From Candidatus Elulimicrobiales bacterium (GTDB taxonomy: Bacteria; Patescibacteriota; Minisyncoccia; Phycocordibacterales; UBA5272), in the NCBI GenBank assembly GCA_034927475.1, contig JAYFPW010000006.1, positions 9,197-73,196 on the forward strand: 64,000 nucleotides of DNA, given 5' to 3'. Below are positions 1 through 64,000 of this stretch, piece by piece; position 1 is the first letter of the stretch; each line of letters starts with the position of its first letter. The notes under the pieces are model-generated. The model was given only the letters and a program-made list of their open reading frames with translations, was not told the origin of the DNA and did not search any database. Made by a program: the position numbers and the translations under genes.

Positions 1-935
1 ACTTTTTCATTATGATAAAGTTCAACAATATCTCTAGCTAGTTTTAATTTTAAGTCTCTTGGATTATTGTTTTTATCAGCTAAAAATTTCTCAGCATTAG
101 CCAAATCTTCATAGTTAGCATCTGTACAAAGTTTTAAATACTTAACTATTAACTCATCTTTCATAGCCATGATTTTTCCAAACATATCATCTGGATCATC
201 AACAATAGAAATAATATTTCCTTGAGAAGTGCTCATTTTTACCCCGTTTGTTCCTTCAAGCATTTCGCAAGTTAAAATATGTTGCTTTTTCATTCCATAA
301 TAATCTTGAATAATTCTTCCAGCTTTAAGATTGAAAAGTTGATCGAAACCTCCAAGTTCAACATCAGCTTTAACTTCTACAGAATCATATCCTTGCATAA
401 TCGGATACAAAAATTCACGAAGAGAAATTTCTTTTCCATCTTCAAATCTTTCTTTAAAGTTTCTTCTAGCAAGCATTTGTTGAACAGAAAAACATTCTGA
501 TAATTTAATAAGTTCAGAGAAAGTTAATTTAGAAAGCCAGTCGTTGTTATAAACAAATTCGGTTTTTGATAAATCAAGAATTTTTCCAATCTGATTTTTA
601 TAGTCTTTAAGGTTTTCATCTATTTCTTGACGTGTAAGCATTGGTCTTTTTTCACTTTTATCAGAGGCGTCTCCGATTTGAGCTGTAAAATCTCCAACAA
701 TTAAAACCACTTGATGTCCAAGCTTTTGAAACTCTCTTAATTTTCTTAAAGGAATAGCTCTTCCTAAGTGGAGTTTTGGGCCGGTTGGGTCTATACCCAA
801 TTTAATTCTTAACTCGACACCACTCATTAAATCTTTTCTTAACTCTTCTTTATCAATAATGTCTTCTACACCTCTGGATAAAATATCATTAATTTTCTCT
901 TCATCTACAATAACTTTTGTCTTTTTAATAGCCAT
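1..935 (-). CDS. tyrS: Tyrosyl-tRNA synthetase, archaeal/eukaryal-type (C-terminus runs off window start)
   Basis: Reverse-strand translation from ATG at 935 gives MAIKKTK...GIDPTGPKLHLGRAIP (HIGH-type motif) and KMSTSQGNIISIVDDPDD (KMSKS-type motif). Overall it is collinear with short archaeal-type TyrRS (e.g. M. jannaschii). The frame is open to position 1. Confidence 0.7.
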   Translation of the reverse strand, partial: MAIKKTKVIVDEEKINDILSRGVEDIIDKEELRKDLMSGVELRIKLGIDPTGPKLHLGRAIPLRKLREFQKLGHQVVLIVGDFTAQIGDASDKSEKRPMLTRQEIDENLKDYKNQIGKILDLSKTEFVYNNDWLSKLTFSELIKLSECFSVQQMLARRNFKERFEDGKEISLREFLYPIMQGYDSVEVKADVELGGFDQLFNLKAGRIIQDYYGMKKQHILTCEMLEGTNGVKMSTSQGNIISIVDDPDDMFGKIMAMKDELIVKYLKLCTDANYEDLANAEKFLADKNNNPRDLKLKLARDIVELYHNEK

Positions 936-983
936 AAAATTATAATTATTTATCAAGTATAACATAAAGAACCTTTTTGAAAA

Positions 984-3368
984 ATGATTATTTTTGATCT
1001 GTGTGATAAAATATATTTACTTAACAATCGTTTATTATCAAGTATGAAAAATTATAAAAGCACAAAAAACTATGTCAGAGAAGAAGAGGACACTTCTCTG
1101 TTTTCCGAAGAAGATCCATTTTCTTTTTCAAGAAAAAAGAAAAAGAAAATAAACACAAACTCAAAAAAGAGGAAAAAAATGATTCATCGTTGGGTAAAGA
1201 ATCTATTTTTTATTTTTATCTCACTCTTATTGATTGGTATAACAGCTATAGCTATATACATATCTACTGTAAATATTCCAGATTTTTCTAATTTTGCAAA
1301 CAGAAAAATTGATAACTCCACTCAAATCTATGATAAAACTGGAAAAATTTTACTTTACGATGTTCATGGTGAAGTAAAAAGAACCCAAGTTTCTTCTGCT
1401 GAAATTTCTAAATTTTCTAAAGATGCTACTGTTGCTATTGAGGACAAATACTTTTATGAACATAAAGGTGTAAGACCAACCTCAATTATAAGAGCGATGA
1501 TAGCTAACTTGAAAGCTGGATCTTTTGTACAAGGAGGTTCAACAATCGATCAACAAGTTATAAAAAACGCTCTTTTAACTAGAGAAAAAAGTATTATTCG
1601 TAAAATCACAGAGTGGGCAATGGCTATTAAATTAGACTCTCAGGTCTCTAAAGATGATATTTTAACTATTTATTTGAATGATGCTGCTTTTGGGGGAACA
1701 ATTTATGGTATTCAAACGGCTTCAAAATTCTTTTTTAATAAAGACGCAAAAGATATAACTTTAGCTGAAGCTGCTTATTTAGCAGCCTTACCAAACGCTC
1801 CTTCTTACTATTCTCCTTACGGAACTCATATTGATGAACTAGAAGAAAGAAAAAACTTGATTCTAAAACTAATGCTTGAACAAGAAAAAATTAACGAACA
1901 GCAATACAATGAAGCAAAATCTGAAAAAGTTATTTGGCAAAAAAATAGTGAGAATGGAAAAGCTATGCATTTTGTATTTTATGTAAGAGATTATCTTGAA
2001 AAAAAATATGGAAAAGATGTGGTTGATAAAGGTGGTTTGAAAGTTGTGACCACTCTTGATTATGAATTACAATCTCAAGGAGAAACTATTGTTAATAAAT
2101 ACGCTTTAGAGAACGCTCAAAAATATCACGCAACAAACGCAGCTTTAGTAGCTATCGATCCTAGAACAGGGCAGATTTTGACAATGGTGGGCTCTAGAGA
2201 TTATTTTGAAGTTGATGCAATTCCTGGAAACTTTAATGTTGCTACAGCTCCAAGACAACCTGGCTCCGCTTTTAAACCTATTGTGTATGCTACCGCCTTT
2301 ATGGAAGGATACACACCGGAGACTGTACTTTTTGATGTTCCAACACAATTTAGTACAACCTGTTCTTATGACGGAACTCCTCTTCCAGGATATTCTGCAA
2401 ATAGTTGTTATACTCCTAGCAACTACGACGGTTCTTTTAGAGGTCCGGTTACTATGAGAGAAGCTTTGGCTCAGTCTTTAAATATTCCAGCAGTTAAAGC
2501 TTTATATTTGGTTGGTGTAAAAAATGCTATTTCTACAGCTCAAAAACTTGGTATTACCAGTTTAAACACAAACGGTGATTATGGTCTTTCTTTGGTGCTT
2601 GGTTCTGGAGAAACTTCCCTTTTACAACTAACCAATGCTTATGGGGTTTTTGCAAATGGAGGAATTTATAATCCCCCAGCTTTTATATTGTCTATTACAG
2701 ATCTTGATGGTAATGTTCTTGAAGAATATAAACAAAATAATGCTAGTGTAATACCTAGTTTTGTAGCTAGTTATATAAACAGTGTTCTTTCTGATAATAA
2801 TGCTCGCGCTCCACTTTATGGATACAGTTCAGGGTTGTATTTTCCAGGTAAGGCTGTAGCTGCAAAAACAGGTACTACAAACGAATATAGAGATACTTGG
2901 ACTATTGGATACTCTCCCTCTGTTGTGGTCGGTGTCTGGGCAGGAAATAATGACAACAGCAGAATTAATAAAGGAATGTCTGGAATGGTGGCTGTACCTA
3001 TGTGGAATGAGTTTATGCGCTATGCTGTAAAAGACGAAACAGCTTCTTCTTTTAAAGATGGCTATCAGCCAGCTGATTTAGCTATTAAAAATACAAACCC
3101 TCCAACCAAAGGACTTTATTGTTATACTGAAAATGGTTTAAATTATAGTTACTCTATTCTAAATCAAAATGACTCTCAGTATGAACTCTGGAAAATTCCT
3201 TCAGATTTATGGATGCAAAGTACTTTTTGCCCATTTACAAACACAATGAATGGTACAAGCACAGACCCGAATTCATCTTCTACCGAAATAGTTATCCTGG
3301 TACAAGATCCGAACAACCCAACCGTTCCTCCTGTTATCATACCAACCACAACTCTTCAAACTAACTAG
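984..3368 (+). CDS. Class A penicillin-binding protein (bifunctional glycosyltransferase/transpeptidase, PBP1A-like)
   Basis: GT51 motifs (GGSTIDQQV, RKITEWAMA), transpeptidase SxxK (GSAFKP), KTGT (AAKTGTT), and an N-terminal TM helix. A likely alternative start is ATG 1179 (MIHRW...) preceded by an AAGAGGA RBS. The 65 aa upstream of it are a K-rich basic tail. Confidence 0.85.
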   Translation: MIIFDLCDKIYLLNNRLLSSMKNYKSTKNYVREEEDTSLFSEEDPFSFSRKKKKKINTNSKKRKKMIHRWVKNLFFIFISLLLIGITAIAIYISTVNIPDFSNFANRKIDNSTQIYDKTGKILLYDVHGEVKRTQVSSAEISKFSKDATVAIEDKYFYEHKGVRPTSIIRAMIANLKAGSFVQGGSTIDQQVIKNALLTREKSIIRKITEWAMAIKLDSQVSKDDILTIYLNDAAFGGTIYGIQTASKFFFNKDAKDITLAEAAYLAALPNAPSYYSPYGTHIDELEERKNLILKLMLEQEKINEQQYNEAKSEKVIWQKNSENGKAMHFVFYVRDYLEKKYGKDVVDKGGLKVVTTLDYELQSQGETIVNKYALENAQKYHATNAALVAIDPRTGQILTMVGSRDYFEVDAIPGNFNVATAPRQPGSAFKPIVYATAFMEGYTPETVLFDVPTQFSTTCSYDGTPLPGYSANSCYTPSNYDGSFRGPVTMREALAQSLNIPAVKALYLVGVKNAISTAQKLGITSLNTNGDYGLSLVLGSGETSLLQLTNAYGVFANGGIYNPPAFILSITDLDGNVLEEYKQNNASVIPSFVASYINSVLSDNNARAPLYGYSSGLYFPGKAVAAKTGTTNEYRDTWTIGYSPSVVVGVWAGNNDNSRINKGMSGMVAVPMWNEFMRYAVKDETASSFKDGYQPADLAIKNTNPPTKGLYCYTENGLNYSYSILNQNDSQYELWKIPSDLWMQSTFCPFTNTMNGTSTDPNSSSTEIVILVQDPNNPTVPPVIIPTTTLQTN

Positions 3369-3628
3369 TTTAAATCAAAACCGGTTCTATCTTTAATAAT
3401 AGAAGATATATTATCTTCTATTATTTTATTTTGCAAAGCGTATCTTAAGCTAGATTTAAGATTAGTTATTTTTACTATTTTATTTTTTGTGTTTATTTTT
3501 AAATTTTTTGGTTCTAATTTTAAATTTGTATTTTCTTTTATTATATATATAAGTTGATTTTCAATATCTTTTTTTGAGACTAAATTATTTTTATATTTGG
3601 AAAATAAGTTTTGAATATTATTAATCAT
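3365..3628 (-). CDS. Small hypothetical protein downstream of dnaN (low-complexity, K/N-rich)
   Basis: 87-aa ORF immediately 3' of dnaN on the same strand. No recognisable motif. Confidence 0.25.
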   Translation of the reverse strand: MINNIQNLFSKYKNNLVSKKDIENQLIYIIKENTNLKLEPKNLKINTKNKIVKITNLKSSLRYALQNKIIEDNISSIIKDRTGFDLN

Positions 3629-3630
3629 AA

Positions 3631-4752
3631 TTACTTATTAAGAGGCATTAAAAGGTATGTAAAACTTTCATCTTTTGCGTCTTTTATAAACATTGGCCTA
3701 TTTCCTTGTGTAAAAAGTAATTCTACTTCGTCACTTACAATATGAGAAATACCGTCTAAGAAATAATTACTGTTATAGCTAGCTAAAATATTTTCACCAG
3801 TCATTTCGTTTGGAACAATATCTTTATCCAAAGCTCCAATTTTGTCATTTTTAGACTTTGTTTTAATAACTTTCTCTTCAGTGTTTATATCAAAATCTAC
3901 ATAAGAATAATTATTAACAAAAATAGTAGATAAATTAAGGGTGTTTCTTAATTCTTGCTTATCAACTTTAATTTTTGTAGTCCATTCTTTAGGAAAGAGT
4001 TGTTTATAATCTGGAAAATTTCCGTTGATTGATCTAATAGATAAAGTTGTATTGTTATTTTGAATGGTTAAAATATTTTCACTGTTATAGATCTCTATTT
4101 CACTTTCTTCTTCCTCATTTTCTTCTTGTAAACTTTCAAGAATAGAAACTTTTTCATTAATATTTTTCTGTGAAATTAAAATATTAATATCTTCACTATT
4201 ATTAAAAACTATTTTCTTCTCTGCTAACCTAAAAGAGTCAGTTGCTACAGAAAAAAGTTCTTCATTTTTAGAGTATAAATAAACCGATGAAATCTCTGGT
4301 TTAATTTCAGAAGTAGAAGCGCAAAAAGAAACTGATTTTATAAGGTTTATATAAGTTTTTAAATTAATATTTGTTAAATAATTTCCAGAATTAGGCATTT
4401 TTGGAAAGTCTTCTAGTTTAGTAGTTTTAAGTTGAACTTTATTTTTTAAATATAAAATATTAAAAACGTCATCAACTAGTTCACAAGTAATATTGGTATC
4501 AATATTTGAAAAATAATTTGAAATTTTTGTTAAAACATCTCCATTAATTAAACACTCTCCATTTACAACACCTTTCATAGGAATAGTTTTTTCACAAGTA
4601 AGTTCAAGGTTTGTAGCACGCATAGTCAAACTGTTATTTTCACTTTTAATATAAATATTATTTAAATAAGAGTTTAAAGTACTTTTATTTCTAGCTTTAC
4701 TAACTTGATTAATAATTTTAAAAAGTTTAATGGAGTTGATTTCAAATTTCAT
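3631..4752 (-). CDS. dnaN: DNA polymerase III beta sliding clamp
   Basis: 373 aa. N-terminus is MKFEINSIKLFKIINQVSKA...ATNLELT (typical DnaN). It has a three-domain length and sits directly downstream of dnaA. Confidence 0.85.
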   Translation of the reverse strand: MKFEINSIKLFKIINQVSKARNKSTLNSYLNNIYIKSENNSLTMRATNLELTCEKTIPMKGVVNGECLINGDVLTKISNYFSNIDTNITCELVDDVFNILYLKNKVQLKTTKLEDFPKMPNSGNYLTNINLKTYINLIKSVSFCASTSEIKPEISSVYLYSKNEELFSVATDSFRLAEKKIVFNNSEDINILISQKNINEKVSILESLQEENEEEESEIEIYNSENILTIQNNNTTLSIRSINGNFPDYKQLFPKEWTTKIKVDKQELRNTLNLSTIFVNNYSYVDFDINTEEKVIKTKSKNDKIGALDKDIVPNEMTGENILASYNSNYFLDGISHIVSDEVELLFTQGNRPMFIKDAKDESFTYLLMPLNK

Positions 4753-5089
4753 ATTTTTATAAATTAATTATATAGGATTTTTTTAAATATCAAAACTTAA
4801 AAAGTTATTCAGGTTTTAGTTTTTTATTTTTATATATCAAATACTTAATATAATTAATTTATGTTGATAAAGTTGAAAACTCTAAAACAATATTGTATTT
4901 AAATGCTAAATTCTTAATTTAAAAAACTAAAAGCGTGGAAGATGAACAAGTAAAACCTGAAATACATTTTACAGAAAATAGTATCTGTTTTAGAATAATA
5001 AAAAAAGTAAAAAGTTATCCTAAAGTTTTACACAAATATTTTTCAAATTTAAAGAGTGTTATCTAAACAATTCACAAGTTATAAACAGG
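4753..5089. other. AT-rich dnaA-dnaN intergenic region (candidate oriC/DUE component)
   Basis: 337 bp, >80% A+T, between dnaA and dnaN. It contains only degenerate DnaA-box-like 9-mers (TTATCCTAA, TTATCTAAA, TTATAAACA). Assigned by position, not by a strong motif. Confidence 0.35.
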
Positions 5090-6436
5090 TTATTTTAGAA
5101 TGTTATAAATTTCTTCTATTTCTTTATTTAAATAAGGATCCTCTTTTCTTTCTTTTTTAATTTTTTCGTAAGAGTGAATTACAGTGGTATGATCTTTTCC
5201 TCCAAGCTTTTCCCCTATTGTTGGATAAGAAACATCGAAATATTCTCTTAAAATATACATAATTACTTGTCTAGGTTTAACAATATCTTTTCTTCTAGTT
5301 TTATTGTAAATAAAAGAAGCGTGAATATTGTAGTATTCAGAAACAATTTTTACCACCTCAGAAATAGAAACTGATTTTTTAGAACGAACATTATTTTTAA
5401 TAAGATTTTTAATACTTTGTAAAGTAACTTTTTGATCAAAAAGTTCTATTTGAGCTTGTATAAAGTTGATAATTCCTTCTAACTCTCTAATGTTTCCGCT
5501 AATATTTTCAGCCACATATTCTATAACCCCTTCTTCTACTTTTTCTCTATTTTTAATTTTAGATCTTAGAATATTAATTCTAGATTCATAATCCGGAACC
5601 CCAATATCCACAATCATTCCTTGATTAAAACGAGATTTAAGTCTGTCTTCTAGTCCCACAATAAAGTTTGGATGTTTATCAGAAGAGAAGATAATTTGTT
5701 TATTATCATTATGAAGACTGTTAAATAAATGAAAGAGTTCGTCTTGAGTTTTTTCTTTCCCATTAATAAATTGAATATCATCCATTATAAAAACGTCGTA
5801 TTTTTTATACTTTTCTTTAAAATTATTAATTTTTTGACTATTTATAGCGGAAACAAATTCTAAATAATATTTTTCAAGAGAAGTATAAAAGACTTTTTTA
5901 TCAGGATAGTTATTTTTGACAGTGTTTCCGATAGCCTGAATTAAGTGTGTTTTTCCTAGGCCTGTATTTCCATAAATAAATAAAGGGTTATAAACAATAC
6001 CAGGGTTTTTTATAATAGCCTGAGAAGCTGCATGAGCTAATTCATTAAAACTTCCAACAACAAAGTTGTTAAAAGTGTATTTTTGATTTAAGCCGTCATC
6101 TTTGTTTATGTAAAGATCTTGAAGAGGAAGAGAACTGGTTGGCTCTATAATCTTGTTTTTCGCTTGCACAGCCTTCTTTTGAAGGGTTTCTAATTTTACA
6201 GTATGAAAATCTACCCCTCTCACATCTTCATGTATTTCTCTTAAAACTCTTAATATAAATTTATGATGTTTTTGAAGAAGCCACTCTTTAACAAAATCAT
6301 TTGGAACCCCTATTATTACAATACCGTCTTTATAATTAATAATTTGAGTGTTTCTAAACCAAGTGTTGAAATTTACACGTGACAATTCTAATTCTATTCT
6401 CGATAATGCCATGTCCCAAATTTGCTTGTAATCCAT
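5090..6436 (-). CDS. dnaA: Chromosomal replication initiator protein DnaA
   Basis: Walker A GNTGLGKTHL, AAA+ core, and a C-terminal DNA-binding domain (VSYPTIGEKLGGKDHTTVIHSYEKI). Confidence 0.95.
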   Translation of the reverse strand: MDYKQIWDMALSRIELELSRVNFNTWFRNTQIINYKDGIVIIGVPNDFVKEWLLQKHHKFILRVLREIHEDVRGVDFHTVKLETLQKKAVQAKNKIIEPTSSLPLQDLYINKDDGLNQKYTFNNFVVGSFNELAHAASQAIIKNPGIVYNPLFIYGNTGLGKTHLIQAIGNTVKNNYPDKKVFYTSLEKYYLEFVSAINSQKINNFKEKYKKYDVFIMDDIQFINGKEKTQDELFHLFNSLHNDNKQIIFSSDKHPNFIVGLEDRLKSRFNQGMIVDIGVPDYESRINILRSKIKNREKVEEGVIEYVAENISGNIRELEGIINFIQAQIELFDQKVTLQSIKNLIKNNVRSKKSVSISEVVKIVSEYYNIHASFIYNKTRRKDIVKPRQVIMYILREYFDVSYPTIGEKLGGKDHTTVIHSYEKIKKERKEDPYLNKEIEEIYNILK

Positions 6437-6588
6437 AATGTTTTGTTTCTAGAATAATTAAGAAATGAAGTTATTTTTTATTATACAAAAGTTTAGAAAA
6501 ATAAACAAACAAAAAAGATTAAAAATAATAAAAACTTGTTTTTTAGAGAGTTTTATTGTATATTATACGAAATTAATTAAATAAATTT

Positions 6589-6819
6589 ATGGCATCAGGT
6601 GGAGTAACTTATAAACCAAAAAACAAAAAAAGATATACAACTCACGGTTTTCTTTCAAGAATGGAAACTGAAGGAGGAAAAAAGGTTATTAAGAACAGAA
6701 GAAGAAAAGGAAGAGTAAAACTTTCTGTTTCAGAAGAAAAGAAATTTTTAGTAAAAAGAATGAATACTGTTAAATCAAGTAAAGCTTCTGCTCTTAAAAA
6801 ATCAAACAAAAAGAAATAA
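6589..6819 (+). CDS. rpmH: 50S ribosomal protein L34 with ~30 aa lysine-rich C-terminal extension
   Basis: The first ~45 aa match the L34 consensus ([40 protein letters not shown]). The ORF continues to 76 aa. It lies upstream of rnpA. Confidence 0.85.
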
Positions 6820-6828
6820 TTTATTTAA

Positions 6829-7194
6829 ATGTTAAAGAAATTATATAAATTAACATCTTTAGAAATAAAAAGTCTTTTTACAAAAGATACACCTAACAAA
6901 GTAGTTCGAGGTGTATTTTTTGATATAAAATACGTCTCTAAGAAAGAAGAAAGTAGTAAAGAAAATTTTAAGTTTGCAATAGTTCTTTCTCAAAAAAACT
7001 TTAAAAAAGCGGTAGAAAGAAATAAAATTAGAAGACAAATTTTTTCTATTTTAGAAAATTATTTAAAACAACAAAATTTAAAAAAAGAAGCAAATATTTA
7101 TTTTTTAATATATCCAAAAAAAGAAATACGAAAATTAAAGTTTCTTGATTTAAAGAAAGAAGTGTATAATGTTTTAGATAAAATAATCAAATAA
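6829..7194 (+). CDS. rnpA: RNase P protein component
   Basis: 121 aa with the KAVERNKIRRQI motif typical of RnpA. It is in the rpmH-rnpA-yidC context. Confidence 0.85.
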   Translation: MLKKLYKLTSLEIKSLFTKDTPNKVVRGVFFDIKYVSKKEESSKENFKFAIVLSQKNFKKAVERNKIRRQIFSILENYLKQQNLKKEANIYFLIYPKKEIRKLKFLDLKKEVYNVLDKIIK

Positions 7195-7210
7195 TACTTA
7201 ATAAATTTTT

Positions 7211-7966
7211 ATGTTTAACACATTTTTTTTAGCACCGGTTTATAATGTTGTGGTTTTCTTTTTAAACCTTTTTCCTTCTCACGATATAGGTGTGGCTATT
7301 ATTCTTACAACAATCGCAATTAAGATCATTCTGTTGAAATTAAATCTGTCCTCTCAAAGAAGTGCATATTTAATTAAAGATGCACAAACAGAACTTGCTG
7401 AAATTAAAAAGAAATATGAAGGTGATAGTAAAAAAATAGCCGAAGAAACAATGAGGATTTATAAAGAGAAAAAAATTAAACCTTTTTCTAGTATTTTGGT
7501 TGTTTTAATACAGATTCCAATATTTTTCGCTTTGTTTTATGTTTTTAGAGATGGTGGTGTAACTTTAAGACCTGATTTAATATATTCTTTTAATAATTTC
7601 CCTGAAACAGTAAAAAATTTAGCTTTTGGTTTTATGAATTTGTCCCAAAAATATATTTGGGTAGGAGTTTTGACTGGAATCACAATGTTTATTCTTTCCA
7701 AAAGACAAAGTTTAGGATTAGCAAAAACAAAGGATGATAAAAAGACAACAAATAAAAAAGAAGATTTCCAAGCCGTCTTTTCTAAAACAATGCAAATGCA
7801 AATGACTTATTTCTTGCCAGTAATTTCTGGAATATCTGCAGCAGTACTCCCTTCTGCTATTGGGGTTTATTGGACAACAAATAATATACTCTCTCTCTTT
7901 CAAGATATTTATATAAAAAGAAAATTAAAAAAAGAAGGAGAAGCAAAAAGAATAGAAAACAAATAA
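7211..7966 (+). CDS. yidC: Membrane protein insertase YidC/Oxa1 (short form)
   Basis: 251 aa, multi-TM, with a K-rich C-terminal tail. Position is conserved after rnpA. Confidence 0.85.
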   Translation: MFNTFFLAPVYNVVVFFLNLFPSHDIGVAIILTTIAIKIILLKLNLSSQRSAYLIKDAQTELAEIKKKYEGDSKKIAEETMRIYKEKKIKPFSSILVVLIQIPIFFALFYVFRDGGVTLRPDLIYSFNNFPETVKNLAFGFMNLSQKYIWVGVLTGITMFILSKRQSLGLAKTKDDKKTTNKKEDFQAVFSKTMQMQMTYFLPVISGISAAVLPSAIGVYWTTNNILSLFQDIYIKRKLKKEGEAKRIENK

Positions 7967-7968
7967 CA

Positions 7969-9384
7969 TTAATCTCCTCCAGAATATAATATATTATCTA
8001 TGTTTAAAGTCCAAAGAGAACCGTCATTTTTATTTATAAAACCAAGATGGGATTTATAGGAGTTTATATTTAAATTTTTAGCATCAATAATATCTTCAAC
8101 TTGACCGTCTTTTTTAATATCAAACAAAAGTTTTCCATTTGGATAATCACTACTCATTACATAGAAATTGTCTTCCCAAGTGGTCATACCTTGATACCAA
8201 GCATCAGGTAAACCAGTATCATAGTTAATAATTTCTTTTGGTACAGAGCAAATTAAAAGTTGACCATTTGAGGCATTATTTTGTACACATTTATTAGCTA
8301 AAGTTGTGAAATTTAATGAAACTAAATCGTTGTCAGTGAAAGGTGTACTATTAAAGGTTGTGTTTTTATAAAGCTTTATCCCGGAGCCTGTAAAAATAGA
8401 TGTCAATAAATTATTGTTTTCTATTAAAAAGAACATTCCATTATGGTCTCCGTAAAGTTGAGAAAGGTCACCTAAAATATTTTTATGGATATTTACTTTA
8501 TAGAGCGTGTTATTTTCATATGCTGTATCAGTTGTTTGAGCAAAAAGATCACCAATATTAGAAAGAATTAATTTCCAAGAAGAAAGATCGGAGCTATAAA
8601 CTCTTCTACCATAAGAGTCATTTACGTCTTCTAATAAATACCAGTCTGTATAAGTATCGTCCTTTCCGCCAGTTTTTTTATTTTTTTGAACTATATAAGC
8701 TAAACGTGTATTGTTTTGAGAAGTTGTAATATTTTTTATATTATCCGGAAGAGTTGAAGAGTTCATTAAATTCGCAGTAGAGCCATAATATGTAGGTATT
8801 GTAGCACTCACAGTTTTTATTGTATTATCAGCATTTAAATATTGGAAAAATACTCTATTTTTATAACCTCCTTTTTCATTCATAAAGTAAGCTTTTACTG
8901 TATTTGGAAAAGGGGTAATCGTTACTTGATATGGACTAGAAGTTGGAGCAAGTAAATCTTTTTCATAAACAAAACCAGTTTCACTATCAACAAATTGCAG
9001 AATAGTTTTTGTAGAAGTGGCGTCTTGCTCGATACCGTCGATATCGATATATTTATAAGTAAACAGCTTATCATAAAAATTGTACCCAGCCACAGGTTTA
9101 TCCCAAATTTTTATTAAACCCTCAAAATAATAATCATGAGCAATATTTTCATCAAGATTGTTTCCGTCTGTGTCATCCCCCTTATTGTCACCAGTAAAAA
9201 AACTCAAAAGATTTTTAAAATTAAAAGCTGGTTTACCAGATAAGTCTTGCATGTTTTGAGAAGAATTTGTTTTATTTCTTAAAAAAAGAAAATAAAATAG
9301 TGAACCAAAAACGAAGATAGCAATAATAACGATAACTATTTCTTTTTTATATTTTTTAAAAAATGATTGTTTTTTAGGTTCCAT
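7969..9384 (-). CDS. Membrane-anchored extracellular protein (last gene of T4SS-like operon)
   Basis: 471 aa. It has an N-terminal TM (IVIVIIAIFVFGSLFYFLFL) followed by a large N/T/S-rich ectodomain. It is 4 bp from the upstream gene. Confidence 0.5.
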   Translation of the reverse strand: MEPKKQSFFKKYKKEIVIVIIAIFVFGSLFYFLFLRNKTNSSQNMQDLSGKPAFNFKNLLSFFTGDNKGDDTDGNNLDENIAHDYYFEGLIKIWDKPVAGYNFYDKLFTYKYIDIDGIEQDATSTKTILQFVDSETGFVYEKDLLAPTSSPYQVTITPFPNTVKAYFMNEKGGYKNRVFFQYLNADNTIKTVSATIPTYYGSTANLMNSSTLPDNIKNITTSQNNTRLAYIVQKNKKTGGKDDTYTDWYLLEDVNDSYGRRVYSSDLSSWKLILSNIGDLFAQTTDTAYENNTLYKVNIHKNILGDLSQLYGDHNGMFFLIENNNLLTSIFTGSGIKLYKNTTFNSTPFTDNDLVSLNFTTLANKCVQNNASNGQLLICSVPKEIINYDTGLPDAWYQGMTTWEDNFYVMSSDYPNGKLLFDIKKDGQVEDIIDAKNLNINSYKSHLGFINKNDGSLWTLNIDNILYSGGD

Positions 9385-9388
9385 AAGG

Positions 9389-10888
9389 CTATTTTCCAGT
9401 TAGTGACCAATGAACATTATCAGTTGTTCCTAGTTTATTATAAAAACCCCATCTACCACCATTTTCTTTAAGCCATAAAAATTCTTTTGTATTACAAGCT
9501 CCCACCTTTCCGCAACCTCCTATACTTGCATTTGTTAGATCTATCGCGGTACCATTTGAATGATTCGAACCGTTTCCGCCCATACTACAAGGTGTAGCCA
9601 CAGCACTCTTTCCTTTCATTTGATTATATAAACAAACTTGGGCGGCATCATCTCTATATCCAACATAAGCTTCTAATTTTATATTGGCCTCTGACAATGC
9701 AGCTGCTTGCATTTCTTTAAATTTTTGAGCAACGTCTTTTCTTAAATAGATTGGTCCAGCGGGAACACAACCACCATCTCTTTTTGTACCAACTTGTTCT
9801 AATTGATCATTTGTTAAGGCTACACAACCACCTTTACCACCATTGCTTGAAAAAAGCGACATACTTTCTGCTAATTCTTTCTGATATTCCACACAATATT
9901 GTGGAGCTGCTAAATTTGCTAAACGAGAACATCTTCCACCAACCTGACCACAATATCTACTATCCACAATTTCTCTAGCTACTCCCATATAATCTCCCAC
10001 ATCTAAGGCTTTTTTAAGATTTACAAAGCTAGATATACCACCAGACCCCATATTAAAAGTCATATTAATTAAAACGTTTTGGATATTTTCAGGGTGTTCA
10101 CTGAATCTTGATTGTCCTCCAGCAAAAGCTATAGCCATTTGTTTATGTGACTCAAAATCAGCCTCTAAAAGCTTTTTAATGTGCCTTTCTTCAATGGTTA
10201 CAGTTCTGTCGTAATTAAGAAGTTTGTTTACAGTATCCTCAGGTATTTCAGCTCTAAGTAAGTCGTTTTTAACAGTAGCCGCATCCGCTCTTTTTAAATT
10301 AAAACCAACTCCAATACTAGGGTTTCCTGTCGTGTCTGTGTAGATACTATTTCTGCTACCTTCGTCCTGCATGAGCATATCCATAATATTATTTGGACTT
10401 TTATATTTATCATTAGGATTACAAGTTTCAGTGTTAGGAGACATTCTTCTTAATGCGGTATTTGCGTATTTTGTCGCCAAGGTCCAACCTGTTAATTTAG
10501 GGTTGATAAAAGATAAAATCGCATAAGAGAAAATAAAAATTATTAAAGCTATTCCTGCATTTTGTATAAAACTCCTACCTTTTGTTTGTTGATAAATATT
10601 ATCTAAAGTTCCTTTTATAACAGCTCCTTGTATTACACGAAAAACAATTAAAACTATAATAACTACAGCCAAAATAGTTAAAAGATAATTCATTGTACTA
10701 GAAATTCCTCCTGTGTCAGTGTTGTCAAAGGTGGTAGAACTAGATGTACCATCAAAAGAAGAAACATAGTCATAGGTTTCCTGTCTAGAATAAACATCGG
10801 TTTGGTCCTGGCTTTGATTTTGAGAAAAAGAAATATTAAAAGAAAAGAGTGTAAAAATCAAAAAGAAAAAAACAAAAAACTTTTTCAT
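9389..10888 (-). CDS. Bifunctional cell-wall hydrolase: GH24 (T4-type) lysozyme domain + M15/VanY-type D-Ala-D-Ala peptidase domain; VirB1/PrgK-like role
   Basis: Signal peptide plus TM helices. The MLMQDEGSRNSIYTDTTGNPSIGVGF motif matches the T4 lysozyme catalytic E...D...T motif, and VLINMTFNMGSGGISSF matches ALINMVFQMGETGVAGF. The C-terminus has the SNHSNGTAIDL (SxHxxGxAxD) and ...VHW motifs of zinc D,D-carboxypeptidases. Confidence 0.7.
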   Translation of the reverse strand: MKKFFVFFFLIFTLFSFNISFSQNQSQDQTDVYSRQETYDYVSSFDGTSSSTTFDNTDTGGISSTMNYLLTILAVVIIVLIVFRVIQGAVIKGTLDNIYQQTKGRSFIQNAGIALIIFIFSYAILSFINPKLTGWTLATKYANTALRRMSPNTETCNPNDKYKSPNNIMDMLMQDEGSRNSIYTDTTGNPSIGVGFNLKRADAATVKNDLLRAEIPEDTVNKLLNYDRTVTIEERHIKKLLEADFESHKQMAIAFAGGQSRFSEHPENIQNVLINMTFNMGSGGISSFVNLKKALDVGDYMGVAREIVDSRYCGQVGGRCSRLANLAAPQYCVEYQKELAESMSLFSSNGGKGGCVALTNDQLEQVGTKRDGGCVPAGPIYLRKDVAQKFKEMQAAALSEANIKLEAYVGYRDDAAQVCLYNQMKGKSAVATPCSMGGNGSNHSNGTAIDLTNASIGGCGKVGACNTKEFLWLKENGGRWGFYNKLGTTDNVHWSLTGK

Positions 10889-10917
10889 ATATGACTATAT
10901 TTTAACACAAGAATAAG

Positions 10918-11688
10918 CTAATTTTGCTTCAATAGAAAATTTAAAAGAGTTTCCCCTTTTTGTAAAAGTTTAGAATCGTTAGTTATTGTTAAACCTATAC
11001 CAAAATCTCCATAAGCTGTCACTGGTGCTCTATAATCAAAAACATTGGAGCGGTTTATGTTGCCAGGAATACCATTTAAAGACCATGTATAGCTTAAATT
11101 TTCATCTCTAGGAGATTTGGCTGAGAAGAAATATGGTTCTGCTAAAATCTCAAGAGACTCACCTCTATTAACCGCATAATGTTCATATTTTTTATTTAAA
11201 GCGTTGGAGTAAGTAATAATAGGGCTAGAGCTTTTTTTATACAAAATAGGTGTAATTTTTTTAGGATAAATTCTAATAATTTTCTCAGCTAGAAGATTTT
11301 CTTGTCTATTATTTTCATAAACTTTTAACCTGATAACATTCTCAGTTTTTAAAGGATCAAGAGTAATATAAATAATATTTCCTCCAGTTTTTGAATAGTT
11401 GTGCACATAATAGTCATTATATGTCCAAGCGTAAAAGAGTTTACTTTTATCCAAAACTCCAACAGGGGTAAAAATTTCTGCGTCAGCAATAGCTTTTATA
11501 TCGGCTTGTTCAGCTGCCAAACTCTTACCTTCATAAAAAGGAGGTGTATAACTATTTAAAACTTCCCAATCTATAGTGACTTTAGAAGAGATAGTATATA
11601 CCTGTGCTTTTATTATTGAAAAAGTGGCTATAAATAAGAAAGTAAATACTAAAAACAAAAAAGAGAAATATCTTTTATTTTTTTTCAT
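10918..11688 (-). CDS. Secreted hypothetical protein (T4SS-like operon)
   Basis: 256 aa with an N-terminal signal/anchor (FSFLFLVFTFLFIATFSIIKA). It is co-operonic. Confidence 0.5.
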   Translation of the reverse strand: MKKNKRYFSFLFLVFTFLFIATFSIIKAQVYTISSKVTIDWEVLNSYTPPFYEGKSLAAEQADIKAIADAEIFTPVGVLDKSKLFYAWTYNDYYVHNYSKTGGNIIYITLDPLKTENVIRLKVYENNRQENLLAEKIIRIYPKKITPILYKKSSSPIITYSNALNKKYEHYAVNRGESLEILAEPYFFSAKSPRDENLSYTWSLNGIPGNINRSNVFDYRAPVTAYGDFGIGLTITNDSKLLQKGETLLNFLLKQN

Positions 11689-11707
11689 TAAATATATTAT
11701 ATCAGAA

Positions 11708-13540
11708 TTATGCGGCCCGTTGTCTTTTTTTCTTAGCTTCCAAAAGCTGTGCCGGATTAGTTGTAACTATTTGATCTTCAACATAAGAAGAAATAACTTT
11801 TATAGCCACATGTTTTTGCCCAGCAAAGAATATTCCTTCCCCTACTCCAGAACTAAGTAATAAATACTTTTCTTCATCTGTAAGATTAAAAGTTTTTTGG
11901 ACCAGATCTATACTAGAAGGAGATTGTTTTAAAAGTAAAAGCATACTTGAGTTAGTAATAATAGGTAAACCGTAAGCTGAACGCAAAAAGTCTCCTACGT
12001 CTTGAGAAATTACAGACAAACCTAAATAATATTTTCTTCCCCTTTTTGCCATTCCAAACAAAAAGGATGCAGTGTCTTCATTTTTCATCATTATCCAAGC
12101 CTCGTCTATAATTAAAAGCCTTTTCTTTAACTCTTTTCTAATCTCTCCCCAAATATAATGAGTAATAATATACATAGCGACAGGCTTAAGCTCATCCTCC
12201 ATGTCACGAATAGAAAAACAGATTAATTTTTTATTAATATCAATATTAGAAGGTTGCCCAATAAATCCTGACCAGACCCCTTCTGTATATTTAGAAAGTC
12301 TTTGTAAAACACTTTCAGATCCCTCAATACCAGAAAGTACTTCAGCAAAATCTCCTAAGACAGGAAATTCTATACCATCTAAACTTTCGGTTGCCGAGGT
12401 TATATCTTTTATCGCATAAGTTTCTGTTAAAGCTCTATCGACAATAGAATCCTCTTCAGGAGTAAGTCCGCCAAGCATTACTCGCATGAGCCCTACCAAG
12501 TGAATAATATTACTTCTCAAAACATCACCAACAGATTCATCTTCTCCGGGTATTGCTAAATCGAAAGGATTAATGTGATGATCTGAATTTAAAGATATAT
12601 TAAAATATCTACCACCAACAGATTCCGCTAAATATTCATACTCTCTTTCAGGGTCGATGATAATAACATTGGTATCAAACATTAAAGTACGTAAAATTTC
12701 AAGTTTTGTGTAATAAGATTTACCAGATCCAGAAGTAGCAAAAACCATACTGTTGTAGTTCTCAAGAGAAAATCTATCAAATAAAATTAAAGAGCCATTA
12801 TGTCTATTTAAACCATATAAAATACCACTATTTGTTGAAAGGTCGAAAGAAAGAAATGGAAAGAAAGAAGAAAGTGGAGAAGTATTTAGCTGAGTAGTGA
12901 TTTTTATTTCATCTACACAAAAAGGCATTATAGTTTTTAAAGCTTCAGCTTGCTGAAAGAGAGCTGGTCTTAAATAAATAAGCTTACTTTCTAAAATATT
13001 TTTAATTTCAGTTTCTACTTTTTTTAATTCATCATCGGTATCTCCAAAAATCGTAATATAAAGACCAACTTCAAACATCTTTTCACTGGATTGTTGAAGA
13101 GAGTCTCTCAAGTCTTCCAGGTCTCTTAAAGCTGTTTCTAATTTTGGATCACGAACTTCACCTTTTTCTTGCTTTACATAAATTTGACTCTCTATTTCTA
13201 CCACTTTCTTTTGAAATTTTTTCATCATTTCAGCTGTAGCTAAAGGGGTGATATGAATAGAAACATTAAAAATTTTGTCTAGATTAATAATTGGGGCCAA
13301 CCAAGAATCATCTAAATATCTAGGATAAGATATAACAAAAAAACTTTTAGCTAATTTTCCAGAAAGATTTAATTGTTGTGCGTCGACTTTTAAGCCGGCT
13401 GGAGCTATAAAATTTTTCAATTCTGAACTAGCCTCATCATAAACTTCTTCTTTAGAAGGTTCTTCATTTAAATTTTGTTTATTATTTTTTGAAAAAATAT
13501 CTAAAATACCCATAGCTTTATAATTTTTTTGTATTAACAT
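11708..13540 (-). CDS. virB4: VirB4/TrbE/CagE-family T4SS ATPase (C-terminal ATPase part)
   Basis: Walker A FATSGSGKSYY, Walker B LLIIDEAWIMM, and the motif GRKYYLGLSVISQDVGDF. Confidence 0.85.
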   Translation of the reverse strand: MLIQKNYKAMGILDIFSKNNKQNLNEEPSKEEVYDEASSELKNFIAPAGLKVDAQQLNLSGKLAKSFFVISYPRYLDDSWLAPIINLDKIFNVSIHITPLATAEMMKKFQKKVVEIESQIYVKQEKGEVRDPKLETALRDLEDLRDSLQQSSEKMFEVGLYITIFGDTDDELKKVETEIKNILESKLIYLRPALFQQAEALKTIMPFCVDEIKITTQLNTSPLSSFFPFLSFDLSTNSGILYGLNRHNGSLILFDRFSLENYNSMVFATSGSGKSYYTKLEILRTLMFDTNVIIIDPEREYEYLAESVGGRYFNISLNSDHHINPFDLAIPGEDESVGDVLRSNIIHLVGLMRVMLGGLTPEEDSIVDRALTETYAIKDITSATESLDGIEFPVLGDFAEVLSGIEGSESVLQRLSKYTEGVWSGFIGQPSNIDINKKLICFSIRDMEDELKPVAMYIITHYIWGEIRKELKKRLLIIDEAWIMMKNEDTASFLFGMAKRGRKYYLGLSVISQDVGDFLRSAYGLPIITNSSMLLLLKQSPSSIDLVQKTFNLTDEEKYLLLSSGVGEGIFFAGQKHVAIKVISSYVEDQIVTTNPAQLLEAKKKRQRAA

Positions 13541-14105
13541 CTAACTCATTTGGATTAAATAATTTATAAAATAGTCCAACAATTTCTTCCGTGTCTATCA
13601 GTTTTAATTTTAATCCTAAAGCGGTAAGTCCGCTAACCACAATAGAAACTCTTTGCATTAATTGATTTTCATTTTTTATAAAATCCATTTCATTCATTCT
13701 TTTTGTATTTCCAACAAGTGTTGGAATATCATAAGGAACAACTATGTAAAAATTTTTCGTCATAATATTTTGTTCCTCAGTAAATTTTTGTATAAAATCC
13801 GTATATTCTTTTATTTGAATCTTTAAAAGCTCTTCAGAAGCCTCTCTTTCCCTCTCCTTTAAACTTTTTATATAATCACGAATGTCAATTTTTTTAGATT
13901 GAACAAAAATTTGAACATTAAAATCCAAAGAGTTTAAAAAGCTTTGAAAAGCGGTAATAATTCCCATTTGTTCATCCTCACTTTTTAAAGACAAGTTTAA
14001 AGAAGTGGTCGAAAGAATAGCTCTCATGTTGCCACTATTTAAAATAATCACCCCGCTTCTAATTTCTCTAATTGGGACAAAATTTTGAGAAGAGTTTTTT
14101 GCCAT
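13518..14105 (-). CDS. VirB4 N-terminal domain encoded as a separate ORF (overlaps ATPase ORF by 23 nt, different frame)
   Basis: 195 aa resembling the N-terminal region of VirB4/TraC proteins (IPIREIRSGVIILNSG..., SLKSEDEQ...FQSFLNSL). Together with 11708-13540 it sums to ~800 aa, the normal VirB4 length. Confidence 0.55.
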   Translation of the reverse strand: MAKNSSQNFVPIREIRSGVIILNSGNMRAILSTTSLNLSLKSEDEQMGIITAFQSFLNSLDFNVQIFVQSKKIDIRDYIKSLKEREREASEELLKIQIKEYTDFIQKFTEEQNIMTKNFYIVVPYDIPTLVGNTKRMNEMDFIKNENQLMQRVSIVVSGLTALGLKLKLIDTEEIVGLFYKLFNPNELDVNTKKL

Positions 14106-14134
14106 GCTTCTATTATAGCATCAGAAAATAGATA

Positions 14135-14614
14135 CTAAGAATTTTTTGTCTGATTTCTTTTAATAAGTTCTTCTCTTAAATTGACAGCGTGTTTTTTATC
14201 TTCGTCTAAAATATCTAATTTTCCAGACAACTCTCTAATTTTATCAAAAGGACTTTTTTCTTCCTCAATTTTATTTTTCTTTAAAAGATCGATAGCTCTT
14301 AAGTCTTTTTTAGGCTCTTCTTTTTCGATTTTTTTCTCTTGATACCAAACATAAGTTTTGTTTCCAATTAAAAATTTATAAGCTGATTCTAAAATGTCAG
14401 CAAAAGGTCTATTATTTATTTTGACAAAAGCTAGAGCCACAAAAGTTCCAGAAAAAATAAGAATTAAAGGCACAGCTATAATTTTTGCAGGAATAATTCT
14501 CCAAAAAAGATATCCAAAAGCTATAGCCCCCAACAGATACCCAAATTGTTTGAGAGTAAAAGGACCAAAAATCTTATCTTCAATGTCCAAGAATTGAGGA
14601 AGTCTAAATTGCAT
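14135..14614 (-). CDS. PrgI-family / VirB3-like small membrane protein
   Basis: 159 aa with LPQFLDIEDKIFGPFTLKQFGYLLG followed by two TM helices. It sits immediately upstream of VirB4, as in Gram-positive T4SS. Confidence 0.55.
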   Translation of the reverse strand: MQFRLPQFLDIEDKIFGPFTLKQFGYLLGAIAFGYLFWRIIPAKIIAVPLILIFSGTFVALAFVKINNRPFADILESAYKFLIGNKTYVWYQEKKIEKEEPKKDLRAIDLLKKNKIEEEKSPFDKIRELSGKLDILDEDKKHAVNLREELIKRNQTKNS

Positions 14615-14644
14615 GTTTATATTCTATCATTTTTAGCAAAGAAT

Positions 14645-15781
14645 CTAAAAAGCTTCTCTATAGGGATCAAAATTTTCATCAACACTTTCTGGAATCTCTT
14701 CAGACAAAGTACTTTTATAATAGTCATTATTTTTAGCTTTTTGAATTTCTATCTCCTCTTTCTCTCTTTGTTGTCTTAAGGTATCTAAATTTGTTTTCTC
14801 ATCCTCATTTGCAGACAGCTTCTCTTTTAAGTTTTCGACAAGTATTTGACTGAAATCTTCATTTTTGAGAGCTAAAGGATTTTCTTCTGGATATTCTAAT
14901 TCTTCTTCAATTTCCTTTCTCTTAGTCTCCTCTTCTTTTTCTTTGTTTCTTATTTCAGCAACCCTTTCTTCCTCTCTTTTTTCTTTAGCTAAAACTCTTT
15001 GCATTCTTTCATCTTCCTCTCTTTTAATTTGAATCATTCTTTCTTTTATTTTATCCGTATCAGACACATTCTGCATATTTATTTTTGCCAACAAAGAATC
15101 TCTATTCATTTCTTGAACCTTTTTTTCTTCTTCTTTCTTTTTTTCTTCCTCTTTAATAAGCTCTTGTTCAGTCTTCTCTCTTTCTTTATACTGAATTAGA
15201 GGTTCCCCTTTGCCAGTTATAGTACCAGTTCTTTGTAGAAGAATTTTTCTTAGCTCTTCTTTTTCAGCTTCTTCCCTTTTTTCTTTTAAAGTAAGATGTC
15301 TTATTTCTCTTTTGTTTTCAAGTTTACTTTCTAAAATATTTTTACGAATATCAGTAAGAATATAAGTGTCTATACTTTTCAAAATCGAACTTGCTGTAAA
15401 AGATTCCAGCATGATACCGCTAGAGCTAAAACTTTCAACCAGAGTTTCTTTGGCTTCATTAATAGGAAGAAGCCCAACTAAAATTGAAACAGCAATATTT
15501 TCAACAATAACTCTCGCTTTTTCTCCTTCTAATTTTTCTATTTTGCAAATCAAGCGAACACTCTCTTCAAGCTTGTCTCCTAAAATATAGTCTTGTATCA
15601 CTTTTGAAGAATTTGAAAAAGCGGTATCAAATTGAGTAAGGACAATATTTTCATTTTTTTGTGGAGGTTTTTCAGGTTCCTTTTCAGGATTTAAAAAATC
15701 ATAGTCAAAGTCAGCCTCCGTTTCATTTAAAGAATAATCGCCCTCTTTTAGTTCTAAAGCTAATTTATTTTCTTCCGACAT
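14645..15781 (-). CDS. Glu/Lys-rich coiled-coil protein (T4SS-like operon)
   Basis: 378 aa, acidic N-terminus and a long charged coiled-coil region. No catalytic motifs. Confidence 0.5.
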   Translation of the reverse strand: MSEENKLALELKEGDYSLNETEADFDYDFLNPEKEPEKPPQKNENIVLTQFDTAFSNSSKVIQDYILGDKLEESVRLICKIEKLEGEKARVIVENIAVSILVGLLPINEAKETLVESFSSSGIMLESFTASSILKSIDTYILTDIRKNILESKLENKREIRHLTLKEKREEAEKEELRKILLQRTGTITGKGEPLIQYKEREKTEQELIKEEEKKKEEEKKVQEMNRDSLLAKINMQNVSDTDKIKERMIQIKREEDERMQRVLAKEKREEERVAEIRNKEKEEETKRKEIEEELEYPEENPLALKNEDFSQILVENLKEKLSANEDEKTNLDTLRQQREKEEIEIQKAKNNDYYKSTLSEEIPESVDENFDPYREAF

Positions 15782-15815
15782 AAAATAATTATATCAAATA
15801 AATTAGGTTTTTTAA

Positions 15816-18659
15816 TTAAGAGGCGTTTTTTAGAGGTTCCTCAGGTGTCATATTTTTAGTTTTTGTATTAGTATTTTCTCCAGTTTTTTCTCGTAAGTGT
15901 TCAATAATTCTTTTTTTACTTGCAAAATTTGCTTGCTTAAATTCATCTCCAAACTGTTGCTCATTATTGTCTAGTATTTCCCTTACAGTATTACTTTGAA
16001 TAGTTTTTGGAGCTTCTGCTGTACTTTTTGTGCCACCACGATTTACTACGACAACTTCAGGTTTGCTAGAAGTTTTTTTCTCTTTAATATCAGAGCTCTC
16101 TTTTTTTTCTTTTCCCAGTTTTGATTTTCTCTCCAATCTCTCCCTTTCTCTTTCAGATACTCTAAAGTCTGCTAAAACTTTGGAAAGGCTCATATAGGCT
16201 TCTCTCGGATTGAGTTCTTTTAATGCATTTAAGAATTCAGTTTTTAATTTTTCGTTTTCAGGTTTTTCTAGATTTTGTGAAAAATAGTTCTCTCCTTTAC
16301 CTTCTTTTAGAAATTCTTTATCTATAGAAGCTTTTATCTCTTCTTCTTTGTTTTTCATACTCTCAGCACCTGTGCCAGGGTTATCTTTAAAAGTTTGATT
16401 AACATCCTGGAGGAGGTTTTGGGATTTTTTATCTCCAAATAAATCTTTTTCTAATTCCCCTTTCCTCTTTTCTGAATTTCCTAGTACAGTATTCCAGTGC
16501 TTTTTATCAGACTCAGAAATATCTTTTTCGCTTAATTTTTTTCTAGCATAAGCTATATCAGACTGAACTGTACGCAACTCCGATTTCTTTTGTACATTTT
16601 CTTCCAAAGCTTGTTTGTTAGGATTTTTCTTTCCAATATTTCTTGCGTCAAACGAAGAGGTGCTTAATGTCCTGTCAAGCTGACGTCCTCCAGCGGCTAA
16701 TATTTGATTTACACGCTTAGTTCCATCTTCATTTTTTCTTATCCAACCTTGGAATTTGTCCGAATTTGATACAGCTGTAGCTCCACGTCTCATAACAGCC
16801 CCCGTGGTACCAAGTGCAAAATTACCTACAAAGCCACCTACTTTTCCAGCGACTTGACCACCAAGATCAGAACTCATTTTTTTAGAAACTGTAATAGCTA
16901 ATTGTAAAACTACTATAATAATTGCGGAAGCCACACTAGCCCCCATAAAAGTATTTCCTGCTTCACCAGCTCCAGCCATACCAGTAGAAAGTGAATTTAA
17001 TTGAGGATTATTTTGTAAAGAATCTCTAATGGCAGCACCTATTTGTAAAGCTATCAAAACTATAAACATAAAAATCGGAGCAGAGATTACAGAAGTGGTA
17101 AAGCTTTTAATTACCATGTCTCTATATTTATCAATATATTCATTTATACCAGCAGGTAAAAGCATTAATGGAGAAAAAATTAAAACTAGAAGTAAAATTA
17201 TGGCTCGCATAAGTAGTAGAACCATACCTTGAACCAACACGAGAACAGCTACACCATTAATAACTATTTTTATGGCTTGGAATAAAGTAAAACCCCAATC
17301 AGCTCTAGCTGCTCCCAAAGATCTAGTATCGATAGCTAAAACATCAGCCAAAGCATCACCCAAAGTTTCTCCAGGATTATGCATACTTCTATAAATATAA
17401 ATAGAAAGAACGTTTGTTTGATCTATAATCCAGCCAACAATAGCAAAAGAGAAATATACAAATAGAGCTGTAATTAAAATTCTTGGAAGTATTTTTTTAA
17501 TTTTAGAAGTGTCATTATCAATAAGCATTCTAATAAGCATGTAAAACACTATAGGCAGAAGTAGGGATGTTACTAAAGATAAAATAACATTCCTCCAAAC
17601 TAAATAAGCATTTGAATTAACTACCCAGTCATTAAAATTGTAAATACTAAAACGGACAACCCAGTCAAAAATTCCACCAACAAGTTTTGTTAGTCCTTGT
17701 AGTAAAGAATTTATTCCTTCTAAAACTAGATTTACTAAATAAGCCGCAACAGAACAGTTTGGACTTTGCATAACACCCCAAAGACCTGTCGCCTCACAAA
17801 CAGTTGGGGTTTCGTAAGATTCCACCATAACTTCCCCTGAAGGGTTAGTTATAGGACTAGAGGGATTAGTTTTAGGTCCCCCACTAGTTTCTGTTGGGAC
17901 AAAAAAGGTTTCTCCTTTATAAGGAAACTCTGCACCAGTTTTTTCGGCGTCGCTCAAAGTCTTTTTATCTTCACCTCCCAACCAATTCCAACCAGAAGGA
18001 TTTTCGGTTTGATTTTTTATTTCATTTGCAATATCTTTAATACCTTGAGGTATTTTTTCTAACTCTAACACAGTCCGGCCTTCTGTAAGAAAGTCATTAA
18101 TTTCTCTATATATATAGATACGCATTAATTTTGCTGAAGCCCCATCAACATCACCCTCAACAAAGTTATTGGAGACAGCCGAATTTTTCATTTTATTATA
18201 AATAGATAAATAGCTATTGTTGTGAATAGTTTTTGCCTGGTCAAATATCTCTAATAAATATTTTTTAGCCTCAGGGTAAGACGTGGAATCTACAGCATCT
18301 AATTGGTTTTTATATCCAGTAAATAATGAGTCGTATTTAGAAGAGTTATCTGTCTCATTTTTTTTAATTTTCTCTTCAACTTGATTTTGAATAGAAAGAA
18401 GATCTGATGATGGTATTGGTATGTAATCAGTAGAGTATGAGCCAGCACCAAAACTTCCACCTGGAATATATGTGCTTTCTACTTTATAAGATGTTGTTGC
18501 CGTCATCAAAACAGACGTGTCTTTATTGTCTAACTTTATTCCAACAACTATTTTGGCTTCCGTGTTTTTTATACCTAAACTAAAAAATCCTAGAACTATA
18601 AATAAAATAATTCCAAGTGTTTTTGTGGAGAAAATAGAAGAAAACTTTTTCCTTTTCAT
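15816..18659 (-). CDS. VirB6/TrbL-like polytopic membrane protein with large N-terminal ectodomain and charged C-terminal extension
   Basis: 947 aa. It has a signal/TM, a ~400 aa extracellular region, a central block of >=6 TM helices (VILSLVTSLLLPIVFYMLIRML ... AIILLLVLIFSPLMLLPAG ...), and a K/E-rich ~300 aa tail. Confidence 0.5.
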   Translation of the reverse strand: MKRKKFSSIFSTKTLGIILFIVLGFFSLGIKNTEAKIVVGIKLDNKDTSVLMTATTSYKVESTYIPGGSFGAGSYSTDYIPIPSSDLLSIQNQVEEKIKKNETDNSSKYDSLFTGYKNQLDAVDSTSYPEAKKYLLEIFDQAKTIHNNSYLSIYNKMKNSAVSNNFVEGDVDGASAKLMRIYIYREINDFLTEGRTVLELEKIPQGIKDIANEIKNQTENPSGWNWLGGEDKKTLSDAEKTGAEFPYKGETFFVPTETSGGPKTNPSSPITNPSGEVMVESYETPTVCEATGLWGVMQSPNCSVAAYLVNLVLEGINSLLQGLTKLVGGIFDWVVRFSIYNFNDWVVNSNAYLVWRNVILSLVTSLLLPIVFYMLIRMLIDNDTSKIKKILPRILITALFVYFSFAIVGWIIDQTNVLSIYIYRSMHNPGETLGDALADVLAIDTRSLGAARADWGFTLFQAIKIVINGVAVLVLVQGMVLLLMRAIILLLVLIFSPLMLLPAGINEYIDKYRDMVIKSFTTSVISAPIFMFIVLIALQIGAAIRDSLQNNPQLNSLSTGMAGAGEAGNTFMGASVASAIIIVVLQLAITVSKKMSSDLGGQVAGKVGGFVGNFALGTTGAVMRRGATAVSNSDKFQGWIRKNEDGTKRVNQILAAGGRQLDRTLSTSSFDARNIGKKNPNKQALEENVQKKSELRTVQSDIAYARKKLSEKDISESDKKHWNTVLGNSEKRKGELEKDLFGDKKSQNLLQDVNQTFKDNPGTGAESMKNKEEEIKASIDKEFLKEGKGENYFSQNLEKPENEKLKTEFLNALKELNPREAYMSLSKVLADFRVSERERERLERKSKLGKEKKESSDIKEKKTSSKPEVVVVNRGGTKSTAEAPKTIQSNTVREILDNNEQQFGDEFKQANFASKKRIIEHLREKTGENTNTKTKNMTPEEPLKNAS

Positions 18660-18680
18660 TTATTTATTTTATCATAAATA

Positions 18681-18718
18681 AAAAACAAAAAGCGGAAAAT
18701 TCCGCTTTTTGTTTTTTA
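18681..18718. terminator. Symmetric hairpin flanked by A/T runs inside the T4SS-like operon
   Basis: AAAAGCGGAAAATTCCGCTTTTT lies between the 803-aa gene and the VirB6-like gene. It could terminate or attenuate in either direction. Confidence 0.5.
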
Positions 18719-18731
18719 AAAGAAAGCAATA

Positions 18732-21143
18732 TTATTCAGCTGCACACTCTTTAATTGCTGAGGTTATTGCGGCTTGAATAGAAGTTTCGTCTTTACAGTG
18801 ATTTCTAAGTTCAAGGTCGTCAGTATTAGCTGACTGGGCACAAATATTTCTGATTGAAATTTCCGGAGATATACAAGGGTCTGGCTGGCCTTCTAGTGGA
18901 TCTGGAATTGGTTCATTATAATCTTTCAAGGAATCAGTAAGTATTTGTAGTTCTGCATTATTACAAATACCAATCTTTAGTTGGTTACAATAAGACAGTT
19001 CAGAAAAAGTTTTTGAGCTGCTAGAGTCTATCACAGCAGTATTTTTTGCGGAAGGTCTTGGTAAATTTGGATCCAAATACTCTAGATTTTTAATACCATA
19101 AGCTGAAAACATTCCTGTATCTTTTGCTGGAATTGTTGAAGGAGATCCCGCCTTTAAAGAATCTCTTAACATTAAGTATGCCCTAACTCTTAAGTACCCT
19201 AAAACGTGTTTTGTATAAGGTCCTTCCACTTCTCTTCTTGATGGAACATAATAGGAAGCGTCTTCTTCTATTGCTGCAACAGGGTCAGAAGTTAGTTCGG
19301 AGTATTCTGGAATATATTGCCAATCGGAGATAAGATATTCATAATCTTTTTCTGTATAAGCCCCATCCAAAGCTTGCGCTAAAGCTTCTTGATTATTTTG
19401 CGTATCAACATCTTTTGTGTCTCTTAAATCCATTAAAAGTTTTCTCATTTGTTGTTCGCGATAATTATTTTTTGCCATTTCTTTGATGAGATCTCTTGTT
19501 TCCATTGTTTGATTTACCAAAGCTACAGTTAATTTTTTTGCAGCGTCCGTCTTATTTGTAGCAGATTTTCGAATATTTTTACTTTTTCTAGGATAGAAAA
19601 TACTTTTCCAAAAACCTACATTCATAGCATCCTGTTGAGCATTTACGACGGCTGTTTTAGCTCTTTCTACAGAAGTTTTTAATACTAAGTAAGTATATGA
19701 ATTAGTGTTTAACCTTTCAGTATTTACTATTCTTATATTTTCATAAATATCTAAAGCTCTTTGCAAGTCATCTGAAGAATATTTTTCTGAACCAAAAGCA
19801 TACTCTCTTGAAGCTTCTTCTGTGCTAACCCAAAGAAGATTTTGAGTGTCTTGGGTTTTTTGTAAAGCACCTAGAGATGTTGCTAGTCCACTATAAGGGT
19901 TGTCATAAGGATTATTTGTCACGGCATAAATATCTTTTCTACCAACATTTATTATTGAGGAGATTAAGTTCATTGTATCAGCAGCGCCAGTAAGATCTCC
20001 ATTTTTTAATTTATTATGAATAGAGTCTAGTCTGGCTTTTATACTATCGTAAGGTGCGTTTGCAGCAGCGGAAACTTTTTCTTGCAAAACAGCACCACTT
20101 CCTTGAGCTGTAGAGGTTTGTTGAGAGCAGAATTGTGTAGCGTCTTCAGGGTTAAATTTTACCTCTTTACCATCTTTATCTACACATTTTTGGTCCCCTA
20201 AAAACATTCCTGTAGCTTCAGTTTGTTTTGATGTAGCGTCAACGACTTTATCTTTTTGGGCTAAAATATTAGAGATAGCTAAGTTAACAACCCCTGAAGG
20301 TGTGTTAGCTGGATTAGCAAGAGCTTCACTGGTTCTTGGTCCTCCATAGCCAGCGTTAGCTAAACCAATAAATACAGCTTGAGCTCTAGCGGCTTCTTTT
20401 TGTGGTTTTTGTAAACTAGTATTACATAATTTATCTATATCTACATCACCAACTGCTTTTTTTGGGCGAGCAAAAGTTTCTGGTTCTCCATTTTTTATTA
20501 TATTTTTTAATTCAGGACTATTACAAATTTCATCTTTTACTATATAAGGCAAACTAAAGTTTACGACTTTTCCTAAAGCTGTATCTGAAGTATTTTTTGT
20601 AAAATCAGCAATGTCTTTATAGATGTCTGCTGTGTATGGAGTCGTGTTTACCGTAAGTTGTATATTAGATAGACCCTTTTTAATTTCATTTACAGAAATC
20701 ATGTCTAAATAATTTCCAAAATTAGTTACAACTTGCTGACCTTGTGTATAAATGTTTGTAGCCTGATCTCTGGTTATTCCTAAATTAGTCATAACTGCAT
20801 CGCCGACACGATTAAGGACATCGCTAGAAGCATTTTTTGCAAAAGTCTCTGCGTCAAAATTTTTTATTCCTTGCACAAGTTGTTTTGCCGCTAAAGTGTT
20901 TTGGTAAATAACCATACTGTCATTTATAAGCTCTTTAGCTTGAACAGCTTTATCTGCTATCCATTTTGCTGTATCTTGACCAAAAATAGCCCCGAGTATT
21001 ACATCTCCAGTATCTCCTACACCTAAAAAAGCAGAAGCTTTTTTAGGTAATAAGCTAGGAGTCAAAAACGAAAAAATTAAAATCAGAGCCAATATTTTTT
21101 TAGAAATTTGTTTTATATTTATCATATTTTTATTTTTAGTCAT
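18732..21143 (-). CDS. Large secreted protein (candidate surface/pilus-associated component of T4SS-like system)
   Basis: 803 aa with a signal peptide (ILALILIFSFLTPSLLPKKASA) and a Cys-rich C-terminal ~80 aa. No enzymatic motif. Confidence 0.5.
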   Translation of the reverse strand: MTKNKNMINIKQISKKILALILIFSFLTPSLLPKKASAFLGVGDTGDVILGAIFGQDTAKWIADKAVQAKELINDSMVIYQNTLAAKQLVQGIKNFDAETFAKNASSDVLNRVGDAVMTNLGITRDQATNIYTQGQQVVTNFGNYLDMISVNEIKKGLSNIQLTVNTTPYTADIYKDIADFTKNTSDTALGKVVNFSLPYIVKDEICNSPELKNIIKNGEPETFARPKKAVGDVDIDKLCNTSLQKPQKEAARAQAVFIGLANAGYGGPRTSEALANPANTPSGVVNLAISNILAQKDKVVDATSKQTEATGMFLGDQKCVDKDGKEVKFNPEDATQFCSQQTSTAQGSGAVLQEKVSAAANAPYDSIKARLDSIHNKLKNGDLTGAADTMNLISSIINVGRKDIYAVTNNPYDNPYSGLATSLGALQKTQDTQNLLWVSTEEASREYAFGSEKYSSDDLQRALDIYENIRIVNTERLNTNSYTYLVLKTSVERAKTAVVNAQQDAMNVGFWKSIFYPRKSKNIRKSATNKTDAAKKLTVALVNQTMETRDLIKEMAKNNYREQQMRKLLMDLRDTKDVDTQNNQEALAQALDGAYTEKDYEYLISDWQYIPEYSELTSDPVAAIEEDASYYVPSRREVEGPYTKHVLGYLRVRAYLMLRDSLKAGSPSTIPAKDTGMFSAYGIKNLEYLDPNLPRPSAKNTAVIDSSSSKTFSELSYCNQLKIGICNNAELQILTDSLKDYNEPIPDPLEGQPDPCISPEISIRNICAQSANTDDLELRNHCKDETSIQAAITSAIKECAAE

Positions 21144-22022
21144 TTATCTCATTTTTACATTAAATTCATTAAAATAATTAAAGAATAAAAGAGCGGTATT
21201 GGAAAGTTCTTTTTGGAAATCTTCAGCAAAAAGATCCCCGTTAATTAGAATATATTTAGCTGGGTCAGCATCTATTTGCTGAATAGAGTTATAGTAAGCT
21301 ATATCTTTTGAAATTAAATTTATTAACTCGAGTTGATATGTTGCTCCTCTTTCTGTAGCTGGAATAGAAATTAAATTATTAATTAAAGTGTTGTTTATGT
21401 TTATATTCTTTTGCATCATATTTTTCATTTCTTCCCAAAGAGAAAGGAACGTATTTTCGTCTATAGAGGTTGCGTTAGAATATGAAGAGAAAGGGTTTTT
21501 GGGTAGCTTATTTAATTCTTGTCCATATATTTGAAAAGTATTATAAATATCGTCATAATACTCTTGTAAACTCTCTTTATTTTCTTCGCGGATAATATTT
21601 AAATTATCTAAAGTGTATTTTTTGCCTACAAGTTGTTCTTGATAATTAAAAATAATATCAGCCAAGATTTTTCCTCTAGCTGTAGGATCAGTCATTCCGT
21701 TTTGTTCTAAATAAAGATTAGTTAAATATAGAGATCTAGATAAATCTTCAGTTAAATTTGCATCAGTATTATTTGTATAATCTTTCCCCTCTTCTACAGT
21801 AGGGTTTAGGTTAATACCATAATCGGAAGCAATTTTTTGTATATCTAAATAGAATTTTCCATCTTTTTTCACATTCCCATACTTTGAATAGGAATTTGAA
21901 GTTAATATAATCATAACTATTGCCGCAATAACCCCTAAAGCATATAAATATATTTTTATATCTACTTTAGAAAGCTTGTCTCGCAAGTTATTCCAAAAAA
22001 CAGCAAGATTTTCATTTTTCAT
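21144..22022 (-). CDS. Bitopic membrane protein (first gene of T4SS-like operon; possibly VirB8-like)
   Basis: 292 aa with a single N-terminal TM (IYLYALGVIAAIVMIILT). The stop and start abut the next gene. Confidence 0.45.
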   Translation of the reverse strand: MKNENLAVFWNNLRDKLSKVDIKIYLYALGVIAAIVMIILTSNSYSKYGNVKKDGKFYLDIQKIASDYGINLNPTVEEGKDYTNNTDANLTEDLSRSLYLTNLYLEQNGMTDPTARGKILADIIFNYQEQLVGKKYTLDNLNIIREENKESLQEYYDDIYNTFQIYGQELNKLPKNPFSSYSNATSIDENTFLSLWEEMKNMMQKNININNTLINNLISIPATERGATYQLELINLISKDIAYYNSIQQIDADPAKYILINGDLFAEDFQKELSNTALLFFNYFNEFNVKMR

Positions 22023-22090
22023 ATTAATTAATAATTTTTAATAAGCTTAATTTACTAATTAATTTTAACATGAAAAACTAGAGAAATTAT

Positions 22091-22876
22091 TTAGATTAGT
22101 TCTTTTGTAATATTTAAAAATGACTCTATTTCTAAATCTTCCGCTCTCACTTTTTTATCTAAACCTAGTTTTTCAAAAATTTTATCCCAATCCTGCTCAG
22201 AATATTCTTTTTTTAAGTTATTCAACATAACTTTTCTTTTATGAGAGAATGATTTTTTGATTAATTTAAAATATCTTTCTTCAAACTCTTTTTTAAAAAC
22301 AACATTATTATCAGTTTCAATTTTTAAAACAGCGCTATCAACTTTTGGTTTTGGAAAAAAACTTCCAGCAGATACTTTATAAATAATTTTTGGATTTCCG
22401 TAAAATTTAACAGCCAAAGAAAGTATGGATTCTTTTTTGTCACGTGCGACTATCCTTTCAGCCACTTCTTTTTGTACTAAAAGCACAAGTTTTTCTGGTT
22501 TTTTAGTTGCAGATAAAAATTTTTCTATAATCATTCCGGTAATATAGTAAGGAATATTGGCTATAAGTTTATAAGAGTCTTTTTTAAACAGCTTTTCTAT
22601 TTCAAAATCCAAAATATCCCCTTCTATTAAAATTAGGCGACTAGTTTTTATTTCTTCTATAAATTTTTCAGTAAGAAAAGGTATTAATTTCTTATCTTTT
22701 TCTATAGCAATAATTTTCTTTGCTGAACTTTTTAAAAGCTCTTCAGTTAAAGCCCCTTTTCCTGGTCCGATTTCAAGAATAGTATCTCTCTCTTCAATAT
22801 CTCCAGCTTTTACAATTTCAAAAATCGCCTTTTTATTAGTTAGAAAATTTTGACCAAGAGATTTTTTAGGTTTCAT
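22091..22876 (-). CDS. rsmA: 16S rRNA (adenine1518/1519-N6)-dimethyltransferase
   Basis: LGQNFL, EIGPGKGALT SAM-binding motif; 261 aa. Confidence 0.9.
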   Translation of the reverse strand: MKPKKSLGQNFLTNKKAIFEIVKAGDIEERDTILEIGPGKGALTEELLKSSAKKIIAIEKDKKLIPFLTEKFIEEIKTSRLILIEGDILDFEIEKLFKKDSYKLIANIPYYITGMIIEKFLSATKKPEKLVLLVQKEVAERIVARDKKESILSLAVKFYGNPKIIYKVSAGSFFPKPKVDSAVLKIETDNNVVFKKEFEERYFKLIKKSFSHKRKVMLNNLKKEYSEQDWDKIFEKLGLDKKVRAEDLEIESFLNITKELI

Positions 22877-22892
22877 TTTTATGATTTTAGCA

Positions 22893-24929
22893 CTAAATTT
22901 CTAAAAAGTCTTCTTCCCATTCGTCATCGGCAAATTCCCAATTTTTCTTTTTTGGTTTAAAAAAATTAGTTTCTGGATCACTTTGATAATAAATATCGTG
23001 GTAAATAACCTGTTCTTCTTTAAGCTCATTCACATCTTCTAAAAATTCACTAGGAATATTAATTCTCTTTTCGCCATAAATTGTTCTCATTTCTGCAAAA
23101 CAAAGATATAGTTTTTTCTTGGCTCTAGTGATGGCAACATAAAAAAGTCTTCTTTCCTCTTCTGTTTCCTCTAAACTTTTTTTACTATTACCGATATCTA
23201 TATGAGGAAATAGATCTTGCTCAAGTCCAGCGACAAAAACATAATCAAACTCCAAACCTTTCGCTGCGTGTATAGTCATAAGCCTTACACCATCTTTAGC
23301 CCCCTCCTCATCCTGATCACTTTTTAAAGAAGTTTCATCAATAAATATTTCAAAAGCTTCGAATGATGGTAAATCGTCAAACTTTTTTGTAATAGTCACA
23401 AGTTCTCTTACATTTTCCAATCTTTCTTTATCCTCACTAGATCCATTTAAAAGCTCCTCTTCAATACCGGAGTCTTTAATTATGCTCATGATTATTTCTG
23501 AAAGATTTTTTCTATTATTCTCTATGTCGTCTTTTATTTTATCTAAAAATTCATAAAGAGAGTGAATTTTTTGTAGAGTAGAAGCGGAGATCGAGCTCAT
23601 ATCTCCGGCAAAAACTTTAGCGATACTAGCTTTACCAATTCCCCTTTTCGGAGTTTCAAAAACTCTTTTTAAATCTGCTAAATTATTTCTATTTAAGCTA
23701 ACCCTTAAATAGCTCATCACATCTTTTATTTCTTTTCTTTCAAAGAATTTTGTACCAAGCAAGTTGTAAGCTATATTATTTTTAATAAAATATTCTTCTA
23801 AAATTCTAGATTGAAAATTTGTTCTAAAAAGTACAGCTATATCTTTTAAATCTACACCTTTTTCTCTCACAAGTTCTTTAATTTTTTGTACTATAAAATC
23901 AGCTTCAGCTTTTTCATCAAAAGTTGGACAAATTTCTATTTCGTCCCCAGTACTTTTATTTGTAAAAAGATTTTTTGGAAATCTAGCTTTATTTTTTTGA
24001 ATAGAAACATTGGCTAAATCTAAAATATTTTTAGTCGATCGATAGTTTTCTTCTAAAAGTACAACTTTTCCATCTGGAAAATCTTTTTCAAAATTTAAAA
24101 TATTTCTTAAATTGGCACCACGCCAAGAATAAATATTTTGATCAATATCTCCTACGACGCAGATATTTTTTTCCTCAGTATTTAGTAGTTCTTTTATAAG
24201 CTCGTATTGAGAATTGTTTGTATCCTGATATTCGTCTATATGAATGTATCTAAATTTATCTTGATAGTATTTTTTTGCTTCAGAATTTGTCTTAAAAAGT
24301 TCAATAGTTTTTATGATTAAATCATCAAAATCAACAGAACCTTGCTTAATAAGTTCTTTTTCATAAAGCCTCCAGACTTTTTCAATAATCTCCATATTGT
24401 AACTAGAAACTTTTTTGGCATAGTCATCGACCGTTTGCCAAGAAGTTTTTTCTCTACTGATTGCATTTCTAATTTTTGTAGCATCATGAAGTTTTGGATC
24501 TAAGCCAAGCTCATTTAAAAGACTTTTGATAACTTGATTCGTATCGGAAGTGTCTAAAACTGTAAGATTTTTTGTAAAGCCAAACTCTTTTCCAAATTGT
24601 CGTAGAATAGAAAGCCCTAAAGAGTGAAAAGTTTTTATAGTTGGTAAATTCTGATTTAGCCAAATATTTTTTTCGTATTTTTCTATAAGATTTTCTTCGT
24701 TTAAGCGAGACAAAACTCTTTCCAACATTTCTTTCGCGGCTTTATTGGTAAAAGTGACACAGAGTATATTTTTTGGTTCTACTCCGTCTTTAATTATTTT
24801 AACTACTCTTTCAGTAATGGTTTTTGTTTTTCCAGCTCCAGCTCCAGCCAAAATTAAAAGCGGACCTTTTGTAGTTTGTACCGCTTCTAACTGTTTTTCG
24901 TTTAGTAAGATTTTCTCCATAAAAGACAT
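22893..24929 (-). CDS. uvrD: UvrD/PcrA-family ATP-dependent DNA helicase
   Basis: Walker A AGAGAGKTKT, and the helicase motifs HIDEYQDTN and TIHAAKGLEFD. Confidence 0.9.
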   Translation of the reverse strand: MSFMEKILLNEKQLEAVQTTKGPLLILAGAGAGKTKTITERVVKIIKDGVEPKNILCVTFTNKAAKEMLERVLSRLNEENLIEKYEKNIWLNQNLPTIKTFHSLGLSILRQFGKEFGFTKNLTVLDTSDTNQVIKSLLNELGLDPKLHDATKIRNAISREKTSWQTVDDYAKKVSSYNMEIIEKVWRLYEKELIKQGSVDFDDLIIKTIELFKTNSEAKKYYQDKFRYIHIDEYQDTNNSQYELIKELLNTEEKNICVVGDIDQNIYSWRGANLRNILNFEKDFPDGKVVLLEENYRSTKNILDLANVSIQKNKARFPKNLFTNKSTGDEIEICPTFDEKAEADFIVQKIKELVREKGVDLKDIAVLFRTNFQSRILEEYFIKNNIAYNLLGTKFFERKEIKDVMSYLRVSLNRNNLADLKRVFETPKRGIGKASIAKVFAGDMSSISASTLQKIHSLYEFLDKIKDDIENNRKNLSEIIMSIIKDSGIEEELLNGSSEDKERLENVRELVTITKKFDDLPSFEAFEIFIDETSLKSDQDEEGAKDGVRLMTIHAAKGLEFDYVFVAGLEQDLFPHIDIGNSKKSLEETEEERRLFYVAITRAKKKLYLCFAEMRTIYGEKRINIPSEFLEDVNELKEEQVIYHDIYYQSDPETNFFKPKKKNWEFADDEWEEDFLEI

Positions 24930-24957
24930 TCTAACATGAAGAGAATTCTTTCAAAAA

Positions 24958-26004
24958 TTAATTCTTTTTTTCGTATTCTTTTCTATAAATTCTTTTTAGA
25001 AAATGTTTTATGGTCTCATCTTTTTTAGGCTCAGTGTCAAAATCATCAACTAAATCTTTTAAAATATCAAGCATTTTTTCTCTATCTTTTTCATCTACAC
25101 CTTCAAGCTCTTTCTTATCTTTCAAAAAATCTTTAGCATTTAAATTCTCTAAAGAGCTTAGGAAAATATTTTTCTTAAAAAGAAAACCGTTTCTTTCAAA
25201 TTTATCTACAATCTTTTTAATTTTTTCTTTTACGTATTTTTCTTTTTTATCGTATTCTGGCTCTTCTTTTTCACACTTATCACTATATTTTTCCTTGTTT
25301 TCCTCTAGTTTTGCTTTTTCTTTATCTTCATCATACTCCTCATTTTCATCTTCATTCTCTTCTTTTAATTCTCTTTCTCTTTCATTTTTTTTCTCTTCTT
25401 TTTCTTCCGCTTCTTCCTCCTCTATCTCCACTTCTTCTTTTTCTTCTTTAATATTTTTAGATAAATTTAAAGTATAGTCTTTCTCAGTAATTTCTGAATG
25501 TATTTCTCTTTTTTCACTCTCTTCTTTTTCTATTTTATTTTCTGAAATAGAATAAACCTCCAAATCTTTTATTCGACTCTCCATTTGTTCAAGAACAGAA
25601 TTTAACTCCGAGAGTTTTAAATTTATTTTCTCTTGTATATTTTCTTCAGAAACGGATAAATTTTCATTTTGTAGTAAAAGATTATTATTTAAATTTTCTT
25701 CTAAGTCTTCAATTTTTTTGTCTAGAGACTTTTGGAGTTTTTCAAATTCTCCAGAAATTTCTGTGCTAGCAATTTCGGCGAATTTTCGAATTTCTTCCCC
25801 CACAATTCTTTTGCTGACTTTTTGTATTTTGGAATCTAAAAGATTATCACTTTCTTCTCGACTTTTATTAGACAAAGAGAGTGTATTTCTAGTTTCTTCA
25901 GAATCGCTCGACGCTCTTTTTGCAATACGTCTCCTTACATCTTCAAGATTTTCAACATCTTTTTTTATGTAAGGGCTTTTTATATCCAATTTGTCGTTAT
26001 ACAT
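24958..26004 (-). CDS. Highly acidic E/K-rich coiled-coil protein
   Basis: 348 aa of low-complexity charged repeats. Coding potential is supported by length and codon periodicity only. Confidence 0.4.
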   Translation of the reverse strand: MYNDKLDIKSPYIKKDVENLEDVRRRIAKRASSDSEETRNTLSLSNKSREESDNLLDSKIQKVSKRIVGEEIRKFAEIASTEISGEFEKLQKSLDKKIEDLEENLNNNLLLQNENLSVSEENIQEKINLKLSELNSVLEQMESRIKDLEVYSISENKIEKEESEKREIHSEITEKDYTLNLSKNIKEEKEEVEIEEEEAEEKEEKKNERERELKEENEDENEEYDEDKEKAKLEENKEKYSDKCEKEEPEYDKKEKYVKEKIKKIVDKFERNGFLFKKNIFLSSLENLNAKDFLKDKKELEGVDEKDREKMLDILKDLVDDFDTEPKKDETIKHFLKRIYRKEYEKKN

Positions 26005-26119
26005 ATTTTTAAGAAATAATAATCAATAAATAAACTAATAAAAAGTTTTTTCTTATAGAAATTATAACATAATAGCTTTGTTTATTTATGGTTCACCTTT
26101 TGCTTGCGTTATGTTATAA

Positions 26120-27268
26120 TTGTTATTACCAAAAAGACGGACTATTTCCCTTCGGGGATCAGTCAACAGAACAAGTCAAAGACGACAAAAAAGACTGAAA
26201 TTGCTTGTTCAAATGTTTATGAAAAAAAATAAAACGATAAAGAAAACTTTTTATCCCCCATTCTTACTTTTGGCGGTTTTTATTTTGGTCTTTGGTTTTA
26301 TCCACAAGGCTGACGCGTCTATTTTTAGCGGAATGCTAAGTCTTTTTACTAAAGAAAAAAATATCAATAATATTGAATCTGTTGATGTGACCCCTTTTCT
26401 CCTTCGTCCTAGTTTAGCTAAAGCTTCTTCTTCGCTAAATGAAGTTCCAGACACTTTGGATATAGAAAAAGATGGAGCGCTTAGAGTTCAATCTGGATCG
26501 ATGCGTGTTTCTACAGAAAAAGAAAAAGTCGTCGACGGAACCATTAGCGTCTATGAAGTAAAATCTGGGGACACTTTAGATACTATAGCTAAACTTTTTA
26601 ATGTTAATAAGAATACTATTATCTGGGCAAATGATTTGTCTGGTAAAACTATAAAATCTGGCGACACGCTTCTTATTTTCCCTATGGACGGAATTCAATA
26701 CACAGTTAAAAATTCTGGAACAATAGAAGATATTGCTAAAAAATATAAAGTAGATGCAGTCGAAGTCGCTGCTTACAACGGTATGACTATAGATACTAAA
26801 CTTGGCAAAGGAGATACTTTGTTTATTCCAGATGCCGAAGCTGAGATTAAAGTTGCTGCAAAACCTGCAAATAAAAAGAATAATACAAGTAAGCCAGTTT
26901 ATAAAACTAATGCTACAAATGGTTACTTTATGATGCCGGTAGTTGGTTGTGTTCGAACACAAGGTCTTCATGGTCCATATAGTACTGCTGTAGACTATGG
27001 ATGTAGGATAGGGACTCAAACTGTTGCAGCTGCAGCTGGTACAGTCTTGAGGGCTACCGCTGAAGGATATAATGGTGGATATGGAGGAGTCATTATTATT
27101 TCACATCCAAATAAAACCCAAACAATTTATTCTCATATGGATACCGTTAGTGTTTCAGTAGGACAAAGTGTAGAACAAGGACAAGTAATCGGAACAACTG
27201 GGAACACTGGACGTTCTACTGGCCCACATCTTCACTTTGAAACTCGTGGTACCGGAAATCCATTCTAG
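26120..27268 (+). CDS. LysM-domain M23 (lysostaphin-type) peptidoglycan endopeptidase
   Basis: TM/signal, LysM (VKSGDTLDTIAKLFNV), and a C-terminal M23 motif (TGNTGRSTGPHLHFE). The true start is probably an internal Met (MFMKKNK). Confidence 0.8.
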   Translation: MLLPKRRTISLRGSVNRTSQRRQKRLKLLVQMFMKKNKTIKKTFYPPFLLLAVFILVFGFIHKADASIFSGMLSLFTKEKNINNIESVDVTPFLLRPSLAKASSSLNEVPDTLDIEKDGALRVQSGSMRVSTEKEKVVDGTISVYEVKSGDTLDTIAKLFNVNKNTIIWANDLSGKTIKSGDTLLIFPMDGIQYTVKNSGTIEDIAKKYKVDAVEVAAYNGMTIDTKLGKGDTLFIPDAEAEIKVAAKPANKKNNTSKPVYKTNATNGYFMMPVVGCVRTQGLHGPYSTAVDYGCRIGTQTVAAAAGTVLRATAEGYNGGYGGVIIISHPNKTQTIYSHMDTVSVSVGQSVEQGQVIGTTGNTGRSTGPHLHFETRGTGNPF

Positions 27269-27289
27269 ATTAAAGCTAAAGAAGCTATA

Positions 27290-27324
27290 AAATCACCCTT
27301 AAGAAATAAGGGTGATTTTATTTT
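27290..27324. terminator. Bidirectional rho-independent terminator
   Basis: ATCACCCTTaagaaatAAGGGTGAT plus a T-run, between the convergent M23 and comM genes. Confidence 0.6.
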
Positions 27325-27333
27325 AGAGGGCAA

Positions 27334-28893
27334 TTAATTTACTTTTGGTCTATATTGAAGAGCCTCTAAAATATGCCCCAACTCTATAGTGTCTTTTTCT
27401 TCCAAATCAGCAATAGTTCTAGCTACACGAAGAATACGATGATAAGCTCTTGGAGATAAGTGAAGTTTGGTAGCATAGATATCAAGCTCCTTTTTAATTT
27501 TTGGATCGAGTTCTGCAAAGATACTTATATCTTTAGAGCTCATGTCTCTATTTATTTCTATTCTTTCATTACAGTTTTCAAAACGGCATTTCATTTTTTC
27601 TCTAGCTTTTAAAATTCTTTCTTTAAAGATTAAACTACTTTCACCGTCTTTTTCTTTAGAACCAAGTTGTTCATAAGAGATATTTGAAACATTAACCCAC
27701 ATATCTATTCTATCCATAATTGGTCCAGAAAGTCTTCTTTCGTATCTTGCTATATCGTTTGGTGTACAAATACATTTTTTATCTTTATTTCCCCTATTAC
27801 CACAAGGGCATGGATTCATAGCAGCAATTAAAATAAATTTTGCTGGAAATTTTTCTGTACCTTTGGCTCTGGAAATAGAAACGTGCCCTTCTTCGAGTGG
27901 CTCACGAAGAGCTTCTATACTTTTTCTTTCAAACTCTGGAAATTCATCTAAAAATAAAACTCCTCCATGGGCTAATGTTACTTCTCCAGGTTTAGGAATA
28001 GATCCTCCACCAACCAGAGACACATAGCTGGAAGTGTGATGTGGAGAGCGAAAAGGGGCTTCTAATATTAAATTTGTATTTACTAAATCTCCAGAACCAG
28101 CTATAGAGTGAATCTTTGTAACCTCTAAAATATTTTTATAATTTAAATGTGGAAGTAAAGATCTAGTTGCTCTAGCTAACATAGTTTTTCCAGTCCCCGG
28201 TGGTCCATAGAGAGCGATATTGTGTCCACCTGCAGCAGCAATTAAAAGCGCTCTTTTAGCTACAGCTTGCCCCTTAATATCTTGCATATCAATATCAATT
28301 TTAAGTTCAGAAGATTTTTCTATAAATAAACTTATATCAGTTGGCTTTTGTTTCTCTAATCTCTTTTTCCCAGATAAATGATTAATAACTTCTTCTAAAG
28401 TTTCTACGCCATAAACATTTAAGTTTTGAATTAAAGCAGCTTCTTCCGCGTTTTCTTTTGGTAAAAATATATTTTTTAAATTATTATTTTCTGCTAATTC
28501 TGCAATAGCTAAAGCCCCTTTTAATTTTGCTAAATGTCCTTTTAGAGATAATTCGCCAACAAATAAAGATTCATTTAATTCTTTTTCTGCCACTAGAATT
28601 TCTTTGTTGGCTATTAAGTAAGATAGGGCTATCGGTAAATCAAAACCTGAACCTTCTTTCTTTAAATCTCCCGGCGCTAAAGAAACAGTGGTTCTTTGAT
28701 TAACTTGTTTTGGATTAGTAAAACCAGCATTTCTCAAAGCTGAACATACTCTATCTTTACTTTCATCGATCGCTTTATCCCCAAGACCAATTAAAGAAAA
28801 AGCGTTTATGCCTCTCCCGATATCACATTCCACTTTTATTAAGTAAGCTTTTAATCCTATAACCAAACTTGATTTAATAGAAGCAAAAGACAT
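27334..28893 (-). CDS. comM: YifB/ComM-family Mg-chelatase-like AAA+ ATPase
   Basis: Walker A LYGPPGTGKTML, an N-terminal Lon-like domain, and a C-terminal ChlI-like domain; 519 aa. Confidence 0.9.
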   Translation of the reverse strand: MSFASIKSSLVIGLKAYLIKVECDIGRGINAFSLIGLGDKAIDESKDRVCSALRNAGFTNPKQVNQRTTVSLAPGDLKKEGSGFDLPIALSYLIANKEILVAEKELNESLFVGELSLKGHLAKLKGALAIAELAENNNLKNIFLPKENAEEAALIQNLNVYGVETLEEVINHLSGKKRLEKQKPTDISLFIEKSSELKIDIDMQDIKGQAVAKRALLIAAAGGHNIALYGPPGTGKTMLARATRSLLPHLNYKNILEVTKIHSIAGSGDLVNTNLILEAPFRSPHHTSSYVSLVGGGSIPKPGEVTLAHGGVLFLDEFPEFERKSIEALREPLEEGHVSISRAKGTEKFPAKFILIAAMNPCPCGNRGNKDKKCICTPNDIARYERRLSGPIMDRIDMWVNVSNISYEQLGSKEKDGESSLIFKERILKAREKMKCRFENCNERIEINRDMSSKDISIFAELDPKIKKELDIYATKLHLSPRAYHRILRVARTIADLEEKDTIELGHILEALQYRPKVN

Positions 28894-28899
28894 AGAAAG

Positions 28900-29706
28900 T
28901 TAATTTACTTGTATCGATCTGACAGTTTCTAGGAAATCAAATTGTGAGGTAGTCATTATCAAATATTTTTTATTAACATAACCATAAAGAATGGTCATTA
29001 AACCAGCATCAGCGATTTCAAAATCTTGATTGTTTAAAGTTTTAGATTCCCAAACAACATCATTTGAAGACATTGGTTTAGCTGTAATAATTATCGGCGT
29101 TAAAGTATTTTGATCTATAGAGGTAGAAGAAGTGGCGTCATTTGTGAATGGTGTAGTAACAATATCACCAAAACTTTCCATACCAGATGAAATATTTTGA
29201 ATTTTAAATGCGTGGAATAAGTCGCTATTTAAATCTCTTTTATTAGCTAAAATATAAGCGAACAAAGCAGAGTAATTGTCTATATTAGTATTATTTGGGC
29301 GAATAGTTAATACAATAATATTATTTTTCTGAACAACAGCTTCTATATAAGGAGAAATTCCGGGAGCGAGTTTTGGAAGAATTTTTGATAAATCATTTTG
29401 TATACCATCTTGAGCAAGTTGCTGCTCTTGTCTTTGGTTTGCTTCAGAAATAAGTCTGGCCTCTTCTTGTCTTTCAAGATATTTATTATAAAAATAATAA
29501 CCTAAAATAGCCAAAGATGCTGCGATAAATAATATGGCAATAAAAGTTAAAACTTTTTTTGTTAAAGAAGAATCTTTTTTTTCCGGAACAAGAATATCGC
29601 TTTTTTTATTTATTTTTTCTATTCCTCCAGAAATTGGAGCTTCGTCAAAACCACGATTATCATTGATATCGTCTTCGAATGTTCGGATAGTAGGAATGTA
29701 TGCCAT
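28900..29706 (-). CDS. Membrane-anchored hypothetical protein
   Basis: 268 aa with a TM at residues ~50-72 (VLTFIAILFIAASLAILGYYF). It is 6 bp upstream of comM. Confidence 0.5.
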   Translation of the reverse strand: MAYIPTIRTFEDDINDNRGFDEAPISGGIEKINKKSDILVPEKKDSSLTKKVLTFIAILFIAASLAILGYYFYNKYLERQEEARLISEANQRQEQQLAQDGIQNDLSKILPKLAPGISPYIEAVVQKNNIIVLTIRPNNTNIDNYSALFAYILANKRDLNSDLFHAFKIQNISSGMESFGDIVTTPFTNDATSSTSIDQNTLTPIIITAKPMSSNDVVWESKTLNNQDFEIADAGLMTILYGYVNKKYLIMTTSQFDFLETVRSIQVN

Positions 29707-29762
29707 AGAAAAAGAATCTAACTATAATAAAATTATATCACAAAAGTTTTTTTAAATTCTTT

Positions 29763-30314
29763 TTATTTATTCTTTTTTATAAATCTTTTCTTAGCAATGT
29801 GTTTAGCTCTTTTATGAGAGATAACAAACTTTTCTGGATTTTCACACATATCCACAAAATCTTCGCTAACTTCTTTTAATCTAGATGAAGTCGATTTACC
29901 AAATGAAATCACTTCTACTTGGGTTGAGTTTTTTAAATATTCTACAAGAGGTTCAAAATCCCCATCACCTGTCGCAAGAATTATAGTATCCACTTTTGGT
30001 GCTAACCTGATAGCGTCGATAGCCAAACCGACATCCCAATCGCCTTTTTTATTTCCACCAAAAAAAACTTGTAAGTCTTTGATTTTTGTTTCTATTCCAA
30101 TTTTTGTTAAAGCTTCGAAAAAGTCTGTCTCGTCCCCTGCTTCTGTAGCAATCACATAAGCGATGGCTCGCACAAGATGTCTTCCAGCAAGCGCTTCTTC
30201 TAAAACGTTTTTGAAATTTACTTTTGCATTATATAAATTTTTTGCACTGTGATATAAGTTTTGAGTATCGATCAAAATCGCTACTCTTTGGTCTTTTTGT
30301 TTAATAATAGACAT
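29763..30314 (-). CDS. NYN/LabA-like (PIN-fold) domain protein
   Basis: Has the motifs VAILIDTQNLYHSAKNL and TIILATGDGDFEPLV typical of the LabA/NYN family. Confidence 0.75.
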   Translation of the reverse strand: MSIIKQKDQRVAILIDTQNLYHSAKNLYNAKVNFKNVLEEALAGRHLVRAIAYVIATEAGDETDFFEALTKIGIETKIKDLQVFFGGNKKGDWDVGLAIDAIRLAPKVDTIILATGDGDFEPLVEYLKNSTQVEVISFGKSTSSRLKEVSEDFVDMCENPEKFVISHKRAKHIAKKRFIKKNK

Positions 30315-30418
30315 ATATTTGTTGTTATTTATTTTAAATTATAAAAAATTAATTTGCACTTTTTAATATAAAAATTTACTTGTTTATTATAGCAAGATAA
30401 TAACCTTATAATTTAATT

Positions 30419-30449
30419 AAAAATCATCTTCGCTGAGAAGATGATTTTT
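30419..30449 (-). terminator. Rho-independent terminator after rpsO
   Basis: AAATCATCTTcgctgAGAAGATGATTT hairpin flanked by A/T runs. Confidence 0.6.
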
Positions 30450-30451
30450 AA

Positions 30452-30718
30452 TTATGCTCTGAGCCCTAATTTTTTAGTTACTTTTTTGTGAACTTCTGGT
30501 TGATTTTTTTCTAAATATTTTAAATGAGATCTTCTGTCTGCAACCAATTGAATTAAACCTCTTCTTGAACTGTTATCTTTTTTATGAGTTTTAAGATGAT
30601 TAGTTACTTCTTCAATTCGACGAGTCAAAATAGCGACTTGAGAGCCTGCAGAACCAGTATCTGTGTCATGCATCTGTACTTCCTTGATAGCATTTGCCTT
30701 TTTTCTTTTTGTAAGCAT
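30452..30718 (-). CDS. rpsO: 30S ribosomal protein S15
   Basis: 88 aa with HLKTHKKDNSSRRGLIQLVADRRSHLKYL, matching the S15 signature. Confidence 0.9.
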   Translation of the reverse strand: MLTKRKKANAIKEVQMHDTDTGSAGSQVAILTRRIEEVTNHLKTHKKDNSSRRGLIQLVADRRSHLKYLEKNQPEVHKKVTKKLGLRA

Positions 30719-30836
30719 ATTAGTATTAAAATTATCTTGACTTAAACAAGTTTGTATATCATATCATACTTTTCTAAAAAAAGCAAGTATAAGAAAAGTT
30801 TGAATATAAGTATTTTAACTGTGCTAAAATATAACC

Positions 30837-31874
30837 ATGTCGCACAATATCTCCATAAAAGAGCTTGAAAACCTAAAAGACAGCTTTCTAGAATATATAG
30901 AAATTGAAAGAGGTAGATCACTTTTAACTGTTAGAAATTATATTCACTATCTCGACAGGTTTATTAAATTCTTAAAAGATAATAAATTTTCGACCGTGGA
31001 TGATAGGGTTATGCGTGAGTATAGACTTTTCTTGAATCGCCTCCCCTCAAAAGGGAATTATAATTCAAAAAATAAACTTTCAGAAACTTTAGATAAAAAA
31101 ACTCAAAACTATCACTTGATAGCGCTCAGGGCTTTTTTGAAATATTGTCGCAGAAAAGAAGTAGAAGTCTATAATCCAGAAAAAATTGAATTAGCTAAAA
31201 CCTCTCAAAGAGAATTAGATTTAATCACTGAAAAAGATTTAGAAAATCTTTTAAATGCACCAGAAGAATTTTATGAAGCGAGAATTAAAGAATTAAATAA
31301 TTCAAAAAATAAAATTAAAGATTTAGAAGGGCAAAAAAAGAATCTTCTTTTAACTTCTCTGAGAGATAAAGCTATTTTAGAAACCTTTTTCTCTACCGGG
31401 CTTCGTGTTTCTGAACTTTGTTCTCTTGATAGAGATGAAGATTTGTCTCATGGAGAAATATCTATTCGCGGAAAAGGTGGAAAAGTCAGAGTCGTCTTTT
31501 TTTCGGATTTTGCTAGAAATGCTATCAGAGAATATTTAAAAGAAAGAGTTGATATCGACGACGCTATGTTTATAGATTTATCTTTTACCGCTAAAGGTAG
31601 AATTAAAGATGGAAAAGATTTAAGATTAACCACTAGAAGCGTAGAAAGAATTATAAAAAAATATGCAGAATTTGTTGGTATTTCTAAAAAATGTACCCCC
31701 CATGTTTTAAGACACTCTTTTGCTACCGATCTTTTAAAAAATGGAGCTGATATAAGGACGGTGCAAATGATGCTTGGCCACGCTTCTATCGCCACTACTC
31801 AGATTTATACAAATGTGACAAACAAATTCTTAAAAGACCAGTTTGCAAAGTATCATTCTAAAAAAAGAAGTTAA
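30837..31874 (+). CDS. xerC: Tyrosine site-specific recombinase XerC/XerD family
   Basis: C-terminal catalytic box HVLRHSFATDLLKNGADIRTVQMMLGHASIATTQIYTNV (R..HxxR..Y). It is 345 aa with an internal insertion. Confidence 0.85.
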   Translation: MSHNISIKELENLKDSFLEYIEIERGRSLLTVRNYIHYLDRFIKFLKDNKFSTVDDRVMREYRLFLNRLPSKGNYNSKNKLSETLDKKTQNYHLIALRAFLKYCRRKEVEVYNPEKIELAKTSQRELDLITEKDLENLLNAPEEFYEARIKELNNSKNKIKDLEGQKKNLLLTSLRDKAILETFFSTGLRVSELCSLDRDEDLSHGEISIRGKGGKVRVVFFSDFARNAIREYLKERVDIDDAMFIDLSFTAKGRIKDGKDLRLTTRSVERIIKKYAEFVGISKKCTPHVLRHSFATDLLKNGADIRTVQMMLGHASIATTQIYTNVTNKFLKDQFAKYHSKKRS

Positions 31875-31909
31875 TTTTCGTTTGAGATAGCTTATGTTAA
31901 AATAGTTTT

Positions 31910-32683
31910 ATGAAAATAATTACTTGGAATGTAAACGGGCTTCGCGCTATAGAAAGAAAAGGAGGATTAGATAATTTAGTAGAAAAATATTCTCCAGATA
32001 TCATCTGTTTGCAAGAAACTAAATCCCATATTGATCAATTAGAAGATAAAACAAAAGATAAACAGGGATATTATTCATTCTTTGAATCTGCAAATAATAG
32101 AAAAGGTTATTCTGGGGTGGCTATTTATACAAAAAAGCAGCCAATAAAAGTTTCTGGGACAATGGGTTATAAAGAGGAAGAATTTTTAGATAATGAAGGT
32201 AGAACTATCGTTGCTGAATACGAAGATTTTTATTTATTAAATGGATATTTTCCAAATGGAAATAAAAGTGAAGAACATTTTCAATATAAACTCGATTATT
32301 ATAAAAGATTTTTAAATTTAGCTAGAAAACTAGAAAAGAAAAAACCTGTGATTTTTTGTGGAGATGTAAATGCCACAGTCGCCGATATTGATCTTGCCCG
32401 TCCAAAAGAAAATGCAGGACAAGTTGGTTGTACTCCAGAAGAAAGAGAATTGCTTCAGGAATGGAGAAAATATTTTATTGATATTTGGAGAGAAGAAAAT
32501 CCAGAAAAGCAAGAATATACTTGGTGGGATATGAAAACTTTTGCCAGAGAGAGAAATGTCGGCTGGAGAATTGATTATTTTTTTATTTCTAAGTCTTTAA
32601 AAAGTAAAATCAAAAATGTAGAGATTTTAGGAGAAGTTTTTGGTTCAGATCATTGTCCAATAATTTTAGATATTAAGATTTAA
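31910..32683 (+). CDS. xthA: Exodeoxyribonuclease III (AP endonuclease)
   Basis: Has MKIITWNVNGLRA and a C-terminal SDHCPI; 257 aa. Confidence 0.9.
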   Translation: MKIITWNVNGLRAIERKGGLDNLVEKYSPDIICLQETKSHIDQLEDKTKDKQGYYSFFESANNRKGYSGVAIYTKKQPIKVSGTMGYKEEEFLDNEGRTIVAEYEDFYLLNGYFPNGNKSEEHFQYKLDYYKRFLNLARKLEKKKPVIFCGDVNATVADIDLARPKENAGQVGCTPEERELLQEWRKYFIDIWREENPEKQEYTWWDMKTFARERNVGWRIDYFFISKSLKSKIKNVEILGEVFGSDHCPIILDIKI

Positions 32684-32707
32684 AAATCTAGTACTGTTTA
32701 AATAAAA

Positions 32708-32745
32708 TAAAAAACACTTATAGAAAAGTGTTTTTTATTTTTTAT
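32708..32745. terminator. Bidirectional rho-independent terminator
   Basis: AAAACACTTatagaaAAGTGTTTT plus T-runs, between the convergent xthA and the 32760-34181 gene. Confidence 0.6.
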
Positions 32746-32759
32746 TAAAATTTATTTTA

Positions 32760-34181
32760 TTAGTTTACTAAGACAGAAGGAGAGGTGTTTGTTGATAAGA
32801 CCTCAAGAGGAAGAGATAGAGGAACTTCATAAAATACAATCTTACACCACCATGATGTTGTTGGGCATGTTACTGGAGGAGGAACATAAGAACTATCGCC
32901 ACCTCCACCCCCTCCACCATTCATCATAATAGTATCTGCTTCCAAAGCTTGGATTAAAGCATTAGCTTTCTTTATATTTAAGAATTTCTCTAAGTAATTA
33001 AGCATCTCGCAAGGCTTTCTAGGGTCGCTACAATCTCCAGGAACAGTTGGTAAAGGTTTTGGACAAACCTTAGTTTCTGGAACAATTGATCCATCAGGAC
33101 AGGGTTTATAACAAGTTGCAGTTGTAACAACCACAGTTCCGTCTGCACAAGTCTTAGTTGCTGGACAATTTTGAGTGGAAGGTATACTACTTCCATCAGG
33201 ACAAGTTTTAATTGTCGGAGTGGTTGGAACTGTTGGGGTTGTTGGACAATCTTCAGTAATTAAAACTCTACCTCCACTCGGACAAGATTTATATTGATCT
33301 GTAACTAAATTCCAAGAGCCTTTGTTTATGACATTTCTATTAGGGGTATAAGTTGTGTAAGATGGTCTAAATTTGAATTGGGCTACATATTGTCCAGGAT
33401 CTGCGTTTGTCGGTATAAATACAGAAGATGGAATTGCTTCACTACCATACACATAAGTTCTTGATAAAATAGGGCGCTGTCCAGTATTTACATCTATAAG
33501 AGTGGGGGTGTATGGTTCAGCATAGGCATAGCTACTAACATAAAGAGGAACATTAGCGGTATTTTTATCTACAAGGATAACGTCATGTGCTTCGCCAGAT
33601 GTATAAGTGCTACCTCCACTACCATATCGATCAGCGATATACCCAGTATATGAAAAAGTACCCTTTATATTACGCTGAGAATCTATATATACATCACTTA
33701 AGTTGGTAATTGTGAGGTCTACAATAGTATTTCCATAATTATCTCTCAGGTCTATACTACTAGCATTCCAGACGTTGAAGACCTGACGCCCCTCTAGGTA
33801 CACAGTATTTTTATTTGAGTCTAGATAAAAAACAGGAGCTTGAGAGAGTTGTTTAAGAGTTAAGAAAGAGCTTGTATCTGGTCTTCCTATTTCGAAGTTA
33901 TAATTGTACATATATAACGTTTGAGCATGGGTTGCTCCATTTGCACAACGTATATCTTGTTTAGGGTTTACATAGACATAAGGTGTGATAGTGTCTCCAG
34001 GTTTAAATTTCCCAAGACTACCACCAGTTAATCTATACTCTACAACGAGAGATGCATTTGAAGAGGATTGGGTAGGATCGGTAAAAGTTACACTAAATAC
34101 ATCTGCGCTTGCAATTTTTGCGGCGGAGAAGAATAAGATTGGAGTTAATATTGCAAAGATTATATTTTTATTAATTTTCAT
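32760..34181 (-). CDS. Secreted protein with Pro/Thr-rich linker and poly-Gly tract
   Basis: 473 aa with a signal peptide (IIFAILTPILFFSAAKIASA). The C-terminal region has repeated C-P-x-G-S/T motifs and a GGGGGGG run. Confidence 0.5.
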   Translation of the reverse strand: MKINKNIIFAILTPILFFSAAKIASADVFSVTFTDPTQSSSNASLVVEYRLTGGSLGKFKPGDTITPYVYVNPKQDIRCANGATHAQTLYMYNYNFEIGRPDTSSFLTLKQLSQAPVFYLDSNKNTVYLEGRQVFNVWNASSIDLRDNYGNTIVDLTITNLSDVYIDSQRNIKGTFSYTGYIADRYGSGGSTYTSGEAHDVILVDKNTANVPLYVSSYAYAEPYTPTLIDVNTGQRPILSRTYVYGSEAIPSSVFIPTNADPGQYVAQFKFRPSYTTYTPNRNVINKGSWNLVTDQYKSCPSGGRVLITEDCPTTPTVPTTPTIKTCPDGSSIPSTQNCPATKTCADGTVVVTTATCYKPCPDGSIVPETKVCPKPLPTVPGDCSDPRKPCEMLNYLEKFLNIKKANALIQALEADTIMMNGGGGGGGDSSYVPPPVTCPTTSWWCKIVFYEVPLSLPLEVLSTNTSPSVLVN

Positions 34182-34209
34182 ATTTTTGTTGTTAAATTTA
34201 TAATAAAGA

Positions 34210-35553
34210 TTATTTATCCTCGACCTTTTGTTTTTTAAGAAGTAGAATTCCGACAGCTATTAAAACTAGCACTAAAATTAATACCACTACATATATTGCG
34301 TTAGCATTTGCAAAAGAAAAGCTAGCTTTAGGAATATTTGCATTTATTTGTACATTTGTCACAGGATTGTTTAAATCAATCTTTGTGGTATCTAAGACAT
34401 TGCCATTATCATCTAATATACTTACTTCGGCTATAGCTCCGTCACAAGTTTTATCAATTGCCACCTTAATAAGATCTTCTCCTAAGATCTCAGGTGTGGC
34501 AACTTTTTTATTTACAGAACCACAAATATTTCCATTAGAATCTTTGATATCTATCTTAGTACGATATGTAGCATCGCTACCAGGAAGTCTTGAGAAGGAG
34601 AAGGTGTCAGCAGAAGCTGTCCAAAGAACTTTCACTTGTGCTTCATCTCCAGCTACATAATTAGTCTTATCCATTAAAACATTTTGAATAGTTGCTGATA
34701 CTCCAGAAATAACGTAGTGTAAAAATACTGAGTAAGAAACTTTTTCACCTTTACTATTAATTAAGAAAGTATCGATATCATACGCTTGTGGTGTAGTCTG
34801 AGTAGGGACTGGAAAAGTTATTGTCTGAGTACTCTTCCCTTTAATGGTAATAGGGTCTGGTAGAATTTCATTAGTCAAAATATCTCCCAACTGATCTCTT
34901 TTATGGGTAATAAGTTGTAATCTTAAATCATCTCCCTTCAAGGTATTATTTGTTATCTCACAAGAAGCAATTAATTTTTCTACTCCAGCTTTGATCGTCA
35001 CCCCTTCACCAAAGGCGTATGTAGTATTAGGATCATCACCCTCTACTTTCAAATAACACTTATCTACATCTAACCCAGAACTATTTTCAATGGTTATATA
35101 TTTTTCTGGAAAACTTGTAGGAGAAGTTGCTAAAAGTAGTCCATTTTGATTTTGAGCTACTATAAGCATTCTATAAACTCCATCAGAAATATAGTCCGGA
35201 ATTGTGTATTCCAGTGTTATTTCTTTTTGATCATTCTCTCCCAGAGTTATAGCCTTATTAACCAGGTATATATCAATAGGTTTATTATTGTATCTCCTTA
35301 TTAATTGAATACCGTATCGAATATTTGGTTGTATACCTTCTCTGTTAGTAAATACAAAAGATACAGAATAAGTCTTGTTGTTAATTTTTGTACTAGTAGC
35401 ATCGTAAATATTTACAGTTGCCAATTTGACTACTTCCATTTTCGTCTCTGGAACACTGGCTGTTGTTTGAGCAACTACTCTATAAGTATTTGCTACAGCA
35501 AAAAGTGCCAAAGCTAAGAAGGTTATAGAAAACAATTTTATAATTTTTTTCAT
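34210..35553 (-). CDS. Secreted protein with C-terminal transmembrane anchor
   Basis: 447 aa with a signal peptide (LFSITFLALALFAVANTYRVVAQ) and a C-terminal hydrophobic anchor (VVVLILVLVLIAVGILLLKKQK). It is co-directional and adjacent to 32760-34181. Confidence 0.5.
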   Translation of the reverse strand: MKKIIKLFSITFLALALFAVANTYRVVAQTTASVPETKMEVVKLATVNIYDATSTKINNKTYSVSFVFTNREGIQPNIRYGIQLIRRYNNKPIDIYLVNKAITLGENDQKEITLEYTIPDYISDGVYRMLIVAQNQNGLLLATSPTSFPEKYITIENSSGLDVDKCYLKVEGDDPNTTYAFGEGVTIKAGVEKLIASCEITNNTLKGDDLRLQLITHKRDQLGDILTNEILPDPITIKGKSTQTITFPVPTQTTPQAYDIDTFLINSKGEKVSYSVFLHYVISGVSATIQNVLMDKTNYVAGDEAQVKVLWTASADTFSFSRLPGSDATYRTKIDIKDSNGNICGSVNKKVATPEILGEDLIKVAIDKTCDGAIAEVSILDDNGNVLDTTKIDLNNPVTNVQINANIPKASFSFANANAIYVVVLILVLVLIAVGILLLKKQKVEDK

Positions 35554-35669
35554 AATTTAGTTAAAACTTAAAATATTAATAAATAAATAAATGCAAAACT
35601 TCTCATCTTATTTATAATAAAATTATAGCAAGTAATTCTTTAAATCTGACAAAAGTTATTCACATACAC

Positions 35670-35702
35670 AAAATCACACACAAATTTGTGTGTGATTTTT
35701 TA
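35670..35702. terminator. Perfect 28-bp palindrome hairpin with T-run
   Basis: AAATCACACACAAATTTGTGTGTGATTTTTT. Confidence 0.5.
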
Positions 35703-35725
35703 TTTATGAAATTTTAATTATTTAT

Positions 35726-35962
35726 TTACTCCAAAAAATTTTCTTCTCTAAGAGCGTTTTTCTTTTGCATTTTTAGGCTGGCTTTTTCTGCTCTTTTTAT
35801 CTGAGTTGCAGTTTTATTTGTCATATCTCTATTGTTTCTGGTCTGTATATCTATACTTGCCATTGTTGGGCTGGAAAAGAGCATTGTTGAAGCCAAAGTC
35901 ACTCCGGAAACTCCTAGAAGAACATCTTTTTGAAGCCTTTGCAGGCTATATCTTCTAGTCAT
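35726..35962 (-). CDS. Small hypothetical membrane protein
   Basis: 78-aa ORF with one hydrophobic segment. Weak support. Confidence 0.2.
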   Translation of the reverse strand: MTRRYSLQRLQKDVLLGVSGVTLASTMLFSSPTMASIDIQTRNNRDMTNKTATQIKRAEKASLKMQKKNALREENFLE

Positions 35963-36089
35963 ATTTATTATTTTGCTTTATTTTCAACAAAAAACTAAGT
36001 AATAAATTTGTATATAAATTTTTTTTTAATTCATATACATATTCATTGTAACAGACTTTTTAAAATTACAAAATTTTCTTAATTTTTTG

Positions 36090-37187
36090 TTAATTTAATG
36101 CTAATAAGCCAGGAAGTTTTCCGTCTTTTGCTAAATATTCGAGCATTGCGCCGCCAGCTGTAGAGATAAAGGTCTTGTTTTTTGAGACTATTTTAAGGTT
36201 CTTAACAAGAACTAAAGTATCCCCTCCTCCGATTAAAATGTTAACATTTTTATTTTTTAAAATCTTTAAAATAGCAATAGTTCCAGCATCAAACCCATCC
36301 TCGTATAAACCTAAAGGTCCATTTAATATGATATTTTTTGAGTTTTCCACTTCTTTTTTAAGAATAGCTAAAGTTGTTGGGCCAATATCTGCAATATAGT
36401 CTTTCTCTTTAAGTTTATCCACAGTTTCTACTTTTTTATTTTTTAAAATGACATCGATTGGAAGTAATAACTGCTTATTTTTAATAGAAGTTAGTAAAGT
36501 CTTTTTAATAACTGGAGAGATTTTAAAGTCTTTTTCTAAAAATGAAGAACCTGTTTCTAAATTTAAAACATCTTTTAAAATTTGATTTGCCATTCCTCCG
36601 CCAACAAAGACTTTTGCGTTTAAATCTAAAAACTTTGTTATTAAAGGTAATTTTGTAGAGATTTTTGCTCCAGAAAGAATGAGAAGCGTTTTATTTTTTT
36701 TATCTTTTGCTAATTTTAAACTCTTTTCAAGATTTTTAATTTCTATTTTTGACAAGTCTCCCAAGCTTACTTTTTTATTTTCTTTCTTAAATATTTCTGG
36801 AATGCCAACAATAGAAGCGTGTTCTCTATGCATAGTTGCAAAAGCGTCATTAATATATTCGTCCCCTAATGAAGCGAAATATTTAGCGGTCTCTTTAAAT
36901 TCTTTACTACTTTTTTTTAAAGTTTCTCCTTTCCAAAAACGAACATTATCTAAAATTTGAATATTTTCATTTTCTTTTTTATTTAATTTTTTACGTAGAT
37001 AATTTTCAACTGGCTTAAGAGAATCTTTTTTCTCCCCTTTTCCTAAATGGCTGAGAATAATGATTTTATTTTTCTCTGATAATTTTTTTATTTCTGGAAT
37101 AACAGCATCGATTCTTTCAGTGTCTCGAATGTTTCCATTTTTTTCTATTGGCACGTTTAAATCTAAACGTAAAATAATTTTTTTCAT
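36090..37187 (-). CDS. pgk: Phosphoglycerate kinase (short form)
   Basis: Has RLDLNVP, DAFATMHREHAS, and a C-terminal STAGGAMLEYLAKDGKLPGLLAL. Confidence 0.9.
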   Translation of the reverse strand: MKKIILRLDLNVPIEKNGNIRDTERIDAVIPEIKKLSEKNKIIILSHLGKGEKKDSLKPVENYLRKKLNKKENENIQILDNVRFWKGETLKKSSKEFKETAKYFASLGDEYINDAFATMHREHASIVGIPEIFKKENKKVSLGDLSKIEIKNLEKSLKLAKDKKNKTLLILSGAKISTKLPLITKFLDLNAKVFVGGGMANQILKDVLNLETGSSFLEKDFKISPVIKKTLLTSIKNKQLLLPIDVILKNKKVETVDKLKEKDYIADIGPTTLAILKKEVENSKNIILNGPLGLYEDGFDAGTIAILKILKNKNVNILIGGGDTLVLVKNLKIVSKNKTFISTAGGAMLEYLAKDGKLPGLLALN

Positions 37188-37218
37188 ATTTTTAAATTAA
37201 AAGATAATGTTGAAGAAT

Positions 37219-38223
37219 TTAAACTGTGGCTTCAACAAGTATTTTTGCTAAATCTTTTGCGGAAGAAGTTTCGTTGTTGATTAAAATTCCATCAACACTT
37301 CCTTCTTTTAAAATAGAATTAACATTGTTCAAATTAATTGGTCCACTGTATAAAATTCTGACTCTTTTAGCATTGTCTATACCAAAAAGGTTTGCTATAG
37401 CTCGTCTAATAGTGATAACTTTTTCCTGACAATCATCAACATAAACTCTGTCCATATTTAAAATCTTTTTACCAGTTTCGTAACAAATAAAAAGTTTATC
37501 AAAAAAATTATAATGAAGATTTTTCACCATTCTTTTTACGAAACTAGTGAGAAAAGTTAAATCGTCGTTATTGCTTTTAATAATTAAGACAGTTTCCATT
37601 TGATTTTGAAGAGATGTTTTTAATTTTTCCTCTAAAACTTGAAATTCTTTTTCTTTAGCTTTTAATAAAAGCTTTCTTTGTTCTTCACTTTCTTTTTCAG
37701 GATCGATTTTTTCTTCAACAACTTCTTCTTTTTTATTTTGTATATTTTTTTTACTAATACTATTTAGTCTTTGTAAAAAAACATTGTCGATTTCATTTTT
37801 CTTTTTAGATTTTTCTTTTGGTAATTCTTCTACTATTTCTGCGGGAACTTTATTTTCAAATTCGATATCGTTATTTAAAATTACAAATTTAGTACCAATA
37901 CTTTTTATTTGAGAAAAAGTCACACAGTTATTTTTATTGGTTTTATCTATTTCTTCAAAATTTTGTGCGCCAATAATTATTTTTTTTAGCTTTTCATTTT
38001 TCTTTTCTTTTACAAATTCTTGTAACGGATAAATAAAAGAAGAAGGAACAGATAAATAAAGATTCAAATCTCTTTTTTTAGGTTTCTTTTTTAATTCTAT
38101 GTCTTTTTTCCTAGCCAAGTCAGAATATTCTTTTGATAATTCTTTCAAAATGTTTTTTGCTTCTTTCAAATCAGAAACATAACCACGCCAATTTATAATA
38201 GTAATAGGAGTTTTTATTGCCAT
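37219..38223 (-). CDS. Triosephosphate isomerase-like protein, divergent, with ~80 aa charged insertion
   Basis: N-terminal ITIINWRGY is collinear with the GNWKMN motif, IIGAQN with the GAQN motif, and the C-terminal RVRILYSGPINLNNV...VDGILINNETSS with the IlYGGSV...DGaLVGGASL motif of TIM. It is immediately upstream of pgk. Confidence 0.5.
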   Translation of the reverse strand: MAIKTPITIINWRGYVSDLKEAKNILKELSKEYSDLARKKDIELKKKPKKRDLNLYLSVPSSFIYPLQEFVKEKKNEKLKKIIIGAQNFEEIDKTNKNNCVTFSQIKSIGTKFVILNNDIEFENKVPAEIVEELPKEKSKKKNEIDNVFLQRLNSISKKNIQNKKEEVVEEKIDPEKESEEQRKLLLKAKEKEFQVLEEKLKTSLQNQMETVLIIKSNNDDLTFLTSFVKRMVKNLHYNFFDKLFICYETGKKILNMDRVYVDDCQEKVITIRRAIANLFGIDNAKRVRILYSGPINLNNVNSILKEGSVDGILINNETSSAKDLAKILVEATV

Positions 38224-38321
38224 AAAGACATTTTAACATAAAAGATTTTTTAATTTTCTTTTTTTGACTTTGAAAACTTTTTTTGCTAAAATGTATCTAT
38301 TATTAAGTAAAGGTGTGAAGT

Positions 38322-39737
38322 TTGGTCGAGCTAGTGCTCGATTTTTTAATTAAAAATTTTGGAAATCAATTAGTAAAAATTAGTAAATTTAAATTTATGT
38401 TAGATATAAAAGCTTTAAATATAGCTCTTGAGACAATAGAGCAAGAAAAAAAGATTCCTCATGAGAGAGTAATCGATGCTGTAGAAAGATCTCTGGCAGC
38501 AGCTTATCAAAAAGAATACGGTAAAAAAGGGCAACTGATTCGTTGTCATATAAATTTTGATACAGGTGAAACTGCTTTTGAACAGATAAAAATAGTTGTA
38601 GATGAAACAACTGTTCGCATGGGAAGTGATGAAGATGATGAAGAGGAAGCTTTAGTTGAAGATAACCCTGAAGAAGTTTTGGTATTGCCTAAATATAATG
38701 AAGAAAAACATATTCTTTTATCTAGTGCAAAACTTTTAAAAAAGAATGTTGAGCTTGGGGATGAAATCTCATTTAACCTTGAAAATAAAAGCGATTTTGG
38801 ACGTATTGCTGCTCAGACAGCCAAGCAAGTTGTAGTTCAAAAAATTCGTGAAGCAGAAAATGAATCTATTGCTGGAGAATTTGAAGCAAGAGAAGGAAGT
38901 ATTATTTCTGGAATTGTGCAAAGAGCAGAAAGAGGAAATATTTTTGTCGATCTTGGTAGAACAACAGCTATTCTTCCTTTTGAAGAGCAAATTAGAAATG
39001 AAAAATTCCGCCCAGGACAAAGAATAAAAGCATATTTATATTCTATAGAAGAAGGTCCTCGCGGTCTTTCTATTCGCCTTTCAAGATCTCATCCAAAATT
39101 TTTAATTGAACTTTTTAAAGCGGAATCTTCTGAAATTGCCGACGGTACAGTAGAAATAATCACTGTGGCTAGAGAGCCTGGTAGTAGAAGTAAAATTGCT
39201 GTAAAAAGTAACGATCCAAGAATTGACCCAATTGGAGCTTGTGTTGGACAGAGAGGTGTGAGGGTTAACTCTATTAAAAATGAGCTTAACGGTGAAAATA
39301 TAGACATTATTAAATGGAGTGATGATGACAAAGAAAATATCGCCGCCTCCCTTTCGCCGGCTAAAGTTCATAGTATTGAAATTGATGAAGAAGAAAAGAA
39401 AGCTAAAGTTACCGTTAGTTTAGAAGAGCAATCTTTAGCTATTGGACGTGGAGGTCAAAATGTACGTTTAGCGGCAAAATTAACCGGCTGGAAAATCGAC
39501 GTTGCTGGCGAAGAGGGAGATTTAATTGTCGAAACAGATGAAGAAGGTGTAATTAATGGAGACGTTTTAGAAAATGAAACTGAAGACGGAGATGAAAATA
39601 AGGTTGAAAATCATACAGATTCTGCAGAAGCTGATAATTCAGAAGATGAGAATGCTGAAAATTTAGAAGAGAATAAAGAAGAATCAGCAGAAAATGAAGA
39701 AAAAGTTGATTCTGAGGAGGAAATTATTGAAGAATAA
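38322..39737 (+). CDS. nusA: Transcription termination/antitermination factor NusA with acidic C-terminal tail
   Basis: N-terminal domain (LNIALETIEQEKKIPHERVIDAVERSLAAAYQK), S1 domain, and two KH domains (GACVGQRGVRV, IGRGGQNVRLAAKLTGW). An alternative start is ATG 38397. Confidence 0.9.
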   Translation: MVELVLDFLIKNFGNQLVKISKFKFMLDIKALNIALETIEQEKKIPHERVIDAVERSLAAAYQKEYGKKGQLIRCHINFDTGETAFEQIKIVVDETTVRMGSDEDDEEEALVEDNPEEVLVLPKYNEEKHILLSSAKLLKKNVELGDEISFNLENKSDFGRIAAQTAKQVVVQKIREAENESIAGEFEAREGSIISGIVQRAERGNIFVDLGRTTAILPFEEQIRNEKFRPGQRIKAYLYSIEEGPRGLSIRLSRSHPKFLIELFKAESSEIADGTVEIITVAREPGSRSKIAVKSNDPRIDPIGACVGQRGVRVNSIKNELNGENIDIIKWSDDDKENIAASLSPAKVHSIEIDEEEKKAKVTVSLEEQSLAIGRGGQNVRLAAKLTGWKIDVAGEEGDLIVETDEEGVINGDVLENETEDGDENKVENHTDSAEADNSEDENAENLEENKEESAENEEKVDSEEEIIEE

Positions 39738-39751
39738 ATTTAAAAAATTAT

Positions 39752-40921
39752 ATGAAAGTAAAATTTGAAAATTTAGAAGATGGAGAAGTAAAAATGACTG
39801 TTTCTTTAGACAAAGAAGAGTTTGAAAAACATAGACAAGCTGGTTTTAAAAAGGTTCAGGAATTTATACAGATTGACGGTTTTAGAAAAGGTAATGTTCC
39901 AGAAAATGTCATTGTTGAAAAATATGGAGAAATGGTTATTTTGGAAGAAATGGCACATTTAGCCATTAACGACACTTTCTATTCTTCTATTATTAAAGAA
40001 AATGAAGATAAAAAGGATGATGAGAAAATTATCCCTCTTTCTGAGCCAAAGATTTCTATTACAAAAATTGGACAAGGGTCAGATCTCGAATATAACGCTG
40101 TTTTTTCAGTCCTTCCAAAAATAGATTTAGTAGATTATAAGAAAATAGCCAAAGAAGAGAATGAGAAGATAGAAAAAGAAGAGTTTGCTGAACTAAAAAA
40201 GAAAAACGACCAAGCTGTAAAAGAGGATATTTTAGAGGTTACCGAAGGGGAAGTTGTTGAAGTCCTTGAAAGTTTAAGAAAAACTAGATCTGGAGGAGGG
40301 CATGTTCATGAGGATGGGTCTGTACACTCTCATTCACACGAACATGTGGAAGAAGTTCCTCTAGAAGAAGGTGTAGAAAAGATAGAAAAAGAAGAACTTC
40401 CAGAATTAAACGATGAATTTGCACAAAGTTTTGGAGACCAATTTAAAACTTTAGATGAATTAAAGGCTAAGGTTAAAGAAAACTTAGTATTAGAAAAGAA
40501 ATCTAGACTACAAGAGAAAAAAAGAACCTCAATTTTAGAAAGATTGGTAACAGAAACCAAAACTGTATTACCAGAAGCTTTAATTGAAGACGAGTTAGAA
40601 AGAATGAAGTTACAAACTAAGGCTGATATTGAAAGATTTGGTAGTAAATGGGAAGAATATTTAACTCATTTAAAGAAAACCGAAGAAGATCTCAAGAGCG
40701 AATGGAGAGATATGGCTAGAAAAAGAGTAATGTCACAGCTTTTGATTAACGAAATAGCAAAAAAGGAGAAGGTGGAAGCCTCAAAAGAAGATATTGATGC
40801 CGAAGCTTTGAAAATTATGACTCAAATGCCAGAAGCAAATGAGAATAATGTGCGAGGATATGTACAGCAAATCCTGATTAACGAAAAAGTCATGAGAATG
40901 TTAGACGGAGAAGAAAAGTAA
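39752..40921 (+). CDS. tig: Trigger factor (ribosome-binding N-domain and C-domain; PPIase domain apparently replaced by His-rich segment)
   Basis: Signature GFRKGNVP in the N-domain. The middle segment is GGGHVHEDGSVHSHSHEHVEE rather than an FKBP fold. The C-terminal helical arm domain is present. Confidence 0.8.
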   Translation: MKVKFENLEDGEVKMTVSLDKEEFEKHRQAGFKKVQEFIQIDGFRKGNVPENVIVEKYGEMVILEEMAHLAINDTFYSSIIKENEDKKDDEKIIPLSEPKISITKIGQGSDLEYNAVFSVLPKIDLVDYKKIAKEENEKIEKEEFAELKKKNDQAVKEDILEVTEGEVVEVLESLRKTRSGGGHVHEDGSVHSHSHEHVEEVPLEEGVEKIEKEELPELNDEFAQSFGDQFKTLDELKAKVKENLVLEKKSRLQEKKRTSILERLVTETKTVLPEALIEDELERMKLQTKADIERFGSKWEEYLTHLKKTEEDLKSEWRDMARKRVMSQLLINEIAKKEKVEASKEDIDAEALKIMTQMPEANENNVRGYVQQILINEKVMRMLDGEEK

Positions 40922-40933
40922 GGTTATTTAAAA

Positions 40934-40968
40934 TAAAAGCCCTCATAAAAGTGAGGGTTTTTGTTTTT
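40934..40968 (+). terminator. Rho-independent terminator after tig
   Basis: AAAGCCCTCAtaaaaGTGAGGGTTTTTGTTTTT. Confidence 0.65.
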
Positions 40969-41039
40969 CTTCTATTTTTAGAACAGATGTTTTTTCTCCA
41001 CCAAGAGATTGTTTAGAACTTGTATCGAATTTAACTAAA

Positions 41040-41232
41040 ACAAAAAGACATTGCAAATATTTAAAAAGACAATATTTTTCTTAAAAATAAAAGACTTATT
41101 TTTTATAAAGGACATAAAAAGACAAAAATTTATAAAGGACATTTAAGAAAATTTACATAAAGGACAAGTTATCCACAGATATTTTCATAAAAGACATTGC
41201 ATTTAATTTAATGTCGTTTATAATATAAACAG
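41040..41232. repeat. Iteron-like array of AAAG(G)ACA(W) units with perfect DnaA box TTATCCACA (41169-41177); member of dispersed intergenic repeat family
   Basis: At least 8 copies of aaaggacat/aaaagacat within ~190 bp. It ends with ATGTCGTTTATAATATAA, which is shared with the copies at 59640, 62195, 48010 (inverted) and 49740. Confidence 0.55.
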
Positions 41233-41311
41233 GGTGAGCAGCTTAGGATAAAAGCGCAACCCGGCTTACGGGAATAATAAAAATAATATCCTATAAAGCT
41301 GGTTCTCACCA
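41232..41311 (+). other. Predicted stable ~80-nt stem-loop (possible small ncRNA; function unknown)
   Basis: GGTGAGCAGC-TTAGGATA-[...CCCGgcttaCGGG...]-TATCCTA-GCTGgttCTCACC are nested helices. It is flanked by AAACAG direct repeats. It does not match tRNA, tmRNA, SRP or RNase P signatures I can recognise. Confidence 0.3.
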
Positions 41312-41546
41312 AACAGTTCGTTACAAGCAACACAAGTTGCATAATAGCTAAAATAAACTAATAATAAATAATAGCACCCAACTTATATATTTTTGTTTGT
41401 CTTTTATAACTTTTAGACAAATAACTCAAAAGTATCTTAAATGTCTTTTATAAAAATAATAATCATCATAAAAGACATAAGCATTGAAAAATGCATCTCA
41501 AATACTAGAGGATGATACCTCACTAAAAACAATCAATATTATTCGT

Positions 41547-41589
41547 GTCCAGCGAATTAAATCCTTTCCAAAGATTTAGCTCGCTGGAC
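41547..41589. other. 43-bp near-perfect palindrome / hairpin
   Basis: GTCCAGCGAattAAATCcTTTccAAAGATTTagcTCGCTGGAC has a 9-bp outer stem and a palindromic inner stem. Confidence 0.4.
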
Positions 41590-41638
41590 ATGAGAAATAT
41601 CAAACTCTCCAATTATTCAGCGTCATGGTTGAGCCAAG

Positions 41639-41667
41639 CTCCCGGTTGAAATATGGGGAGTTTTTTA
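41639..41667 (+). terminator. Rho-independent terminator at end of the 0.96-kb noncoding region
   Basis: CTCCCggttgaaatatGGGGAG followed by TTTTTT. This implies a plus-strand transcript upstream with no ORF. Confidence 0.5.
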
Positions 41668-41884
41668 TTTGCAATTTTATATATAAAAATAACAATTATT
41701 TTAAATATTTTGTCAAGTTGTATTTTTTTCAAAAAAAGCTTTATACTATAAGGGTATTCTTGAAATTCGTTTTTTAAAATAAAAGCGAAAGAAAAGAATG
41801 TGCGCATATTAATAATATTTAAGATAATCCTAGGAAAATATCTTAAATTTAATTTTAAAAAACAAATTTAATTTAAATAAAAAT

Positions 41885-42157
41885 ATGAATAAAGTAGCAC
41901 TTGCAGAAGAGATCAATAAAATCTTAAATACTTCTAAAGCAGAATCAGAAAGAGTTGTTGAAGCTTTGTTTGATTCAATTGCTCACGCTCTTAAAAAAGG
42001 AGAAGAAGTATCAGTAGCAGGATTTGGAAAATTCTCTGTTAAACACAGAAAAGCTAGAGAAGCCAGAAATCCTAAGACTGGAGAAACTGTAAAAGTTCCA
42101 GCATCAAACGCTGTAAAGTTTTCAGTTGCTAAAGCTCTCAAAGAAGCTGTAAAGTAA
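41885..42157 (+). CDS. hup: DNA-binding protein HU
   Basis: 90 aa with GFGKFSVKHRKAREARNPKTGETVKVPA, the canonical HU arm. Confidence 0.9.
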   Translation: MNKVALAEEINKILNTSKAESERVVEALFDSIAHALKKGEEVSVAGFGKFSVKHRKAREARNPKTGETVKVPASNAVKFSVAKALKEAVK

Positions 42158-42178
42158 TTTACTTTTAGATAAAAATAA

Positions 42179-42212
42179 AAGACCGACTATTTTAGTTGGT
42201 CTTTTGTTTTTT
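42179..42212. terminator. Bidirectional terminator after hup
   Basis: AGACCGACTattttAGTTGGTCT followed by TTTTGTTTTTTTT. Confidence 0.6.
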
Positions 42213-42219
42213 TTAAATC

Positions 42220-42804
42220 TTAGTTTTCCAAAAACATATTGTCTGGAAGGTGAGAAAGTTTAATTATATATCCCCTCCTTCTTTTTTCAGTTTTTGAAAT
42301 TTGAGCAGATGCATGTTTACTTGTTTTGTTTAAATAAGTTTCTGAGTAGATATGATCATAATAATCATCTCCAAGATAAGTTCCTAAATATGTAGGAATA
42401 TATTTGTCGATAATATCTTTTTCAACCTGTTCGAGCCATCTTATATTTGCTTCCTTCGTTGAACGTCTGTCATAAACAAACAGAGGAGAAGAAATACTGT
42501 TAACCCAAGAATATTTTAAAAATTCTGGATTATCGGTTACAAAGATAATCTTTTTAAACAACAAGGCTTTAAGAAGAAACTTTTTAAAAGATTTTCTCTC
42601 AGAGTCTTTAACAGACATATTTTTGCTTTTAAACGCCAGAAAGTAGTCGGAGTAAAATATTTTATACCCTTCGTCTTTCCACTCTTCAATCGAATTAATC
42701 ATTCGCTGAGACCTTGTCCCAACCAAGATTTTTGCTCTTAGTTTTAAGCTATATAAAATGTACAGCGTTAAAAGTAGCAATAAAATAAACACTAAAGTTC
42801 CCAT
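42220..42804 (-). CDS. Membrane-anchored hypothetical protein
   Basis: 194 aa with an N-terminal TM (LVFILLLLLTLYILYSL). No recognisable domain. Confidence 0.45.
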   Translation of the reverse strand: MGTLVFILLLLLTLYILYSLKLRAKILVGTRSQRMINSIEEWKDEGYKIFYSDYFLAFKSKNMSVKDSERKSFKKFLLKALLFKKIIFVTDNPEFLKYSWVNSISSPLFVYDRRSTKEANIRWLEQVEKDIIDKYIPTYLGTYLGDDYYDHIYSETYLNKTSKHASAQISKTEKRRRGYIIKLSHLPDNMFLEN

Positions 42805-43018
42805 TTTTAATTTTTTTAAAAGTTAATATTATTTTTTAAGTACTATTCTAAAAGAAAATTACCATAATTATATAGTAATGTCAAATATACCCATTTCTAA
42901 AAATCCCCTTCTGTGGTATAGTAATTTCATACAGAAAGGTTGCTAGACTTTATTGTTCTGAATGAGATTACGAAAGAATTTGATTATTAATTGAAATTTT
43001 GAAACTAAAAAATAAAAT

Positions 43019-43603
43019 ATGTTAATACCAACAGTCTTGGAAAAGACACAAAATGGCGAGCGTGCTTATGATATTTACTCTCGCCTCTTAAAAGAAAGGA
43101 TTATTTTTCTAGGAGAAGAAATAAATGAGCACACTTCTAATCTAGTTATAGCGCAGCTACTTTTTTTAGAAGCAGAAGATTCTAAAAAGGACATTACTTT
43201 ATACATTTCATCTCCCGGAGGACTAGTATCTGGGACACTTGCAATGATAGATACCATTAATCACATTAAATGTGACGTCTCTACTGTTTGTGTAGGGATG
43301 GCGGCTTCTGGAGGAGCTTGGCTTCTTTCTTCTGGAACAAAAGGAAAAAGATTTATACTTCCAAATGCGGAAGTGATGATTCATCAACCTCTTGGTGGAG
43401 CACAAGGACAAACTACAGATATTCTCATTACCGCTGAACAATATAGAAAACATCGTGAACTTTTAGCAGAAATGATGGCAAAGAATACTGGACAAAAGAA
43501 AGAAAAAGTTCTAAAAGACTTGGAAAGAGACTATTGGATGAGTGGAGAAGAAGCAAAAAAATACGGCATCGTTGATGAAGTTTTAAAACCAAAGAAGAAA
43601 TAA
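43019..43603 (+). CDS. clpP: ATP-dependent Clp protease proteolytic subunit
   Basis: Has [13 protein letters not shown], the catalytic Ser in [11 protein letters not shown], and MIHQP. Confidence 0.95.
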
Positions 43604-43632
43604 TACTCTTCAGTATATTTTAATTTAAAAAT

Positions 43633-45141
43633 ATGAAAGAAGTATTTTTTATAAACTTTAACTTATTATTTATTTTGTTGGCAGCTATTGCTGGACTTGT
43701 GCTTGGTTATGTCGGAAGACATTATGTGGCTTTACTTAGAAAAAATTCAGTAGAAAATGAAATTGAGAGAAGACTTGAAGACGCTAAGAAAAATGCAAAA
43801 GAAATCGAAGACGCATCAAAAAAAGATGCTGACGAAATGAAACAAAGATTAGATAAAACAGAAGCTAGGTTAGATAAAAAAGAAGACGAATTAGAATCTC
43901 GCGAAGAAGCTGTCAAATTAGAAAAAGAAAAACTTTTCTCTGCAGCAGAAGAAGTAAAAAATATACAAGAAAGAGTTTTAGAAAAAGAAAAAGGTATTAA
44001 CAAAGAACTTGAAAAAGTCGCATCTCTTTCCGAAGAAGAGGCTAGAAAAATTTTAATAGAAAAAGTTGAGAGGGATAGCGGGGAAGATATTAAGTCTCGC
44101 CTATTAAAAATTTCTCGTGATGGGGAGAAAAAAATAGAAGAAAAAGCCAAAGATATTTTAGTTTCTGTAATACACAGATTAGCCAATTCAAATATTACAG
44201 AATTCATGACTTCTGTAGTAGAAATCGAAGATGAAGAAATCAAAGGTAAAATAATTGGTAAAGAAGGAAGAAATATTAAAACTTTTGAAAGGGCAAGTGG
44301 AGTAGAATTATTAATCGATGAAATTCCAAACGCTGTAGTCATTTCTTGTTTCGATCCAATTAGAAGAGCTATAGCAAAAAATGCTTTAGAAGGTCTTATA
44401 AAAGACGGAAGAATTCAACCAGCTCGCATTGAAGAATTTTTAGAAAAATCAAAAAGAGAAATAGGAACATTTATTCGCCAAAAAGGAGAAGAAGCTATCA
44501 GGGAAACTGGAATTTTAAATATTCCAGATGACATATTGCCGATTTTAGGAAGGCTTTATTTTAGAACAAGTTATGGACAGAATGTTTTAGATCACTCTAT
44601 AGAAATGTCTCATATTGCAGGTATGCTCGCCAGTGAGCTTGGTGCAGATGTGCAAGTAGCCAAAGCCGGAGCCTTACTTCACGATATTGGAAAAACTGTC
44701 GATCATGAAATTACTGGTACACATGTAGAAATTGGAAGAAGAATTTTGATGAAATACGGTGTAGATGAAAAAGTTATTTTAGCAATGCAAGCCCATCATG
44801 AAGAATATCCTTACGAAACTTTAGAATCTGTAATAGTTCAAGTAGCTGATACAATTTCTGGATCTCGTCCAGGAGCTAGAAGAGATTCTATAGAAAATTA
44901 TATTAAAAGACTTTCCGATTTAGAAAATTTAGCCATGAGTTTTCTTGGTATAGAAAAAGTTTATGCTTTGCAAGCTGGTAGAGAAATAAGAGTTTTTGTG
45001 GAGCCAAAATTGGTTAGTGATTTAGAAGCTTTATCTTTAGCTAGAAATATTGCTCTTAAAATTGAAACTGAAATTAAGTATCCAGGTGAGATTAAAATTA
45101 ATGTGATTCGTGAGAGTAGAGTGATAGAATTTGCGAGATAG
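43633..45141 (+). CDS. rny: Ribonuclease Y
   Basis: N-terminal TM, coiled coil, KH (IGKEGRNIKTFERASGVEL), and HD domain (LLHDIGK, HHEEY); 502 aa. Confidence 0.9.
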   Translation: MKEVFFINFNLLFILLAAIAGLVLGYVGRHYVALLRKNSVENEIERRLEDAKKNAKEIEDASKKDADEMKQRLDKTEARLDKKEDELESREEAVKLEKEKLFSAAEEVKNIQERVLEKEKGINKELEKVASLSEEEARKILIEKVERDSGEDIKSRLLKISRDGEKKIEEKAKDILVSVIHRLANSNITEFMTSVVEIEDEEIKGKIIGKEGRNIKTFERASGVELLIDEIPNAVVISCFDPIRRAIAKNALEGLIKDGRIQPARIEEFLEKSKREIGTFIRQKGEEAIRETGILNIPDDILPILGRLYFRTSYGQNVLDHSIEMSHIAGMLASELGADVQVAKAGALLHDIGKTVDHEITGTHVEIGRRILMKYGVDEKVILAMQAHHEEYPYETLESVIVQVADTISGSRPGARRDSIENYIKRLSDLENLAMSFLGIEKVYALQAGREIRVFVEPKLVSDLEALSLARNIALKIETEIKYPGEIKINVIRESRVIEFAR

Positions 45142-45155
45142 GGTTTAAAAAATAA

Positions 45156-45186
45156 AAAACTACCTTTAAGGTAGTTTTTTATTTTT
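45156..45186. terminator. Rho-independent terminator after rny
   Basis: AAAAACTACCTTtaaGGTAGTTTTTTATTTTT. Confidence 0.65.
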
Positions 45187-45208
45187 ATACTTAATAAGTT
45201 TCTTTTAA

Positions 45209-45550
45209 TTATTGATTAGCCATTTCTATGACTACTCCCGTTGCTTCTGGAAGATTATTACTAAATATATAGATGTAACCATCCCAGTCAGTTGCCACCA
45301 ATTTTGTTCCATCGGCAGAGGATGTGATAGAAGACCAGTATGGCATTAAACTCTCAGCTCCCCCCTCCTTCCAAGTTTCGCCACCATCTATTGACATATA
45401 AATTACTCCATCATATGTTGTTGCAGCCAACCTTGCGTCGCTAGCAGAAGATGTAACGGAAGCTTAATAAGACTCACTATTCGAAGCTTCACTCTCAGTC
45501 CATTTTTTCCCATCGTCTGCAGAGTGATAGAGTTTGCCAGGTAGTTTTAA
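45209..45550 (-). pseudogene. Remnant of a BNR/Asp-box repeat protein gene, interrupted by in-frame TAA (45464-45466)
   Basis: The reverse-strand reading ...LPGKLYHSADDGKKWTESEASNSESY*ASVTSSASDARLAATTYDGVIYMSIDGGETWKEGG... contains Asp-box motifs (SxDxGxxW) like the neighbouring 763-aa paralogue. It has no N-terminal signal region. Confidence 0.5.
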
Positions 45551-45628
45551 AAAATAAATATAAATTTAAAAATACAAATTCAAAAGCCCACGCCTTCAGT
45601 ACGGATCTTTTCTTCTTTAAAAAAATTC

Positions 45629-47920
45629 TTATTTCCTAATTTTTGCAACTACGCCTCTGGCTTGAGGAAGTTCATTGTACAACCTGTAAATCTTTGGTGT
45701 CTCTGTATTATCAGAATATTCCCATCTGACAAACATACTTTCTCCAGATCCAGACATGCTAACAATTGGGCTGTACCCCTTCGGAACACCAATCTCCTTA
45801 TTCCAAGTTTCTCCACAGTCTAAAGAAGAGTAAATATCTCCATCCCAATCAGAAATCAAAATCTTGTATCCATCATCAGAAATAGCCACACCGTTCCAAT
45901 AATCGGAACCGAGAGAGGTTATCTCTTTCCACGTCGCCCCTCCATCTCTAGATATAAGTGAGTAACCAGGATTTACACCTTCTATTGGTAACGGTTTGGT
46001 AATAACTATGGTCTTGCCATCTTTAGACGCATCTATTCCAGTAACAAGAGATAATAAAGGAGGATTTGTGTCTACCCAAGTTTTTCCTTCATCAGTAGAA
46101 ATATAAACACTGTCTGTAAAAGCAATAAATTTACTTCCACTATTTTCTACAAAAAGTTTTTTATTATACCAATATCCGCCTCTAGCAAGCTCTTCATGTT
46201 CTTCATATTCAATGTCTTCTAGTATAAAGTTTTCATCTAAAAGACTCTGTATTTCTAATTTGAAGAAATATAAGTAACCTATAAAATAGAGATATTTACC
46301 ATCAGGAGAAATATCGAAAGCGTCAAAAAAGATAGGAAAATCTGGAGGAAAATCATTCCAGGTATCACCACCGTCTAGAGAGAATATTGAATCTTCTGTT
46401 ATTCCATAAATCTTGTTTCCAAGAAATATAACTTCTCCATTTTCAGACATCTTTAAATCTACCCAATCGCCTAATGGAGCGCTACTGAGATTCCAATCTT
46501 GACCATAGTTATTAGAAATATAGACACTACCTTCTGATAAGGCCACAACCTTGTCTCCTTTCTTAGAAATTGCTAAAGAATCCAAAGACATTTGTCCAAT
46601 TTCTAACCAATCATTATATGTTAAAAGAAAGATATTATCTTCACTATAAGCAATACCTTTTTCATTCTCTACGAAAAATCTATAACGATAATAAGAGTTG
46701 GGTGTTAAATTTGTTGCGGTAGCTGTAAAAGTTCCCACATTAAAACTATCTGCTTCTTCTAAGATTTCATACGTACAAGAACTTTCCAGTGTAGCGCTTG
46801 AACAATATTCTACTCCTCGCCTTGTATGATTTGTGTTAATAAAAGCAGAAAAAGAAACTTCTGTTTGATTTCTAATAGCATAGGATAACGAAAATATTTT
46901 CGGTTTTTCTAATTCACCATATGAGTAAATATATCCATTTTGAAATCCAACAAAAAAATTCTTACCTTCACCATCTACAGAAATAGTTGTAGCTGACCAT
47001 TCTTCATCAGGTTTTAATACCTCTTTCCAACTTTTTCCACCATCAATAGAAAGTCCTATTTGATAGGCATTAATGGTCATTGATTTATTCCCGTCTCTAG
47101 AAGTGGCTAGTCCAGATGCTGCATAGCTCGGAGATTCAGCTTTATGCCAAGTATCTCCTCCATCTGTAGAATATGAGACAACTGCACCATTGGTTGCGGT
47201 TATTATTATGTTGTTTTCATCATCAGAGACTGATAAATCTTCCCAATACCAATAACCATCGTCATAAGTATAAGTGGTTATTGGTTTAGATATCCAAGTG
47301 GCTCCGTAATTATTTGAGATGAAAAAAGCGTCAGACCATCCGACAGATAGGATCTTTTCCCCATTTGGGGATACGTAAATATCTTTAGGATTTATGGGAT
47401 CAGTAGAACTTGCCCAACTTTCTCCAGAATCAGTTGACACATAAACCCTTATGCGATAATCATTTCTGTTATGAGCTATAGTCCCAATGGTTTTTCCATC
47501 ATCTGATAAGGATATATTGTGCCAATAGTCAACTTCAGGCGGATTATTTAAAGAGCTCCATGTTGCTCCAAAATCGGAAGATAGGTATATATAATTTTTT
47601 CCAGAAGCTATTACATATTTTCCGTCTGGAGAAGAATTAATATCTGACCAATGTTGAACGGGAAAACTTTTTAATTCCCAGGTATTTCCTTTGTCTTTAG
47701 ATATATAAATATTTTCACCATAATTTTCAATTGCAGCCAGTTGATTTCCGTCAGAAGAAGAGGTTATGGCTTTCCAATTTCTTTTGCCTGCATTAGTTTT
47801 AGCAGTCCAAACCATAGATATATTTGTCGTAGTAGCTTCTTGCGCAAAACTAAGACCAAAAGAAAAAAGTAGAGAAAGGATAAAGGCAGTAATAGTGAGT
47901 TTTTTAATAATATTTTTCAT
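45629..47920 (-). CDS. Secreted BNR/Asp-box repeat beta-propeller protein with Fn3-like insert
   Basis: Signal peptide plus >=10 Asp-box motifs (SKDKGNTW, SSDFGATW, STDSGESW, STDGGDTW, SIDGGKSW, SLDGGDTW, STDEGKTW, SRDGGATW, SLDCGETW). The TATATNLTPNSYYRYRFFVENEKG segment is shared with the 62378+ paralogue. Confidence 0.7.
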   Translation of the reverse strand: MKNIIKKLTITAFILSLLFSFGLSFAQEATTTNISMVWTAKTNAGKRNWKAITSSSDGNQLAAIENYGENIYISKDKGNTWELKSFPVQHWSDINSSPDGKYVIASGKNYIYLSSDFGATWSSLNNPPEVDYWHNISLSDDGKTIGTIAHNRNDYRIRVYVSTDSGESWASSTDPINPKDIYVSPNGEKILSVGWSDAFFISNNYGATWISKPITTYTYDDGYWYWEDLSVSDDENNIIITATNGAVVSYSTDGGDTWHKAESPSYAASGLATSRDGNKSMTINAYQIGLSIDGGKSWKEVLKPDEEWSATTISVDGEGKNFFVGFQNGYIYSYGELEKPKIFSLSYAIRNQTEVSFSAFINTNHTRRGVEYCSSATLESSCTYEILEEADSFNVGTFTATATNLTPNSYYRYRFFVENEKGIAYSEDNIFLLTYNDWLEIGQMSLDSLAISKKGDKVVALSEGSVYISNNYGQDWNLSSAPLGDWVDLKMSENGEVIFLGNKIYGITEDSIFSLDGGDTWNDFPPDFPIFFDAFDISPDGKYLYFIGYLYFFKLEIQSLLDENFILEDIEYEEHEELARGGYWYNKKLFVENSGSKFIAFTDSVYISTDEGKTWVDTNPPLLSLVTGIDASKDGKTIVITKPLPIEGVNPGYSLISRDGGATWKEITSLGSDYWNGVAISDDGYKILISDWDGDIYSSLDCGETWNKEIGVPKGYSPIVSMSGSGESMFVRWEYSDNTETPKIYRLYNELPQARGVVAKIRK

Positions 47921-47989
47921 AAAAATTTTTATAATTTGTTTTTATTTTTTAATTAGATAATTTATACAAAGAAAAAGATGCCTAGAACA

Positions 47990-48100
47990 AAAAGCTCTAA
48001 GCACCCTTACTTATATATTTATATTATAAACGACATTTTATAAAAGACAAGTTTTCATAAAGGACAAGATGGGGATAACTTCTTTGTTAAGTTTGTTAAA
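47990..48100. repeat. Inverted copy of dispersed promoter-proximal repeat (DnaA-box-like TTATCCCCA + TGTCCTTTAT/TGTCTTTTATAAAA/TGTCGTTTATAATATAA + 5'UTR hairpin)
   Basis: Its reverse complement matches 62213-62320 at ~90% over >100 bp. It sits upstream of the minus-strand BNR gene. Confidence 0.6.
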
Positions 48101-48153
48101 GATAAACTTTTACTTTTTATTTTTTTATATATACTTATATTTGTAAACACAGT

Positions 48154-48690
48154 ATGAATTATTATAAGAGTATTATCTATATTTCGCTTTTAGCTCTCAC
48201 AGTCAGTGTGGGAGTTACTTTTGCGCAAACTACAACCCCAGCTTCTTCTACAGAAGAGACTTCTGTAGAAGTCTCTTTACCTATGGATAAATCAGAATTT
48301 CTTTTATATTATGGTATTACTGAAAAAGATGAGATAAATACGGAAATTGCGACCTTAAGAAAAGATTTTATTCAAAAAGTCGAAAATTTAAAGACTGAAT
48401 ATCAAAAAAACTTTGAAAAAACAGTTCAAAATCAAGATTTAAAACTTCCTAATTCTACTCAAGTAGAAAATGTTGAATCAGAAAAATCTGAAACAACTAA
48501 AGCTGAAGCTTCGAAAAGATCTATAGAAATAAAGCCTCTTCAAAGCAAAACCACTACTGCAAAAGTCACTTTGACAGATAAAAAAGAAATATTAATGGCT
48601 CCTATTATAAATATTACCAGCACTAAAGCTACTCCATACACAGAAAATAGTTCTTGGTTCCAAAAAATAAAATCATTGTTCAAGTGGTAA
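48154..48690 (+). CDS. Secreted hypothetical protein
   Basis: 178 aa with a signal peptide (IIYISLLALTVSVGVTFAQ) and a T/S/E/K-rich low-complexity body. Confidence 0.45.
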   Translation: MNYYKSIIYISLLALTVSVGVTFAQTTTPASSTEETSVEVSLPMDKSEFLLYYGITEKDEINTEIATLRKDFIQKVENLKTEYQKNFEKTVQNQDLKLPNSTQVENVESEKSETTKAEASKRSIEIKPLQSKTTTAKVTLTDKKEILMAPIINITSTKATPYTENSSWFQKIKSLFKW

Positions 48691-48760
48691 AATAAAAGGA
48701 CAGAAAAAAGACTTTCAGATACATTGAAAGTCTTTTTCTTTATATTTTATAAGGTTTTTG

Positions 48761-48833
48761 TCGGAGTGCAGGGATTCGAACCCTGAGTCGCTGGTACCCA
48801 AAACCAGAATGTTAGCCGTTACACCACACTCCG
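48761..48833 (-). tRNA. tRNA-Pro (anticodon TGG)
   Basis: Reverse complement is CGGAGTGTGGTGTAACGGCTAACATTCTGGTTTTGGGTACCAGCGACTCAGGGTTCGAATCCCTGCACTCCGA. It has a 7-bp acceptor stem, a TTCGAAT T-loop, and a TTTGGGT anticodon loop. Confidence 0.8.
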
Positions 48834-48894
48834 TTATTTTATTTTAAATCTTGCAGAATATTTTGTAGACACAGTTGTTGACTAGTTTATTTGC

Positions 48895-48930
48895 AAAACC
48901 AGTCTATGTTAGCCACTACACCACACTCTG
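48895..48930 (-). repeat. Partial duplicate of the 5' half of tRNA-Pro (36 nt, ~85% identity)
   Basis: aaaaccagtctatgttagccactacaccacactctg matches aaaaccagaatgttagccgttacaccacactccg at 48800-48833. It is truncated at the anticodon stem. Confidence 0.5.
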
Positions 48931-48985
48931 AATGAATACTATTTTATCACAAATCTATTTGTAATTCAATTGTTGCCAAAGATTT

Positions 48986-49411
48986 TTAAAGAATAAATTC
49001 TTCATAGAATCTTATTTTAGCTTGTTTGGTATTTACATTTAAAAATACAATTATAGCCATGACTTTTATATCTATTTCCCCTTCCGATATTTTTCTAAAA
49101 GACAAATAATGTTTTATAGCTTTTAATATTCTTTGTCTTTTAGTTTTGGTTAGATTATTTTCTGGAGAATAAGCAAAATCATTTATTTTCTCGAAACTAG
49201 CTATTTTTTTAGTTTTTACCTCTATAAAAGCTAGGTTTTGTAGTTTCACGTGTAAATATTTTTGTCTTTCATTGAAATTCTTGCTAGCAATAATGTCTAT
49301 TTCCCCTCCTTTCACGTGAAAATTCCTTTCAATTATAGAGAAATCTTTATTTTTTAAATATTTCACAGCTAATTCTTCACCCAATTTACCTATTTCATTA
49401 TGTTCAGCCAT
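48986..49411 (-). CDS. yraN: YraN/UPF0102-family predicted endonuclease
   Basis: 141 aa with GKLGEELAVKYLKNKDFSIIERNFHVKGGEIDIIA...FIEVKTKK, matching the UPF0102 pattern. Confidence 0.7.
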   Translation of the reverse strand: MAEHNEIGKLGEELAVKYLKNKDFSIIERNFHVKGGEIDIIASKNFNERQKYLHVKLQNLAFIEVKTKKIASFEKINDFAYSPENNLTKTKRQRILKAIKHYLSFRKISEGEIDIKVMAIIVFLNVNTKQAKIRFYEEFIL

Positions 49412-49435
49412 ATATTCATCTTTATTTTATCATAA

Positions 49436-49463
49436 GTTTCACATGAAATTTTCATGTGAAATC
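49436..49463. promoter_or_regulatory. Perfect 25-bp palindrome TTTCACATGAAA-T-TTTCATGTGAAA; core of a cluster of TTTCAC(A/G)TGAAA sites
   Basis: Additional half-sites are at 49596-49607, 49531-49545 (TTTTACGTGAAAA), 50680-50691, and inside yraN at ~49245 and ~49308 (TTTCACGTGAAA). All lie in or near the yraN-ung divergent region. Confidence 0.45.
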
Positions 49464-49885
49464 ACTTTTTAAGTAAAATATTTAATTTAGAAATTAAAAA
49501 ATAATGTTTGTTTTTAGAATAAACAAAAACGTTTTACGTGAAAAATAAGAAAAACAAAAGAAAAAATAGTAGAACTATAGGAATTAATATTTTTGTTTCA
49601 CATGAAACAAAAAAGACATAAAATTGAGCAAAAAAGCCTTAAAAATAAAGACTTAAGGAATAAGCCTTATTTTAAGGACTTATTTGAAATAAACCTAGTG
49701 TCTTTTAGAAAATGTCTTTTAGAAAATGTCTCTTAAAAACATGTCGTTTATACACATTTGCACGGACTTTTCCACTATATTTTATAAAAGACAAGATTTT
49801 TTTCAAATGTCTTTTTGTTTAAAAAGTCTTTTATTATTCTTCAAATAACCTGAGAGAATATGCTAAGATTTTATATATAACAATT

Positions 49886-50587
49886 ATGAGTAACGATTCT
49901 AAATTTTTATCTAAAAAAGAAATTGTTCTAAATCCAGAATGGAAGCTGATTTTAAAAGATTTTTTCGATACTGAAGATTGGAAGAACTTAACTAGCTTCG
50001 TTAAGGAAGAATATTTAAATAAAAAACAAGAAATATATCCTGACCCCAAAAATCTTTTTAAAGCTTTTGATTTAACGCCATTCTCTAAAGTAAAAGTCAT
50101 AATTTTAGGACAAGATCCATATCACGATAAAGGACAGGCGCACGGACTTTGTTTTTCTGTTCCTGAAAATATTAATCTGCCACCATCTTTAAAAAACATT
50201 TATAAAGAAATAGAAAAAGATTTGAATATCAAAAAAGATTATACAAAAGGGAATTTAGAAAATTGGGCAAAAGAAGGAGTTTTTCTTTTAAATAGTATTT
50301 TAACTGTTATTGCTCATAATCCAGCTTCACATAGAAATAAGGGTTGGGAGAAATTTACTGATCACATAATTTCAATTTTGTCTGATAAAAGAGAAAATCT
50401 TGTCTTTTTGTTGTGGGGGAATTATGCTCGCAGCAAAAAAAGTCTTATAGACTCTAAACGACATTTAATTTTAGAATCCGTGCACCCATCACCATTTTCT
50501 GCAAATAACGGATTCTTTGGTTGTAAGCATTTTTCTAAAACTAACAAATATTTAAAAGAGTATAATATTAAAGAAATAAATTGGTAA
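49886..50587 (+). CDS. ung: Uracil-DNA glycosylase (family 1)
   Basis: Has GQDPYH and HPSPFS motifs; 233 aa. Confidence 0.9.
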   Translation: MSNDSKFLSKKEIVLNPEWKLILKDFFDTEDWKNLTSFVKEEYLNKKQEIYPDPKNLFKAFDLTPFSKVKVIILGQDPYHDKGQAHGLCFSVPENINLPPSLKNIYKEIEKDLNIKKDYTKGNLENWAKEGVFLLNSILTVIAHNPASHRNKGWEKFTDHIISILSDKRENLVFLLWGNYARSKKSLIDSKRHLILESVHPSPFSANNGFFGCKHFSKTNKYLKEYNIKEINW

Positions 50588-50784
50588 TTTTTTAATTTAC
50601 AAAAATAAATATCTTTCAAATTGCTTTCCGTTTTGCAAAAGATTTTTAAAAACTCTTTATTTTTAAATGTTTAATGATGTTTCACATGAAAGTTATAGTT
50701 ATAAACAGGGGAGTGTTCTCTAAAAATATTTTTTATGATATATTATTACAAGTCGCCTTCGTTATAGGCTTTGGTGTACTGAAT

Positions 50785-50855
50785 GCGGTGTTGGTTTAGT
50801 GGTAGAACACGTCCTTGCCAAGGATGAGACAGGAGTTCGATTCTCCTACGCCGCA
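50785..50855 (+). tRNA. tRNA-Gly (anticodon GCC)
   Basis: Sequence GCGGTGTtggtttagtggtagaacacgtccTTGCCAAggatgagacaggaGTTCGATtctcctACGCCGCa has cloverleaf pairing and a TTCGATT T-loop. Confidence 0.85.
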
Positions 50856-50896
50856 CAAAATAATCAATAATTATGATTTCTTCTTTTAATTTCAAT

Positions 50897-50967
50897 GCGA
50901 TATTGGTCTAATGGTATGACGCAAGCTTCCCAAGCTTGAAACAAGAGTTCGATTCTCTTATGTCGCA
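50897..50967 (+). tRNA. tRNA-Gly (anticodon CCC)
   Basis: Sequence GCGATATtggtctaatggtatgacgcaagcTTCCCAAgcttgaaacaagaGTTCGATtctcttATGTCGCa has a CAAGC/GCTTG anticodon stem. Confidence 0.8.
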
Positions 50968-51017
50968 CATAGTTAAGAGTTTATTGCTATTTTTTTGATT
51001 TTTATTATAATTATTAT

Positions 51018-51300
51018 CTCTTTCCCAAATGATTACAGATTTTATTTTTTTAAAATCTGAGGAAAGTCGGAACACATACCTCTTCTTTGAAAGTTAAAAA
51101 GGTAGCGGGTAACGCCCGTCCATCGTGAGATGAGAGTTGCGAACAGTGACGAACCTATTTATTTAGGGTGAAACGGCTAAATACTTACCTGTGTGTAAGG
51201 TCGTGCTTTGATTTATTTCAAAGAGTGCCGCTAGAATTTTGAAGTAATTCAAAATCCAGATAAATAATCATATAAACAGAATTCCGCTTATGTGAAAGAG
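51018..51300 (+). ncRNA. rnpB: RNase P RNA (bacterial type, minimal ~283 nt)
   Basis: P1 CTCTTTC/GAAAGAG, P2 ATGATT/AATCAT, a P3 hairpin, and the conserved blocks GAGGAAAGTCGG, GGTAACGCCCG, AGGGTGAAACGG and ACAGAATTCCGCTTAT (P4 strands). It is followed by a terminator. Confidence 0.75.
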
Positions 51301-51305
51301 AATAT

Positions 51306-51340
51306 GAAAAACCACTTGTTAAAGACAAGTGGTTTTTCTT
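51306..51340 (+). terminator. Rho-independent terminator after rnpB
   Basis: AAAAACCACTTGTtaaagACAAGTGGTTTTTCTTTT. Confidence 0.65.
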
Positions 51341-51363
51341 TTGAATCAAGATTTGTTAAATTA

Positions 51364-51687
51364 TTATTTAACGACTTTTTTAGTTGTTGTTTTCTTAGGA
51401 GAGGTCTTTTTTATTTCAACTTTTTTCGTTGTTGGTTTTTTAGCGACAACTTTTTTTACTTCAACTTTCTTTGTCTCATCTTTTTTAATTGGAGCCTTTT
51501 TAGGAATAACGATTGTCTCGTCAACTTCTTCAATTTCAGCAGCTAAAGCTTTATCTTTCAAAGAATTAATTGCTTTCATCGCGGAAGCTTTTTTTGTATA
51601 ACTTTCTGTCCAGAAAATAACTTCTTTTCTGTAAACAAATTGAACCCTAAAACCATTTTCATTCTTAATTAATTTAAATTTGTGCAT
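51364..51687 (-). CDS. DUF1508/YegP-family domain protein with lysine-rich histone-H1-like C-terminal tail
   Basis: The N-terminal ~55 aa (KFKLIKNENGFRVQFVYRKEVIFWTESYTKKASAMKAINSLKD) follows the YegP repeat pattern. The C-terminus is (K/T/V/P)-rich: KKVVAKKPTTKKVEIKKTSPKKTTTKKVVK. Confidence 0.65.
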   Translation of the reverse strand: MHKFKLIKNENGFRVQFVYRKEVIFWTESYTKKASAMKAINSLKDKALAAEIEEVDETIVIPKKAPIKKDETKKVEVKKVVAKKPTTKKVEIKKTSPKKTTTKKVVK

Positions 51688-51790
51688 AATGTTTAAAAAT
51701 TTTTAATACAGAGAATATTATAATACAGATTTCTTAAAAAAAGTTTTTTGTTTTACTTGTGTTAATTTTTATGCTAAAATACTTCTGAAT

Positions 51791-51861
51791 GCGGTGTTGG
51801 TTTAGTGGTAGAATACCTGCCTTCCAAGCAGGGGACAAGGGTTCGATTCCCTTACGCCGCA
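51791..51861 (+). tRNA. tRNA-Gly (anticodon TCC)
   Basis: Sequence GCGGTGTtggtttagtggtagaatacctgcCTTCCAAgcaggggacaaggGTTCGATtcccttACGCCGCa. Confidence 0.85.
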
Positions 51862-51890
51862 CAAAAAAATTTGCTAAACTATATTTAGCT

Positions 51891-51962
51891 GCTCCCGTGG
51901 TGAAATGGATATCACATCGGTCTTCGGAACCGCTGTTCTGGGTTCGAATCCTGGCGGGAGCA
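51891..51962 (+). tRNA. tRNA-Arg (anticodon TCG)
   Basis: Sequence GCTCCCGtggtgaaatggatatcacatcggtCTTCGGAaccgctgttctgGGTTCGAATcctggCGGGAGCa has a 7-bp acceptor stem and a TTCGAAT T-loop. The anticodon-stem call is less certain. Confidence 0.65.
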
Positions 51963-52100
51963 CTGAAAATTTTATTAAAGACAAAACTTAATATAAAAGT
52001 TGTCTTTTAGAAATATATCTTTTTAAGATGTCTTTTATATTTTTTGCTATATAATAGAAGCATTATTAATCTTAATTAAATATAAATATAAAAATTAAAT

Positions 52101-52496
52101 ATGTCATACATAACAAATATTGAAAAAGATACATTAGAAAATTCAAATTTTAGAAAAGTTCTCTTTACCGCAAAACATATGCAACTCGTAGTAATGAGCA
52201 TTCCAGTGGGAGGGGATATTGGAATGGAAACTCACGGAGATGTTGACCAATTTATTAGAGTAGAAAAAGGAAAAGCAAAATCTATCCTTAATGGAGTAGA
52301 AACAGAATTAGAAGATGATTTTTCAGTAATTGTTCCAGCTGGTACAGAACATAATATTGTAAATATTGGAGATGAAGATTTGAAAGTTTATACAATTTAC
52401 GCAAGACCTGAACATAAAAAAGGAACAATTCATACAACTAAAGAAGACGCAATGGCTAATGAGGAACATTTTGACGGTGCGACAGATGTAGAATAA
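52101..52496 (+). CDS. Cupin-domain protein
   Basis: 131 aa. The G(x)5HxH...E...H-like cupin motifs (METHGDVDQFIRVEKG; VPAGTEHNIVN) follow the RmlC-like cupin pattern. Confidence 0.65.
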   Translation: MSYITNIEKDTLENSNFRKVLFTAKHMQLVVMSIPVGGDIGMETHGDVDQFIRVEKGKAKSILNGVETELEDDFSVIVPAGTEHNIVNIGDEDLKVYTIYARPEHKKGTIHTTKEDAMANEEHFDGATDVE

Positions 52497-52519
52497 AAAA
52501 TAAAATAAAATGAAAACAG

Positions 52520-54022
52520 ATGACAAATATTTCACAAGAAACGATAAATAAAAAAAATATTCCTGAAGAAGTTCTTTGGGTGTGTGAAATGTTGTCAAAA
52601 AATAACTTCGATAGTTATTTGGTTGGGGGTTGTGTTAGAGATTTATTTCTTTCACGTGAACCAGGAGACTGGGATATCACAACTAATGCAACTCCAGACG
52701 AGATAATTAACATTTTTGGTGAAGATGAAACGGTTTATGAAAATCCTTTTGGAACTGTTGGTGTAAAAATAAGAAAAAATGATAGTGAAACGGAAGAAGT
52801 TGAAATCATAGAAGTTACAACTTATAGAAAAGAAGGAGAATATGAAGATTTTCGTAGACCAAATAAATTAGAATGGGGTAAAACCATAGAAGAAGATTTA
52901 GAGAGAAGGGATTTCACAATGAATGCTATAGCTTATAATCCTATAAACGACATTCTAAAAGACATTTATAAAGGACAAAATGATATAAAGGACAAAATTA
53001 TTAGAACAGTCGGAGAGGCGGAAGAAAGGTTTAATGAGGACGCTCTTCGCATGCTTAGAGCTGTACGCTTTTCAGCTCAATTGAATTTTGTGATTTCTAA
53101 TGAAACCTTAGAGGCTATTTTTCGCTTGGCATCAAATTTAGAAAAAATCTCTAAAGAAAGAATTCGTGATGAATTCATAAAAATAATTATGTCTTCTAAT
53201 CCAATGCAAGGATTACTCATTTCACAAAAATTGGGAATGTTGAAATATATTTCATCTGAGTTAGAAAGTGCCGTTGGAATAGAACAAAACGGACACCACG
53301 CTTTTGATGTTTTCGAGCATTCTCTTCGATCTTTGAATCACGCGGCTTCTCGGGAGTTTGATTTAGAAATTAAGTTAGCAGCTTTGTTCCACGATATCGG
53401 AAAAGTTAAAACCAGAAGATTTGATGAAACGAAAAAAGATTACACTTTTTATGGACATGAAGTGGTTAGCGAAAGAGTGACTAAGAAAATTTTAGAAGAA
53501 TTAAAAGTAGAAAAGAAAGTTATAGAAAAAACTTGTAAGCTAGTGCGATATCATATGTTCTTTTCTGATCCGAATGAAGTTAAGCTTTCTTCTGTCAGGA
53601 GACTTATTGTAAATATCGGAAAAGAAAATATTTGGGATTTAATTAATCTAAGACTTTGCGATAGAATGGGATCTGGAACAAAGAAAGAAGAACCTTGGAG
53701 ACTGCGAAAATTTGAAAGCATGATAGAAGAAGCTCTTCGTGATCCGATTTCTCTCAAAACTTTAAAAATAGATGGAGAAAAAATTATGACTATTCTAAAT
53801 GAAAAACCAGGGAAAAAGATTGGGTTAATTTTGCACGCGCTTTTTGAAGAAGTGATAGACAATGCATCCAAAAATAATTTAGAATATTTAGAGAAGAGGG
53901 TTTTAGAATTAAATAAATTAAGTGAGATAGAATTAGAAAGTTTAGGAACTTCTGGAAAAGATAAAATGCAAAATTTAAACGAAGAAGAATTGGTAGAAAT
54001 AAAGAAAAAGTTTAAAGTTTAA
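52520..54022 (+). CDS. cca: CCA-adding tRNA nucleotidyltransferase with HD domain
   Basis: Has GGCVRDLFLSREPGDWDITT (polβ-type NTase head), RDFTMNAIAY, and HD motifs (HHAFDVFEHS, LFHDIGK); 500 aa. Confidence 0.85.
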   Translation: MTNISQETINKKNIPEEVLWVCEMLSKNNFDSYLVGGCVRDLFLSREPGDWDITTNATPDEIINIFGEDETVYENPFGTVGVKIRKNDSETEEVEIIEVTTYRKEGEYEDFRRPNKLEWGKTIEEDLERRDFTMNAIAYNPINDILKDIYKGQNDIKDKIIRTVGEAEERFNEDALRMLRAVRFSAQLNFVISNETLEAIFRLASNLEKISKERIRDEFIKIIMSSNPMQGLLISQKLGMLKYISSELESAVGIEQNGHHAFDVFEHSLRSLNHAASREFDLEIKLAALFHDIGKVKTRRFDETKKDYTFYGHEVVSERVTKKILEELKVEKKVIEKTCKLVRYHMFFSDPNEVKLSSVRRLIVNIGKENIWDLINLRLCDRMGSGTKKEEPWRLRKFESMIEEALRDPISLKTLKIDGEKIMTILNEKPGKKIGLILHALFEEVIDNASKNNLEYLEKRVLELNKLSEIELESLGTSGKDKMQNLNEEELVEIKKKFKV

Positions 54023-54026
54023 AATA

Positions 54027-54052
54027 AAAAACCGCGTAAGCGGTTTTATTCT
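54027..54052. terminator. Bidirectional terminator between convergent cca and 54046-54378
   Basis: AAAAACCGCgtaaGCGGTTTTATT. Confidence 0.6.
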
Positions 54053-54378
54053 TTGATGAAGAACGGTAAAGAAACATAATCGTAAAGGTAGTTTCCGGCA
54101 TTTTTGTTGTGAGCAGGATATTCACCCTTATCGACGTAATTTTTTCCCATTGTACTTCTGGCGATCTTTTTCCAGAGTTGAAACATTTGAGTTTTTCTGA
54201 TTGTAACTTTTCTTTTTTGCACCCACCAAGCTAAAATATCTGAAGCAGAGTGAATTTCGGAAGGGAGATTGTGGTTGTAAGCCTTACTTCCTTCTATCAG
54301 AGCTTCGTCTATTACCCGTGTGTCAAAATCAGAGATGATCTTTTGTACATCAATCTTCTTAAAATTTTTAGTTTTCAT
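54046..54378 (-). CDS. Hypothetical protein
   Basis: 110-aa ORF between terminators. No recognisable motif. Confidence 0.35.
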   Translation of the reverse strand: MKTKNFKKIDVQKIISDFDTRVIDEALIEGSKAYNHNLPSEIHSASDILAWWVQKRKVTIRKTQMFQLWKKIARSTMGKNYVDKGEYPAHNKNAGNYLYDYVSLPFFIKE

Positions 54379-54477
54379 ATAAAGAACAATTTAAAGGTTT
54401 ATAATCTAGGCGAATTATGACAAAAATAAAAAAGTTTAGCAAGTGCTGAAAAAGTTGCTATAATCTTTATTACGACT

Positions 54478-56121
54478 ATGATTCTTACTCCATTACAAAA
54501 TAAAATTCTAGAACAAAAAGGATTTGATTTAGAGAATAAAGCTGAGCTAGAAAAATTTTTATTTCCAAATTGGGATAGAGATTTGTTGGATACAAAAAAA
54601 ATAAAAGACATAGACAAAAGCATCAAAAGAATTAAAAAGGCGATAGATGAAAATGAAAAAATTATTATCTATGCAGACTACGATTGCGATGGAATACCAG
54701 GAGCGGTAATTTTAAATGATTTTTTTGAAAAGATAAATTATAAAAATTTTTCAGTTTATATTCCACACAGACACAATGAAGGCTATGGTTTAAATAAAAA
54801 TGCGATTCAGAAATTTATTGAAGCCGAAGTTTCTTTACTTATTACAGTAGATGTCGGTATTACCAATTTAGAAGAAATAAAATTTGCAGAAGAAAATGGA
54901 ATTAACGTAATTGTCACAGATCATCATCTCCCAATTTTAGACGATAAAGCTAAACAGATTTTACCTAAAGCTTTTTCTATAATAAACACAAAGCAAATAG
55001 GAGATAAGTCCGAAGAAAAGTTTTTGTGTGGAGCTTCGACTGCTTGGAAATTGGTGAATGCTTTTTTAAATAAATATAGAAAAGAATTTGGTATAGGGGA
55101 AGGATGGGAAAAATGGTTGCTGGACATGGTGGGGATTGCAACTATTGCTGACTTGGTGCCTTTAAAAAATGAGAATAGATTATTGGCTAAATATGGTTTG
55201 GCGGTTTTAAAAAAAACTAGACGCCCAGGTCTTTTAAGAATTCTTAGTAATGCAAAAGTTAATCAGAAAAAAATAAATGAAGATGATATAGCTTTTGCTT
55301 TAGCTCCTAGAATAAATGCGGCTTCTCGTATGGCTGAGCCAATACACGCTTTTTATGCTTTACTTCAAAATGAAGAAGCTGTTAATTATGCGAATGAATT
55401 AGAAAAATATAATTCTGCCAGAAAGCAAGAATCTAAAGACGCAGAGACTATTATTGATTATGAAAAATTTTCCGAAGAAAAAATAATTTTGATTGGTGAT
55501 GAAAAGTGGACACCTGGAATAATTGGATTAGTTGCTAGTAGAGTTTGTGAGACAGTCAAGAAGACAACTTTTGTCTGGGGAGTAGGGGAAGATGAAAATA
55601 TTTTAAAAGGATCTGTGAGAGCAGGAGAAGATGGATACAATGTGGTAGAAATCATGACAAGTTGTCAGTATCTTTTTGAAAATTTTGGTGGACATGAGAT
55701 GGCTGGTGGATTTGCAATTCATAAAAATAATTTAGGAAAGTTTCAGGAATTTTTAAGAGAATATAAAATTGAAAGAAAAGAAAATCAAGAAATAGAAGAG
55801 AAGAAAAATTTAGAATTTATTGATATAGAGATTAAAGATGTAAATAGAAAACTTTTTGACCAAATAAAAATTTTTGCTCCGTTTGGAATGCAAAACGAAA
55901 AAATAATTTTTAAAATAAAATTAAAAGAAAATGATTTTGTTCAAAGTAAGAGATTCGGTAAAAATTTAGAACACTTAGAAATTTCTATTAATGGAATTCG
56001 AGGTATAGAATTTTTTGTCAGCGAAGAGAGAGAAAATAAACTTTTAGCTCAAAAAGAATTTTTAATAAATTTGGAATGGGATAATTTTCGAGGAGACATT
56101 GTGATGAGATTTGTAAAATAA
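54478..56121 (+). CDS. recJ: Single-stranded-DNA-specific exonuclease RecJ
   Basis: DHH motifs (IIYADYDCDGIPGAV, VIVTDHHLP) and a DHHA1 domain (GGHEMAGGF). Confidence 0.9.
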   Translation: MILTPLQNKILEQKGFDLENKAELEKFLFPNWDRDLLDTKKIKDIDKSIKRIKKAIDENEKIIIYADYDCDGIPGAVILNDFFEKINYKNFSVYIPHRHNEGYGLNKNAIQKFIEAEVSLLITVDVGITNLEEIKFAEENGINVIVTDHHLPILDDKAKQILPKAFSIINTKQIGDKSEEKFLCGASTAWKLVNAFLNKYRKEFGIGEGWEKWLLDMVGIATIADLVPLKNENRLLAKYGLAVLKKTRRPGLLRILSNAKVNQKKINEDDIAFALAPRINAASRMAEPIHAFYALLQNEEAVNYANELEKYNSARKQESKDAETIIDYEKFSEEKIILIGDEKWTPGIIGLVASRVCETVKKTTFVWGVGEDENILKGSVRAGEDGYNVVEIMTSCQYLFENFGGHEMAGGFAIHKNNLGKFQEFLREYKIERKENQEIEEKKNLEFIDIEIKDVNRKLFDQIKIFAPFGMQNEKIIFKIKLKENDFVQSKRFGKNLEHLEISINGIRGIEFFVSEERENKLLAQKEFLINLEWDNFRGDIVMRFVK

Positions 56122-56233
56122 TAGTTCTTATAAGAAATAACATAAAAGAGGTATTTTAAAACGGGCCCAGCAAGTGAAAGTCAAAAAATATTCTTTGTTT
56201 TTTAGAGATATCTAAATATGCTAAAATGTTTTT

Positions 56234-56764
56234 ATGAAATTGACTTTCTATACCGATGGGGCGAGTCGCGAAAATCCTGGAAGGGGAGGTTGGGGTGTTT
56301 ATGCGGAAATTTTAGGTAGCGGTGGAGAAGAGAAAACTTTTAAACTCTCTGGCGCAAATCCATACACGACTAATAATAGAATGGAATTAACAGCCTGTAT
56401 ACAAGCTTTAAGATTTTTAGACATGGTAGTTTTAAATAAATATTTTGTAGATAAAAAAAATCTAGGAAAAGAATTTTTAGTAACCATAAAAACAGATTCT
56501 CAATATGTAAAAAAAGGAATAACTGAATGGATAGAAAATTGGCAAAAAAATAATTGGAAGGGAGCAAATAAAAAACCAGTTTTAAATAAAGAGCTTTGGC
56601 AAAAGTTTTTAAAAATAAAAAATACTATTAACGATAAACTTTTAGAAAATAATTTTCCGGAAATTAAATTTGAATATGTAGCTGGACACGCTGGAATTAA
56701 AGGAAATGAGATCGCTGACGAACTTGCGACAGAAGCAGCAGATAAATTATTAGCTGAAGAATAA
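56234..56764 (+). CDS. rnhA: Ribonuclease HI
   Basis: Has FYTDGASRENPGRGGWGV, TDSQYVKKGI, and AGHAGIKGNEIADELA. Confidence 0.9.
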   Translation: MKLTFYTDGASRENPGRGGWGVYAEILGSGGEEKTFKLSGANPYTTNNRMELTACIQALRFLDMVVLNKYFVDKKNLGKEFLVTIKTDSQYVKKGITEWIENWQKNNWKGANKKPVLNKELWQKFLKIKNTINDKLLENNFPEIKFEYVAGHAGIKGNEIADELATEAADKLLAEE

Positions 56765-56772
56765 AATTATCC

Positions 56773-58329
56773 ATGCCTCTAAAATATTTTATTGCTATAG
56801 CGCTTGGAATATTTTTAGGAATAAATATCGCCTACTCTTTAAATTTTTCTACAGAGATATTTTTTGTTTCACTCGTTATTTGTTTCATAAATTTTTTAAT
56901 CTTTAAATTTTTCAAAAAGAACAGCGGAAAAGAAAAAAGTGAAACACCTATTTTTCTTAGTATTTTATTTTTAAGCTTAGCTTTTGGAATAATTCTAGGA
57001 CAAATTTCAATTTCTAAATCTGTTTTACAAAAAGAGAGATTTAATAATTTCATTTCACAAAAAGAAAATTTTATTGGATTAATCTCCAACGTGAAACAAT
57101 CTGAAAAATCTCAGCAACTTATTTTAAAAATAAAAAACGAGGATAATGATTTCAAAATTAAAATTGTTACAGCAAAATTTCCAGAGTTTAAGGTCGGAGA
57201 ATTTATTAAAGTTGAAGGAAAAATTGGAGAGGGTAAAATTTTATTACCAAATACGGAAAATAAAATAAATAAGTCTTTCGATCTAGAGATTCAAGATAAG
57301 CTAAAAAATATTGATGGAGAAATTGCTTTTCCTAAAATTTTAACTATAGAAAATTTAGAAACAAAAGTGTCTCTTTTTGAAAAATTTTCTTTTTATTTAC
57401 AAAATCAAAAAAGTAATTTTGTCAAAAAACTAGATACTTTAGCTCCGAGAGTTGTAGCCTCACTTACAGCTGGAACAACTTTAGGTGATGATTCTTTATT
57501 TTCTAAAGAAGAGATAAATAATTTTCGAATTTCAGGACTTTCTCATATCATCGTACTCTCTGGTTTTAATATAACTATTTTGATAGTCTTTTTCTCATTC
57601 TTATTTTTAAATTTAAATTTGAGATTAAAATTGCGCATATTTCTAACTCTAGTCTCTATTATTATTTTTATAATTTTTGTCGGCGCAGAACCCTCTATTT
57701 TGAGAGCGGCGATAATGGGAGGAGTCTTACTTTTGGGAAATATCTCTGGTAGACAATATGTCGCCAAACAGGCTCTCTTTTTAGCTGCTTTATTTATGAT
57801 GATACTTAATCCAAAAATTGCAGTTTTTGATATTTCTTTTCATCTCTCATTTTTAGCAACTTTTGGCATACTTTATCTTTTACCAATTTTTGATGAATAT
57901 AAATTTTTTAGCCAAGAAAGATTTAAAAATAAATTTGCAAAAAATCTTTTAGAAATTTTCAAACTTACTTTAGCGGTACAGATTTTAGTCTCGCCATATA
58001 TTATTTTTAAGTTTAGTAATTTATCTCTCTTTGGAATAGTTGGAAATCTTTTAGTGGTGCCAGTGATACCGATAATTATGTTTTTGGCTTTCTTAATAAT
58101 TTTATTTTCTTTTCTTCCAGGTCTTTCTATTTTCTTTGGATATTTATCTTTTATTTTTTCTAAATATATTTTTCTGGTAGTAGAATTTATTTCTAGTTTT
58201 TCTTTTTCGAAATTAGATTTTTCAATATCAAGTTTAGAAATGTTTTTGATTTATTTCTTAATTATATTTTATCTTTCTTTTGAAAAGAAAAGAATTAAGA
58301 TTCAAAAATATTTAAAAGAAGAAAAATAA
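56773..58329 (+). CDS. comEC: ComEC/Rec2 competence channel, membrane (DUF4131 + competence) portion
   Basis: Multi-TM with the signature RISGLSHIIVLSGFNITIL. It is followed 17 bp later by a separate MBL-domain ORF. Confidence 0.85.
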   Translation: MPLKYFIAIALGIFLGINIAYSLNFSTEIFFVSLVICFINFLIFKFFKKNSGKEKSETPIFLSILFLSLAFGIILGQISISKSVLQKERFNNFISQKENFIGLISNVKQSEKSQQLILKIKNEDNDFKIKIVTAKFPEFKVGEFIKVEGKIGEGKILLPNTENKINKSFDLEIQDKLKNIDGEIAFPKILTIENLETKVSLFEKFSFYLQNQKSNFVKKLDTLAPRVVASLTAGTTLGDDSLFSKEEINNFRISGLSHIIVLSGFNITILIVFFSFLFLNLNLRLKLRIFLTLVSIIIFIIFVGAEPSILRAAIMGGVLLLGNISGRQYVAKQALFLAALFMMILNPKIAVFDISFHLSFLATFGILYLLPIFDEYKFFSQERFKNKFAKNLLEIFKLTLAVQILVSPYIIFKFSNLSLFGIVGNLLVVPVIPIIMFLAFLIILFSFLPGLSIFFGYLSFIFSKYIFLVVEFISSFSFSKLDFSISSLEMFLIYFLIIFYLSFEKKRIKIQKYLKEEK

Positions 58330-58346
58330 AAAGTAAAAAGAAAAAT

Positions 58347-59330
58347 ATGAGCAATAAAATTTTTTCAGAAATCATTTACTCTATTAAAAATAAAAATAGA
58401 AAAATATTTTCAGATTATTTTTATTTAATTTTAATTTCTTTTTTCCTTATTTTATTTTTTATCACTCTCTTATTATTTACTAAAGTCTACTCTTCAAGAG
58501 AACTGAAAGTTATTTTTTTAGATGTTGGACAAGGAGACTCGATTTTGATTCAAACTCCAGACGGGCAGAAAATTTTAATTGATGCTGGGCCAGATGACAA
58601 AGTGATTCGCAAAATAGAAAGTTATCTTTCTATTTTTAATAAAGAAATAGATTTAGTTATTATGAGTCACGGAGATTCTGATCATATTACCGGCTTTCTC
58701 TATCTTTTCCCAAAATATAATGTTAAAAATATTTTAGTGAATGGAGATCAAAATAAAGAGAGCTCAATATATTTAATTAATCAAGAAAAAATAGAACAAG
58801 AAATTGAATTCGATGAATCTAAAACTTATATAGCCAACTGTGGAGATATTTTATCTTTTGGAAAAGGTGAGGATTTGATAGAGGTGTATATTTTAAATCC
58901 AGTCAAGGGAGGTCTTATTATAAATGATAGCAATGAAAATTCTGTCGTCTTGCTTTTGGTATATAAAGATTACAGCTTTTTATTTTTAGGGGACGCCAGT
59001 CAAGAAATAGAGAATAAACTCTTTTTAAATATAGAAAATTGTTTTGAAAAAACTGTCTCTTTATCTTTAAAAGAGAAATTACAAGATTTAACGGTCTTAA
59101 AGGTTTCACACCACGGATCAAACACTGGTAGTTCAGCAAGCTTTTTAAAGCTCATTAAACCAGAATATGCAGTTATTAGCGCTGGAAAAGACAATAGATT
59201 TAATCATCCACACAAAGAAGTTGTAGAAATCTTAGAAAAATATAGTAAAAACATCTTAAACACTGTAAATACTGGAGATATTATTTTTCAGACTGACGGG
59301 AAAAATTTAGAAATAATAAAAGCAAAATAA
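58347..59330 (+). CDS. ComEC C-terminal metallo-beta-lactamase domain encoded as separate ORF
   Basis: N-terminal TM, then VIFLDVGQGDSILIQTPDGQKILIDAG and MSHGDSDHITG (HxHxDH) and SHHGS, matching the ComEC-type MBL. Confidence 0.8.
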   Translation: MSNKIFSEIIYSIKNKNRKIFSDYFYLILISFFLILFFITLLLFTKVYSSRELKVIFLDVGQGDSILIQTPDGQKILIDAGPDDKVIRKIESYLSIFNKEIDLVIMSHGDSDHITGFLYLFPKYNVKNILVNGDQNKESSIYLINQEKIEQEIEFDESKTYIANCGDILSFGKGEDLIEVYILNPVKGGLIINDSNENSVVLLLVYKDYSFLFLGDASQEIENKLFLNIENCFEKTVSLSLKEKLQDLTVLKVSHHGSNTGSSASFLKLIKPEYAVISAGKDNRFNHPHKEVVEILEKYSKNILNTVNTGDIIFQTDGKNLEIIKAK

Positions 59331-59360
59331 AAACGCCTTATTTTAAGGCGTTTTTGATTT
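59330..59360. terminator. Bidirectional terminator between ComEC-MBL ORF and rpmB
   Basis: AAAACGCCTTAttttAAGGCGTTTTT. Confidence 0.6.
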
Positions 59361-59564
59361 TTAAGCATTTACATTGAGATGAACTCCTTTTTTCATACAG
59401 CTGGTGCAGATTTTTACTCTAGGACCATTAGGAATTCTTGCCCACTGTAGATTGGGGTATTTTCTTCTCTTCCCTGCAGGATTAAATTTGGTAGCACGAA
59501 CTCTGTTGGAGTATTTTCCTACCACCTTTGTTCCTTTTTGGCATGCTGGACAAATGTTTGACAT
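59361..59564 (-). CDS. rpmB: 50S ribosomal protein L28
   Basis: 67 aa with a C..C...TKFNPAGKRRKYPNLQ...C..C pattern typical of L28. Confidence 0.75.
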   Translation of the reverse strand: MSNICPACQKGTKVVGKYSNRVRATKFNPAGKRRKYPNLQWARIPNGPRVKICTSCMKKGVHLNVNA

Positions 59565-59639
59565 AAATTTAGTTTCTTTAATATTTCAAAATATTATCAT
59601 AAGTTGTCTTTTTTTACAAGGTTGTTAAAAATATTTGAG

Positions 59640-59790
59640 AGTTTTTTTAAGGGTGTCTATAAAAACAAAGACTCATAAAGGACACTTATCCACAACTTGT
59701 CCTTTATAAAAACTTGTCTTTTATAAGATGTCGTTTATAATATAAGTATATAAGTAATGGGTTGCTAATTGAGCTTTTAGTTCTCTTGGC
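59640..59790. repeat. Dispersed promoter-proximal repeat copy with perfect DnaA box TTATCCACA (59676-59684) between inverted ATAAAGGACA / TGTCCTTTAT arms
   Basis: cATAAAGGACActTATCCACAacTTGTCCTTTATAAAAACTTGTCTTTTATAAGATGTCGTTTATAATATAAGTATATAAGTAA is ~90% identical to 62213-62290. Confidence 0.6.
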
Positions 59791-59841
59791 AGCCTTTTTA
59801 TTTGTAAATTTTATTTAACTTTTTAATTAAGAACAAAAATC

Positions 59842-60666
59842 ATGAAAAAAAAATTAGTAACAATATTAACTTTAATATTTGTTTTCACCATGTTTTCTGC
59901 TGTGGCTAATGCACAAAAACCAGGCGAGGTTTTAGTCGGTGAATACACATATTATGACGCAGAAGGAGATTTAGAATATGGGTCAACTTATCAATGGTAT
60001 AGAGGAGACACTCCTATACCAGGAGCTACAGATATAAATTATACTATTACTGAAGAAGATATAGGAACAATTCTATATTTTGAGGTGACTCCTAGATCTT
60101 TGACAGGAATTTCTCCAGGAGAGCCATTTAAGAGTGAGGGAATAGAAATTTCTAAAAAGTCTTCAGAAAAGCCTTCAGGCTTATTACCTTTACCTATACC
60201 GGTAAAAGCTTCTACTTCTACTCCAGTTGTGATTCAGGCAACTTCTACCGCCACTACCACTATCGTAACCCCTACAACTCCTAAGACAGGTATAGTTTCA
60301 GGAAATGGTTCATATGTCTCTCCTTTAGATCAAAAGACTTACACTTGTAATGCAGACAGCAAACCATTCAACTCATTTATGAGATTAAACTCTAAAAACA
60401 ATGATGTGAATCAAGTTAAGCTTTGGCAGGCATTCTTAAATGCAGATTTAGGTCTTAATATACCTATTACAGGTTTCTTTGGACAACAAACTTTTGAAGC
60501 TACTAAAGCTTTTCAAAAAAAATATGCTTCTGAAATCTTAACTCCATGGGATATTCAAGATGCAACAGGATATTTCTATAAATCAACACAATATAAAGCT
60601 AATAACCTCTTATCATGTTCAGGAATGACTCTAACTTTAGATAATGGTGTAGTTCTTAATTACTAA
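59842..60666 (+). CDS. Secreted hypothetical protein
   Basis: 274 aa with a signal peptide (LTLIFVFTMFSAVANA) and a T/S/P-rich linker. Confidence 0.45.
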   Translation: MKKKLVTILTLIFVFTMFSAVANAQKPGEVLVGEYTYYDAEGDLEYGSTYQWYRGDTPIPGATDINYTITEEDIGTILYFEVTPRSLTGISPGEPFKSEGIEISKKSSEKPSGLLPLPIPVKASTSTPVVIQATSTATTTIVTPTTPKTGIVSGNGSYVSPLDQKTYTCNADSKPFNSFMRLNSKNNDVNQVKLWQAFLNADLGLNIPITGFFGQQTFEATKAFQKKYASEILTPWDIQDATGYFYKSTQYKANNLLSCSGMTLTLDNGVVLNY

Positions 60667-60690
60667 GAAGTTTCAAATAAAATCTTAAGA

Positions 60691-60720
60691 AAACTGCCTT
60701 AATGGCAGTTTTTGTTTTGT
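60691..60720 (+). terminator. Rho-independent terminator
   Basis: AAAACTGCCttaatGGCAGTTTTTGTTTTG. Confidence 0.6.
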
Positions 60721-60748
60721 TGCGTGGTATATTATAGAAACAATAATT

Positions 60749-61459
60749 ATGGATATACTATTTTTAATTTTCTTTTTTATTATTATCTTTTATTCTATCA
60801 TTTTACATGAAATAGCGCATGGTTATGCAGCCTATAGAAATGGGGATGCGACAGCTTACAATGCGGGGCGATTAACTTTGAACCCCATCTCTCATATTGA
60901 TGCGATAGGCTCTATTGTAGTTCCTATTTTTTCATATTTAGTATTGAAATTTCCTTTTGGTTGGGCAAAACCTGTTCCCTATAATCCAAACAATATACAA
61001 GGTAAAAAATATGCAGAATTAGAAATTTCAGCAGCTGGGATTTTAACTAATTTCACAATAGCTCTTTTAGCTGTAGTTGTTTTTTATATATTAAGATTTT
61101 TTGGTTTAGGAACAGAGTCAGTATTTTTAATACTTCAAACCATTACTTCAGTAAATTTATTTTTAGGATTATTTAATTTATTACCATTTCCACCAGCAGA
61201 TGGTTTTTCAGTTTTTACAGAACTTTTTTCTTTAGCAAAAGATTTTTGGTTAAAAATTAAAAATAGTTTTTCGAAAAAGAAAGAATATGAAGTGAGGTAT
61301 ATGGGCAAAACAAATTCTTTTAAAAATACAAGCTATAGAATAAAAGCTTTATTTTCCAACCCTTTAATGATGATAATTATAATTATAGTTGCTGTGAATA
61401 TTTTTCAGTTACTTGTCCCTTATATAATGTCCTTTATAAATTTTTTATACTCATTTTAG
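60749..61459 (+). CDS. Site-2 protease family (peptidase M50) membrane metalloprotease
   Basis: Has the HExxH motif (ILHEIAHGYAAY) in TM1, LNPISHID, and the NLLPFPPADGF (LDG-type) motif; multi-TM, 236 aa. Confidence 0.7.
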   Translation: MDILFLIFFFIIIFYSIILHEIAHGYAAYRNGDATAYNAGRLTLNPISHIDAIGSIVVPIFSYLVLKFPFGWAKPVPYNPNNIQGKKYAELEISAAGILTNFTIALLAVVVFYILRFFGLGTESVFLILQTITSVNLFLGLFNLLPFPPADGFSVFTELFSLAKDFWLKIKNSFSKKKEYEVRYMGKTNSFKNTSYRIKALFSNPLMMIIIIIVAVNIFQLLVPYIMSFINFLYSF

Positions 61460-61521
61460 TTTTCCCCACTTTTGTCCTTTATAAATATTGTCTTTTATAA
61501 AATGTCCTTTATAATATATAT
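61455..61521. repeat. Degenerate copy of dispersed promoter-proximal repeat (TGTCCTTTATAAA / TGTCTTTTATAAAA / TGTCCTTTATAATATAT)
   Basis: It has the same three-unit tandem architecture as the 59640 and 62195 copies, but the DnaA-box position reads TTTCCCCAC. Confidence 0.45.
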
Positions 61522-62193
61522 ATGTATAGAAATACTAAAAAAATTCTAGTTTTTTCATTTTTAATAATGTCCTTTATAGGTTTTGGTTTTTATAATGTAG
61601 ACGCGCAAGTAGAACAAAAGTTTTCTCCTATAGCTGATAGTGTTTCATGTATTGATGCACAATATGATTTAAGTTTTGGCTCTAGAGATTACGCGCTTTA
61701 TGGAAATGTACAAAAACTTCAACACTTCCTTTTTGAAAATGGAATTATGTATCATGCTCCAACTGGATATTTTGGTCCAATCACTCAAGCTTCCTTAATT
61801 AAGTATCAAACCCTGAGAAACCTTTATCCTACAGGCTTTTTTGATTCAAATACCAGAAAAGCTGTAGCTAGAGAGACTTGTGAACAAAATGAAATAGTTA
61901 ATAATGTTAGACTTATTACTAATTACAATCCACAATATCCAAATACTCAACAACCAAACCCGACTTATTCTCCACAAACTCAATATCCAGATAATACCAA
62001 CACTCAAATTCCTAATTCCACAAATACTTCTAGCAATCAAAGTCCTTATTATTATGTCCCTCAGACCACAAATCCTTACTACAGCACCACTACCACAAAC
62101 ACCCCCACTTTAGATAAACAGATTTATTATCAAATAACTGAACAGATGCTAGGATTTAAGCTTAACTCTACAACCCCAAATGTTCTTCCATAA
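61522..62193 (+). CDS. Secreted protein with putative peptidoglycan-binding (PG_binding_1-like) domain and Q/P/T/N-rich tail
   Basis: Signal peptide, then TGYFGPITQASLIKYQ (compare the DGxFGPxT...FQ motif), and a C-terminal low-complexity YP(N/Q)TQ repeat region. Confidence 0.5.
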   Translation: MYRNTKKILVFSFLIMSFIGFGFYNVDAQVEQKFSPIADSVSCIDAQYDLSFGSRDYALYGNVQKLQHFLFENGIMYHAPTGYFGPITQASLIKYQTLRNLYPTGFFDSNTRKAVARETCEQNEIVNNVRLITNYNPQYPNTQQPNPTYSPQTQYPDNTNTQIPNSTNTSSNQSPYYYVPQTTNPYYSTTTTNTPTLDKQIYYQITEQMLGFKLNSTTPNVLP

Positions 62194-62194
62194 T

Positions 62195-62335
62195 AAACGA
62201 TAAACGACAAAGTTATCCACATCTTGTCCTTTACAAAATATTGTCTTTTATAAAATGTCGTTTATAATATAAGTATATAAGTAAGGGTGCTTAGAGCTTT
62301 TTGCTCTAGGCATCTTTTCTTTGTATAAAATATCC
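62195..62335. repeat. Dispersed promoter-proximal repeat copy with perfect DnaA box TTATCCACA (62213-62221) and conserved 5'UTR hairpin
   Basis: Same architecture as the other copies. The GCTTAGAGCtttttGCTCTAGGC hairpin is shared with the inverted copy at 47990-48020. Confidence 0.6.
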
Positions 62336-62377
62336 AATTAAAAATAAAAATAAATTATAAAACATTATAAAAATTTT

Positions 62378-64000
62378 ATGAAAAAACTATTATTTACTTT
62401 CTTTGCTTTCGCAATAATATTATCTTCTTTTTCTTTTACTTTTGCGGAAGGGGCAACAAGTACAGCTACCAGTACTTATGGGTGGGTAGCAGAAGTAGCA
62501 TCTGGAGAAAGGAGATGGACTTCCATCACCTCATCCTTTGACGGCACGAAATTGGCTGCAGTTTTAAATGATGGTTACATCTATACCTCCACCGACTCTG
62601 GAGTAACTTGGACAGAACAAACAAGTTCTGGTTCAAGAGAATGGTCTTCCATCACCTCTTCTTCTGATGGAACAAAATTAGCGGCAGCGGTATATGATGG
62701 TTATATTTACAGCTCCACCGACTCTGGAGTAACTTGGACAGAACAAACTGGTTCTGGACAAAGACCTTGGAAATCCATCACTTCTTCTACTGACGGAACA
62801 AAATTAGCGGCAGCGGTATATGATGGTTATATTTACACCTCCACCGACTCTGGAGTAACTTGGACAGAACAAACTGGTTCTGGACAAAGACCTTGGGAAT
62901 CCATCACCTCATCTGCTGACGGTAGTAAATTAGCAGCAGTAGGAGCTAGTGGCTATATCTACACCTCCACTGACTCTGGGGCTACTTGGACAGAACAAAC
63001 TGGTTCTGGACAAAGACCTTGGAAATCCATCACCTCTTCCGCTGACGGAACAAAACTTGCGGCAGCACCATATTATGGTTACATCTACACCTCCACCACT
63101 TCTGGAGTAACTTGGACAGAACAAACTGGTTCTGGACAAAGACCTTGGGAATCCATCACCTCTTCTGCTGACGGAACAAAACTTTCAGCAGTAGTAAGAT
63201 ATGATGGTTACATCTACACCTCCACCACTTCTGGAGTAACTTGGACAGAACAAACAAGTGCTGGACAAAGAGGGATGTGGAAATCCATCACCTCTTCTGC
63301 TGACGGTACAAAGTTGGCAGCAGTAGCATATTATGATTACATCTACACCTACGGTCCTATTCCTTTACCAACAGTTGTTTCTAATCCTACATCTATAACA
63401 AATAGAACTTCTTTAGTGTTTAATGGCTATGTGAACACTTCGCACACTATACATGGAGTAGAATACTGTATTACAGGAGCATCTAATACACCTTGTGATT
63501 TTGCTAATGCCGAAAGAATAGAAGAAGAAGGATCTTATAGTTTAGGAGATATTGCTTTTACTGTTGATAATGTAACCCCTAACTCTTTCTTGCATTATAG
63601 ATTTTATGCTGAGAATGAAGAAGGTAGAAGTTATTCAGATGTTCAAACTATTTTTTTTGAATATAAAGAATTCAGACAGCAAACAAGTTCTGGTTCAAGA
63701 GACTGGTCTTCCATCACCTCTTCTTCTGATGGAACAAAATTAGCGGCAGCGGTATATGATGGGTATATTTACACCTCCACCGATTCTGGAGCTACTTGGA
63801 CAGAACGAACAAGTGCTGGTTCAAGAAGTTGGGTTTCCATCACCTCTTCTGCTGATGGAACAAAATTAGTGGCAGTAGTAGAGGGTGGCTACATCTACAC
63901 CTCCACCGACTCTGGATTAAATTGGGCACGGCAAGAAAGTGCTGGTTCAAGAAGTTGGACTTCCATCACCTCATCCTTTGACGGCACGAAATTGGCTGCA
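62378..64000 (+). CDS. Secreted BNR/Asp-box-like tandem-repeat surface protein (N-terminal part; continues beyond window)
   Basis: ATG at 62378 with a signal peptide (LLFTFFAFAIILSSFSFTFA). It then has >=9 near-identical 42-aa units (W.SITSS.DGTKLAAAVYDGYIYTSTDSGVTWTEQTGSGQRP), an Fn3-like unique segment (TPNSFLHYRFYAENEEGRSY) also present in 45629-47920, and further repeats. The frame is open to 64000. Confidence 0.7.
   Translation, partial: MKKLLFTFFAFAIILSSFSFTFAEGATSTATSTYGWVAEVASGERRWTSITSSFDGTKLAAVLNDGYIYTSTDSGVTWTEQTSSGSREWSSITSSSDGTKLAAAVYDGYIYSSTDSGVTWTEQTGSGQRPWKSITSSTDGTKLAAAVYDGYIYTSTDSGVTWTEQTGSGQRPWESITSSADGSKLAAVGASGYIYTSTDSGATWTEQTGSGQRPWKSITSSADGTKLAAAPYYGYIYTSTTSGVTWTEQTGSGQRPWESITSSADGTKLSAVVRYDGYIYTSTTSGVTWTEQTSAGQRGMWKSITSSADGTKLAAVAYYDYIYTYGPIPLPTVVSNPTSITNRTSLVFNGYVNTSHTIHGVEYCITGASNTPCDFANAERIEEEGSYSLGDIAFTVDNVTPNSFLHYRFYAENEEGRSYSDVQTIFFEYKEFRQQTSSGSRDWSSITSSSDGTKLAAAVYDGYIYTSTDSGATWTERTSAGSRSWVSITSSADGTKLVAVVEGGYIYTSTDSGLNWARQESAGSRSWTSITSSFDGTKLAA
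62459..64000 (+). repeat. Near-perfect 126-bp tandem repeats inside coding sequence (interrupted 63340-63690)
   Basis: Unit starts at 62585, 62711 and 62837 are exactly 126 bp apart with >90% nucleotide identity. 63940-64000 re-matches 62500-62560 exactly. Confidence 0.7.

Follow-up and report, generated by a model that had tools for sequence, protein, structure and literature searches.

Does the open reading frame (ORF) that precedes pgk at this locus still encode a working triosephosphate isomerase (TIM)? The gene lies on the minus strand at positions 37219 to 38223 of the window, by which we mean the whole 64,000-nucleotide stretch of Candidatus Elulimicrobiales DNA that was analyzed, and an identical protein is named [quoted passage not shown] at NCBI. 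Textbooks present TIM as the "perfect enzyme," with four catalytic residues that are regarded as invariant.

The TIM-like gene, its pgk neighbor, and its family

The TIM-like ORF that an initial annotation had placed upstream of pgk proved to be real. It encodes 334 amino acids predicted to form a full (beta-alpha)8 barrel and ends 31 nucleotides before an intact pgk, and its Pfam profile match and predicted structure agree. The match to PF00121 scored 55.1 bits against a gathering cut-off of 20.1 (E = 1.1e-14); its best stretch covered residues 195 to 329 only, and the N-terminal half aligned weakly. Structure prediction, which the initial annotation had suggested as a check, gave a genuine (beta-alpha)8 barrel that lies closest to solved TIMs. 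Two independent AF2 models contain the intact 8-stranded barrel with a confident fold outside the insertion described below, and the best structural matches of these models are all TIMs, which rules out membership in another barrel family. Profile and models together identify the window protein as a genuine barrel of the TIM family (PF00121).

All NCBIfam TIM equivalog models scored the window protein far under their cut-offs, with 20.3 against 130.6 for TIGR00419 and 16 to 23 against 255 to 309 for the PRK00042 variants. The best NCBIfam match for both the TIM-like ORF and pgk was the Thermotoga-type PGK-TIM fusion model NF010569, at 51 and 209 bits against an 883-bit cut-off. A PGK-TIM fusion was ruled out, as the TIM-like ORF comes first and ends in its own stop codon, and a spacer sets it apart from the pgk ORF. 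A nucleic-acid-binding basic protein was also considered and dropped, as the family pI of about 9.2 is not distinctive against a canonical median of 9.0.

The spacer between the TAA stop of the TIM-like gene and the ATG of pgk is AT-rich and occupies positions 37188 to 37218 (minus strand). A terminator scan found no terminator-like site within these 31 nucleotides, so the TIM-like gene and pgk are probably co-transcribed; a promoter scan returned promoter-like matches at or below the shuffled expectation. The pgk gene itself (36090 to 37187, minus strand; 365 amino acids) served as an internal control and is the conserved operon partner. In the clade of the window, its substrate-binding and catalytic motifs are intact except for a conservative change of HLGRP to HLGKG. 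The host genome is AT-rich, with a GC content of about 30%. Because the pgk motifs have stayed intact in the same clade, the degeneration described below, as read from the alignments, is confined to the TIM-like gene and is not a general effect of an AT-rich genome.

Several other features of the window were recorded. A perfect hairpin with a 13-bp stem (AAAATCACACACA...TGTGTGTGATTTT) lies at 35670 to 35699, about 390 nucleotides 3' of the pgk stop, with T-runs flanking it on both strands; it is likely a bidirectional terminator for the TIM-like/pgk transcript. Directly downstream of pgk, two large minus-strand ORFs of 447 and 473 amino acids (32760 to 35553) have no Pfam match. Both carry N-terminal hydrophobic segments, the second with a Pro/Thr/Cys-rich repeat (CPDGS, TCP), and their position beside pgk is kept across most of the clade; they probably encode surface proteins. 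On the plus strand, positions 51017 to 51305 hold an RNase P RNA of bacterial class A (Rfam score of 102.3 versus a gathering score of 100), which spans 289 nucleotides against a 367-position model and is thus a reduced RNase P RNA. Four tRNA genes lie within about 1 kb of it, and the opposite strand carries a fifth at a distance of about 2 kb. Near the dnaA/dnaN origin region (3631 to 6436), a minus-strand region at 11708 to 21143 contains a gene for a VirB4/TraG-like P-loop ATPase (11708 to 13540) downstream of a same-strand run of ORFs without Pfam matches, which includes very large ORFs of 947 and 803 amino acids; this region may encode a type-IV-secretion-like or pilus apparatus.

The TIM-like protein belongs to a small and rare family. 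About 26 family clusters were found at 90% identity among 5.8 billion proteins, and 5 representatives were found at 50% identity among 1.84 billion proteins. Scores fall sharply, from 231 to 113 bits, on passing from the family to canonical-length TIMs. Family members are 308 to 341 amino acids long, share 34 to 100% identity with the window protein, and all carry the loop-4 insertion. A neighbor-joining tree, built from distances only and carrying no support values, groups the family as a single clade within the canonical TIMs of the Patescibacteria (CPR) type. Its deep branches retain Lys12. Glu165 has given way to another residue on five separate tips, and Glu-bearing neighbors stand beside two of these, namely P0022 (by P0020) and P0019 (by the P0013-P0017 group).

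In all 12 related loci examined (L001 to L007, L013, L014, L019, and L020), the TIM-like gene comes first and pgk follows, the order in L020 being assigned by position only. These loci are labeled as Patescibacteria, Nomurabacteria, Paceibacterota, or "Saccharibacteria" MAGs. A longer shared block, with a surface protein, Exo_endo_phos, a Xer-type integrase, NYN, and a ComM-like Mg-chelatase, is kept down to members of about 35% identity. Since pgk also directly follows the two nearest canonical TIMs with retrievable context, P0026 (L011) and P0174 (L012), the divergent gene is most simply read as the tpiA orthologue in its ancestral slot.

A separate observation concerns L013 (positions 10945 to 12027; GCA_009612875.1, contig WBZR01000281.1), where the PGK beside P0025 has non-conservative changes in its core motifs. 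GVFE has become GIYK, GGG has become SGV, SHLGRP contains a deletion, and two 3-PG-binding motifs have Lys in place of Arg. P0025 is the most degraded TIM-like protein (K12, Y95, and K165), and in its lineage the whole TIM/PGK pair may be out of glycolysis.

The initial annotation had raised the question of another canonical tpiA elsewhere in the genome, and for the portion covered the answer is negative: no other TIM was found in about 74 kb of the genome or in the roughly 20 kb that surround the gene in each of 11 relatives (12 loci, with one protein shared by L013 and L014). Searches by tblastn of the window and L001 to L010 with E. coli and yeast TIM queries returned only the gene itself; strong matches on L008 to L010 were ordinary Bacteroidota TIMs brought in by the pattern scan. 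No second TIM appeared in the Pfam gene tables of L013 to L020. Pfam annotation of 40 window ORFs identified no glycolytic gene besides pgk, and no glycolytic gene was found in the 10-kb leftward extension of the contig; on the right, the contig added no sequence beyond the window.

Catalytic and phosphate-binding sites

Residues were mapped by a profile-to-PDB alignment and by a MAFFT alignment with yeast and E. coli TIM; the two are mutually consistent and match the predicted strand ends. The family residue table compares 21 members with 12 canonical TIMs, and 121 canonical representatives served as the control set. In this control, N-K-H-E was present in 115 of 121 sequences, 4 were N-terminally truncated, and His95 was found in all 121. 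One report names N11, K13, H95, and E167 as four highly conserved catalytic residues of TIM (PMC10249627).

Both alignments bear out the proposal of the initial annotation that the catalytic Lys is replaced by Arg and the catalytic His by Asn. In loop 1 (Asn11-Trp12-Arg13; 38185 to 38193, minus strand), Asn10 is kept as Asn11, as it is in 19 of 20 full-length family members, and the catalytic Lys12 corresponds to Arg13, a site that holds Arg in 14 members, Lys in 5, and Ser in 1. Loop 4 is represented by a stub, Asn117-Asn118-Asp119-Ile120 (37864 to 37875, minus strand), in place of Gly94-His95-Ser96-Glu97. His95 aligns with Asn118, and this position is occupied by N, S, D, or Y across the family and by His in 0 of 21 members; the Gly94 site (Asn117) is always Asn, and the Glu97 site is never Glu in the same 21 members. 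At the end of beta6, Tyr248-Glu249 (37477 to 37482, minus strand) equates with Tyr164-Glu165, so that the catalytic Glu is kept in the window protein. Family-wide, the Glu165 site reads Glu in 15 members, Lys in 3, Arg in 1, and Gln in 1, with K/R/Q in 5 of 21. The sub-clade that contains the window protein shows no variation at Asn11, Arg13, or Glu249, and it has either Asn or Ser at residue 118. An alignment with Lys, His, and Glu all conserved, which for the initial annotation would have marked an ordinary tpiA, was not what emerged: the Glu is kept, and Lys12 and His95 are replaced by Arg and Asn.

Lesions beyond those in the initial annotation were found in the loop-6 lid, in YGGS of loop 7, and in Gly232-Gly233-Ala234 of loop 8. 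Loop 6 reads TGKKILNM (37453 to 37476, minus strand) and has the same length as the canonical PVWAIGTG lid, with Pro166, Trp168, Gly171, and Gly173 all lost. Conservation at the loop-6 positions is 0.2 to 0.7 in the family versus 0.73 to 0.99 in canonical TIMs at P166, W168, A169, I170, and G171; the tip positions 172 and 173 are variable in canonical TIMs too. In loop 7 (37339 to 37350, minus strand), YSGP stands in place of YGGS, with loss of Gly209 and Ser211, and in loop 8 (37270 to 37278, minus strand), the three residues are replaced by Asn316-Asn317-Glu318. Glu318 is at least 90% conserved in the family, and its carboxylate sits in the former phosphate pocket. The dismantling of loops 6 and 7 extends to every family member, and that of loop 8 to all but one (P0024).

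The nearest canonical TIMs (P0026, P0027, P0029, P0030, P0031, and P0033 to P0035), which are probably from Patescibacteria, have Arg or His for the second loop-8 glycine, reading LVGRAS or LIGHHS versus LVGGAS; the phosphate-gripper loop would thus have been altered before the family arose. One of them, P0033 (252 amino acids), is a TIM of canonical length with Arg at Lys12 (NWR) and GHKD versus GHSE, in which His95, Glu165, and the remaining active site are intact. It may represent a naturally occurring K12R variant of TIM.

The same kinds of lesion have been introduced one at a time into engineered TIM variants, including loop-6 deletions, K12 and H95 substitutions, and E165D (PMC12874384). 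In that work, activity was undetectable for K12M, and the losses amounted to about 6e5-fold for K12G, about 420-fold for E165D, about 1e6-fold for deletion of the loop-6 tip, and about 2.3e4-fold for a loop-6 hinge swap (PMC12874384). Whereas those single and double mutants lost 1e2- to 1e6-fold, the natural family combines all of these lesions, adds an insertion, and is maintained by selection. Taken together, the losses of His95 and Glu97, of the lid, and of the phosphate gripper, with an acidic phosphate pocket and a dispensable Glu165, suggest that canonical TIM catalysis would no longer take place. Since elimination is promoted by deletion of loop 6 (PMC12874384), a methylglyoxal-synthase-like activity of a lid-less TIM was also considered; loss of the phosphate site and, in several members, of the catalytic base makes it unlikely.

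Insertions and the pattern of selection

The initial annotation had described a charged insertion of 80 amino acids that splits the barrel. The insertion is indeed rich in Lys and Glu (42% Lys plus Glu), but it is shorter, at 65 amino acids (residues 123 to 187; 37663 to 37857, minus strand; net charge of -1), and it does not split the barrel: it follows the former His95 position directly, joining beta4 to alpha4 on the catalytic face, and leaves the barrel intact. It runs into an N-terminally extended helix alpha4 (residues 175 to 206) and is predicted with low confidence in the AF2 models; from its topology, we infer that it is placed over the old active site. Within it, a conserved motif (NVFLQRLNSISKKN; 37744 to 37785, minus strand) is a short helix in both models. 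This LLQRLNxxSKK-like motif is present in all family members, with Arg152 and Leu153 invariant and Lys159 at least 90% conserved. A small basic insertion at residues 36 to 50 (LARKKDIELKKKPKK; 38074 to 38118, minus strand; net charge of +6) separates alpha1 from beta2 on the side of the barrel away from the former active site, and a further small insertion is found at residues 74 to 79.

The TIM-like gene is under strong purifying selection. Relative to the L001 and L002 orthologues, pN of the barrel is 0.05 to 0.075 against a pS of about 0.64, and dN/dS is about 0.03 to 0.05 for the barrel, 0.13 to 0.28 for the insertion, and 0.10 to 0.135 for the adjacent pgk, which is under looser constraint than the barrel and evolves faster; with dS saturated at about 1.4, these dN/dS values are approximate.

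The distribution of conserved positions is inverted relative to canonical TIMs. In the canonical proteins, the frequency of the top residue is 0.61 in the catalytic-face loops, 0.36 in the opposite-face loops, and 0.37 in the helices, whereas the corresponding family values are 0.59, 0.77, and 0.69. Four positions of the GHSERR block score 1.00, 1.00, 0.97, and 0.95 in canonical TIMs, and their family equivalents score 1.00 (Asn117), 0.42, 0.47, and 0.37. In the family, selection thus acts mainly on the barrel strands and outer helices and on the side that faces away from the old active site. Together with the conserved insertion motif, this pattern suggests a structural or binding role.

Candidate roles, alternatives, and significance

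The initial annotation had left two choices: a functional but highly derived TIM, or a protein of the TIM fold that had taken on another role. The absence of His95, the Glu165 losses, the dismantled loops, and the inverted conservation favor the second and disfavor the first. With moderate confidence, and on the strength of sequence comparisons and predicted models, we interpret the gene as the vertically inherited tpiA orthologue of a small, rare clade of ultra-small Patescibacteria (CPR) that has turned into a TIM-barrel pseudoenzyme or a repurposed barrel. The orthologue would have lost His95, Glu97, the loop-6 lid, the loop-7 gripper, and, in all but P0024, the loop-8 gripper; Lys12 would mostly have given way to Arg, and the catalytic base Glu165 would have been replaced separately on its five tips. 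A charged insertion of about 65 amino acids with its own conserved helix motif would have been added to loop 4, on the former catalytic face. Interconversion of DHAP and GAP would no longer proceed at a physiologically useful rate, and the protein would be retained for non-catalytic binding or scaffolding through its outer surface and the new insertion. As far as sequence can tell, the family combines the two features by which a pseudoenzyme is operationally recognized, loss of residues required for catalysis and purifying selection. Among the features of EC 5.3.1.1, the window protein lacks Lys12, His95/Ser96/Glu97, the lid, the phosphate gripper, and scores at the NCBIfam cut-offs, and it keeps Asn10 and Glu165. 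As pgk is the only recurrent partner in the neighborhood, a PGK-linked role is our leading, if still weak, guess.

The pseudoenzyme interpretation is compatible with the presence of a second functional TIM elsewhere in these genomes, for example a laterally acquired archaeal-type enzyme, that freed the ancestral copy to diverge; such a copy would change only whether the organism keeps TIM activity. We regard it as possible but doubtful. The 64-kb window and its 10-kb extension contain no other TIM-like sequence, and neither do the 10-kb flanks of the gene in the 12 loci of 11 relatives; paralogues are also uncommon in genomes of about 0.6 Mb. On the other side, only about 10% of a genome is visible here, archaeal-type TIMs occur in several CPR lineages, and acquisition of a variant enzyme has been suggested to possibly precede loss of the ancestral one (Jaffe et al. 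2020, PMC7304191). It is unlikely, on the sequence evidence at hand, that the protein is still the cell's TIM, a slow and unconventional one with Arg13 as the cation, Asn118 as a hydrogen-bond donor, and Glu249 as the base, in a low-flux, slow-growing episymbiont that tolerates a poor enzyme. The K12R and H95N mutants of yeast TIM are reported to keep some activity. Asn11, Arg13, and Glu249 are fixed in the window's sub-clade, where a weak TIM-like activity is conceivable, and the gene occupies the tpiA slot beside an intact pgk. A TIM of canonical length that carries Arg at position 12 does occur in nature (P0033), searches of about 74 kb of the genome and of the surroundings of the gene in the relatives turned up no second TIM, and TIM has been reported to be essentially universal in CPR (PMC7304191). 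However, other members under the same overall constraint carry K, R, or Q at Glu165 and S at Lys12; the lid and both phosphate-gripper loops are gone, with Glu318 in the phosphate pocket; the catalytic-face loops are the least conserved region; the NCBIfam equivalog scores, such as that for TIGR00419, fall far under their cut-offs; and loss of loop 6 alone costs about 1e6-fold (PMC12874384).

A neofunctionalized enzyme appears quite unlikely. The reshaped pocket (Asn11, Gln87/Asn88, Asn117, Tyr248, and Glu318, with the insertion as a new lid) would then act on another, probably phosphate-free, substrate. The catalytic-face loops together are less conserved than every other element of the barrel, which is the opposite of what an active site would show, and most of the conserved positions on that face are also conserved in canonical TIM, for structural reasons. 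In addition, the sole candidate base, Glu249, is not conserved, and no metabolic gene but pgk lies alongside in any locus. A decaying pseudogene or an artifact of annotation or assembly, which K/E-rich stretches of low complexity, the AT-rich genome, and strongly divergent catalytic motifs might bring to mind, has almost no probability left. The frame is intact in more than 25 clusters at 44 to 100% identity from independent samples and sources (NCBI, JGI, ENA, and Logan), which together with the barrel dN/dS of 0.03 to 0.05 effectively refutes it; the predicted fold is also confident, and the position and motif of the insertion are conserved across the family.

Among the closest known systems to this putative pseudoenzyme is canonical TpiA (PF00121, EC 5.3.1.1), especially the Patescibacteria-type proteins P0026, P0027, P0029, and P0030. 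Unlike these, the window protein has no His95/Ser96/Glu97, has Arg for Lys12, has replaced loops 6 to 8, and carries the loop-4 insertion of about 65 amino acids and the 15-amino-acid basic insertion after alpha1, while its family leaves Glu165 unconserved and inverts the conservation pattern. The Thermotoga-type PGK-TIM fusion likewise couples TIM-family and PGK genes physically and transcriptionally, co-transcription being probable here, but the present locus has two ORFs in reversed order, with the TIM-like gene first, and a dismantled catalytic set, whereas the TIM part of the Thermotoga fusion is catalytically competent. L-Erythrulose-1-phosphate isomerase, a TIM paralogue of the Brucella EryH/LerI type (PDB 11ef), is of canonical length and acts on a phosphorylated sugar; in contrast, the window gene has no erythritol or tetrose neighbors, and its product has no phosphate-binding loops. 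The trypanosomatid AdoMetDC prozyme (PMC6221367) is similar in being a catalytically degraded homologue that is conserved by selection and genetically linked to a working enzyme. However, the prozyme is paralogous to an active enzyme, which it activates, whereas here the degraded copy is apparently the orthologue; searches of about 74 kb of the genome and the 12 loci found no active sibling, and the neighboring PGK belongs to a different family.

A literature search found no report describing a catalytically dead TIM, the STL-PAT8 genome, or Patescibacteria that lack TIM, and the description of Elulimicrobium contains no metabolism in its text. If our interpretation is true, the clade would show other uses for which a TIM barrel is kept and would be a natural counterpart to decades of mutagenesis. 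Because NCBI and JGI label these proteins as triose-phosphate isomerase and the Pfam threshold is passed, HMM-based presence/absence surveys count the family as TIM. The family challenges the HMM-based claim of universal TIM in CPR bacteria (PMC7304191), as well as the assumed invariance of the catalytic residues. If the protein is inactive, metabolic reconstructions of the clade would be wrong at a central node, with DHAP and GAP not interconverted, which would bear on how episymbionts obtain or forgo glycerol-phosphate and upper glycolysis. A plausible though tentative extension is that in a whole clade of Patescibacteria the only tpiA has become a TIM-barrel pseudoenzyme kept by selection, or an enzyme of new specificity, that is co-expressed with PGK, and that triose-phosphate isomerization is absent. 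Were that so, it would break the "universal" TIM-GAPDH-PGK core module of CPR metabolism. It would also be, to our knowledge and in the literature searched, the first natural TIM lineage without His95, with a dispensable Glu165, and with a new loop-4 domain, which would be a partner of PGK or serve another binding role.

What the first reader, a model, noticed from the sequence alone, without database searches (positions are those of the whole stretch)
40922..41884. 0.96-kb ORF-free region with iteron-like array, DnaA box, structured stem-loops and its own terminator
Between tig and hup there is no credible ORF, but the region holds:
- >=8 iteron-like AAAG(G)ACAW repeats;
- a perfect DnaA box;
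- an ~80-nt nested stem-loop (41232-41311) flanked by AAACAG direct repeats;
- a 43-bp palindrome (41547-41589);
- a clean rho-independent terminator (41639-41667) on the plus strand.

The iterons + DnaA box + AT-rich tract resemble a replicon-origin-like module. The terminator implies a non-coding transcript of up to ~600 nt (candidate sRNA/6S/other). The bona fide RNase P RNA is elsewhere (51018-51300), so this is something else.
Basis: partly seen in the sequence, partly recalled or inferred. Interest (0 to 1): 0.55.

Follow-up and report, generated by a model that had tools for sequence, protein, structure and literature searches.

The report
Structured RNA gene, not an origin
The gap between the trigger-factor and HU genes of this tiny "candidate phyla radiation" bacterium holds a gene for a conserved, heavily folded RNA of about 435 nucleotides that matches no catalogued RNA family, together with its promoter and control sites; it is very unlikely to be a replication origin.

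Summary
The origin reading does not hold; the non-coding-transcript reading does.

**RNA gene.** Window 41232-41666 (+) is a ~435-nt RNA gene.
- It has a sigma-70-type promoter (TTGCAT-16-TATAAT) and an intrinsic terminator.
- It folds into eight helices.
- It is present in 14 Paceibacteria-type genomes (trigger factor 54-84% identical), always upstream of hup.
- In the two closest relatives the non-coding block is about as conserved as, or more than, the flanking protein.
- Covariation is strong in the 3' half: 96.9% of cells paired, 16 pairs with compensatory changes, 0/500 shuffles.
- Invariant G-U pairs and covariance-model scores put the RNA on the + strand.
- No Rfam family matches, in the window or in relatives.

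**"Iterons" and DnaA box.** The repeat (TGTCBTTTAT) and the single DnaA box (AGTTATCCACA) are parts of a promoter module.
- The box sits 55-56 nt before the RNA start in ten genomes.
- The module recurs before at least four other genes in the window, mostly surface or secreted proteins.
- dnaA lies 35 kb away, and the window has no DnaA-box cluster.

**Function is inferred only.** An invariant unpaired 16-mer is complementary to the 5' leaders, which carry terminator hairpins, of three of those genes. This suggests a trans-acting regulatory RNA.

The parts
40936..40962 (.). Terminator hairpin of tig, with T-runs on both sides (bidirectional). It is not part of the RNA gene and marks the left border of the control region.
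   Evidence: Terminator scan. The sequence is not conserved in L001/L002, which carry a different hairpin there.
40995..41008 (.). Conserved block TCTCCACCAAGAGA (a small hairpin) of unknown role, lying downstream of the minus-strand promoter-like site.
   Evidence: Invariant in the window, L001 and L002. Also present in L039 and L041.
41028..41056 (-). Divergent promoter-like site on the minus strand: TTGCAA (41056-41051), 17 nt, TAAATT (41033-41028). In relatives the orthologous site drives rsmE.
   Evidence: Read from the sequence. The same TTGCAA-17-TAAAGT/TAGAGT arrangement lies directly upstream of the rsmE start codon in L042 and L048. This stretch is the part of the element still found by nhmmer in L048/L049.
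41043..41196 (+). Presumed binding sites of an unidentified DNA-binding regulator.
   Evidence: The copies next to the promoter are invariant in L001/L002. The motif variant changes with the genome: ATAAACGACA in L039, L044 and L047.
41167..41177 (+). AGTTATCCACA, a perfect DnaA box, ending 55 nt upstream of the RNA start.
   Evidence: The same 11-mer is found once upstream of the RNA in every related locus; its distance to the RNA start is 55-56 nt in ten genomes and 46 nt in L048/L049. It occupies the same position in the protein-gene modules.
41197..41224 (+). Promoter of the RNA: -35 TTGCAT (41197-41202), 16-nt spacer containing TGTCGTT, -10 TATAAT (41219-41224). Predicted start at 41231-41232.
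   Evidence: Read from the sequence. TTTATAAT is invariant in relatives. The scanner missed it because the -35 matches only 3 of 6 positions. The sister modules score 10/12 as TTGTCT-16-TATAAT.
41232..41666 (+). The RNA gene, ~435 nt from predicted start to terminator stem. The T-tract runs to 41670.
   Evidence: Fold z = -9.3. Homologues in 14 genomes. No Rfam match.
41233..41310 (+). Helix H1, a 78-nt 5' hairpin with the apical hairpin CCCGGCUUACGGG (41260-41272). AAGCUGG (41297-41303) can pair either with CAGCU (41240-41244) or with CCGGCU (41261-41266).
   Evidence: Both pairings pass the shuffle and slide controls: 93.9% and 98.5% of cells paired, against 16-45% when slid.
41327..41340 (+). 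Helix H2, GCAAC-ACAA-GUUGC.
   Evidence: The same position holds ACAAC/GUUGU in L004 and GCAAC/GUUGC with different loops in L003 and L038.
41373..41388 (+). Nearly invariant unpaired segment AGCACCCAACUUAUAU, the proposed base-pairing 'seed'.
   Evidence: Invariant or nearly so in 11 sequences. Mean unpaired probability is 0.73, against 0.43 for the whole RNA. Three of its four best partners in the window are the module leaders at 59731, 48025 and 62236.
41395..41422 (+). Helix H3, with arms GUUUGUCU/AGACAAAU. The arms carry the DNA repeat motif in this genome.
   Evidence: Present in every genome in single-sequence folds. In L041/L042 the arms diverge from the motif (GCUUUAUCU/AGAUAAAGC, CUUCAUCU/AGAUGAAG) but stay complementary.
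41440..41479 (+). Helix H4, with arms AAUGUCUUUUAU/AUAAAAGACAUA.
   Evidence: A compensatory U-A to A-U change in L003 and a 12-bp version in L004.
41481..41494 (+). Helix H5, GCAUU-GAAA-AAUGC. Variable, and absent in L041/L042.
   Evidence: Different sequences form a hairpin at the same place (UUAACUU/AAGUUAA in L003, AUGCAU/AUGCAU in L004).
41495..41537 (+). Conserved segment AUCUCAAAUACUA, then helix H6 (GAGG-AUGAUA-CCUC, 41508-41521), then the A-rich linker ACUAAAAACAAUCAAU.
   Evidence: Nearly invariant. GGAUGAYACC occurs in the RNA of 11 of the 12 distinct genomes held at that point (L003 carries GGACGACACC instead), and 4 times in L047.
41542..41594 (+). The lower stem is invariant in sequence and includes an invariant G-U pair.
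   Evidence: 98% of cells paired, 8-9 pairs with compensatory changes, and G-U at columns 6:57 in 14 of 14 sequences.
41602..41670 (+). Helix H8 and the terminator: outer stem AAACUCUCCAA/AUGGGGAGUUU enclosing two inner helices, followed by UUUUUUAUUU.
   Evidence: The outer stem is 92-95% paired, with 4 covarying pairs. The T-run follows only on the + strand.
41710..41884 (+). hup's own promoter (TGTCAAGTTG element, TTGTAT-18-TATACT, -10 at 41742-41747) and a conserved ~130-nt 5' UTR (AAUGUGCGCAUAUUAAU 41797-41813, CCUAGG 41829-41834). This is a separate transcription unit, not part of the RNA.
   Evidence: Alignment of eight genomes, including three where an opposite-strand gene separates the RNA from hup.

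Best explanation
The region holds three things: the control region, the promoter and the gene of a stand-alone structured non-coding RNA of about 435 nt (41232-41666, + strand). That RNA family is so far seen only in Paceibacteria-type Patescibacteria.

**Shown**
- The RNA has a sigma-70-type promoter and an intrinsic terminator.
- It has eight helices, several of which covary.
- It keeps its position upstream of hup in 14 genomes.
- The 'iterons' (TGTCBTTTAT) and the DnaA box belong to a promoter module also found before other genes, mostly cell-surface or secreted proteins. In that module the repeats overlap the -35 and spacer and extend upstream, and the box sits about six helical turns before the start.

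**Inferred**
- The repeats and the box bind regulators: an unknown factor, and DnaA or a protein with the same specificity. These would co-regulate the RNA and that gene set.
- The RNA acts in trans. My preferred mechanism, at roughly 30%, is base pairing. The invariant unpaired AGCACCCAACUUAUAU (41373-41388) would pair with the first ~17 nt of the leader transcripts of the module-driven genes. That stretch forms the 5' arm of a leader terminator hairpin, so pairing could alter termination or 5'-end stability.
For: **Conservation**
- The block 41000-41670 is about as conserved as, or more than, the flanking Tig protein (80-84% aa identity) in the two closest relatives. The tig terminator next to it is not conserved.
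- nhmmer finds the whole element in more distant genomes, in changed gene contexts.
- Two covariance models score 101-148 bits in all 14 genomes. Three of these (L050-L052) were not used to build the models.

**Structure**
- 3' domain: 41 pairs, 96.9% of cells paired against 40-47% when slid, 16 pairs with changes on both sides, 0/500 shuffles.
- H1 passes the same controls.
- H3-H6 recur in single-sequence folds with different sequences.
- Fold z = -9.3.

**Strand**
- Invariant G-U pairs.
- The reverse strand scores 31-48 bits against 101-136 for the + strand.
- The T-tract follows the stem only on +.

**One unit**
- One promoter and one terminator, and no conserved ORF.
- hup has its own conserved promoter. 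In L003, L041 and L042 it is separated from the RNA by an opposite-strand gene.

**Promoter module**
- TTGTCT-16-TATAAT with flanking repeats and the box at 48078-48023(-), 59675-59741, 61428-61515 and 62200-62268.
- The same module precedes giant-protein genes in L041 and L042.
- Box-to-start distance is 55-56 nt in ten genomes and 46 nt in L048/L049, one helical turn less.

**Seed**
- In a scan of all 60-nt windows on both strands, the three leaders give -23.4 to -25.3 kcal/mol. The 1% tail is at -15.8.
- Other unpaired segments give nothing above background.
- Leader terminators are detected at 62283-62317 and 48008-47974.
Against: - No expression data: the transcript, its ends and its abundance are predicted only.
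- The -35 hexamer is weak (3 of 6).
- The function is not established.
- At equilibrium the leader terminator hairpin survives in co-folds, and pairing adds only -4 to -5 kcal/mol.
- In most relatives no comparable leader target was among the best duplex partners within the 7-21 kb held. In L041/L042 the leader complementarity is interrupted: two short helices around a 3-nt internal loop.
- The seed could instead be a relic of shared ancestry with the leaders, whose 5' ends resemble the RNA's own 5' end.
- One equally good duplex site (46666, +) lies antisense to a gene and is probably chance.
- H3 and H4 carry the DNA motif in both arms, so a DNA-level role as operators cannot be excluded for this genome.
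- The family is narrow. The RNAs at the same position in L048/L049 do not match the models (2.7 and 6.9 bits).
Confidence: 0.78

Rival explanations
1. Replication origin or origin-like module: iterons plus a DnaA box plus AT-rich DNA recruit an initiator and unwind DNA here.
For: - Direct repeats, a perfect DnaA box and AT-rich DNA are present.
- The locus lies within ~3 kb of the cumulative GC-skew minimum and the gene-strand switch at ~38 kb.
- A parS-like site at 49594-49609 suggests the window is origin-proximal.
- hup, next door, encodes a replication accessory protein.
Against: - There is only one box with <=1 mismatch, and no cluster.
- Box and repeats recur as a unit before at least four other genes in the window, and before unrelated genes in relatives, in register with -35/-10 hexamers.
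- The repeat spacing is irregular (10-30 nt).
- nusA-tig, immediately to the left, have the strongest positive skew in the window, which places them to the right of the skew switch.
- dnaA/dnaN are 35 kb away. Their spacer (GC 0.18, four relaxed boxes in 73 bp) is a more conventional candidate.
- Most of the region is constrained as RNA secondary structure.
- No similarity to plasmid or phage replicons, and no rep gene.
Confidence: 0.04
2. A protein-titrating (sponge or scaffold) RNA: repeated short hairpin motifs bind many copies of an RNA-binding protein, in the manner of CsrB/RsmZ, or the RNA mimics nucleic acid bound by a protein, in the manner of 6S RNA.
For: - In L044 and L047 the RNA grows to ~700-825 nt through repeated modules.
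- These are 4-6 exact copies (about 7 with variants) of a hairpin loop UUGAGAUUACUCCU, and up to 4 copies of GGAUGAYACC followed by an A-rich tail.
- The modules occur only inside the RNA.
- The GGAUGA core resembles the CsrA-binding consensus (my recollection, not tested).
- The lower stem of H7 is invariant in sequence, as expected for a protein-binding duplex.
- The gene always sits next to hup, and HU proteins bind structured RNAs (established knowledge).
Against: - The window's RNA has only one GGAUGAYACC and no clear UUGAGAUUACUCCU copy.
- No csrA or hfq gene was found in the window or in most loci, although only 7-64 kb per genome was searched.
- No Rfam match to CsrB, Rsm or 6S families.
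- The 5' and 3' ends do not form the closing stem of a 6S-like rod.
Confidence: 0.2
3. A very divergent copy of a universal RNA (tmRNA, 6S RNA or SRP RNA) that current models miss.
For: - None of these three RNAs was found in the window.
- The size and strong promoter would suit tmRNA.
- A short frame ending in ..QVA-stop-stop at 41312-41347 looked like a tmRNA tag.
Against: - No Rfam hit at E<=10 here or in relatives.
- ARAGORN finds no tmRNA.
- The 'tag' frame is not conserved: it has indels, an in-frame stop in L003, and the segment is the covarying hairpin H2.
- There is no tRNA-like end with CCA, no 5'-3' closing stem, and no SRP domain IV motif.
Confidence: 0.05
4. A long cis-acting leader or attenuator of hup: transcription starts at 41231 and the terminator at 41666 controls read-through into hup.
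For: The RNA lies upstream of hup, in the same orientation, in all 14 genomes.
Against: - hup has its own conserved promoter and 5' UTR downstream of the terminator.
- In L003, L041 and L042 (and in L050-L052 by gene calls) an opposite-strand gene lies between the RNA and hup.
- The terminator has a long stem and a 6-7-T run, and no alternative antiterminator pairing is conserved.
Confidence: 0.04
5. Protein-binding DNA only: the palindromes and repeats are operators, and the apparent RNA structure is a by-product.
For: The arms of H3 and H4 carry the same 10-mer as the upstream array, and the motif variant changes together in array and arms (ATAAACGACA genomes have TGTCGTTT/AAACGACA arms).
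Against: - H1, H2, H5, H6, H7 and H8 do not contain the motif, yet they covary.
- The H3 arms leave the motif in L041/L042 but stay complementary.
- G-U pairs are tolerated on one strand only.
Confidence: 0.03

Closest known systems
Trans-acting base-pairing sRNAs that bind the extreme 5' end or leader of target mRNAs (e.g. FasX-ska in Streptococcus pyogenes, RoxS in Bacillus; from my knowledge)
   Same: A stand-alone gene with its own promoter and intrinsic terminator. An accessible, highly conserved single-stranded segment (with a C-rich core, CACCC) is complementary to the 5' ends of several mRNAs.
   Different: Two to four times longer, with eight helices. Targets and effect are untested. 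No sequence or Rfam relationship. Complementarity is weaker in some relatives.
RNA-controlled transcription attenuation (T-box leaders read by tRNA; antisense-RNA-driven attenuation in pT181/pIP501 plasmids; from my knowledge)
   Same: The proposed targets are leaders with a terminator hairpin right after the promoter (62283-62317, 48008-47974). The complementary segment covers the 5' arm of that hairpin.
   Different: No T-box or other known leader family is detected. At equilibrium the terminator is not displaced. The direction of any effect is unknown.
CsrB/RsmZ-type sponge RNAs
   Same: The number of short repeated hairpin modules varies between species (1 to ~7).
   Different: The repeats are different sequences. 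The window's copy has essentially one of them. No CsrA was found, and no Rfam match.
6S RNA
   Same: A conserved non-coding RNA of unknown partner, transcribed from a strong-looking promoter. Some hairpins contain promoter-like sequence.
   Different: No closing stem, no central bubble, twice the size, and no match to RF00013 or related models.
DnaA-regulated promoters (dnaA, nrdAB in E. coli; sda and other DnaA-box genes in B. subtilis; from my knowledge)
   Same: A consensus DnaA box at a fixed, helically phased position upstream of promoters.
   Different: A single box combined with a second, unknown repeat. The downstream genes encode surface proteins and an RNA, not replication functions. 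Binding by DnaA is untested.
Iteron-type replication origins of plasmids and bacterial oriC
   Same: Direct repeats, a DnaA box and AT-rich DNA.
   Different: No rep gene, no box cluster and irregular spacing. The unit is dispersed over many promoters, and most of the region is an RNA gene.

Membership tests
Bacterial chromosomal origin (oriC) | Cluster of several DnaA boxes | tested here: not met
   One box with <=1 mismatch in 963 nt. Four with <=2 mismatches, the same density as other intergenic DNA.
Bacterial chromosomal origin (oriC) | Adjacent to dnaA/dnaN, or located at the GC-skew switch | tested here: not met
   dnaA is at 5090-6436 and dnaN at 3631-4752. The cumulative skew minimum is at ~30-38 kb, with no inflection at 41 kb. 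A 64-kb window cannot place the origin precisely.
Bacterial chromosomal origin (oriC) | Unique locus in the chromosome | tested here: not met
   The same box-plus-repeat unit is found at 48.0, 59.7, 61.5 and 62.2 kb.
Bacterial chromosomal origin (oriC) | DNA unwinding and replication initiation at the site | not testable with these tools
   Needs marker-frequency analysis on a closed genome, or biochemistry.
Iteron plasmid origin | Adjacent rep gene and regularly spaced ~17-22-bp iterons | tested here: not met
   No ORF in the region. The neighbours are tig, hup and clpP. Spacing is 10-30 nt. No plasmid or phage similarity.
Structured non-coding RNA gene (generic) | Conserved secondary structure supported by compensatory changes | tested here: met
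   3' domain: 96.9% of cells paired, 16 of 41 pairs with changes on both sides, 0/500 shuffles, 40-47% paired when slid.
Structured non-coding RNA gene (generic) | Own promoter and terminator, and no conserved ORF | tested here: met
   TTGCAT-16-TATAAT, with the -10 invariant in relatives. Stem plus U-tract at the 3' end. ORFs <=64 aa are broken by indels.
Structured non-coding RNA gene (generic) | Detected transcript | not testable with these tools
   No expression data are available.
Any Rfam 15 family | Covariance-model match | tested here: not met
   No family reaches its gathering score. At E<=10 the only hits in the region are far below gathering and look like chance, mostly terminator-like matches at the tig terminator. 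Relatives behave the same.
tmRNA | tRNA-like domain with CCA end and a conserved tag reading frame | tested here: not met
   ARAGORN is negative. The candidate frame is not conserved and forms a covarying hairpin.
6S RNA | Rod with a 5'-3' closing stem and a central bubble | tested here: not met
   The 5' end pairs locally in H1 and there is no long-range closing stem. No RF00013 hit.
Base-pairing regulatory sRNA | Conserved accessible seed complementary to mRNA targets | tested here: inconclusive
   The seed is invariant and unpaired. Three module leaders are among the four best partners in the window. Complementarity is weaker in other genomes, and no functional test was possible.
CsrB/Rsm-type sponge | Many GGA-containing hairpin loops and a CsrA partner | tested here: inconclusive
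   One GGAUGA hairpin here and up to four in L047. No csrA was found in the limited DNA held.
DnaA-regulated promoter | DnaA box at a conserved position relative to the promoter | tested here: met
   AGTTATCCACA lies 55-56 nt before the RNA start in ten genomes and 46 nt in two. It is 41-45 nt before the -10 in the protein-gene modules.
DnaA-regulated promoter | DnaA binding and an effect on transcription | not testable with these tools
   Needs EMSA, ChIP or reporter assays.

The most novel reading that the evidence does not exclude
The RNA is the trans-acting arm of a previously undescribed regulon in Paceibacteria-type CPR bacteria.

- One promoter module would drive both the RNA and the genes for giant or surface proteins. 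The module consists of a DnaA box at about -60 plus TGTCBTTTAT repeats.
- The RNA would pair with the 5' leaders of those genes, which carry terminators, and so set read-through or stability.
- That would couple the state of the replication initiator to remodelling of the cell surface in these presumably host-attached, minimal-genome organisms.
- The lineage-specific expansions of repeated hairpin modules would add a protein-titrating function.
Probability: 0.15. Interest if true: 0.8.

Novelty: new variant of a known kind. Interest (0 to 1): 0.6.

Why it matters
Patescibacteria/CPR bacteria have tiny genomes with little non-coding DNA, and almost nothing is known about their gene regulation or their RNAs beyond the universal ones.

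- **A large investment in one RNA.** A nearly 1-kb ORF-free locus kept in 14 genomes is unusual for such genomes. Most of it is a covarying 380-830-nt RNA with no catalogued relatives, which marks it as important to these organisms.
- **First regulatory signals for the clade.** The same analysis exposes a recurrent promoter module: a DnaA box at a fixed upstream position, a 10-nt repeat, and leader terminators before surface and giant-protein genes. This may be among the first concrete regulatory signals proposed for this clade, since three literature searches found nothing comparable. It gives testable handles for finding the DNA-binding factor and the RNA's targets.
- **A caution for annotation.** 'Iterons plus a DnaA box' in an AT-rich gap is not enough to call an origin.

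Tried and rejected
**tmRNA.** A tag-like frame (..QVA, stop, stop) at 41312-41347 looked promising.
- It is not conserved, L003 has an in-frame stop, and the segment is hairpin H2.
- ARAGORN is negative.

**SRP and 6S RNA.** No motifs and no Rfam hits.

**Small proteins.** ORFs of 31-64 aa are broken by indels in L001/L002. The AUG after AGAGG in H6 gives only a 4-codon frame.

**Partner protein.** The small opposite-strand ORFs between the RNA and hup in relatives, and 42220-42804 here, are not demonstrably homologous (11-25% identity apart from the close relative L001).

**Mobile repeats.** GAGATTACTCC repeats in L044/L047 occur only inside the RNA, not elsewhere in the 21-kb loci.

**Metagenome pattern scan.** Of 31 hits, 29 were chance matches in GC-rich contigs. 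Only L023 and L038 were real.

**Distant homologues.** The RNAs at the same position and promoter in L048/L049 (Tig 44-46%) do not match either model. I do not count them as members.

**Other unpaired segments as seeds.** Nothing above background.

**Equilibrium antitermination.** Co-folding keeps the leader terminator intact, so the mechanism stays a hypothesis.

**Other searches.**
- Plasmid and phage similarity: none.
- Literature searches for CPR non-coding RNAs or promoters: nothing relevant.
- csrA and hfq: none in the window.
Full report
**Setting**

The window is AT-rich (about 30% GC) and comes from a Patescibacteria/CPR bacterium. The closest trigger-factor homologues are from MAGs labelled Paceibacterota, Parcubacteria, Nomurabacteria or, in some records, Saccharibacteria.

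The finding lies between tig (39752-40921, +) and hup (41885-42157, +). nusA, tpi and pgk lie upstream, and clpP and rny downstream. dnaA (5090-6436, -) and dnaN (3631-4752, -) are 35 kb away.

**Check of the observation**

All the listed features are in the sequence.
- No ORF longer than 64 aa overlaps 40922-41884.
- AAARGACA occurs 10 times between 41043 and 41477. The window has 52 copies, against 12 expected.
- A perfect TTATCCACA sits at 41169-41177.
- The 5' stem-loop is 41233-41310 (-26 kcal/mol, z = -3.6).
- The palindrome is the core of a longer hairpin, 41542-41594.
- The region 41520-41675 folds with z = -7.3, and the whole 41231-41672 with z = -9.3.
- The flanking AAACAG repeats exist, but the upstream copy is not conserved.
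- Rfam finds RNase P RNA at 51017-51305 and nothing in the finding, even at E<=10. The weak hits there are far below gathering and mostly terminator look-alikes at the tig terminator.

**Comparative evidence**

A genome scan with Tig gave five relatives. In the two closest, L001 and L002 (Tig 84% and 80% identical), the non-coding block 41000-41670 is about as conserved as, or more than, the protein. The tig terminator beside it has been replaced.

Further copies came from three sources.
- nhmmer found the complete element in L003 and L004, in a different gene context.
- A metagenome pattern scan added L023 and L038. The other 29 hits were chance matches.
- Contigs fetched through Tig homologues added L039, L041, L042, L044 and L047, then L050, L051 and L052.

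That makes 14 distinct genomes, with Tig 54-84% identical. Two further Tig-bearing loci showed no copy, but each covered only part of the neighbourhood. L005 (61%) extends about 2 kb past tig. L046 (56%) has different synteny.

The conserved neighbourhood is rsmE(-) or tig, then the RNA(+), then sometimes a small opposite-strand membrane ORF, then hup, clpP and rny. The small ORFs are not demonstrably homologous to each other.

**The RNA**

The element has one promoter (TTGCAT-16-TATAAT, 41197-41224, with the -10 invariant) and one terminator (stem plus UUUUUUAUUU ending at 41670).

Between them lie eight helices:

| Helix | Coordinates |
|---|---|
| H1 | 41233-41310 |
| H2 | 41327-41340 |
| H3 | 41395-41422 |
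| H4 | 41440-41479 |
| H5 | 41481-41494 |
| H6 | 41508-41521 |
| H7 | 41542-41594 |
| H8 | 41602-41663 |

For the 3' domain (H7 and H8):
- RNAalifold predicts 41 pairs, 17 with compensatory changes.
- On the MAFFT alignment, 95.7% of cells pair, against 37-49% when partners are slid, and no shuffle reaches the observed values.
- With 14 sequences the figures are 96.9%, 16 pairs and 0/500. That alignment is fitted to the model, which biases it towards pairing.

H1 has two mutually exclusive pairings for AAGCUGG. Both are supported by compensatory changes, so it may be bistable.

H3-H6 are poorly aligned by MAFFT. They recur in every single-sequence fold with different sequences.

Three lines of evidence fix the strand as +:
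- invariant G-U pairs, for example columns 6:57 in 14 of 14 sequences;
- 101-136 bits for the + strand against 31-48 bits for the reverse strand;
- a T-run that follows the stem on the + strand only.

Two covariance models (3' and 5' domains) hit all 14 genomes at 101-148 bits. These include the three genomes not used for training.

The RNAs at the same position in L048 and L049 share the promoter and control region but do not match either model. I do not count them as members.

In L044 and L047 the RNA is ~700-825 nt, because short modules are repeated. These are the hairpin loop UUGAGAUUACUCCU and GGAUGAYACC plus an A-rich tail. They occur nowhere else in those loci.

**What the RNA is not**
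- tmRNA: ARAGORN is negative, the tag-like frame is not conserved, and there is no tRNA-like end.
- 6S RNA: no closing stem or central bubble.
- SRP RNA or any other Rfam family.
- A hup leader: hup has its own conserved promoter and 5' UTR, and in several genomes is separated from the RNA by an opposite-strand gene.

**The 'iterons' and the DnaA box**

The 10-mer TGTCBTTTAT occurs 32 times in the window against 0.91 expected. Eight copies are here and 24 elsewhere.

Elsewhere it forms a fixed module: [AG]TTATCCACA, N3, TTGTCCTTTAT, N6, TTGTCTTTTAT, N4, TGTCGTTTATAAT.
- The module lies at 48078-48023(-), 59675-59741(+) and 62200-62268(+). A version with a degenerate box lies at 61428-61515(+).
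- The promoter scanner scores all four as TTGTCT-16-TATAAT, 10 of 12.
- The downstream genes encode a BNR/sortilin-repeat protein, two PG-binding-domain proteins and a signal-peptide ORF.
- The same module precedes genes for 1541- and 1628-aa proteins in L042 and L041.

Upstream of the RNA, the box AGTTATCCACA is present in every genome. It ends 55-56 nt before the start in ten genomes and 46 nt before it in L048/L049, one helical turn less.

The far-upstream part of the array overlaps a divergent minus-strand promoter (TTGCAA-17-TAAATT, 41056-41028). In relatives the orthologous site drives rsmE.

The repeats and the box are therefore promoter-associated control sites of a dispersed gene set, not origin-specific elements. 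Which proteins bind them is unknown. DnaA is the obvious candidate for the box.

**Origin question**
- The window has no cluster of DnaA boxes.
- The best conventional candidate is the dnaA-dnaN spacer (4753-5089, GC 0.18), with four relaxed boxes at 5015-5087.
- The cumulative GC-skew minimum is at ~30-38 kb and coincides with the switch from minus- to plus-strand genes. nusA-tig, just left of the finding, have the strongest positive skew. There is no inflection at 41 kb.
- A near-consensus parS at 49594-49609 suggests the window is origin-proximal.
- A 64-kb window cannot locate the origin, but nothing singles out this locus.
- Plasmid and phage collections hold nothing similar.

**How it may work (inference)**

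The best-conserved unpaired stretch is AGCACCCAACUUAUAU (41373-41388). Its unpaired probability is 0.73, against 0.43 for the RNA as a whole.

I scanned every 60-nt window of both strands for duplex formation with it.
- Apart from its own antisense, the best sites were 46666(+), 59731(+), 48025(-) and 62236(+).
- The last three are the 5' leaders of module-driven genes, at -23.4 to -25.3 kcal/mol. The 1% tail is -15.8.
- Other unpaired segments gave nothing comparable.

The leaders begin (A)UAUAAGUAAGGGUGCUUAGAGC. They form a hairpin followed by a U-tract, which the scanner calls a terminator at 62283-62317 and 48008-47974. The seed is complementary to the 5' arm of that hairpin and to the 8 nt before it.

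This suggests that the RNA alters termination or 5'-end stability of those leaders. The caveats are substantial.
- At equilibrium the terminator is retained, and the gain is only -4 to -5 kcal/mol.
- In L041/L042 the leader complementarity is interrupted: two short helices around a 3-nt internal loop. It is not among the top duplex sites.
- The leaders resemble the RNA's own 5' end, so shared ancestry could explain part of the match.

An alternative or additional role as a protein-binding RNA is suggested by three observations: the repeated modules in L044/L047, the sequence-invariant lower stem of H7, and the constant linkage to hup.

I put the gene-level conclusion at about 0.9, the promoter-module reading of the repeats and box at about 0.8, and the base-pairing mechanism at about 0.3.

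**Novelty**

No Rfam 15 family matches, and three literature searches found no description of CPR non-coding RNAs or promoter motifs of this kind. I rate it a new family within a known kind: a stand-alone structured regulatory RNA. An unusual conserved promoter and leader architecture is attached to it.

Noticed in passing
window 48078-47974 (-), 59675-59800 (+), 61428-61520 (+), 62200-62317 (+): Recurrent promoter module: DnaA box, three TGTCBTTTAT repeats and TATAAT, followed by a leader starting AUAUAAGUAAGGGUGCU that forms a hairpin plus U-tract. It precedes genes for a BNR/sortilin-repeat protein, two PG-binding-domain proteins and a secreted ORF. The same module precedes giant-protein genes in L041 (488-400, -) and L042 (3050-2960, -).
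   Followed up: partly
window 4753-5089: The dnaA-dnaN spacer has GC 0.18 and four relaxed DnaA boxes on one strand at 5015-5087. It is a more conventional oriC candidate than the finding. The 774-nt region upstream of dnaA (6437-7210, GC 0.20) has no box with <=1 mismatch.
   Followed up: partly
window 49594-49609 (also 49530, 50678, 52648): TGTTTCACATGAAACA, one mismatch from the parS consensus, plus weaker copies (4 found against 0.37 expected). This suggests the window is origin-proximal.
   Followed up: no
window ~30000-38300: The cumulative GC-skew minimum and the switch from minus-strand to plus-strand genes lie here, neither at dnaA nor at the finding. A XerC/D-like integrase gene is at 30837-31874.
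   Followed up: no
window 41710-41884: hup has a conserved promoter (TGTCAAGTTG element, TTGTAT-18-TATACT) and a conserved ~130-nt 5' UTR with the palindromes AUGUGCGCAUAU and CCUAGG, kept across eight genomes. It may be an HU autoregulatory leader.
   Followed up: partly
window 52943-52994 (-): Three copies of the TGTCBTTTAT repeat lie inside the coding sequence of the CCA-adding enzyme gene (52520-54022), on the antisense strand. This may be an internal antisense promoter.
   Followed up: no
window 39752-40921: The trigger factor has N- and C-terminal domains but no detectable FKBP-type PPIase domain. A His-rich stretch (..HVHEDGSVHSHSHEHV..) sits in its place.
   Followed up: no
window 51017-51305: The RNase P RNA is short (289 nt against a 367-position model) and only just passes the Rfam threshold (102.3 bits against 100).
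   Followed up: no
L044 2486-1785 (-), L047 13329-14154 (+): In these two genomes the RNA is ~700-825 nt because of internal tandem-like modules: the UUGAGAUUACUCCU hairpin loops (4-6 exact GAGAUUACUCC cores, about 7 counting variants) and GGAUGACACC plus an A-rich tail (up to 4 copies).
   Followed up: partly
L048 12652-12950, L049 12623-12880: The same control region (repeats, one or two DnaA boxes, TTGCA-type -35) drives a shorter ~260-300-nt structured RNA starting GGGUAG. It does not match the covariance models. It is either a very distant homologue or a replacement.
   Followed up: partly
L049 1744-1995: An hfq gene whose product is 84% identical to E. coli Hfq sits on a Patescibacteria-like contig. 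This could be recent transfer or a chimeric assembly.
   Followed up: no
window 40995-41056 (-): In this genome the rsmE-type divergent promoter faces tig instead of rsmE. It would produce a short minus-strand transcript through the conserved block TCTCCACCAAGAGA to the bidirectional tig terminator. This might be a second small RNA.
   Followed up: no

What the first reader, a model, noticed from the sequence alone, without database searches (positions are those of the whole stretch)
41040..62335. Dispersed promoter-proximal repeat family: DnaA box flanked by inverted ATAAAGGACA arms plus tandem TGTCYTTTATAAAA units ending in TATAAT
At least eight intergenic sites carry 2-4 tandem copies of TGTC(C/T)TTTATAAAA, often ending in ATGTCGTTTATAATATAA: 41040-41232, 41400-41480, 47990-48100 (inverted), 49690-49810, 51975-52050, 59640-59790, 61455-61521 and 62195-62335.

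Three copies contain a perfect DnaA box TTATCCACA (41169, 59676, 62213) and a fourth has TTATCCCCA. Chance expectation for this 9-mer is ~1 per window, not 3 all inside the same repeat. The copies at 59640, 62195 and 48010 are ~90% identical over 80-110 bp. Every copy sits 40-120 bp upstream of a gene start, mostly for secreted proteins or hup/ung/cupin.

Candidate explanations:
- a DnaA-controlled regulon (DnaA as a global transcription factor in a regulator-poor genome);
- binding sites for an unknown regulator;
- a MITE-like mobile promoter cassette.
Basis: seen in the sequence. Interest (0 to 1): 0.7.

Follow-up and report, generated by a model that had tools for sequence, protein, structure and literature searches.

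The report
DnaA-box promoter cassette of Patescibacteria
The repeats are real: they form a conserved promoter cassette found in many tiny CPR/Patescibacteria genomes, with a perfect DnaA-binding site fixed 41 bases upstream of the -10 box, and it sits in front of genes for exported surface proteins and one small RNA, so the replication initiator DnaA may also control the cell surface.

Summary
TGTC[CTG]TTTA units occur 41 times; 28 are intergenic (p=6e-17) and 39 lie at 41-62 kb. TTATCCACA occurs 5 times against 0.5 expected, and 3 of those are inside the repeats.

It is not a MITE. The same cassette sits at orthologous promoters in at least 14 Patescibacteria MAGs, within the conserved block recJ-rnhA-comEC-MBL-rpmB-[cassette genes]-tuf.

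Consensus: AG-TTATCCACA, 19-21 A/T-rich nt (often with a TGTC unit), TTGTCT(-35)TTTATAAAA, TGTCGTT, TATAAT(-10), ATAAAT, then ATATAAG and a GC-cored hairpin followed by TTTTGTTTT.

The box-to-TATAAT gap is 41±1 nt in 29 of 38 boxes, which places the box at -62 to -54. Neither the box nor the hairpin was part of the search pattern.

Downstream genes encode signal-peptide or envelope proteins, plus a conserved ~165-nt ncRNA. Housekeeping promoters (dnaA, rpmH, nusA, clpP, RNase P RNA, tuf) lack both elements.

The window's DnaA keeps all six base-contacting residues.

Best reading: a dedicated sigma-70-type promoter class. DnaA is bound at a class-I-like position. An unidentified factor binds the TGTC units that overlap -35, spacer and -10. 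A terminator-like hairpin sits at the 5' end and acts as stabiliser or attenuator. Protein binding and any effect on transcription are inferred, not shown. I found no published description.

The parts
41043..41224 (+). Cassette A, the promoter of a conserved ncRNA. Seven inverted units (AAAGACA/AAGGACA, 41043-41196); DnaA box 41169-41177; -35 TTGCAT 41197-41202; TGTCGTT-TATAAT 41212-41224 (-10 at 41219-41224).
   Evidence: The same box-N41-TATAAT promoter precedes the homologous ncRNA in L018 and L026.
41231..41395 (+). Conserved ncRNA of about 165 nt driven by cassette A. It starts AGGGUGAGC and ends AGCACCCAACUUAUAUA; the class is unknown.
   Evidence: Homologs in L026 (E=1e-13) and L018 (E=1e-4) by nhmmer. 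The consensus fold has a 5'/3' closing stem. No Rfam match even at E<=10.
47969..48078 (-). Cassette B. Box variant TTATCCCCA 48070-48078; units 48053-48066 and 48036-48049; -35 TTGTCT 48045-48050; TGTCGTT-TATAAT 48023-48035; leader hairpin plus U-tract 47969-48012. It drives the 763-aa BNR/sortilin-like signal-peptide protein at 45629-47920.
   Evidence: (a top terminator-like hit at 48008-47974).
59675..59801 (+). Cassette C. Inverted unit 59675-59684; DnaA box 59686-59694; units 59698-59711 and 59715-59728; -35 TTGTCT 59714-59719; TGTCGTT-TATAAT 59729-59741; ATATAAG and hairpin plus U-tract 59754-59801. It drives the 274-aa signal-peptide protein at 59842-60666.
   Evidence: The cassette sequence shown is unchanged in the relatives L012 and L165.
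61460..61521 (+). Cassette D, leaderless. Degenerate box TTTTCCCCA 61460-61468; units 61473-61486, 61489-61502 and 61503-61515 (TGTCCTT-TATAAT; -10 at 61510-61515). The ATG of the 223-aa PG_binding_1 protein is at 61522.
   Evidence: Orthologous promoters in L012, L165 and L041 have a perfect box, the same spacing and the ATG 6 nt after TATAAT.
62193..62321 (+). Cassette E. Inverted units 62193-62209; DnaA box 62213-62221; units 62225-62238 and 62242-62255; -35 62241-62246; TGTCGTT-TATAAT 62256-62268; hairpin plus U-tract 62279-62321. It drives a BNR-family signal-peptide protein from 62379 to beyond 64000.
   Evidence: (a top terminator-like hit at 62283-62317).
41398..41477 (.). TGTC units without a box (41398+, 41442+, 41469-). 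They lie between the ncRNA and a second structured RNA candidate.
49699..49793 (.). TGTC units without a box: 49699, 49713, 49727 and TGTCGTTTATACA at 49742 on the plus strand, upstream of ung; one unit on the minus strand at 49785-49793.
52001..52054 (+). TGTC units without a box (52001, 52029) followed by TATAAT (52049-52054), upstream of the cupin gene at 52101. The TGTC unit at 52029 is conserved in L165, where a second unit lies 29 nt upstream of it (28 nt in the window).
52944..52994 (-). Four-unit array lying antisense inside the CCA-adding-enzyme ORF.
   Evidence: It is kept in relative L165 despite amino-acid changes. Its function is unexplained.

Best explanation
This is a dedicated, vertically inherited promoter class of low-GC Parcubacteria/Paceibacteria-type Patescibacteria. 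It is used for a small set of envelope or exported-protein genes and one ncRNA.

Shown by sequence. A sigma-70-type core (TTGTCT or TTGCAT, 16 nt, TATAAT) starts transcription about 7 nt downstream at an A. A consensus high-affinity DnaA box lies at -62 to -54, always in the same orientation and 41±1 nt from the -10. TGTCYTTTAT units lie at the -35, in the spacer running into the -10 (TGTCGTT-TATAAT), often just after the box, and often inverted just before it. Most transcripts begin AUAUAAG and fold at once into a 12-20-bp hairpin followed by UUUUGUUUU.

Inferred. DnaA bound at -58 sits in the geometry of a class-I activator (compare CRP at -61.5). It ties expression of the surface proteome and the ncRNA to DnaA status, meaning replication or energy state. 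A second, unidentified protein binds the TGTC units. Because these overlap -35, spacer and -10, the simplest role is an operator array for repression. Alternatively the units could be low-affinity DnaA-ATP sites nucleated from the strong box. The 5' hairpin sequesters the 5' end and would stabilise the mRNA, as in the ompA, aprE and slpA leaders. It is also indistinguishable from this genome's intrinsic terminators, so it could act as an attenuator.
For: - Enrichment and intergenic bias of the units and the box.
- A pattern containing only two TGTC units and TATAAT retrieved 35 loci, mostly Patescibacteria MAGs. In these, the unsearched box sits 40-42 nt upstream of TATAAT for 29 of 38 boxes. 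Among 65 non-redundant TGTCNTTTATAAT sites, 33 of 35 TGTCG-type sites have the box against 3 of 30 TGTCY-type sites.
- Box variants TTATTCACA and TTTTCCACA fall at the degenerate positions of the TTWTNCACA consensus as I recall it (Schaper and Messer); variant counts are. TTATCCACA is the highest-affinity box in many phyla (PMC4285127).
- The window's DnaA conserves R399, P423, D433, H434, T435 and H439 (alignment to 1J1V).
- Leaderless orthologs place an ATG 6 nt after TATAAT, which fixes the -10 and the start site.
- Housekeeping promoters in the window and the conserved tuf promoter of relatives lack both the box and the units, so this is not the generic promoter.
- Downstream genes are signal-peptide or envelope proteins: BNR/sortilin-like, giant repeat proteins, PG_binding_1 proteins and a small membrane protein.
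- Conserved gene order places the cassettes at orthologous promoters.
- The hairpin is supported by covariation: 88% of cells are paired against 38-54% when partners are slid, 27 double changes against 7.8 expected, and 0 of 500 shuffles reach the observed value. The window's hairpins are the top terminator-like hits.
- A viral contig carries about 12 direct TGTCCTTTA units (plus one TGTCTTATA variant), most with no attached -10, so the unit behaves as a protein-binding site.
Against: - No binding or expression data exist. DnaA binding and any transcriptional effect are inference.
- The spacing is almost invariant, with no ±10-bp variants apart from one at 31 nt. That fits a rigid core-promoter-like element better than a typical activator site.
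- One cassette (L008, 6194) has the box, the spacing, the -10, ATATAAG and the hairpin but no TGTC units, so the units are dispensable at least once.
- Higher-GC Patescibacteria have TGTC arrays without any box, so the two elements are separable. The association of G with the box is partly a lineage effect.
- No clear cluster of DnaA boxes was found near dnaA for comparison.
- The loci were retrieved by motif, and most represent one syntenic region. Genome-wide copy number and specificity remain unknown.
Confidence: 0.58

Rival explanations
1. Single-regulator model. TTATCCACA is not read by DnaA here. It is part of one composite operator (inverted unit, box, direct units) bound by an unknown lineage-specific transcription factor, and the identity to the DnaA box is coincidental or reflects competition with DnaA.
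For: The box is often flanked by inverted and direct TGTC units. Read on the opposite strand, the box TGT-GG-ATAA resembles a shortened unit TGT-SS-TTTATAA (direct reading of the sequence). The spacing is rigid.
Against: The match to the universal high-affinity DnaA box is 9 of 9, and tolerated variants fall mainly at its degenerate positions. The host DnaA reading head is intact, so DnaA should bind regardless. The distance between flanking units and the box varies by 1-4 bp on each side, which is poor for a rigid composite site. One cassette has no units.
Confidence: 0.15
2. Antitermination module resembling lambda PR'. A factor bound between -35 and -10 (the TGTCGTT unit), or at the box, loads onto RNA polymerase. 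The polymerase is held by a sigma-dependent pause caused by the -10-like TATAAG at about +2 to +7. The modified polymerase then reads through the terminator at about +12 to +50. Polymerases arriving from upstream genes are stopped, which insulates long surface-protein genes.
For: ATATAAG is conserved at the transcript start and is retained in at least one cassette that has no hairpin (L036, 4807). The hairpin plus U-tract is indistinguishable from bona fide terminators in this genome. A conserved sequence-specific element lies in the spacer. Several downstream genes are very long (733-1541 aa).
Against: No Q-, RfaH- or LoaP-like gene was identified. The A-rich 5' flank pairs with the U-tract and would bury the 5' end, which fits a stabiliser equally well. 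The ncRNA promoter and the leaderless variants use the same promoter without a terminator.
Confidence: 0.12
3. DnaA titration or reservoir sites. The perfect boxes mainly buffer free DnaA, as datA does, and merely happen to sit by strong promoters. Transcription is not controlled by DnaA.
For: The cassettes hold three of the window's five perfect boxes, and the only ones that are intergenic. The dnaA-dnaN spacer has only degenerate boxes.
Against: A titration role does not explain a fixed orientation and a 41±1-nt distance to the -10 across at least 14 MAGs.
Confidence: 0.08
4. MITE-like mobile promoter cassette that spreads within and between genomes.
For: Three copies in the window are 80-93% identical over 83-120 nt. 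Assemblies of the same strain break at the repeat.
Against: Copies lie at orthologous promoters in a conserved gene order in at least 12 MAGs. Between genomes only motif positions are conserved and the linkers diverge. The most similar window copies (62.2 and 48.0 kb) belong to paralogous BNR genes and stay alignable from the box to the start codon, which indicates gene duplication. Hairpin type tracks gene family. No terminal inverted repeats or target-site duplications bound the unit.
Confidence: 0.03

Closest known systems
DnaA-regulated promoters (E. coli dnaA, nrdAB, mioC; B. subtilis dnaA and sda; Caulobacter gcrA and ftsZ). From my own knowledge.
   Same: A consensus DnaA box lies next to a sigma-70-type promoter, with DnaA doubling as a transcription factor.
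   Different: Here the box is at one fixed position (-62 to -54) and in one orientation across a multi-gene set of exported proteins plus an ncRNA. It is conserved across many MAGs and always accompanied by TGTC units. None of the known cases shares this architecture or this gene class.
Class I activator geometry (CRP at -61.5 of lac, contacting the alpha C-terminal domain over an UP-like stretch). From my own knowledge.
   Same: The site is centred about 58 bp upstream of the start, and an A/T-rich stretch lies between it and the -35.
   Different: The binder would be monomeric DnaA rather than a CRP dimer. No variants offset by ±10-11 bp were seen.
Pho boxes and OmpR/PhoB- or WalR-type direct repeats (TGTCA or TGTWAH half-sites with an A/T-rich tail that overlap the -35). 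From my own knowledge.
   Same: TGTC-plus-A/T-rich direct repeats replace or overlap the -35, and the regulated genes encode secreted or cell-wall proteins.
   Different: The period is 14-17 bp rather than 10-11 bp. Units also occur inverted and over the -10. No response regulator was identified.
5'-terminal stabiliser stem-loops (E. coli ompA, B. subtilis aprE, Lactobacillus slpA leaders). From my own knowledge.
   Same: A stable hairpin within about 0-4 nt of the 5' end of mRNAs for abundant exported proteins.
   Different: Here the hairpin is followed by a canonical U-tract and looks like a full intrinsic terminator.
Lambda PR'-QBE-pause-tR' late promoter module. From my own knowledge.
   Same: A specific element lies between -35 and -10, a -10-like sequence lies in the initially transcribed region, and a terminator follows shortly downstream.
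   Different: The cassette is chromosomal, multi-copy and in front of host surface-protein genes. No Q-like factor is known.
Iteron-type replication origins (pSC101-like: DnaA box, A/T-rich region, direct repeats, and inverted partial repeats over a promoter). From my own knowledge.
   Same: The same list of ingredients is present, and a viral contig carries long arrays of the unit.
   Different: The cassettes are at orthologous chromosomal promoters, about 100 bp long, with two or three units. No Rep gene is present.

Membership tests
DnaA box / DnaA-regulated promoter | 9-mer matching TTATCCACA (relaxed form TTWTNCACA) | tested here: met
   31 of 37 cassette boxes are exact. Variants are TTATTCACA (2), TTTTCCACA (1), TTATCCCCA (2) and TTTTCCCCA (1). 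The consensus is listed in PMC4285127.
DnaA box / DnaA-regulated promoter | The organism encodes a DnaA whose domain IV can read the box | tested here: met
   dnaA lies at 5090-6436 on the minus strand. R399, P423, D433, H434, T435 and H439 are all conserved in the alignment to 1J1V.
DnaA box / DnaA-regulated promoter | DnaA occupies the site and changes transcription | not testable with these tools
   This needs EMSA, DAP-seq or ChIP, plus reporter assays.
Sigma-70-type promoter | -35 and -10 hexamers with a 16-18-nt spacer, oriented toward a gene | tested here: met
   TTGTCT-16-TATAAT scores 10 of 12 in four cassettes. The orientation is always toward the gene. An ATG lies 6 nt after the -10 in the leaderless orthologs.
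MITE / mobile repeat | Terminal inverted repeats, target-site duplication and non-orthologous variable insertion sites | tested here: not met
   Positions are orthologous within a conserved gene order. Only motif columns are conserved. Duplicated copies extend into paralogous genes.
Intrinsic terminator / leader attenuator | GC-rich hairpin followed immediately by a U-tract | tested here: met
Intrinsic terminator / leader attenuator | A competing antiterminator structure or ligand- or protein-binding leader, and measured premature 3' ends | not tested
   The leader is only about 45-55 nt, and no alternative fold was looked for systematically. Term-seq is needed.
5'-terminal mRNA stabiliser hairpin | The stem begins within about 4 nt of the 5' end | tested here: inconclusive
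   With the start site inferred from the leaderless variants, the extended stem begins at +1 to +4. The start site has not been mapped.
Pho box / OmpR-family direct repeats | Direct repeats with a 10-11-bp period | tested here: not met
   Unit spacings are 14, 16 and 17 bp.
Any Rfam family (hairpin leader or ncRNA) | Covariance-model match | tested here: not met
   No match at the gathering threshold, nor at E<=5-10 on the relevant stretches.
oriC | Cluster of several DnaA boxes with an unwinding element | tested here: not met
   Each cassette has one box. The density of boxes with up to 2 mismatches is not elevated at 41 kb.

The most novel reading that the evidence does not exclude
In Parcubacteria/Paceibacteria-type CPR bacteria, DnaA is the master transcriptional switch of the surface or secreted proteome and of a new ncRNA. 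It acts from a rigidly phased site at -58, together with a new TGTC-unit-binding protein. The promoter-proximal 'terminator' and the -10-like ATATAAG form a promoter-specific pause and antitermination device that insulates these genes.
Probability: 0.25. Interest if true: 0.8.

Novelty: new variant of a known kind. Interest (0 to 1): 0.62.

Why it matters
Almost nothing is known about gene regulation in Patescibacteria. They have very few recognisable transcription factors, and their surface proteins mediate the epibiotic lifestyle.

A conserved cis-element set links the replication initiator to exported-protein genes and to an unknown ncRNA. This gives a concrete, testable entry point. The boxes, spacings and units can be mutated. 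DnaA can be purified. The TGTC array can be used as bait to fish out the second factor.

The cassette also supplies a candidate native, probably strong, promoter and 5' UTR for genetic tools in these organisms. It explains why assemblies break at this locus.

Tried and rejected
- Rfam. No family matched the leader hairpin or the ncRNA. SRP RNA, 6S RNA and tmRNA were considered for the ncRNA, but there was no model hit and ARAGORN found no tmRNA.
- Generic promoter element. Rejected because housekeeping promoters lack the units and the box.
- ECF-sigma reading (AAC...CGT). Rejected because no AAC is conserved 16-17 nt upstream of the CGT (direct reading of the listing).
- Extended -10. The TG is not at -15/-14.
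- oriC at 41 kb. The strand switch and skew minimum near 38 kb are suggestive, but there is only one box and the same promoter-ncRNA unit is conserved elsewhere.
- Divergent promoter hidden in TTATATTCTTTTTAG upstream of the box. This turned out to be the conserved 3' end and stop codon of the upstream M50-like gene.
- Metagenome scan with box-N40-42-TATAAT-N7-18-GGGT. It returned mostly chance hits, with real cassettes only in L066, L087, L128 and L141, plus L075/L134 as a partial case. Among the hits, 8 of 108 have TTGACA-like -35 boxes (about 1.5 expected). This hints that a box at -58 may exist in other lineages, but it was not pursued.
- Viral scan for TGTCCTTTA pairs. It was unspecific apart from L166.
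- Search for a neighbouring transcription-factor gene. Pfam on small ORFs and clustering of neighbours found none. PHROGs on the phage neighbours was uninformative.
- TIGR arrays. They surfaced in the literature search but do not fit, because there are no spacers.
- Literature. No paper links TTATCCACA or DnaA boxes to Patescibacteria promoters.

Full report
**Context**

The window has about 30% GC. It carries dnaN, dnaA, rpmH-rnpA-yidC, nusA, tig, hup, clpP, rny, ung, cca, recJ, rnhA, comEC, an RNase P RNA and five tRNAs. Exact-protein look-ups place it in bioreactor and Logan metagenome assemblies. Its closest public relative is the Patescibacteria MAG UBA5272 (L012/L014).

**Observation**

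- TGTCYTTTATAAAA with up to 1 mismatch gives 20 hits against 0.59 expected.
- TGTC[CTG]TTTA gives 41 hits. Of these, 28 are intergenic although only 12% of the bases are intergenic (p=6e-17), and 39 lie at 41.1-62.3 kb.
- TTATCCACA occurs 5 times against 0.51 expected. Three are inside repeats (41169, 59686, 62213) and two are inside ORFs.
- A fourth cassette has TTATCCCCA (48070-48078, minus strand) and a fifth has TTTTCCCCA (61460-61468).
- The three long copies are 89-93% identical over 83 nt.

**Anatomy**

TTGTCT-16 nt-TATAAT is a 10-of-12 sigma-70-type promoter in four cassettes. The penultimate unit supplies the -35. The last unit (TGTCGTT) fills the 3' end of the spacer and runs into the -10.

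I scanned 185,579 species genomes with a pattern made only of two units and TATAAT. This returned 35 loci, most from Patescibacteria, Paceibacterota, Nomurabacteria or Parcubacteria MAGs.

In these loci two elements that were not in the pattern recur.

1. TTATCCACA lies 41±1 nt upstream of TATAAT for 29 of the 38 boxes present. Across 65 non-redundant TGTCNTTTATAAT sites, 33 of 35 TGTCG-type sites have the box against 3 of 30 TGTCY-type sites. The latter come mostly from higher-GC lineages, so part of this contrast is a lineage effect.
2. Downstream of the -10 comes ATAAAT-ATATAAG-NAA, then a hairpin starting GGGTCGC or GGGTGCT, then TTTTGTTTT.

The consensus from 32 non-redundant copies is:
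aAG-TTATCCACA-(19-21 A/T-rich nt)-TTGTCTTTTATAaAA-TGTCGTT-TATAAT-ATAaaT-ATATAAG-nAA-GGGT....

**Start site**

In the PG_binding_1 gene of the window (61522) and in its orthologs in L012, L165 and L041, the ATG lies 6 nt after TATAAT. TATAAT is therefore the working -10, and transcription starts at the A about 7 nt downstream. In hairpin-type cassettes the RNA would then begin AUAUAAG.

**Hairpin**

- Free energy is -14 to -30 kcal/mol in 26 of 32 copies.
- The stem is maintained by compensatory changes. 88% of cells are paired against 38-54% when partners are slid, there are 27 double changes against 7.8 expected, and 0 of 500 shuffles reach the observed value (per-position pair types).
- The window's two BNR-gene hairpins are the top terminator-like hits in the region.
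- The A-rich 5' flank pairs with the U-tract, so the predicted 5' end is buried in a stem of up to about 20 bp.
- Genuine terminators in this genome have the same layout of A-tract, hairpin and U-tract. Sequence alone therefore cannot separate a stabiliser from an attenuator.

**Specificity**

Other promoters in the window lack both the units and the box. These are rpmH, dnaA, nusA, clpP, RNase P RNA and rpsO. The conserved tuf promoter in relatives (TTGCAT-N15-TGTGATAAT) lacks them as well.

The units occur inverted and far upstream. There are seven upstream of the ncRNA promoter, and this pattern is conserved in L018 and L026. A viral contig carries about 12 direct TGTCCTTTA units plus one TGTCTTATA variant; only one of them has a TATAAT attached. 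The unit therefore behaves as a protein-binding site, not as an extended -10.

One cassette (L008, 6194) keeps the box, the spacing, the -10, ATATAAG and the hairpin but has no units.

**What the cassette drives**

Every protein gene downstream of a full cassette whose complete ORF could be read has a signal peptide or membrane anchor:
- BNR/sortilin-like beta-propeller proteins (733-1139 aa), which carry the GGGTGCT-type hairpin;
- giant SNF(I/L)G-repeat proteins (1165-1541 aa);
- PG_binding_1 proteins;
- a 255-271-aa family with repeated DxxxDxxVN(S/T)xD motifs that I read as dockerin-like (my reading; not checked against Pfam);
- a 274-aa protein;
- a small membrane protein with the motif LPLSGNLF..RRISF.

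Cassette A instead drives a conserved ncRNA of about 165 nt at 41231-41395. Homologs with the same promoter occur in L018 and L026. It has no Rfam match.

**Not mobile**

Clustering the neighbouring proteins shows a conserved gene order in at least 12 MAGs:
recJ-rnhA-comEC-MBL-(rpmB)-[cassette]-sec274-M50-[cassette]-PGbind-[cassette]-smallTM-tuf-S10 operon.

The cassettes occupy orthologous promoters. Only motif columns are conserved between genomes. The most similar copies in the window (62.2 and 48.0 kb) remain alignable from the box to the start codon of paralogous BNR genes, which indicates gene duplication.

**DnaA**

TTATCCACA is the highest-affinity DnaA box in E. coli, B. subtilis and others (PMC4285127). 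The window's DnaA conserves all six residues that make base contacts in the E. coli domain IV-DNA structure. The residue list is from my memory of Fujikawa et al. 2003; the alignment to 1J1V is.

Two of the variant box types fall at the degenerate positions of TTWTNCACA (the consensus is from my memory of Schaper and Messer 1995).

No perfect box lies near dnaA. The dnaA-dnaN spacer has only boxes with 1-2 mismatches.

The TGTC units share TTGTCC with the actinobacterial box TTGTCCACA but lack the invariant CACA. They are therefore not DnaA boxes in the usual sense.

**Mechanism**

This section is inference. The box centre at about -58, with an A/T-rich UP-like stretch between it and the -35, matches class-I activator geometry. 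The fixed orientation and spacing argue for a direct interaction with RNA polymerase rather than simple titration of DnaA.

Units over the -35, spacer and -10 are most simply an operator array for a second factor. Alternatively they are weak DnaA-ATP sites.

The 5' hairpin is either a 5'-end-protecting stabiliser or a promoter-proximal attenuator. The conserved -10-like TATAAG at +2 to +7 raises the possibility of a sigma-dependent pause, as at lambda PR'.

**Novelty**

Five literature searches found no description of this architecture. I classify it as a new variant of a known kind, namely promoters regulated by DnaA or by a transcription factor. Its interest lies in its conservation, its rigid geometry, the gene class it controls, and the near absence of known regulation in this phylum.

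Noticed in passing
window 41231-41395 (+): A conserved ncRNA of about 165 nt lies between tig and hup. Its 5' GGGUG pairs with its 3' CACCC. Homologs occur in L018 and L026. It has no Rfam match even at E<=10, and its class is unknown.
   Followed up: partly
window 41485-41672 (+): A second strongly structured stretch (MFE -59 kcal/mol, z=-6.9) ends in a terminator-like hairpin and directly follows the TGTC units at 41398-41477. It is partly conserved in L026. The 64-aa ORF called on the opposite strand (41613-41807) may be spurious.
   Followed up: partly
window 49594-49609; weaker at 49530, 50678, 52648; palindromes at 49425-49470: parS-like sites: TGTTTCACATGAAACA is 1 mismatch from the B. 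subtilis-type parS TGTTTCACGTGAAACA. There are 4 hits with up to 3 mismatches against 0.37 expected.
   Followed up: partly
window 52944-52994 (-), inside the cca ORF 52520-54022: Four TGTC units lie antisense within the PolyA_pol head-domain coding sequence (...NDILKDIYKGQNDIKDK...). Relative L165 keeps the DNA motif although amino acids change (N-D-I to K-D-T). This could be an internal antisense promoter, a factor sink, or a codon coincidence.
   Followed up: partly
window 4753-5089 and about 38.2 kb: No perfect DnaA box lies next to dnaA or dnaN; only boxes with 1-2 mismatches are present. Gene orientation switches from minus to plus at about 38.2 kb, and cumulative GC skew has its minimum there. 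The replication origin may therefore not be at dnaA.
   Followed up: no
L008:1181-1383, L012:7053-7252, L032:5495-5737 and orthologs: The tuf gene of relatives has a highly conserved promoter (TTGCAT-N15-TGTGATAAT). It is followed by a conserved leader of about 150 nt containing a hairpin (CACTTGAC...CAAGTG) and the block AGTCCAATATTATTTCRCGAATAGATGYAGAAATAACAAAGAC. This may be an undescribed leader element.
   Followed up: no
L166:3311-3600 (IMGVR_UViG_3300031227_004534): A viral contig with 32% GC carries two arrays totalling about 12 direct TGTCCTTTA units, plus one TGTCTTATA variant, in a 1-kb intergenic control region. The arrays look like iterons or operators. Neighbouring ORFs have no annotated PHROG function.
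   Followed up: partly
L162-L164 (Logan contigs of the same strain): Independent assemblies all end about 59-77 nt after the 223-aa gene, which is inside cassette E. The repeated cassette breaks short-read assemblies.
   Followed up: no
L071, L132, L058, L107, L148 (metagenome contigs): TTATCCACA lies 40-42 nt upstream of TATAAT together with a canonical TTGACA -35 and no TGTC units. This was seen in 8 of 108 hits against about 1.5 expected. A box at -58 may exist in other lineages.
   Followed up: partly
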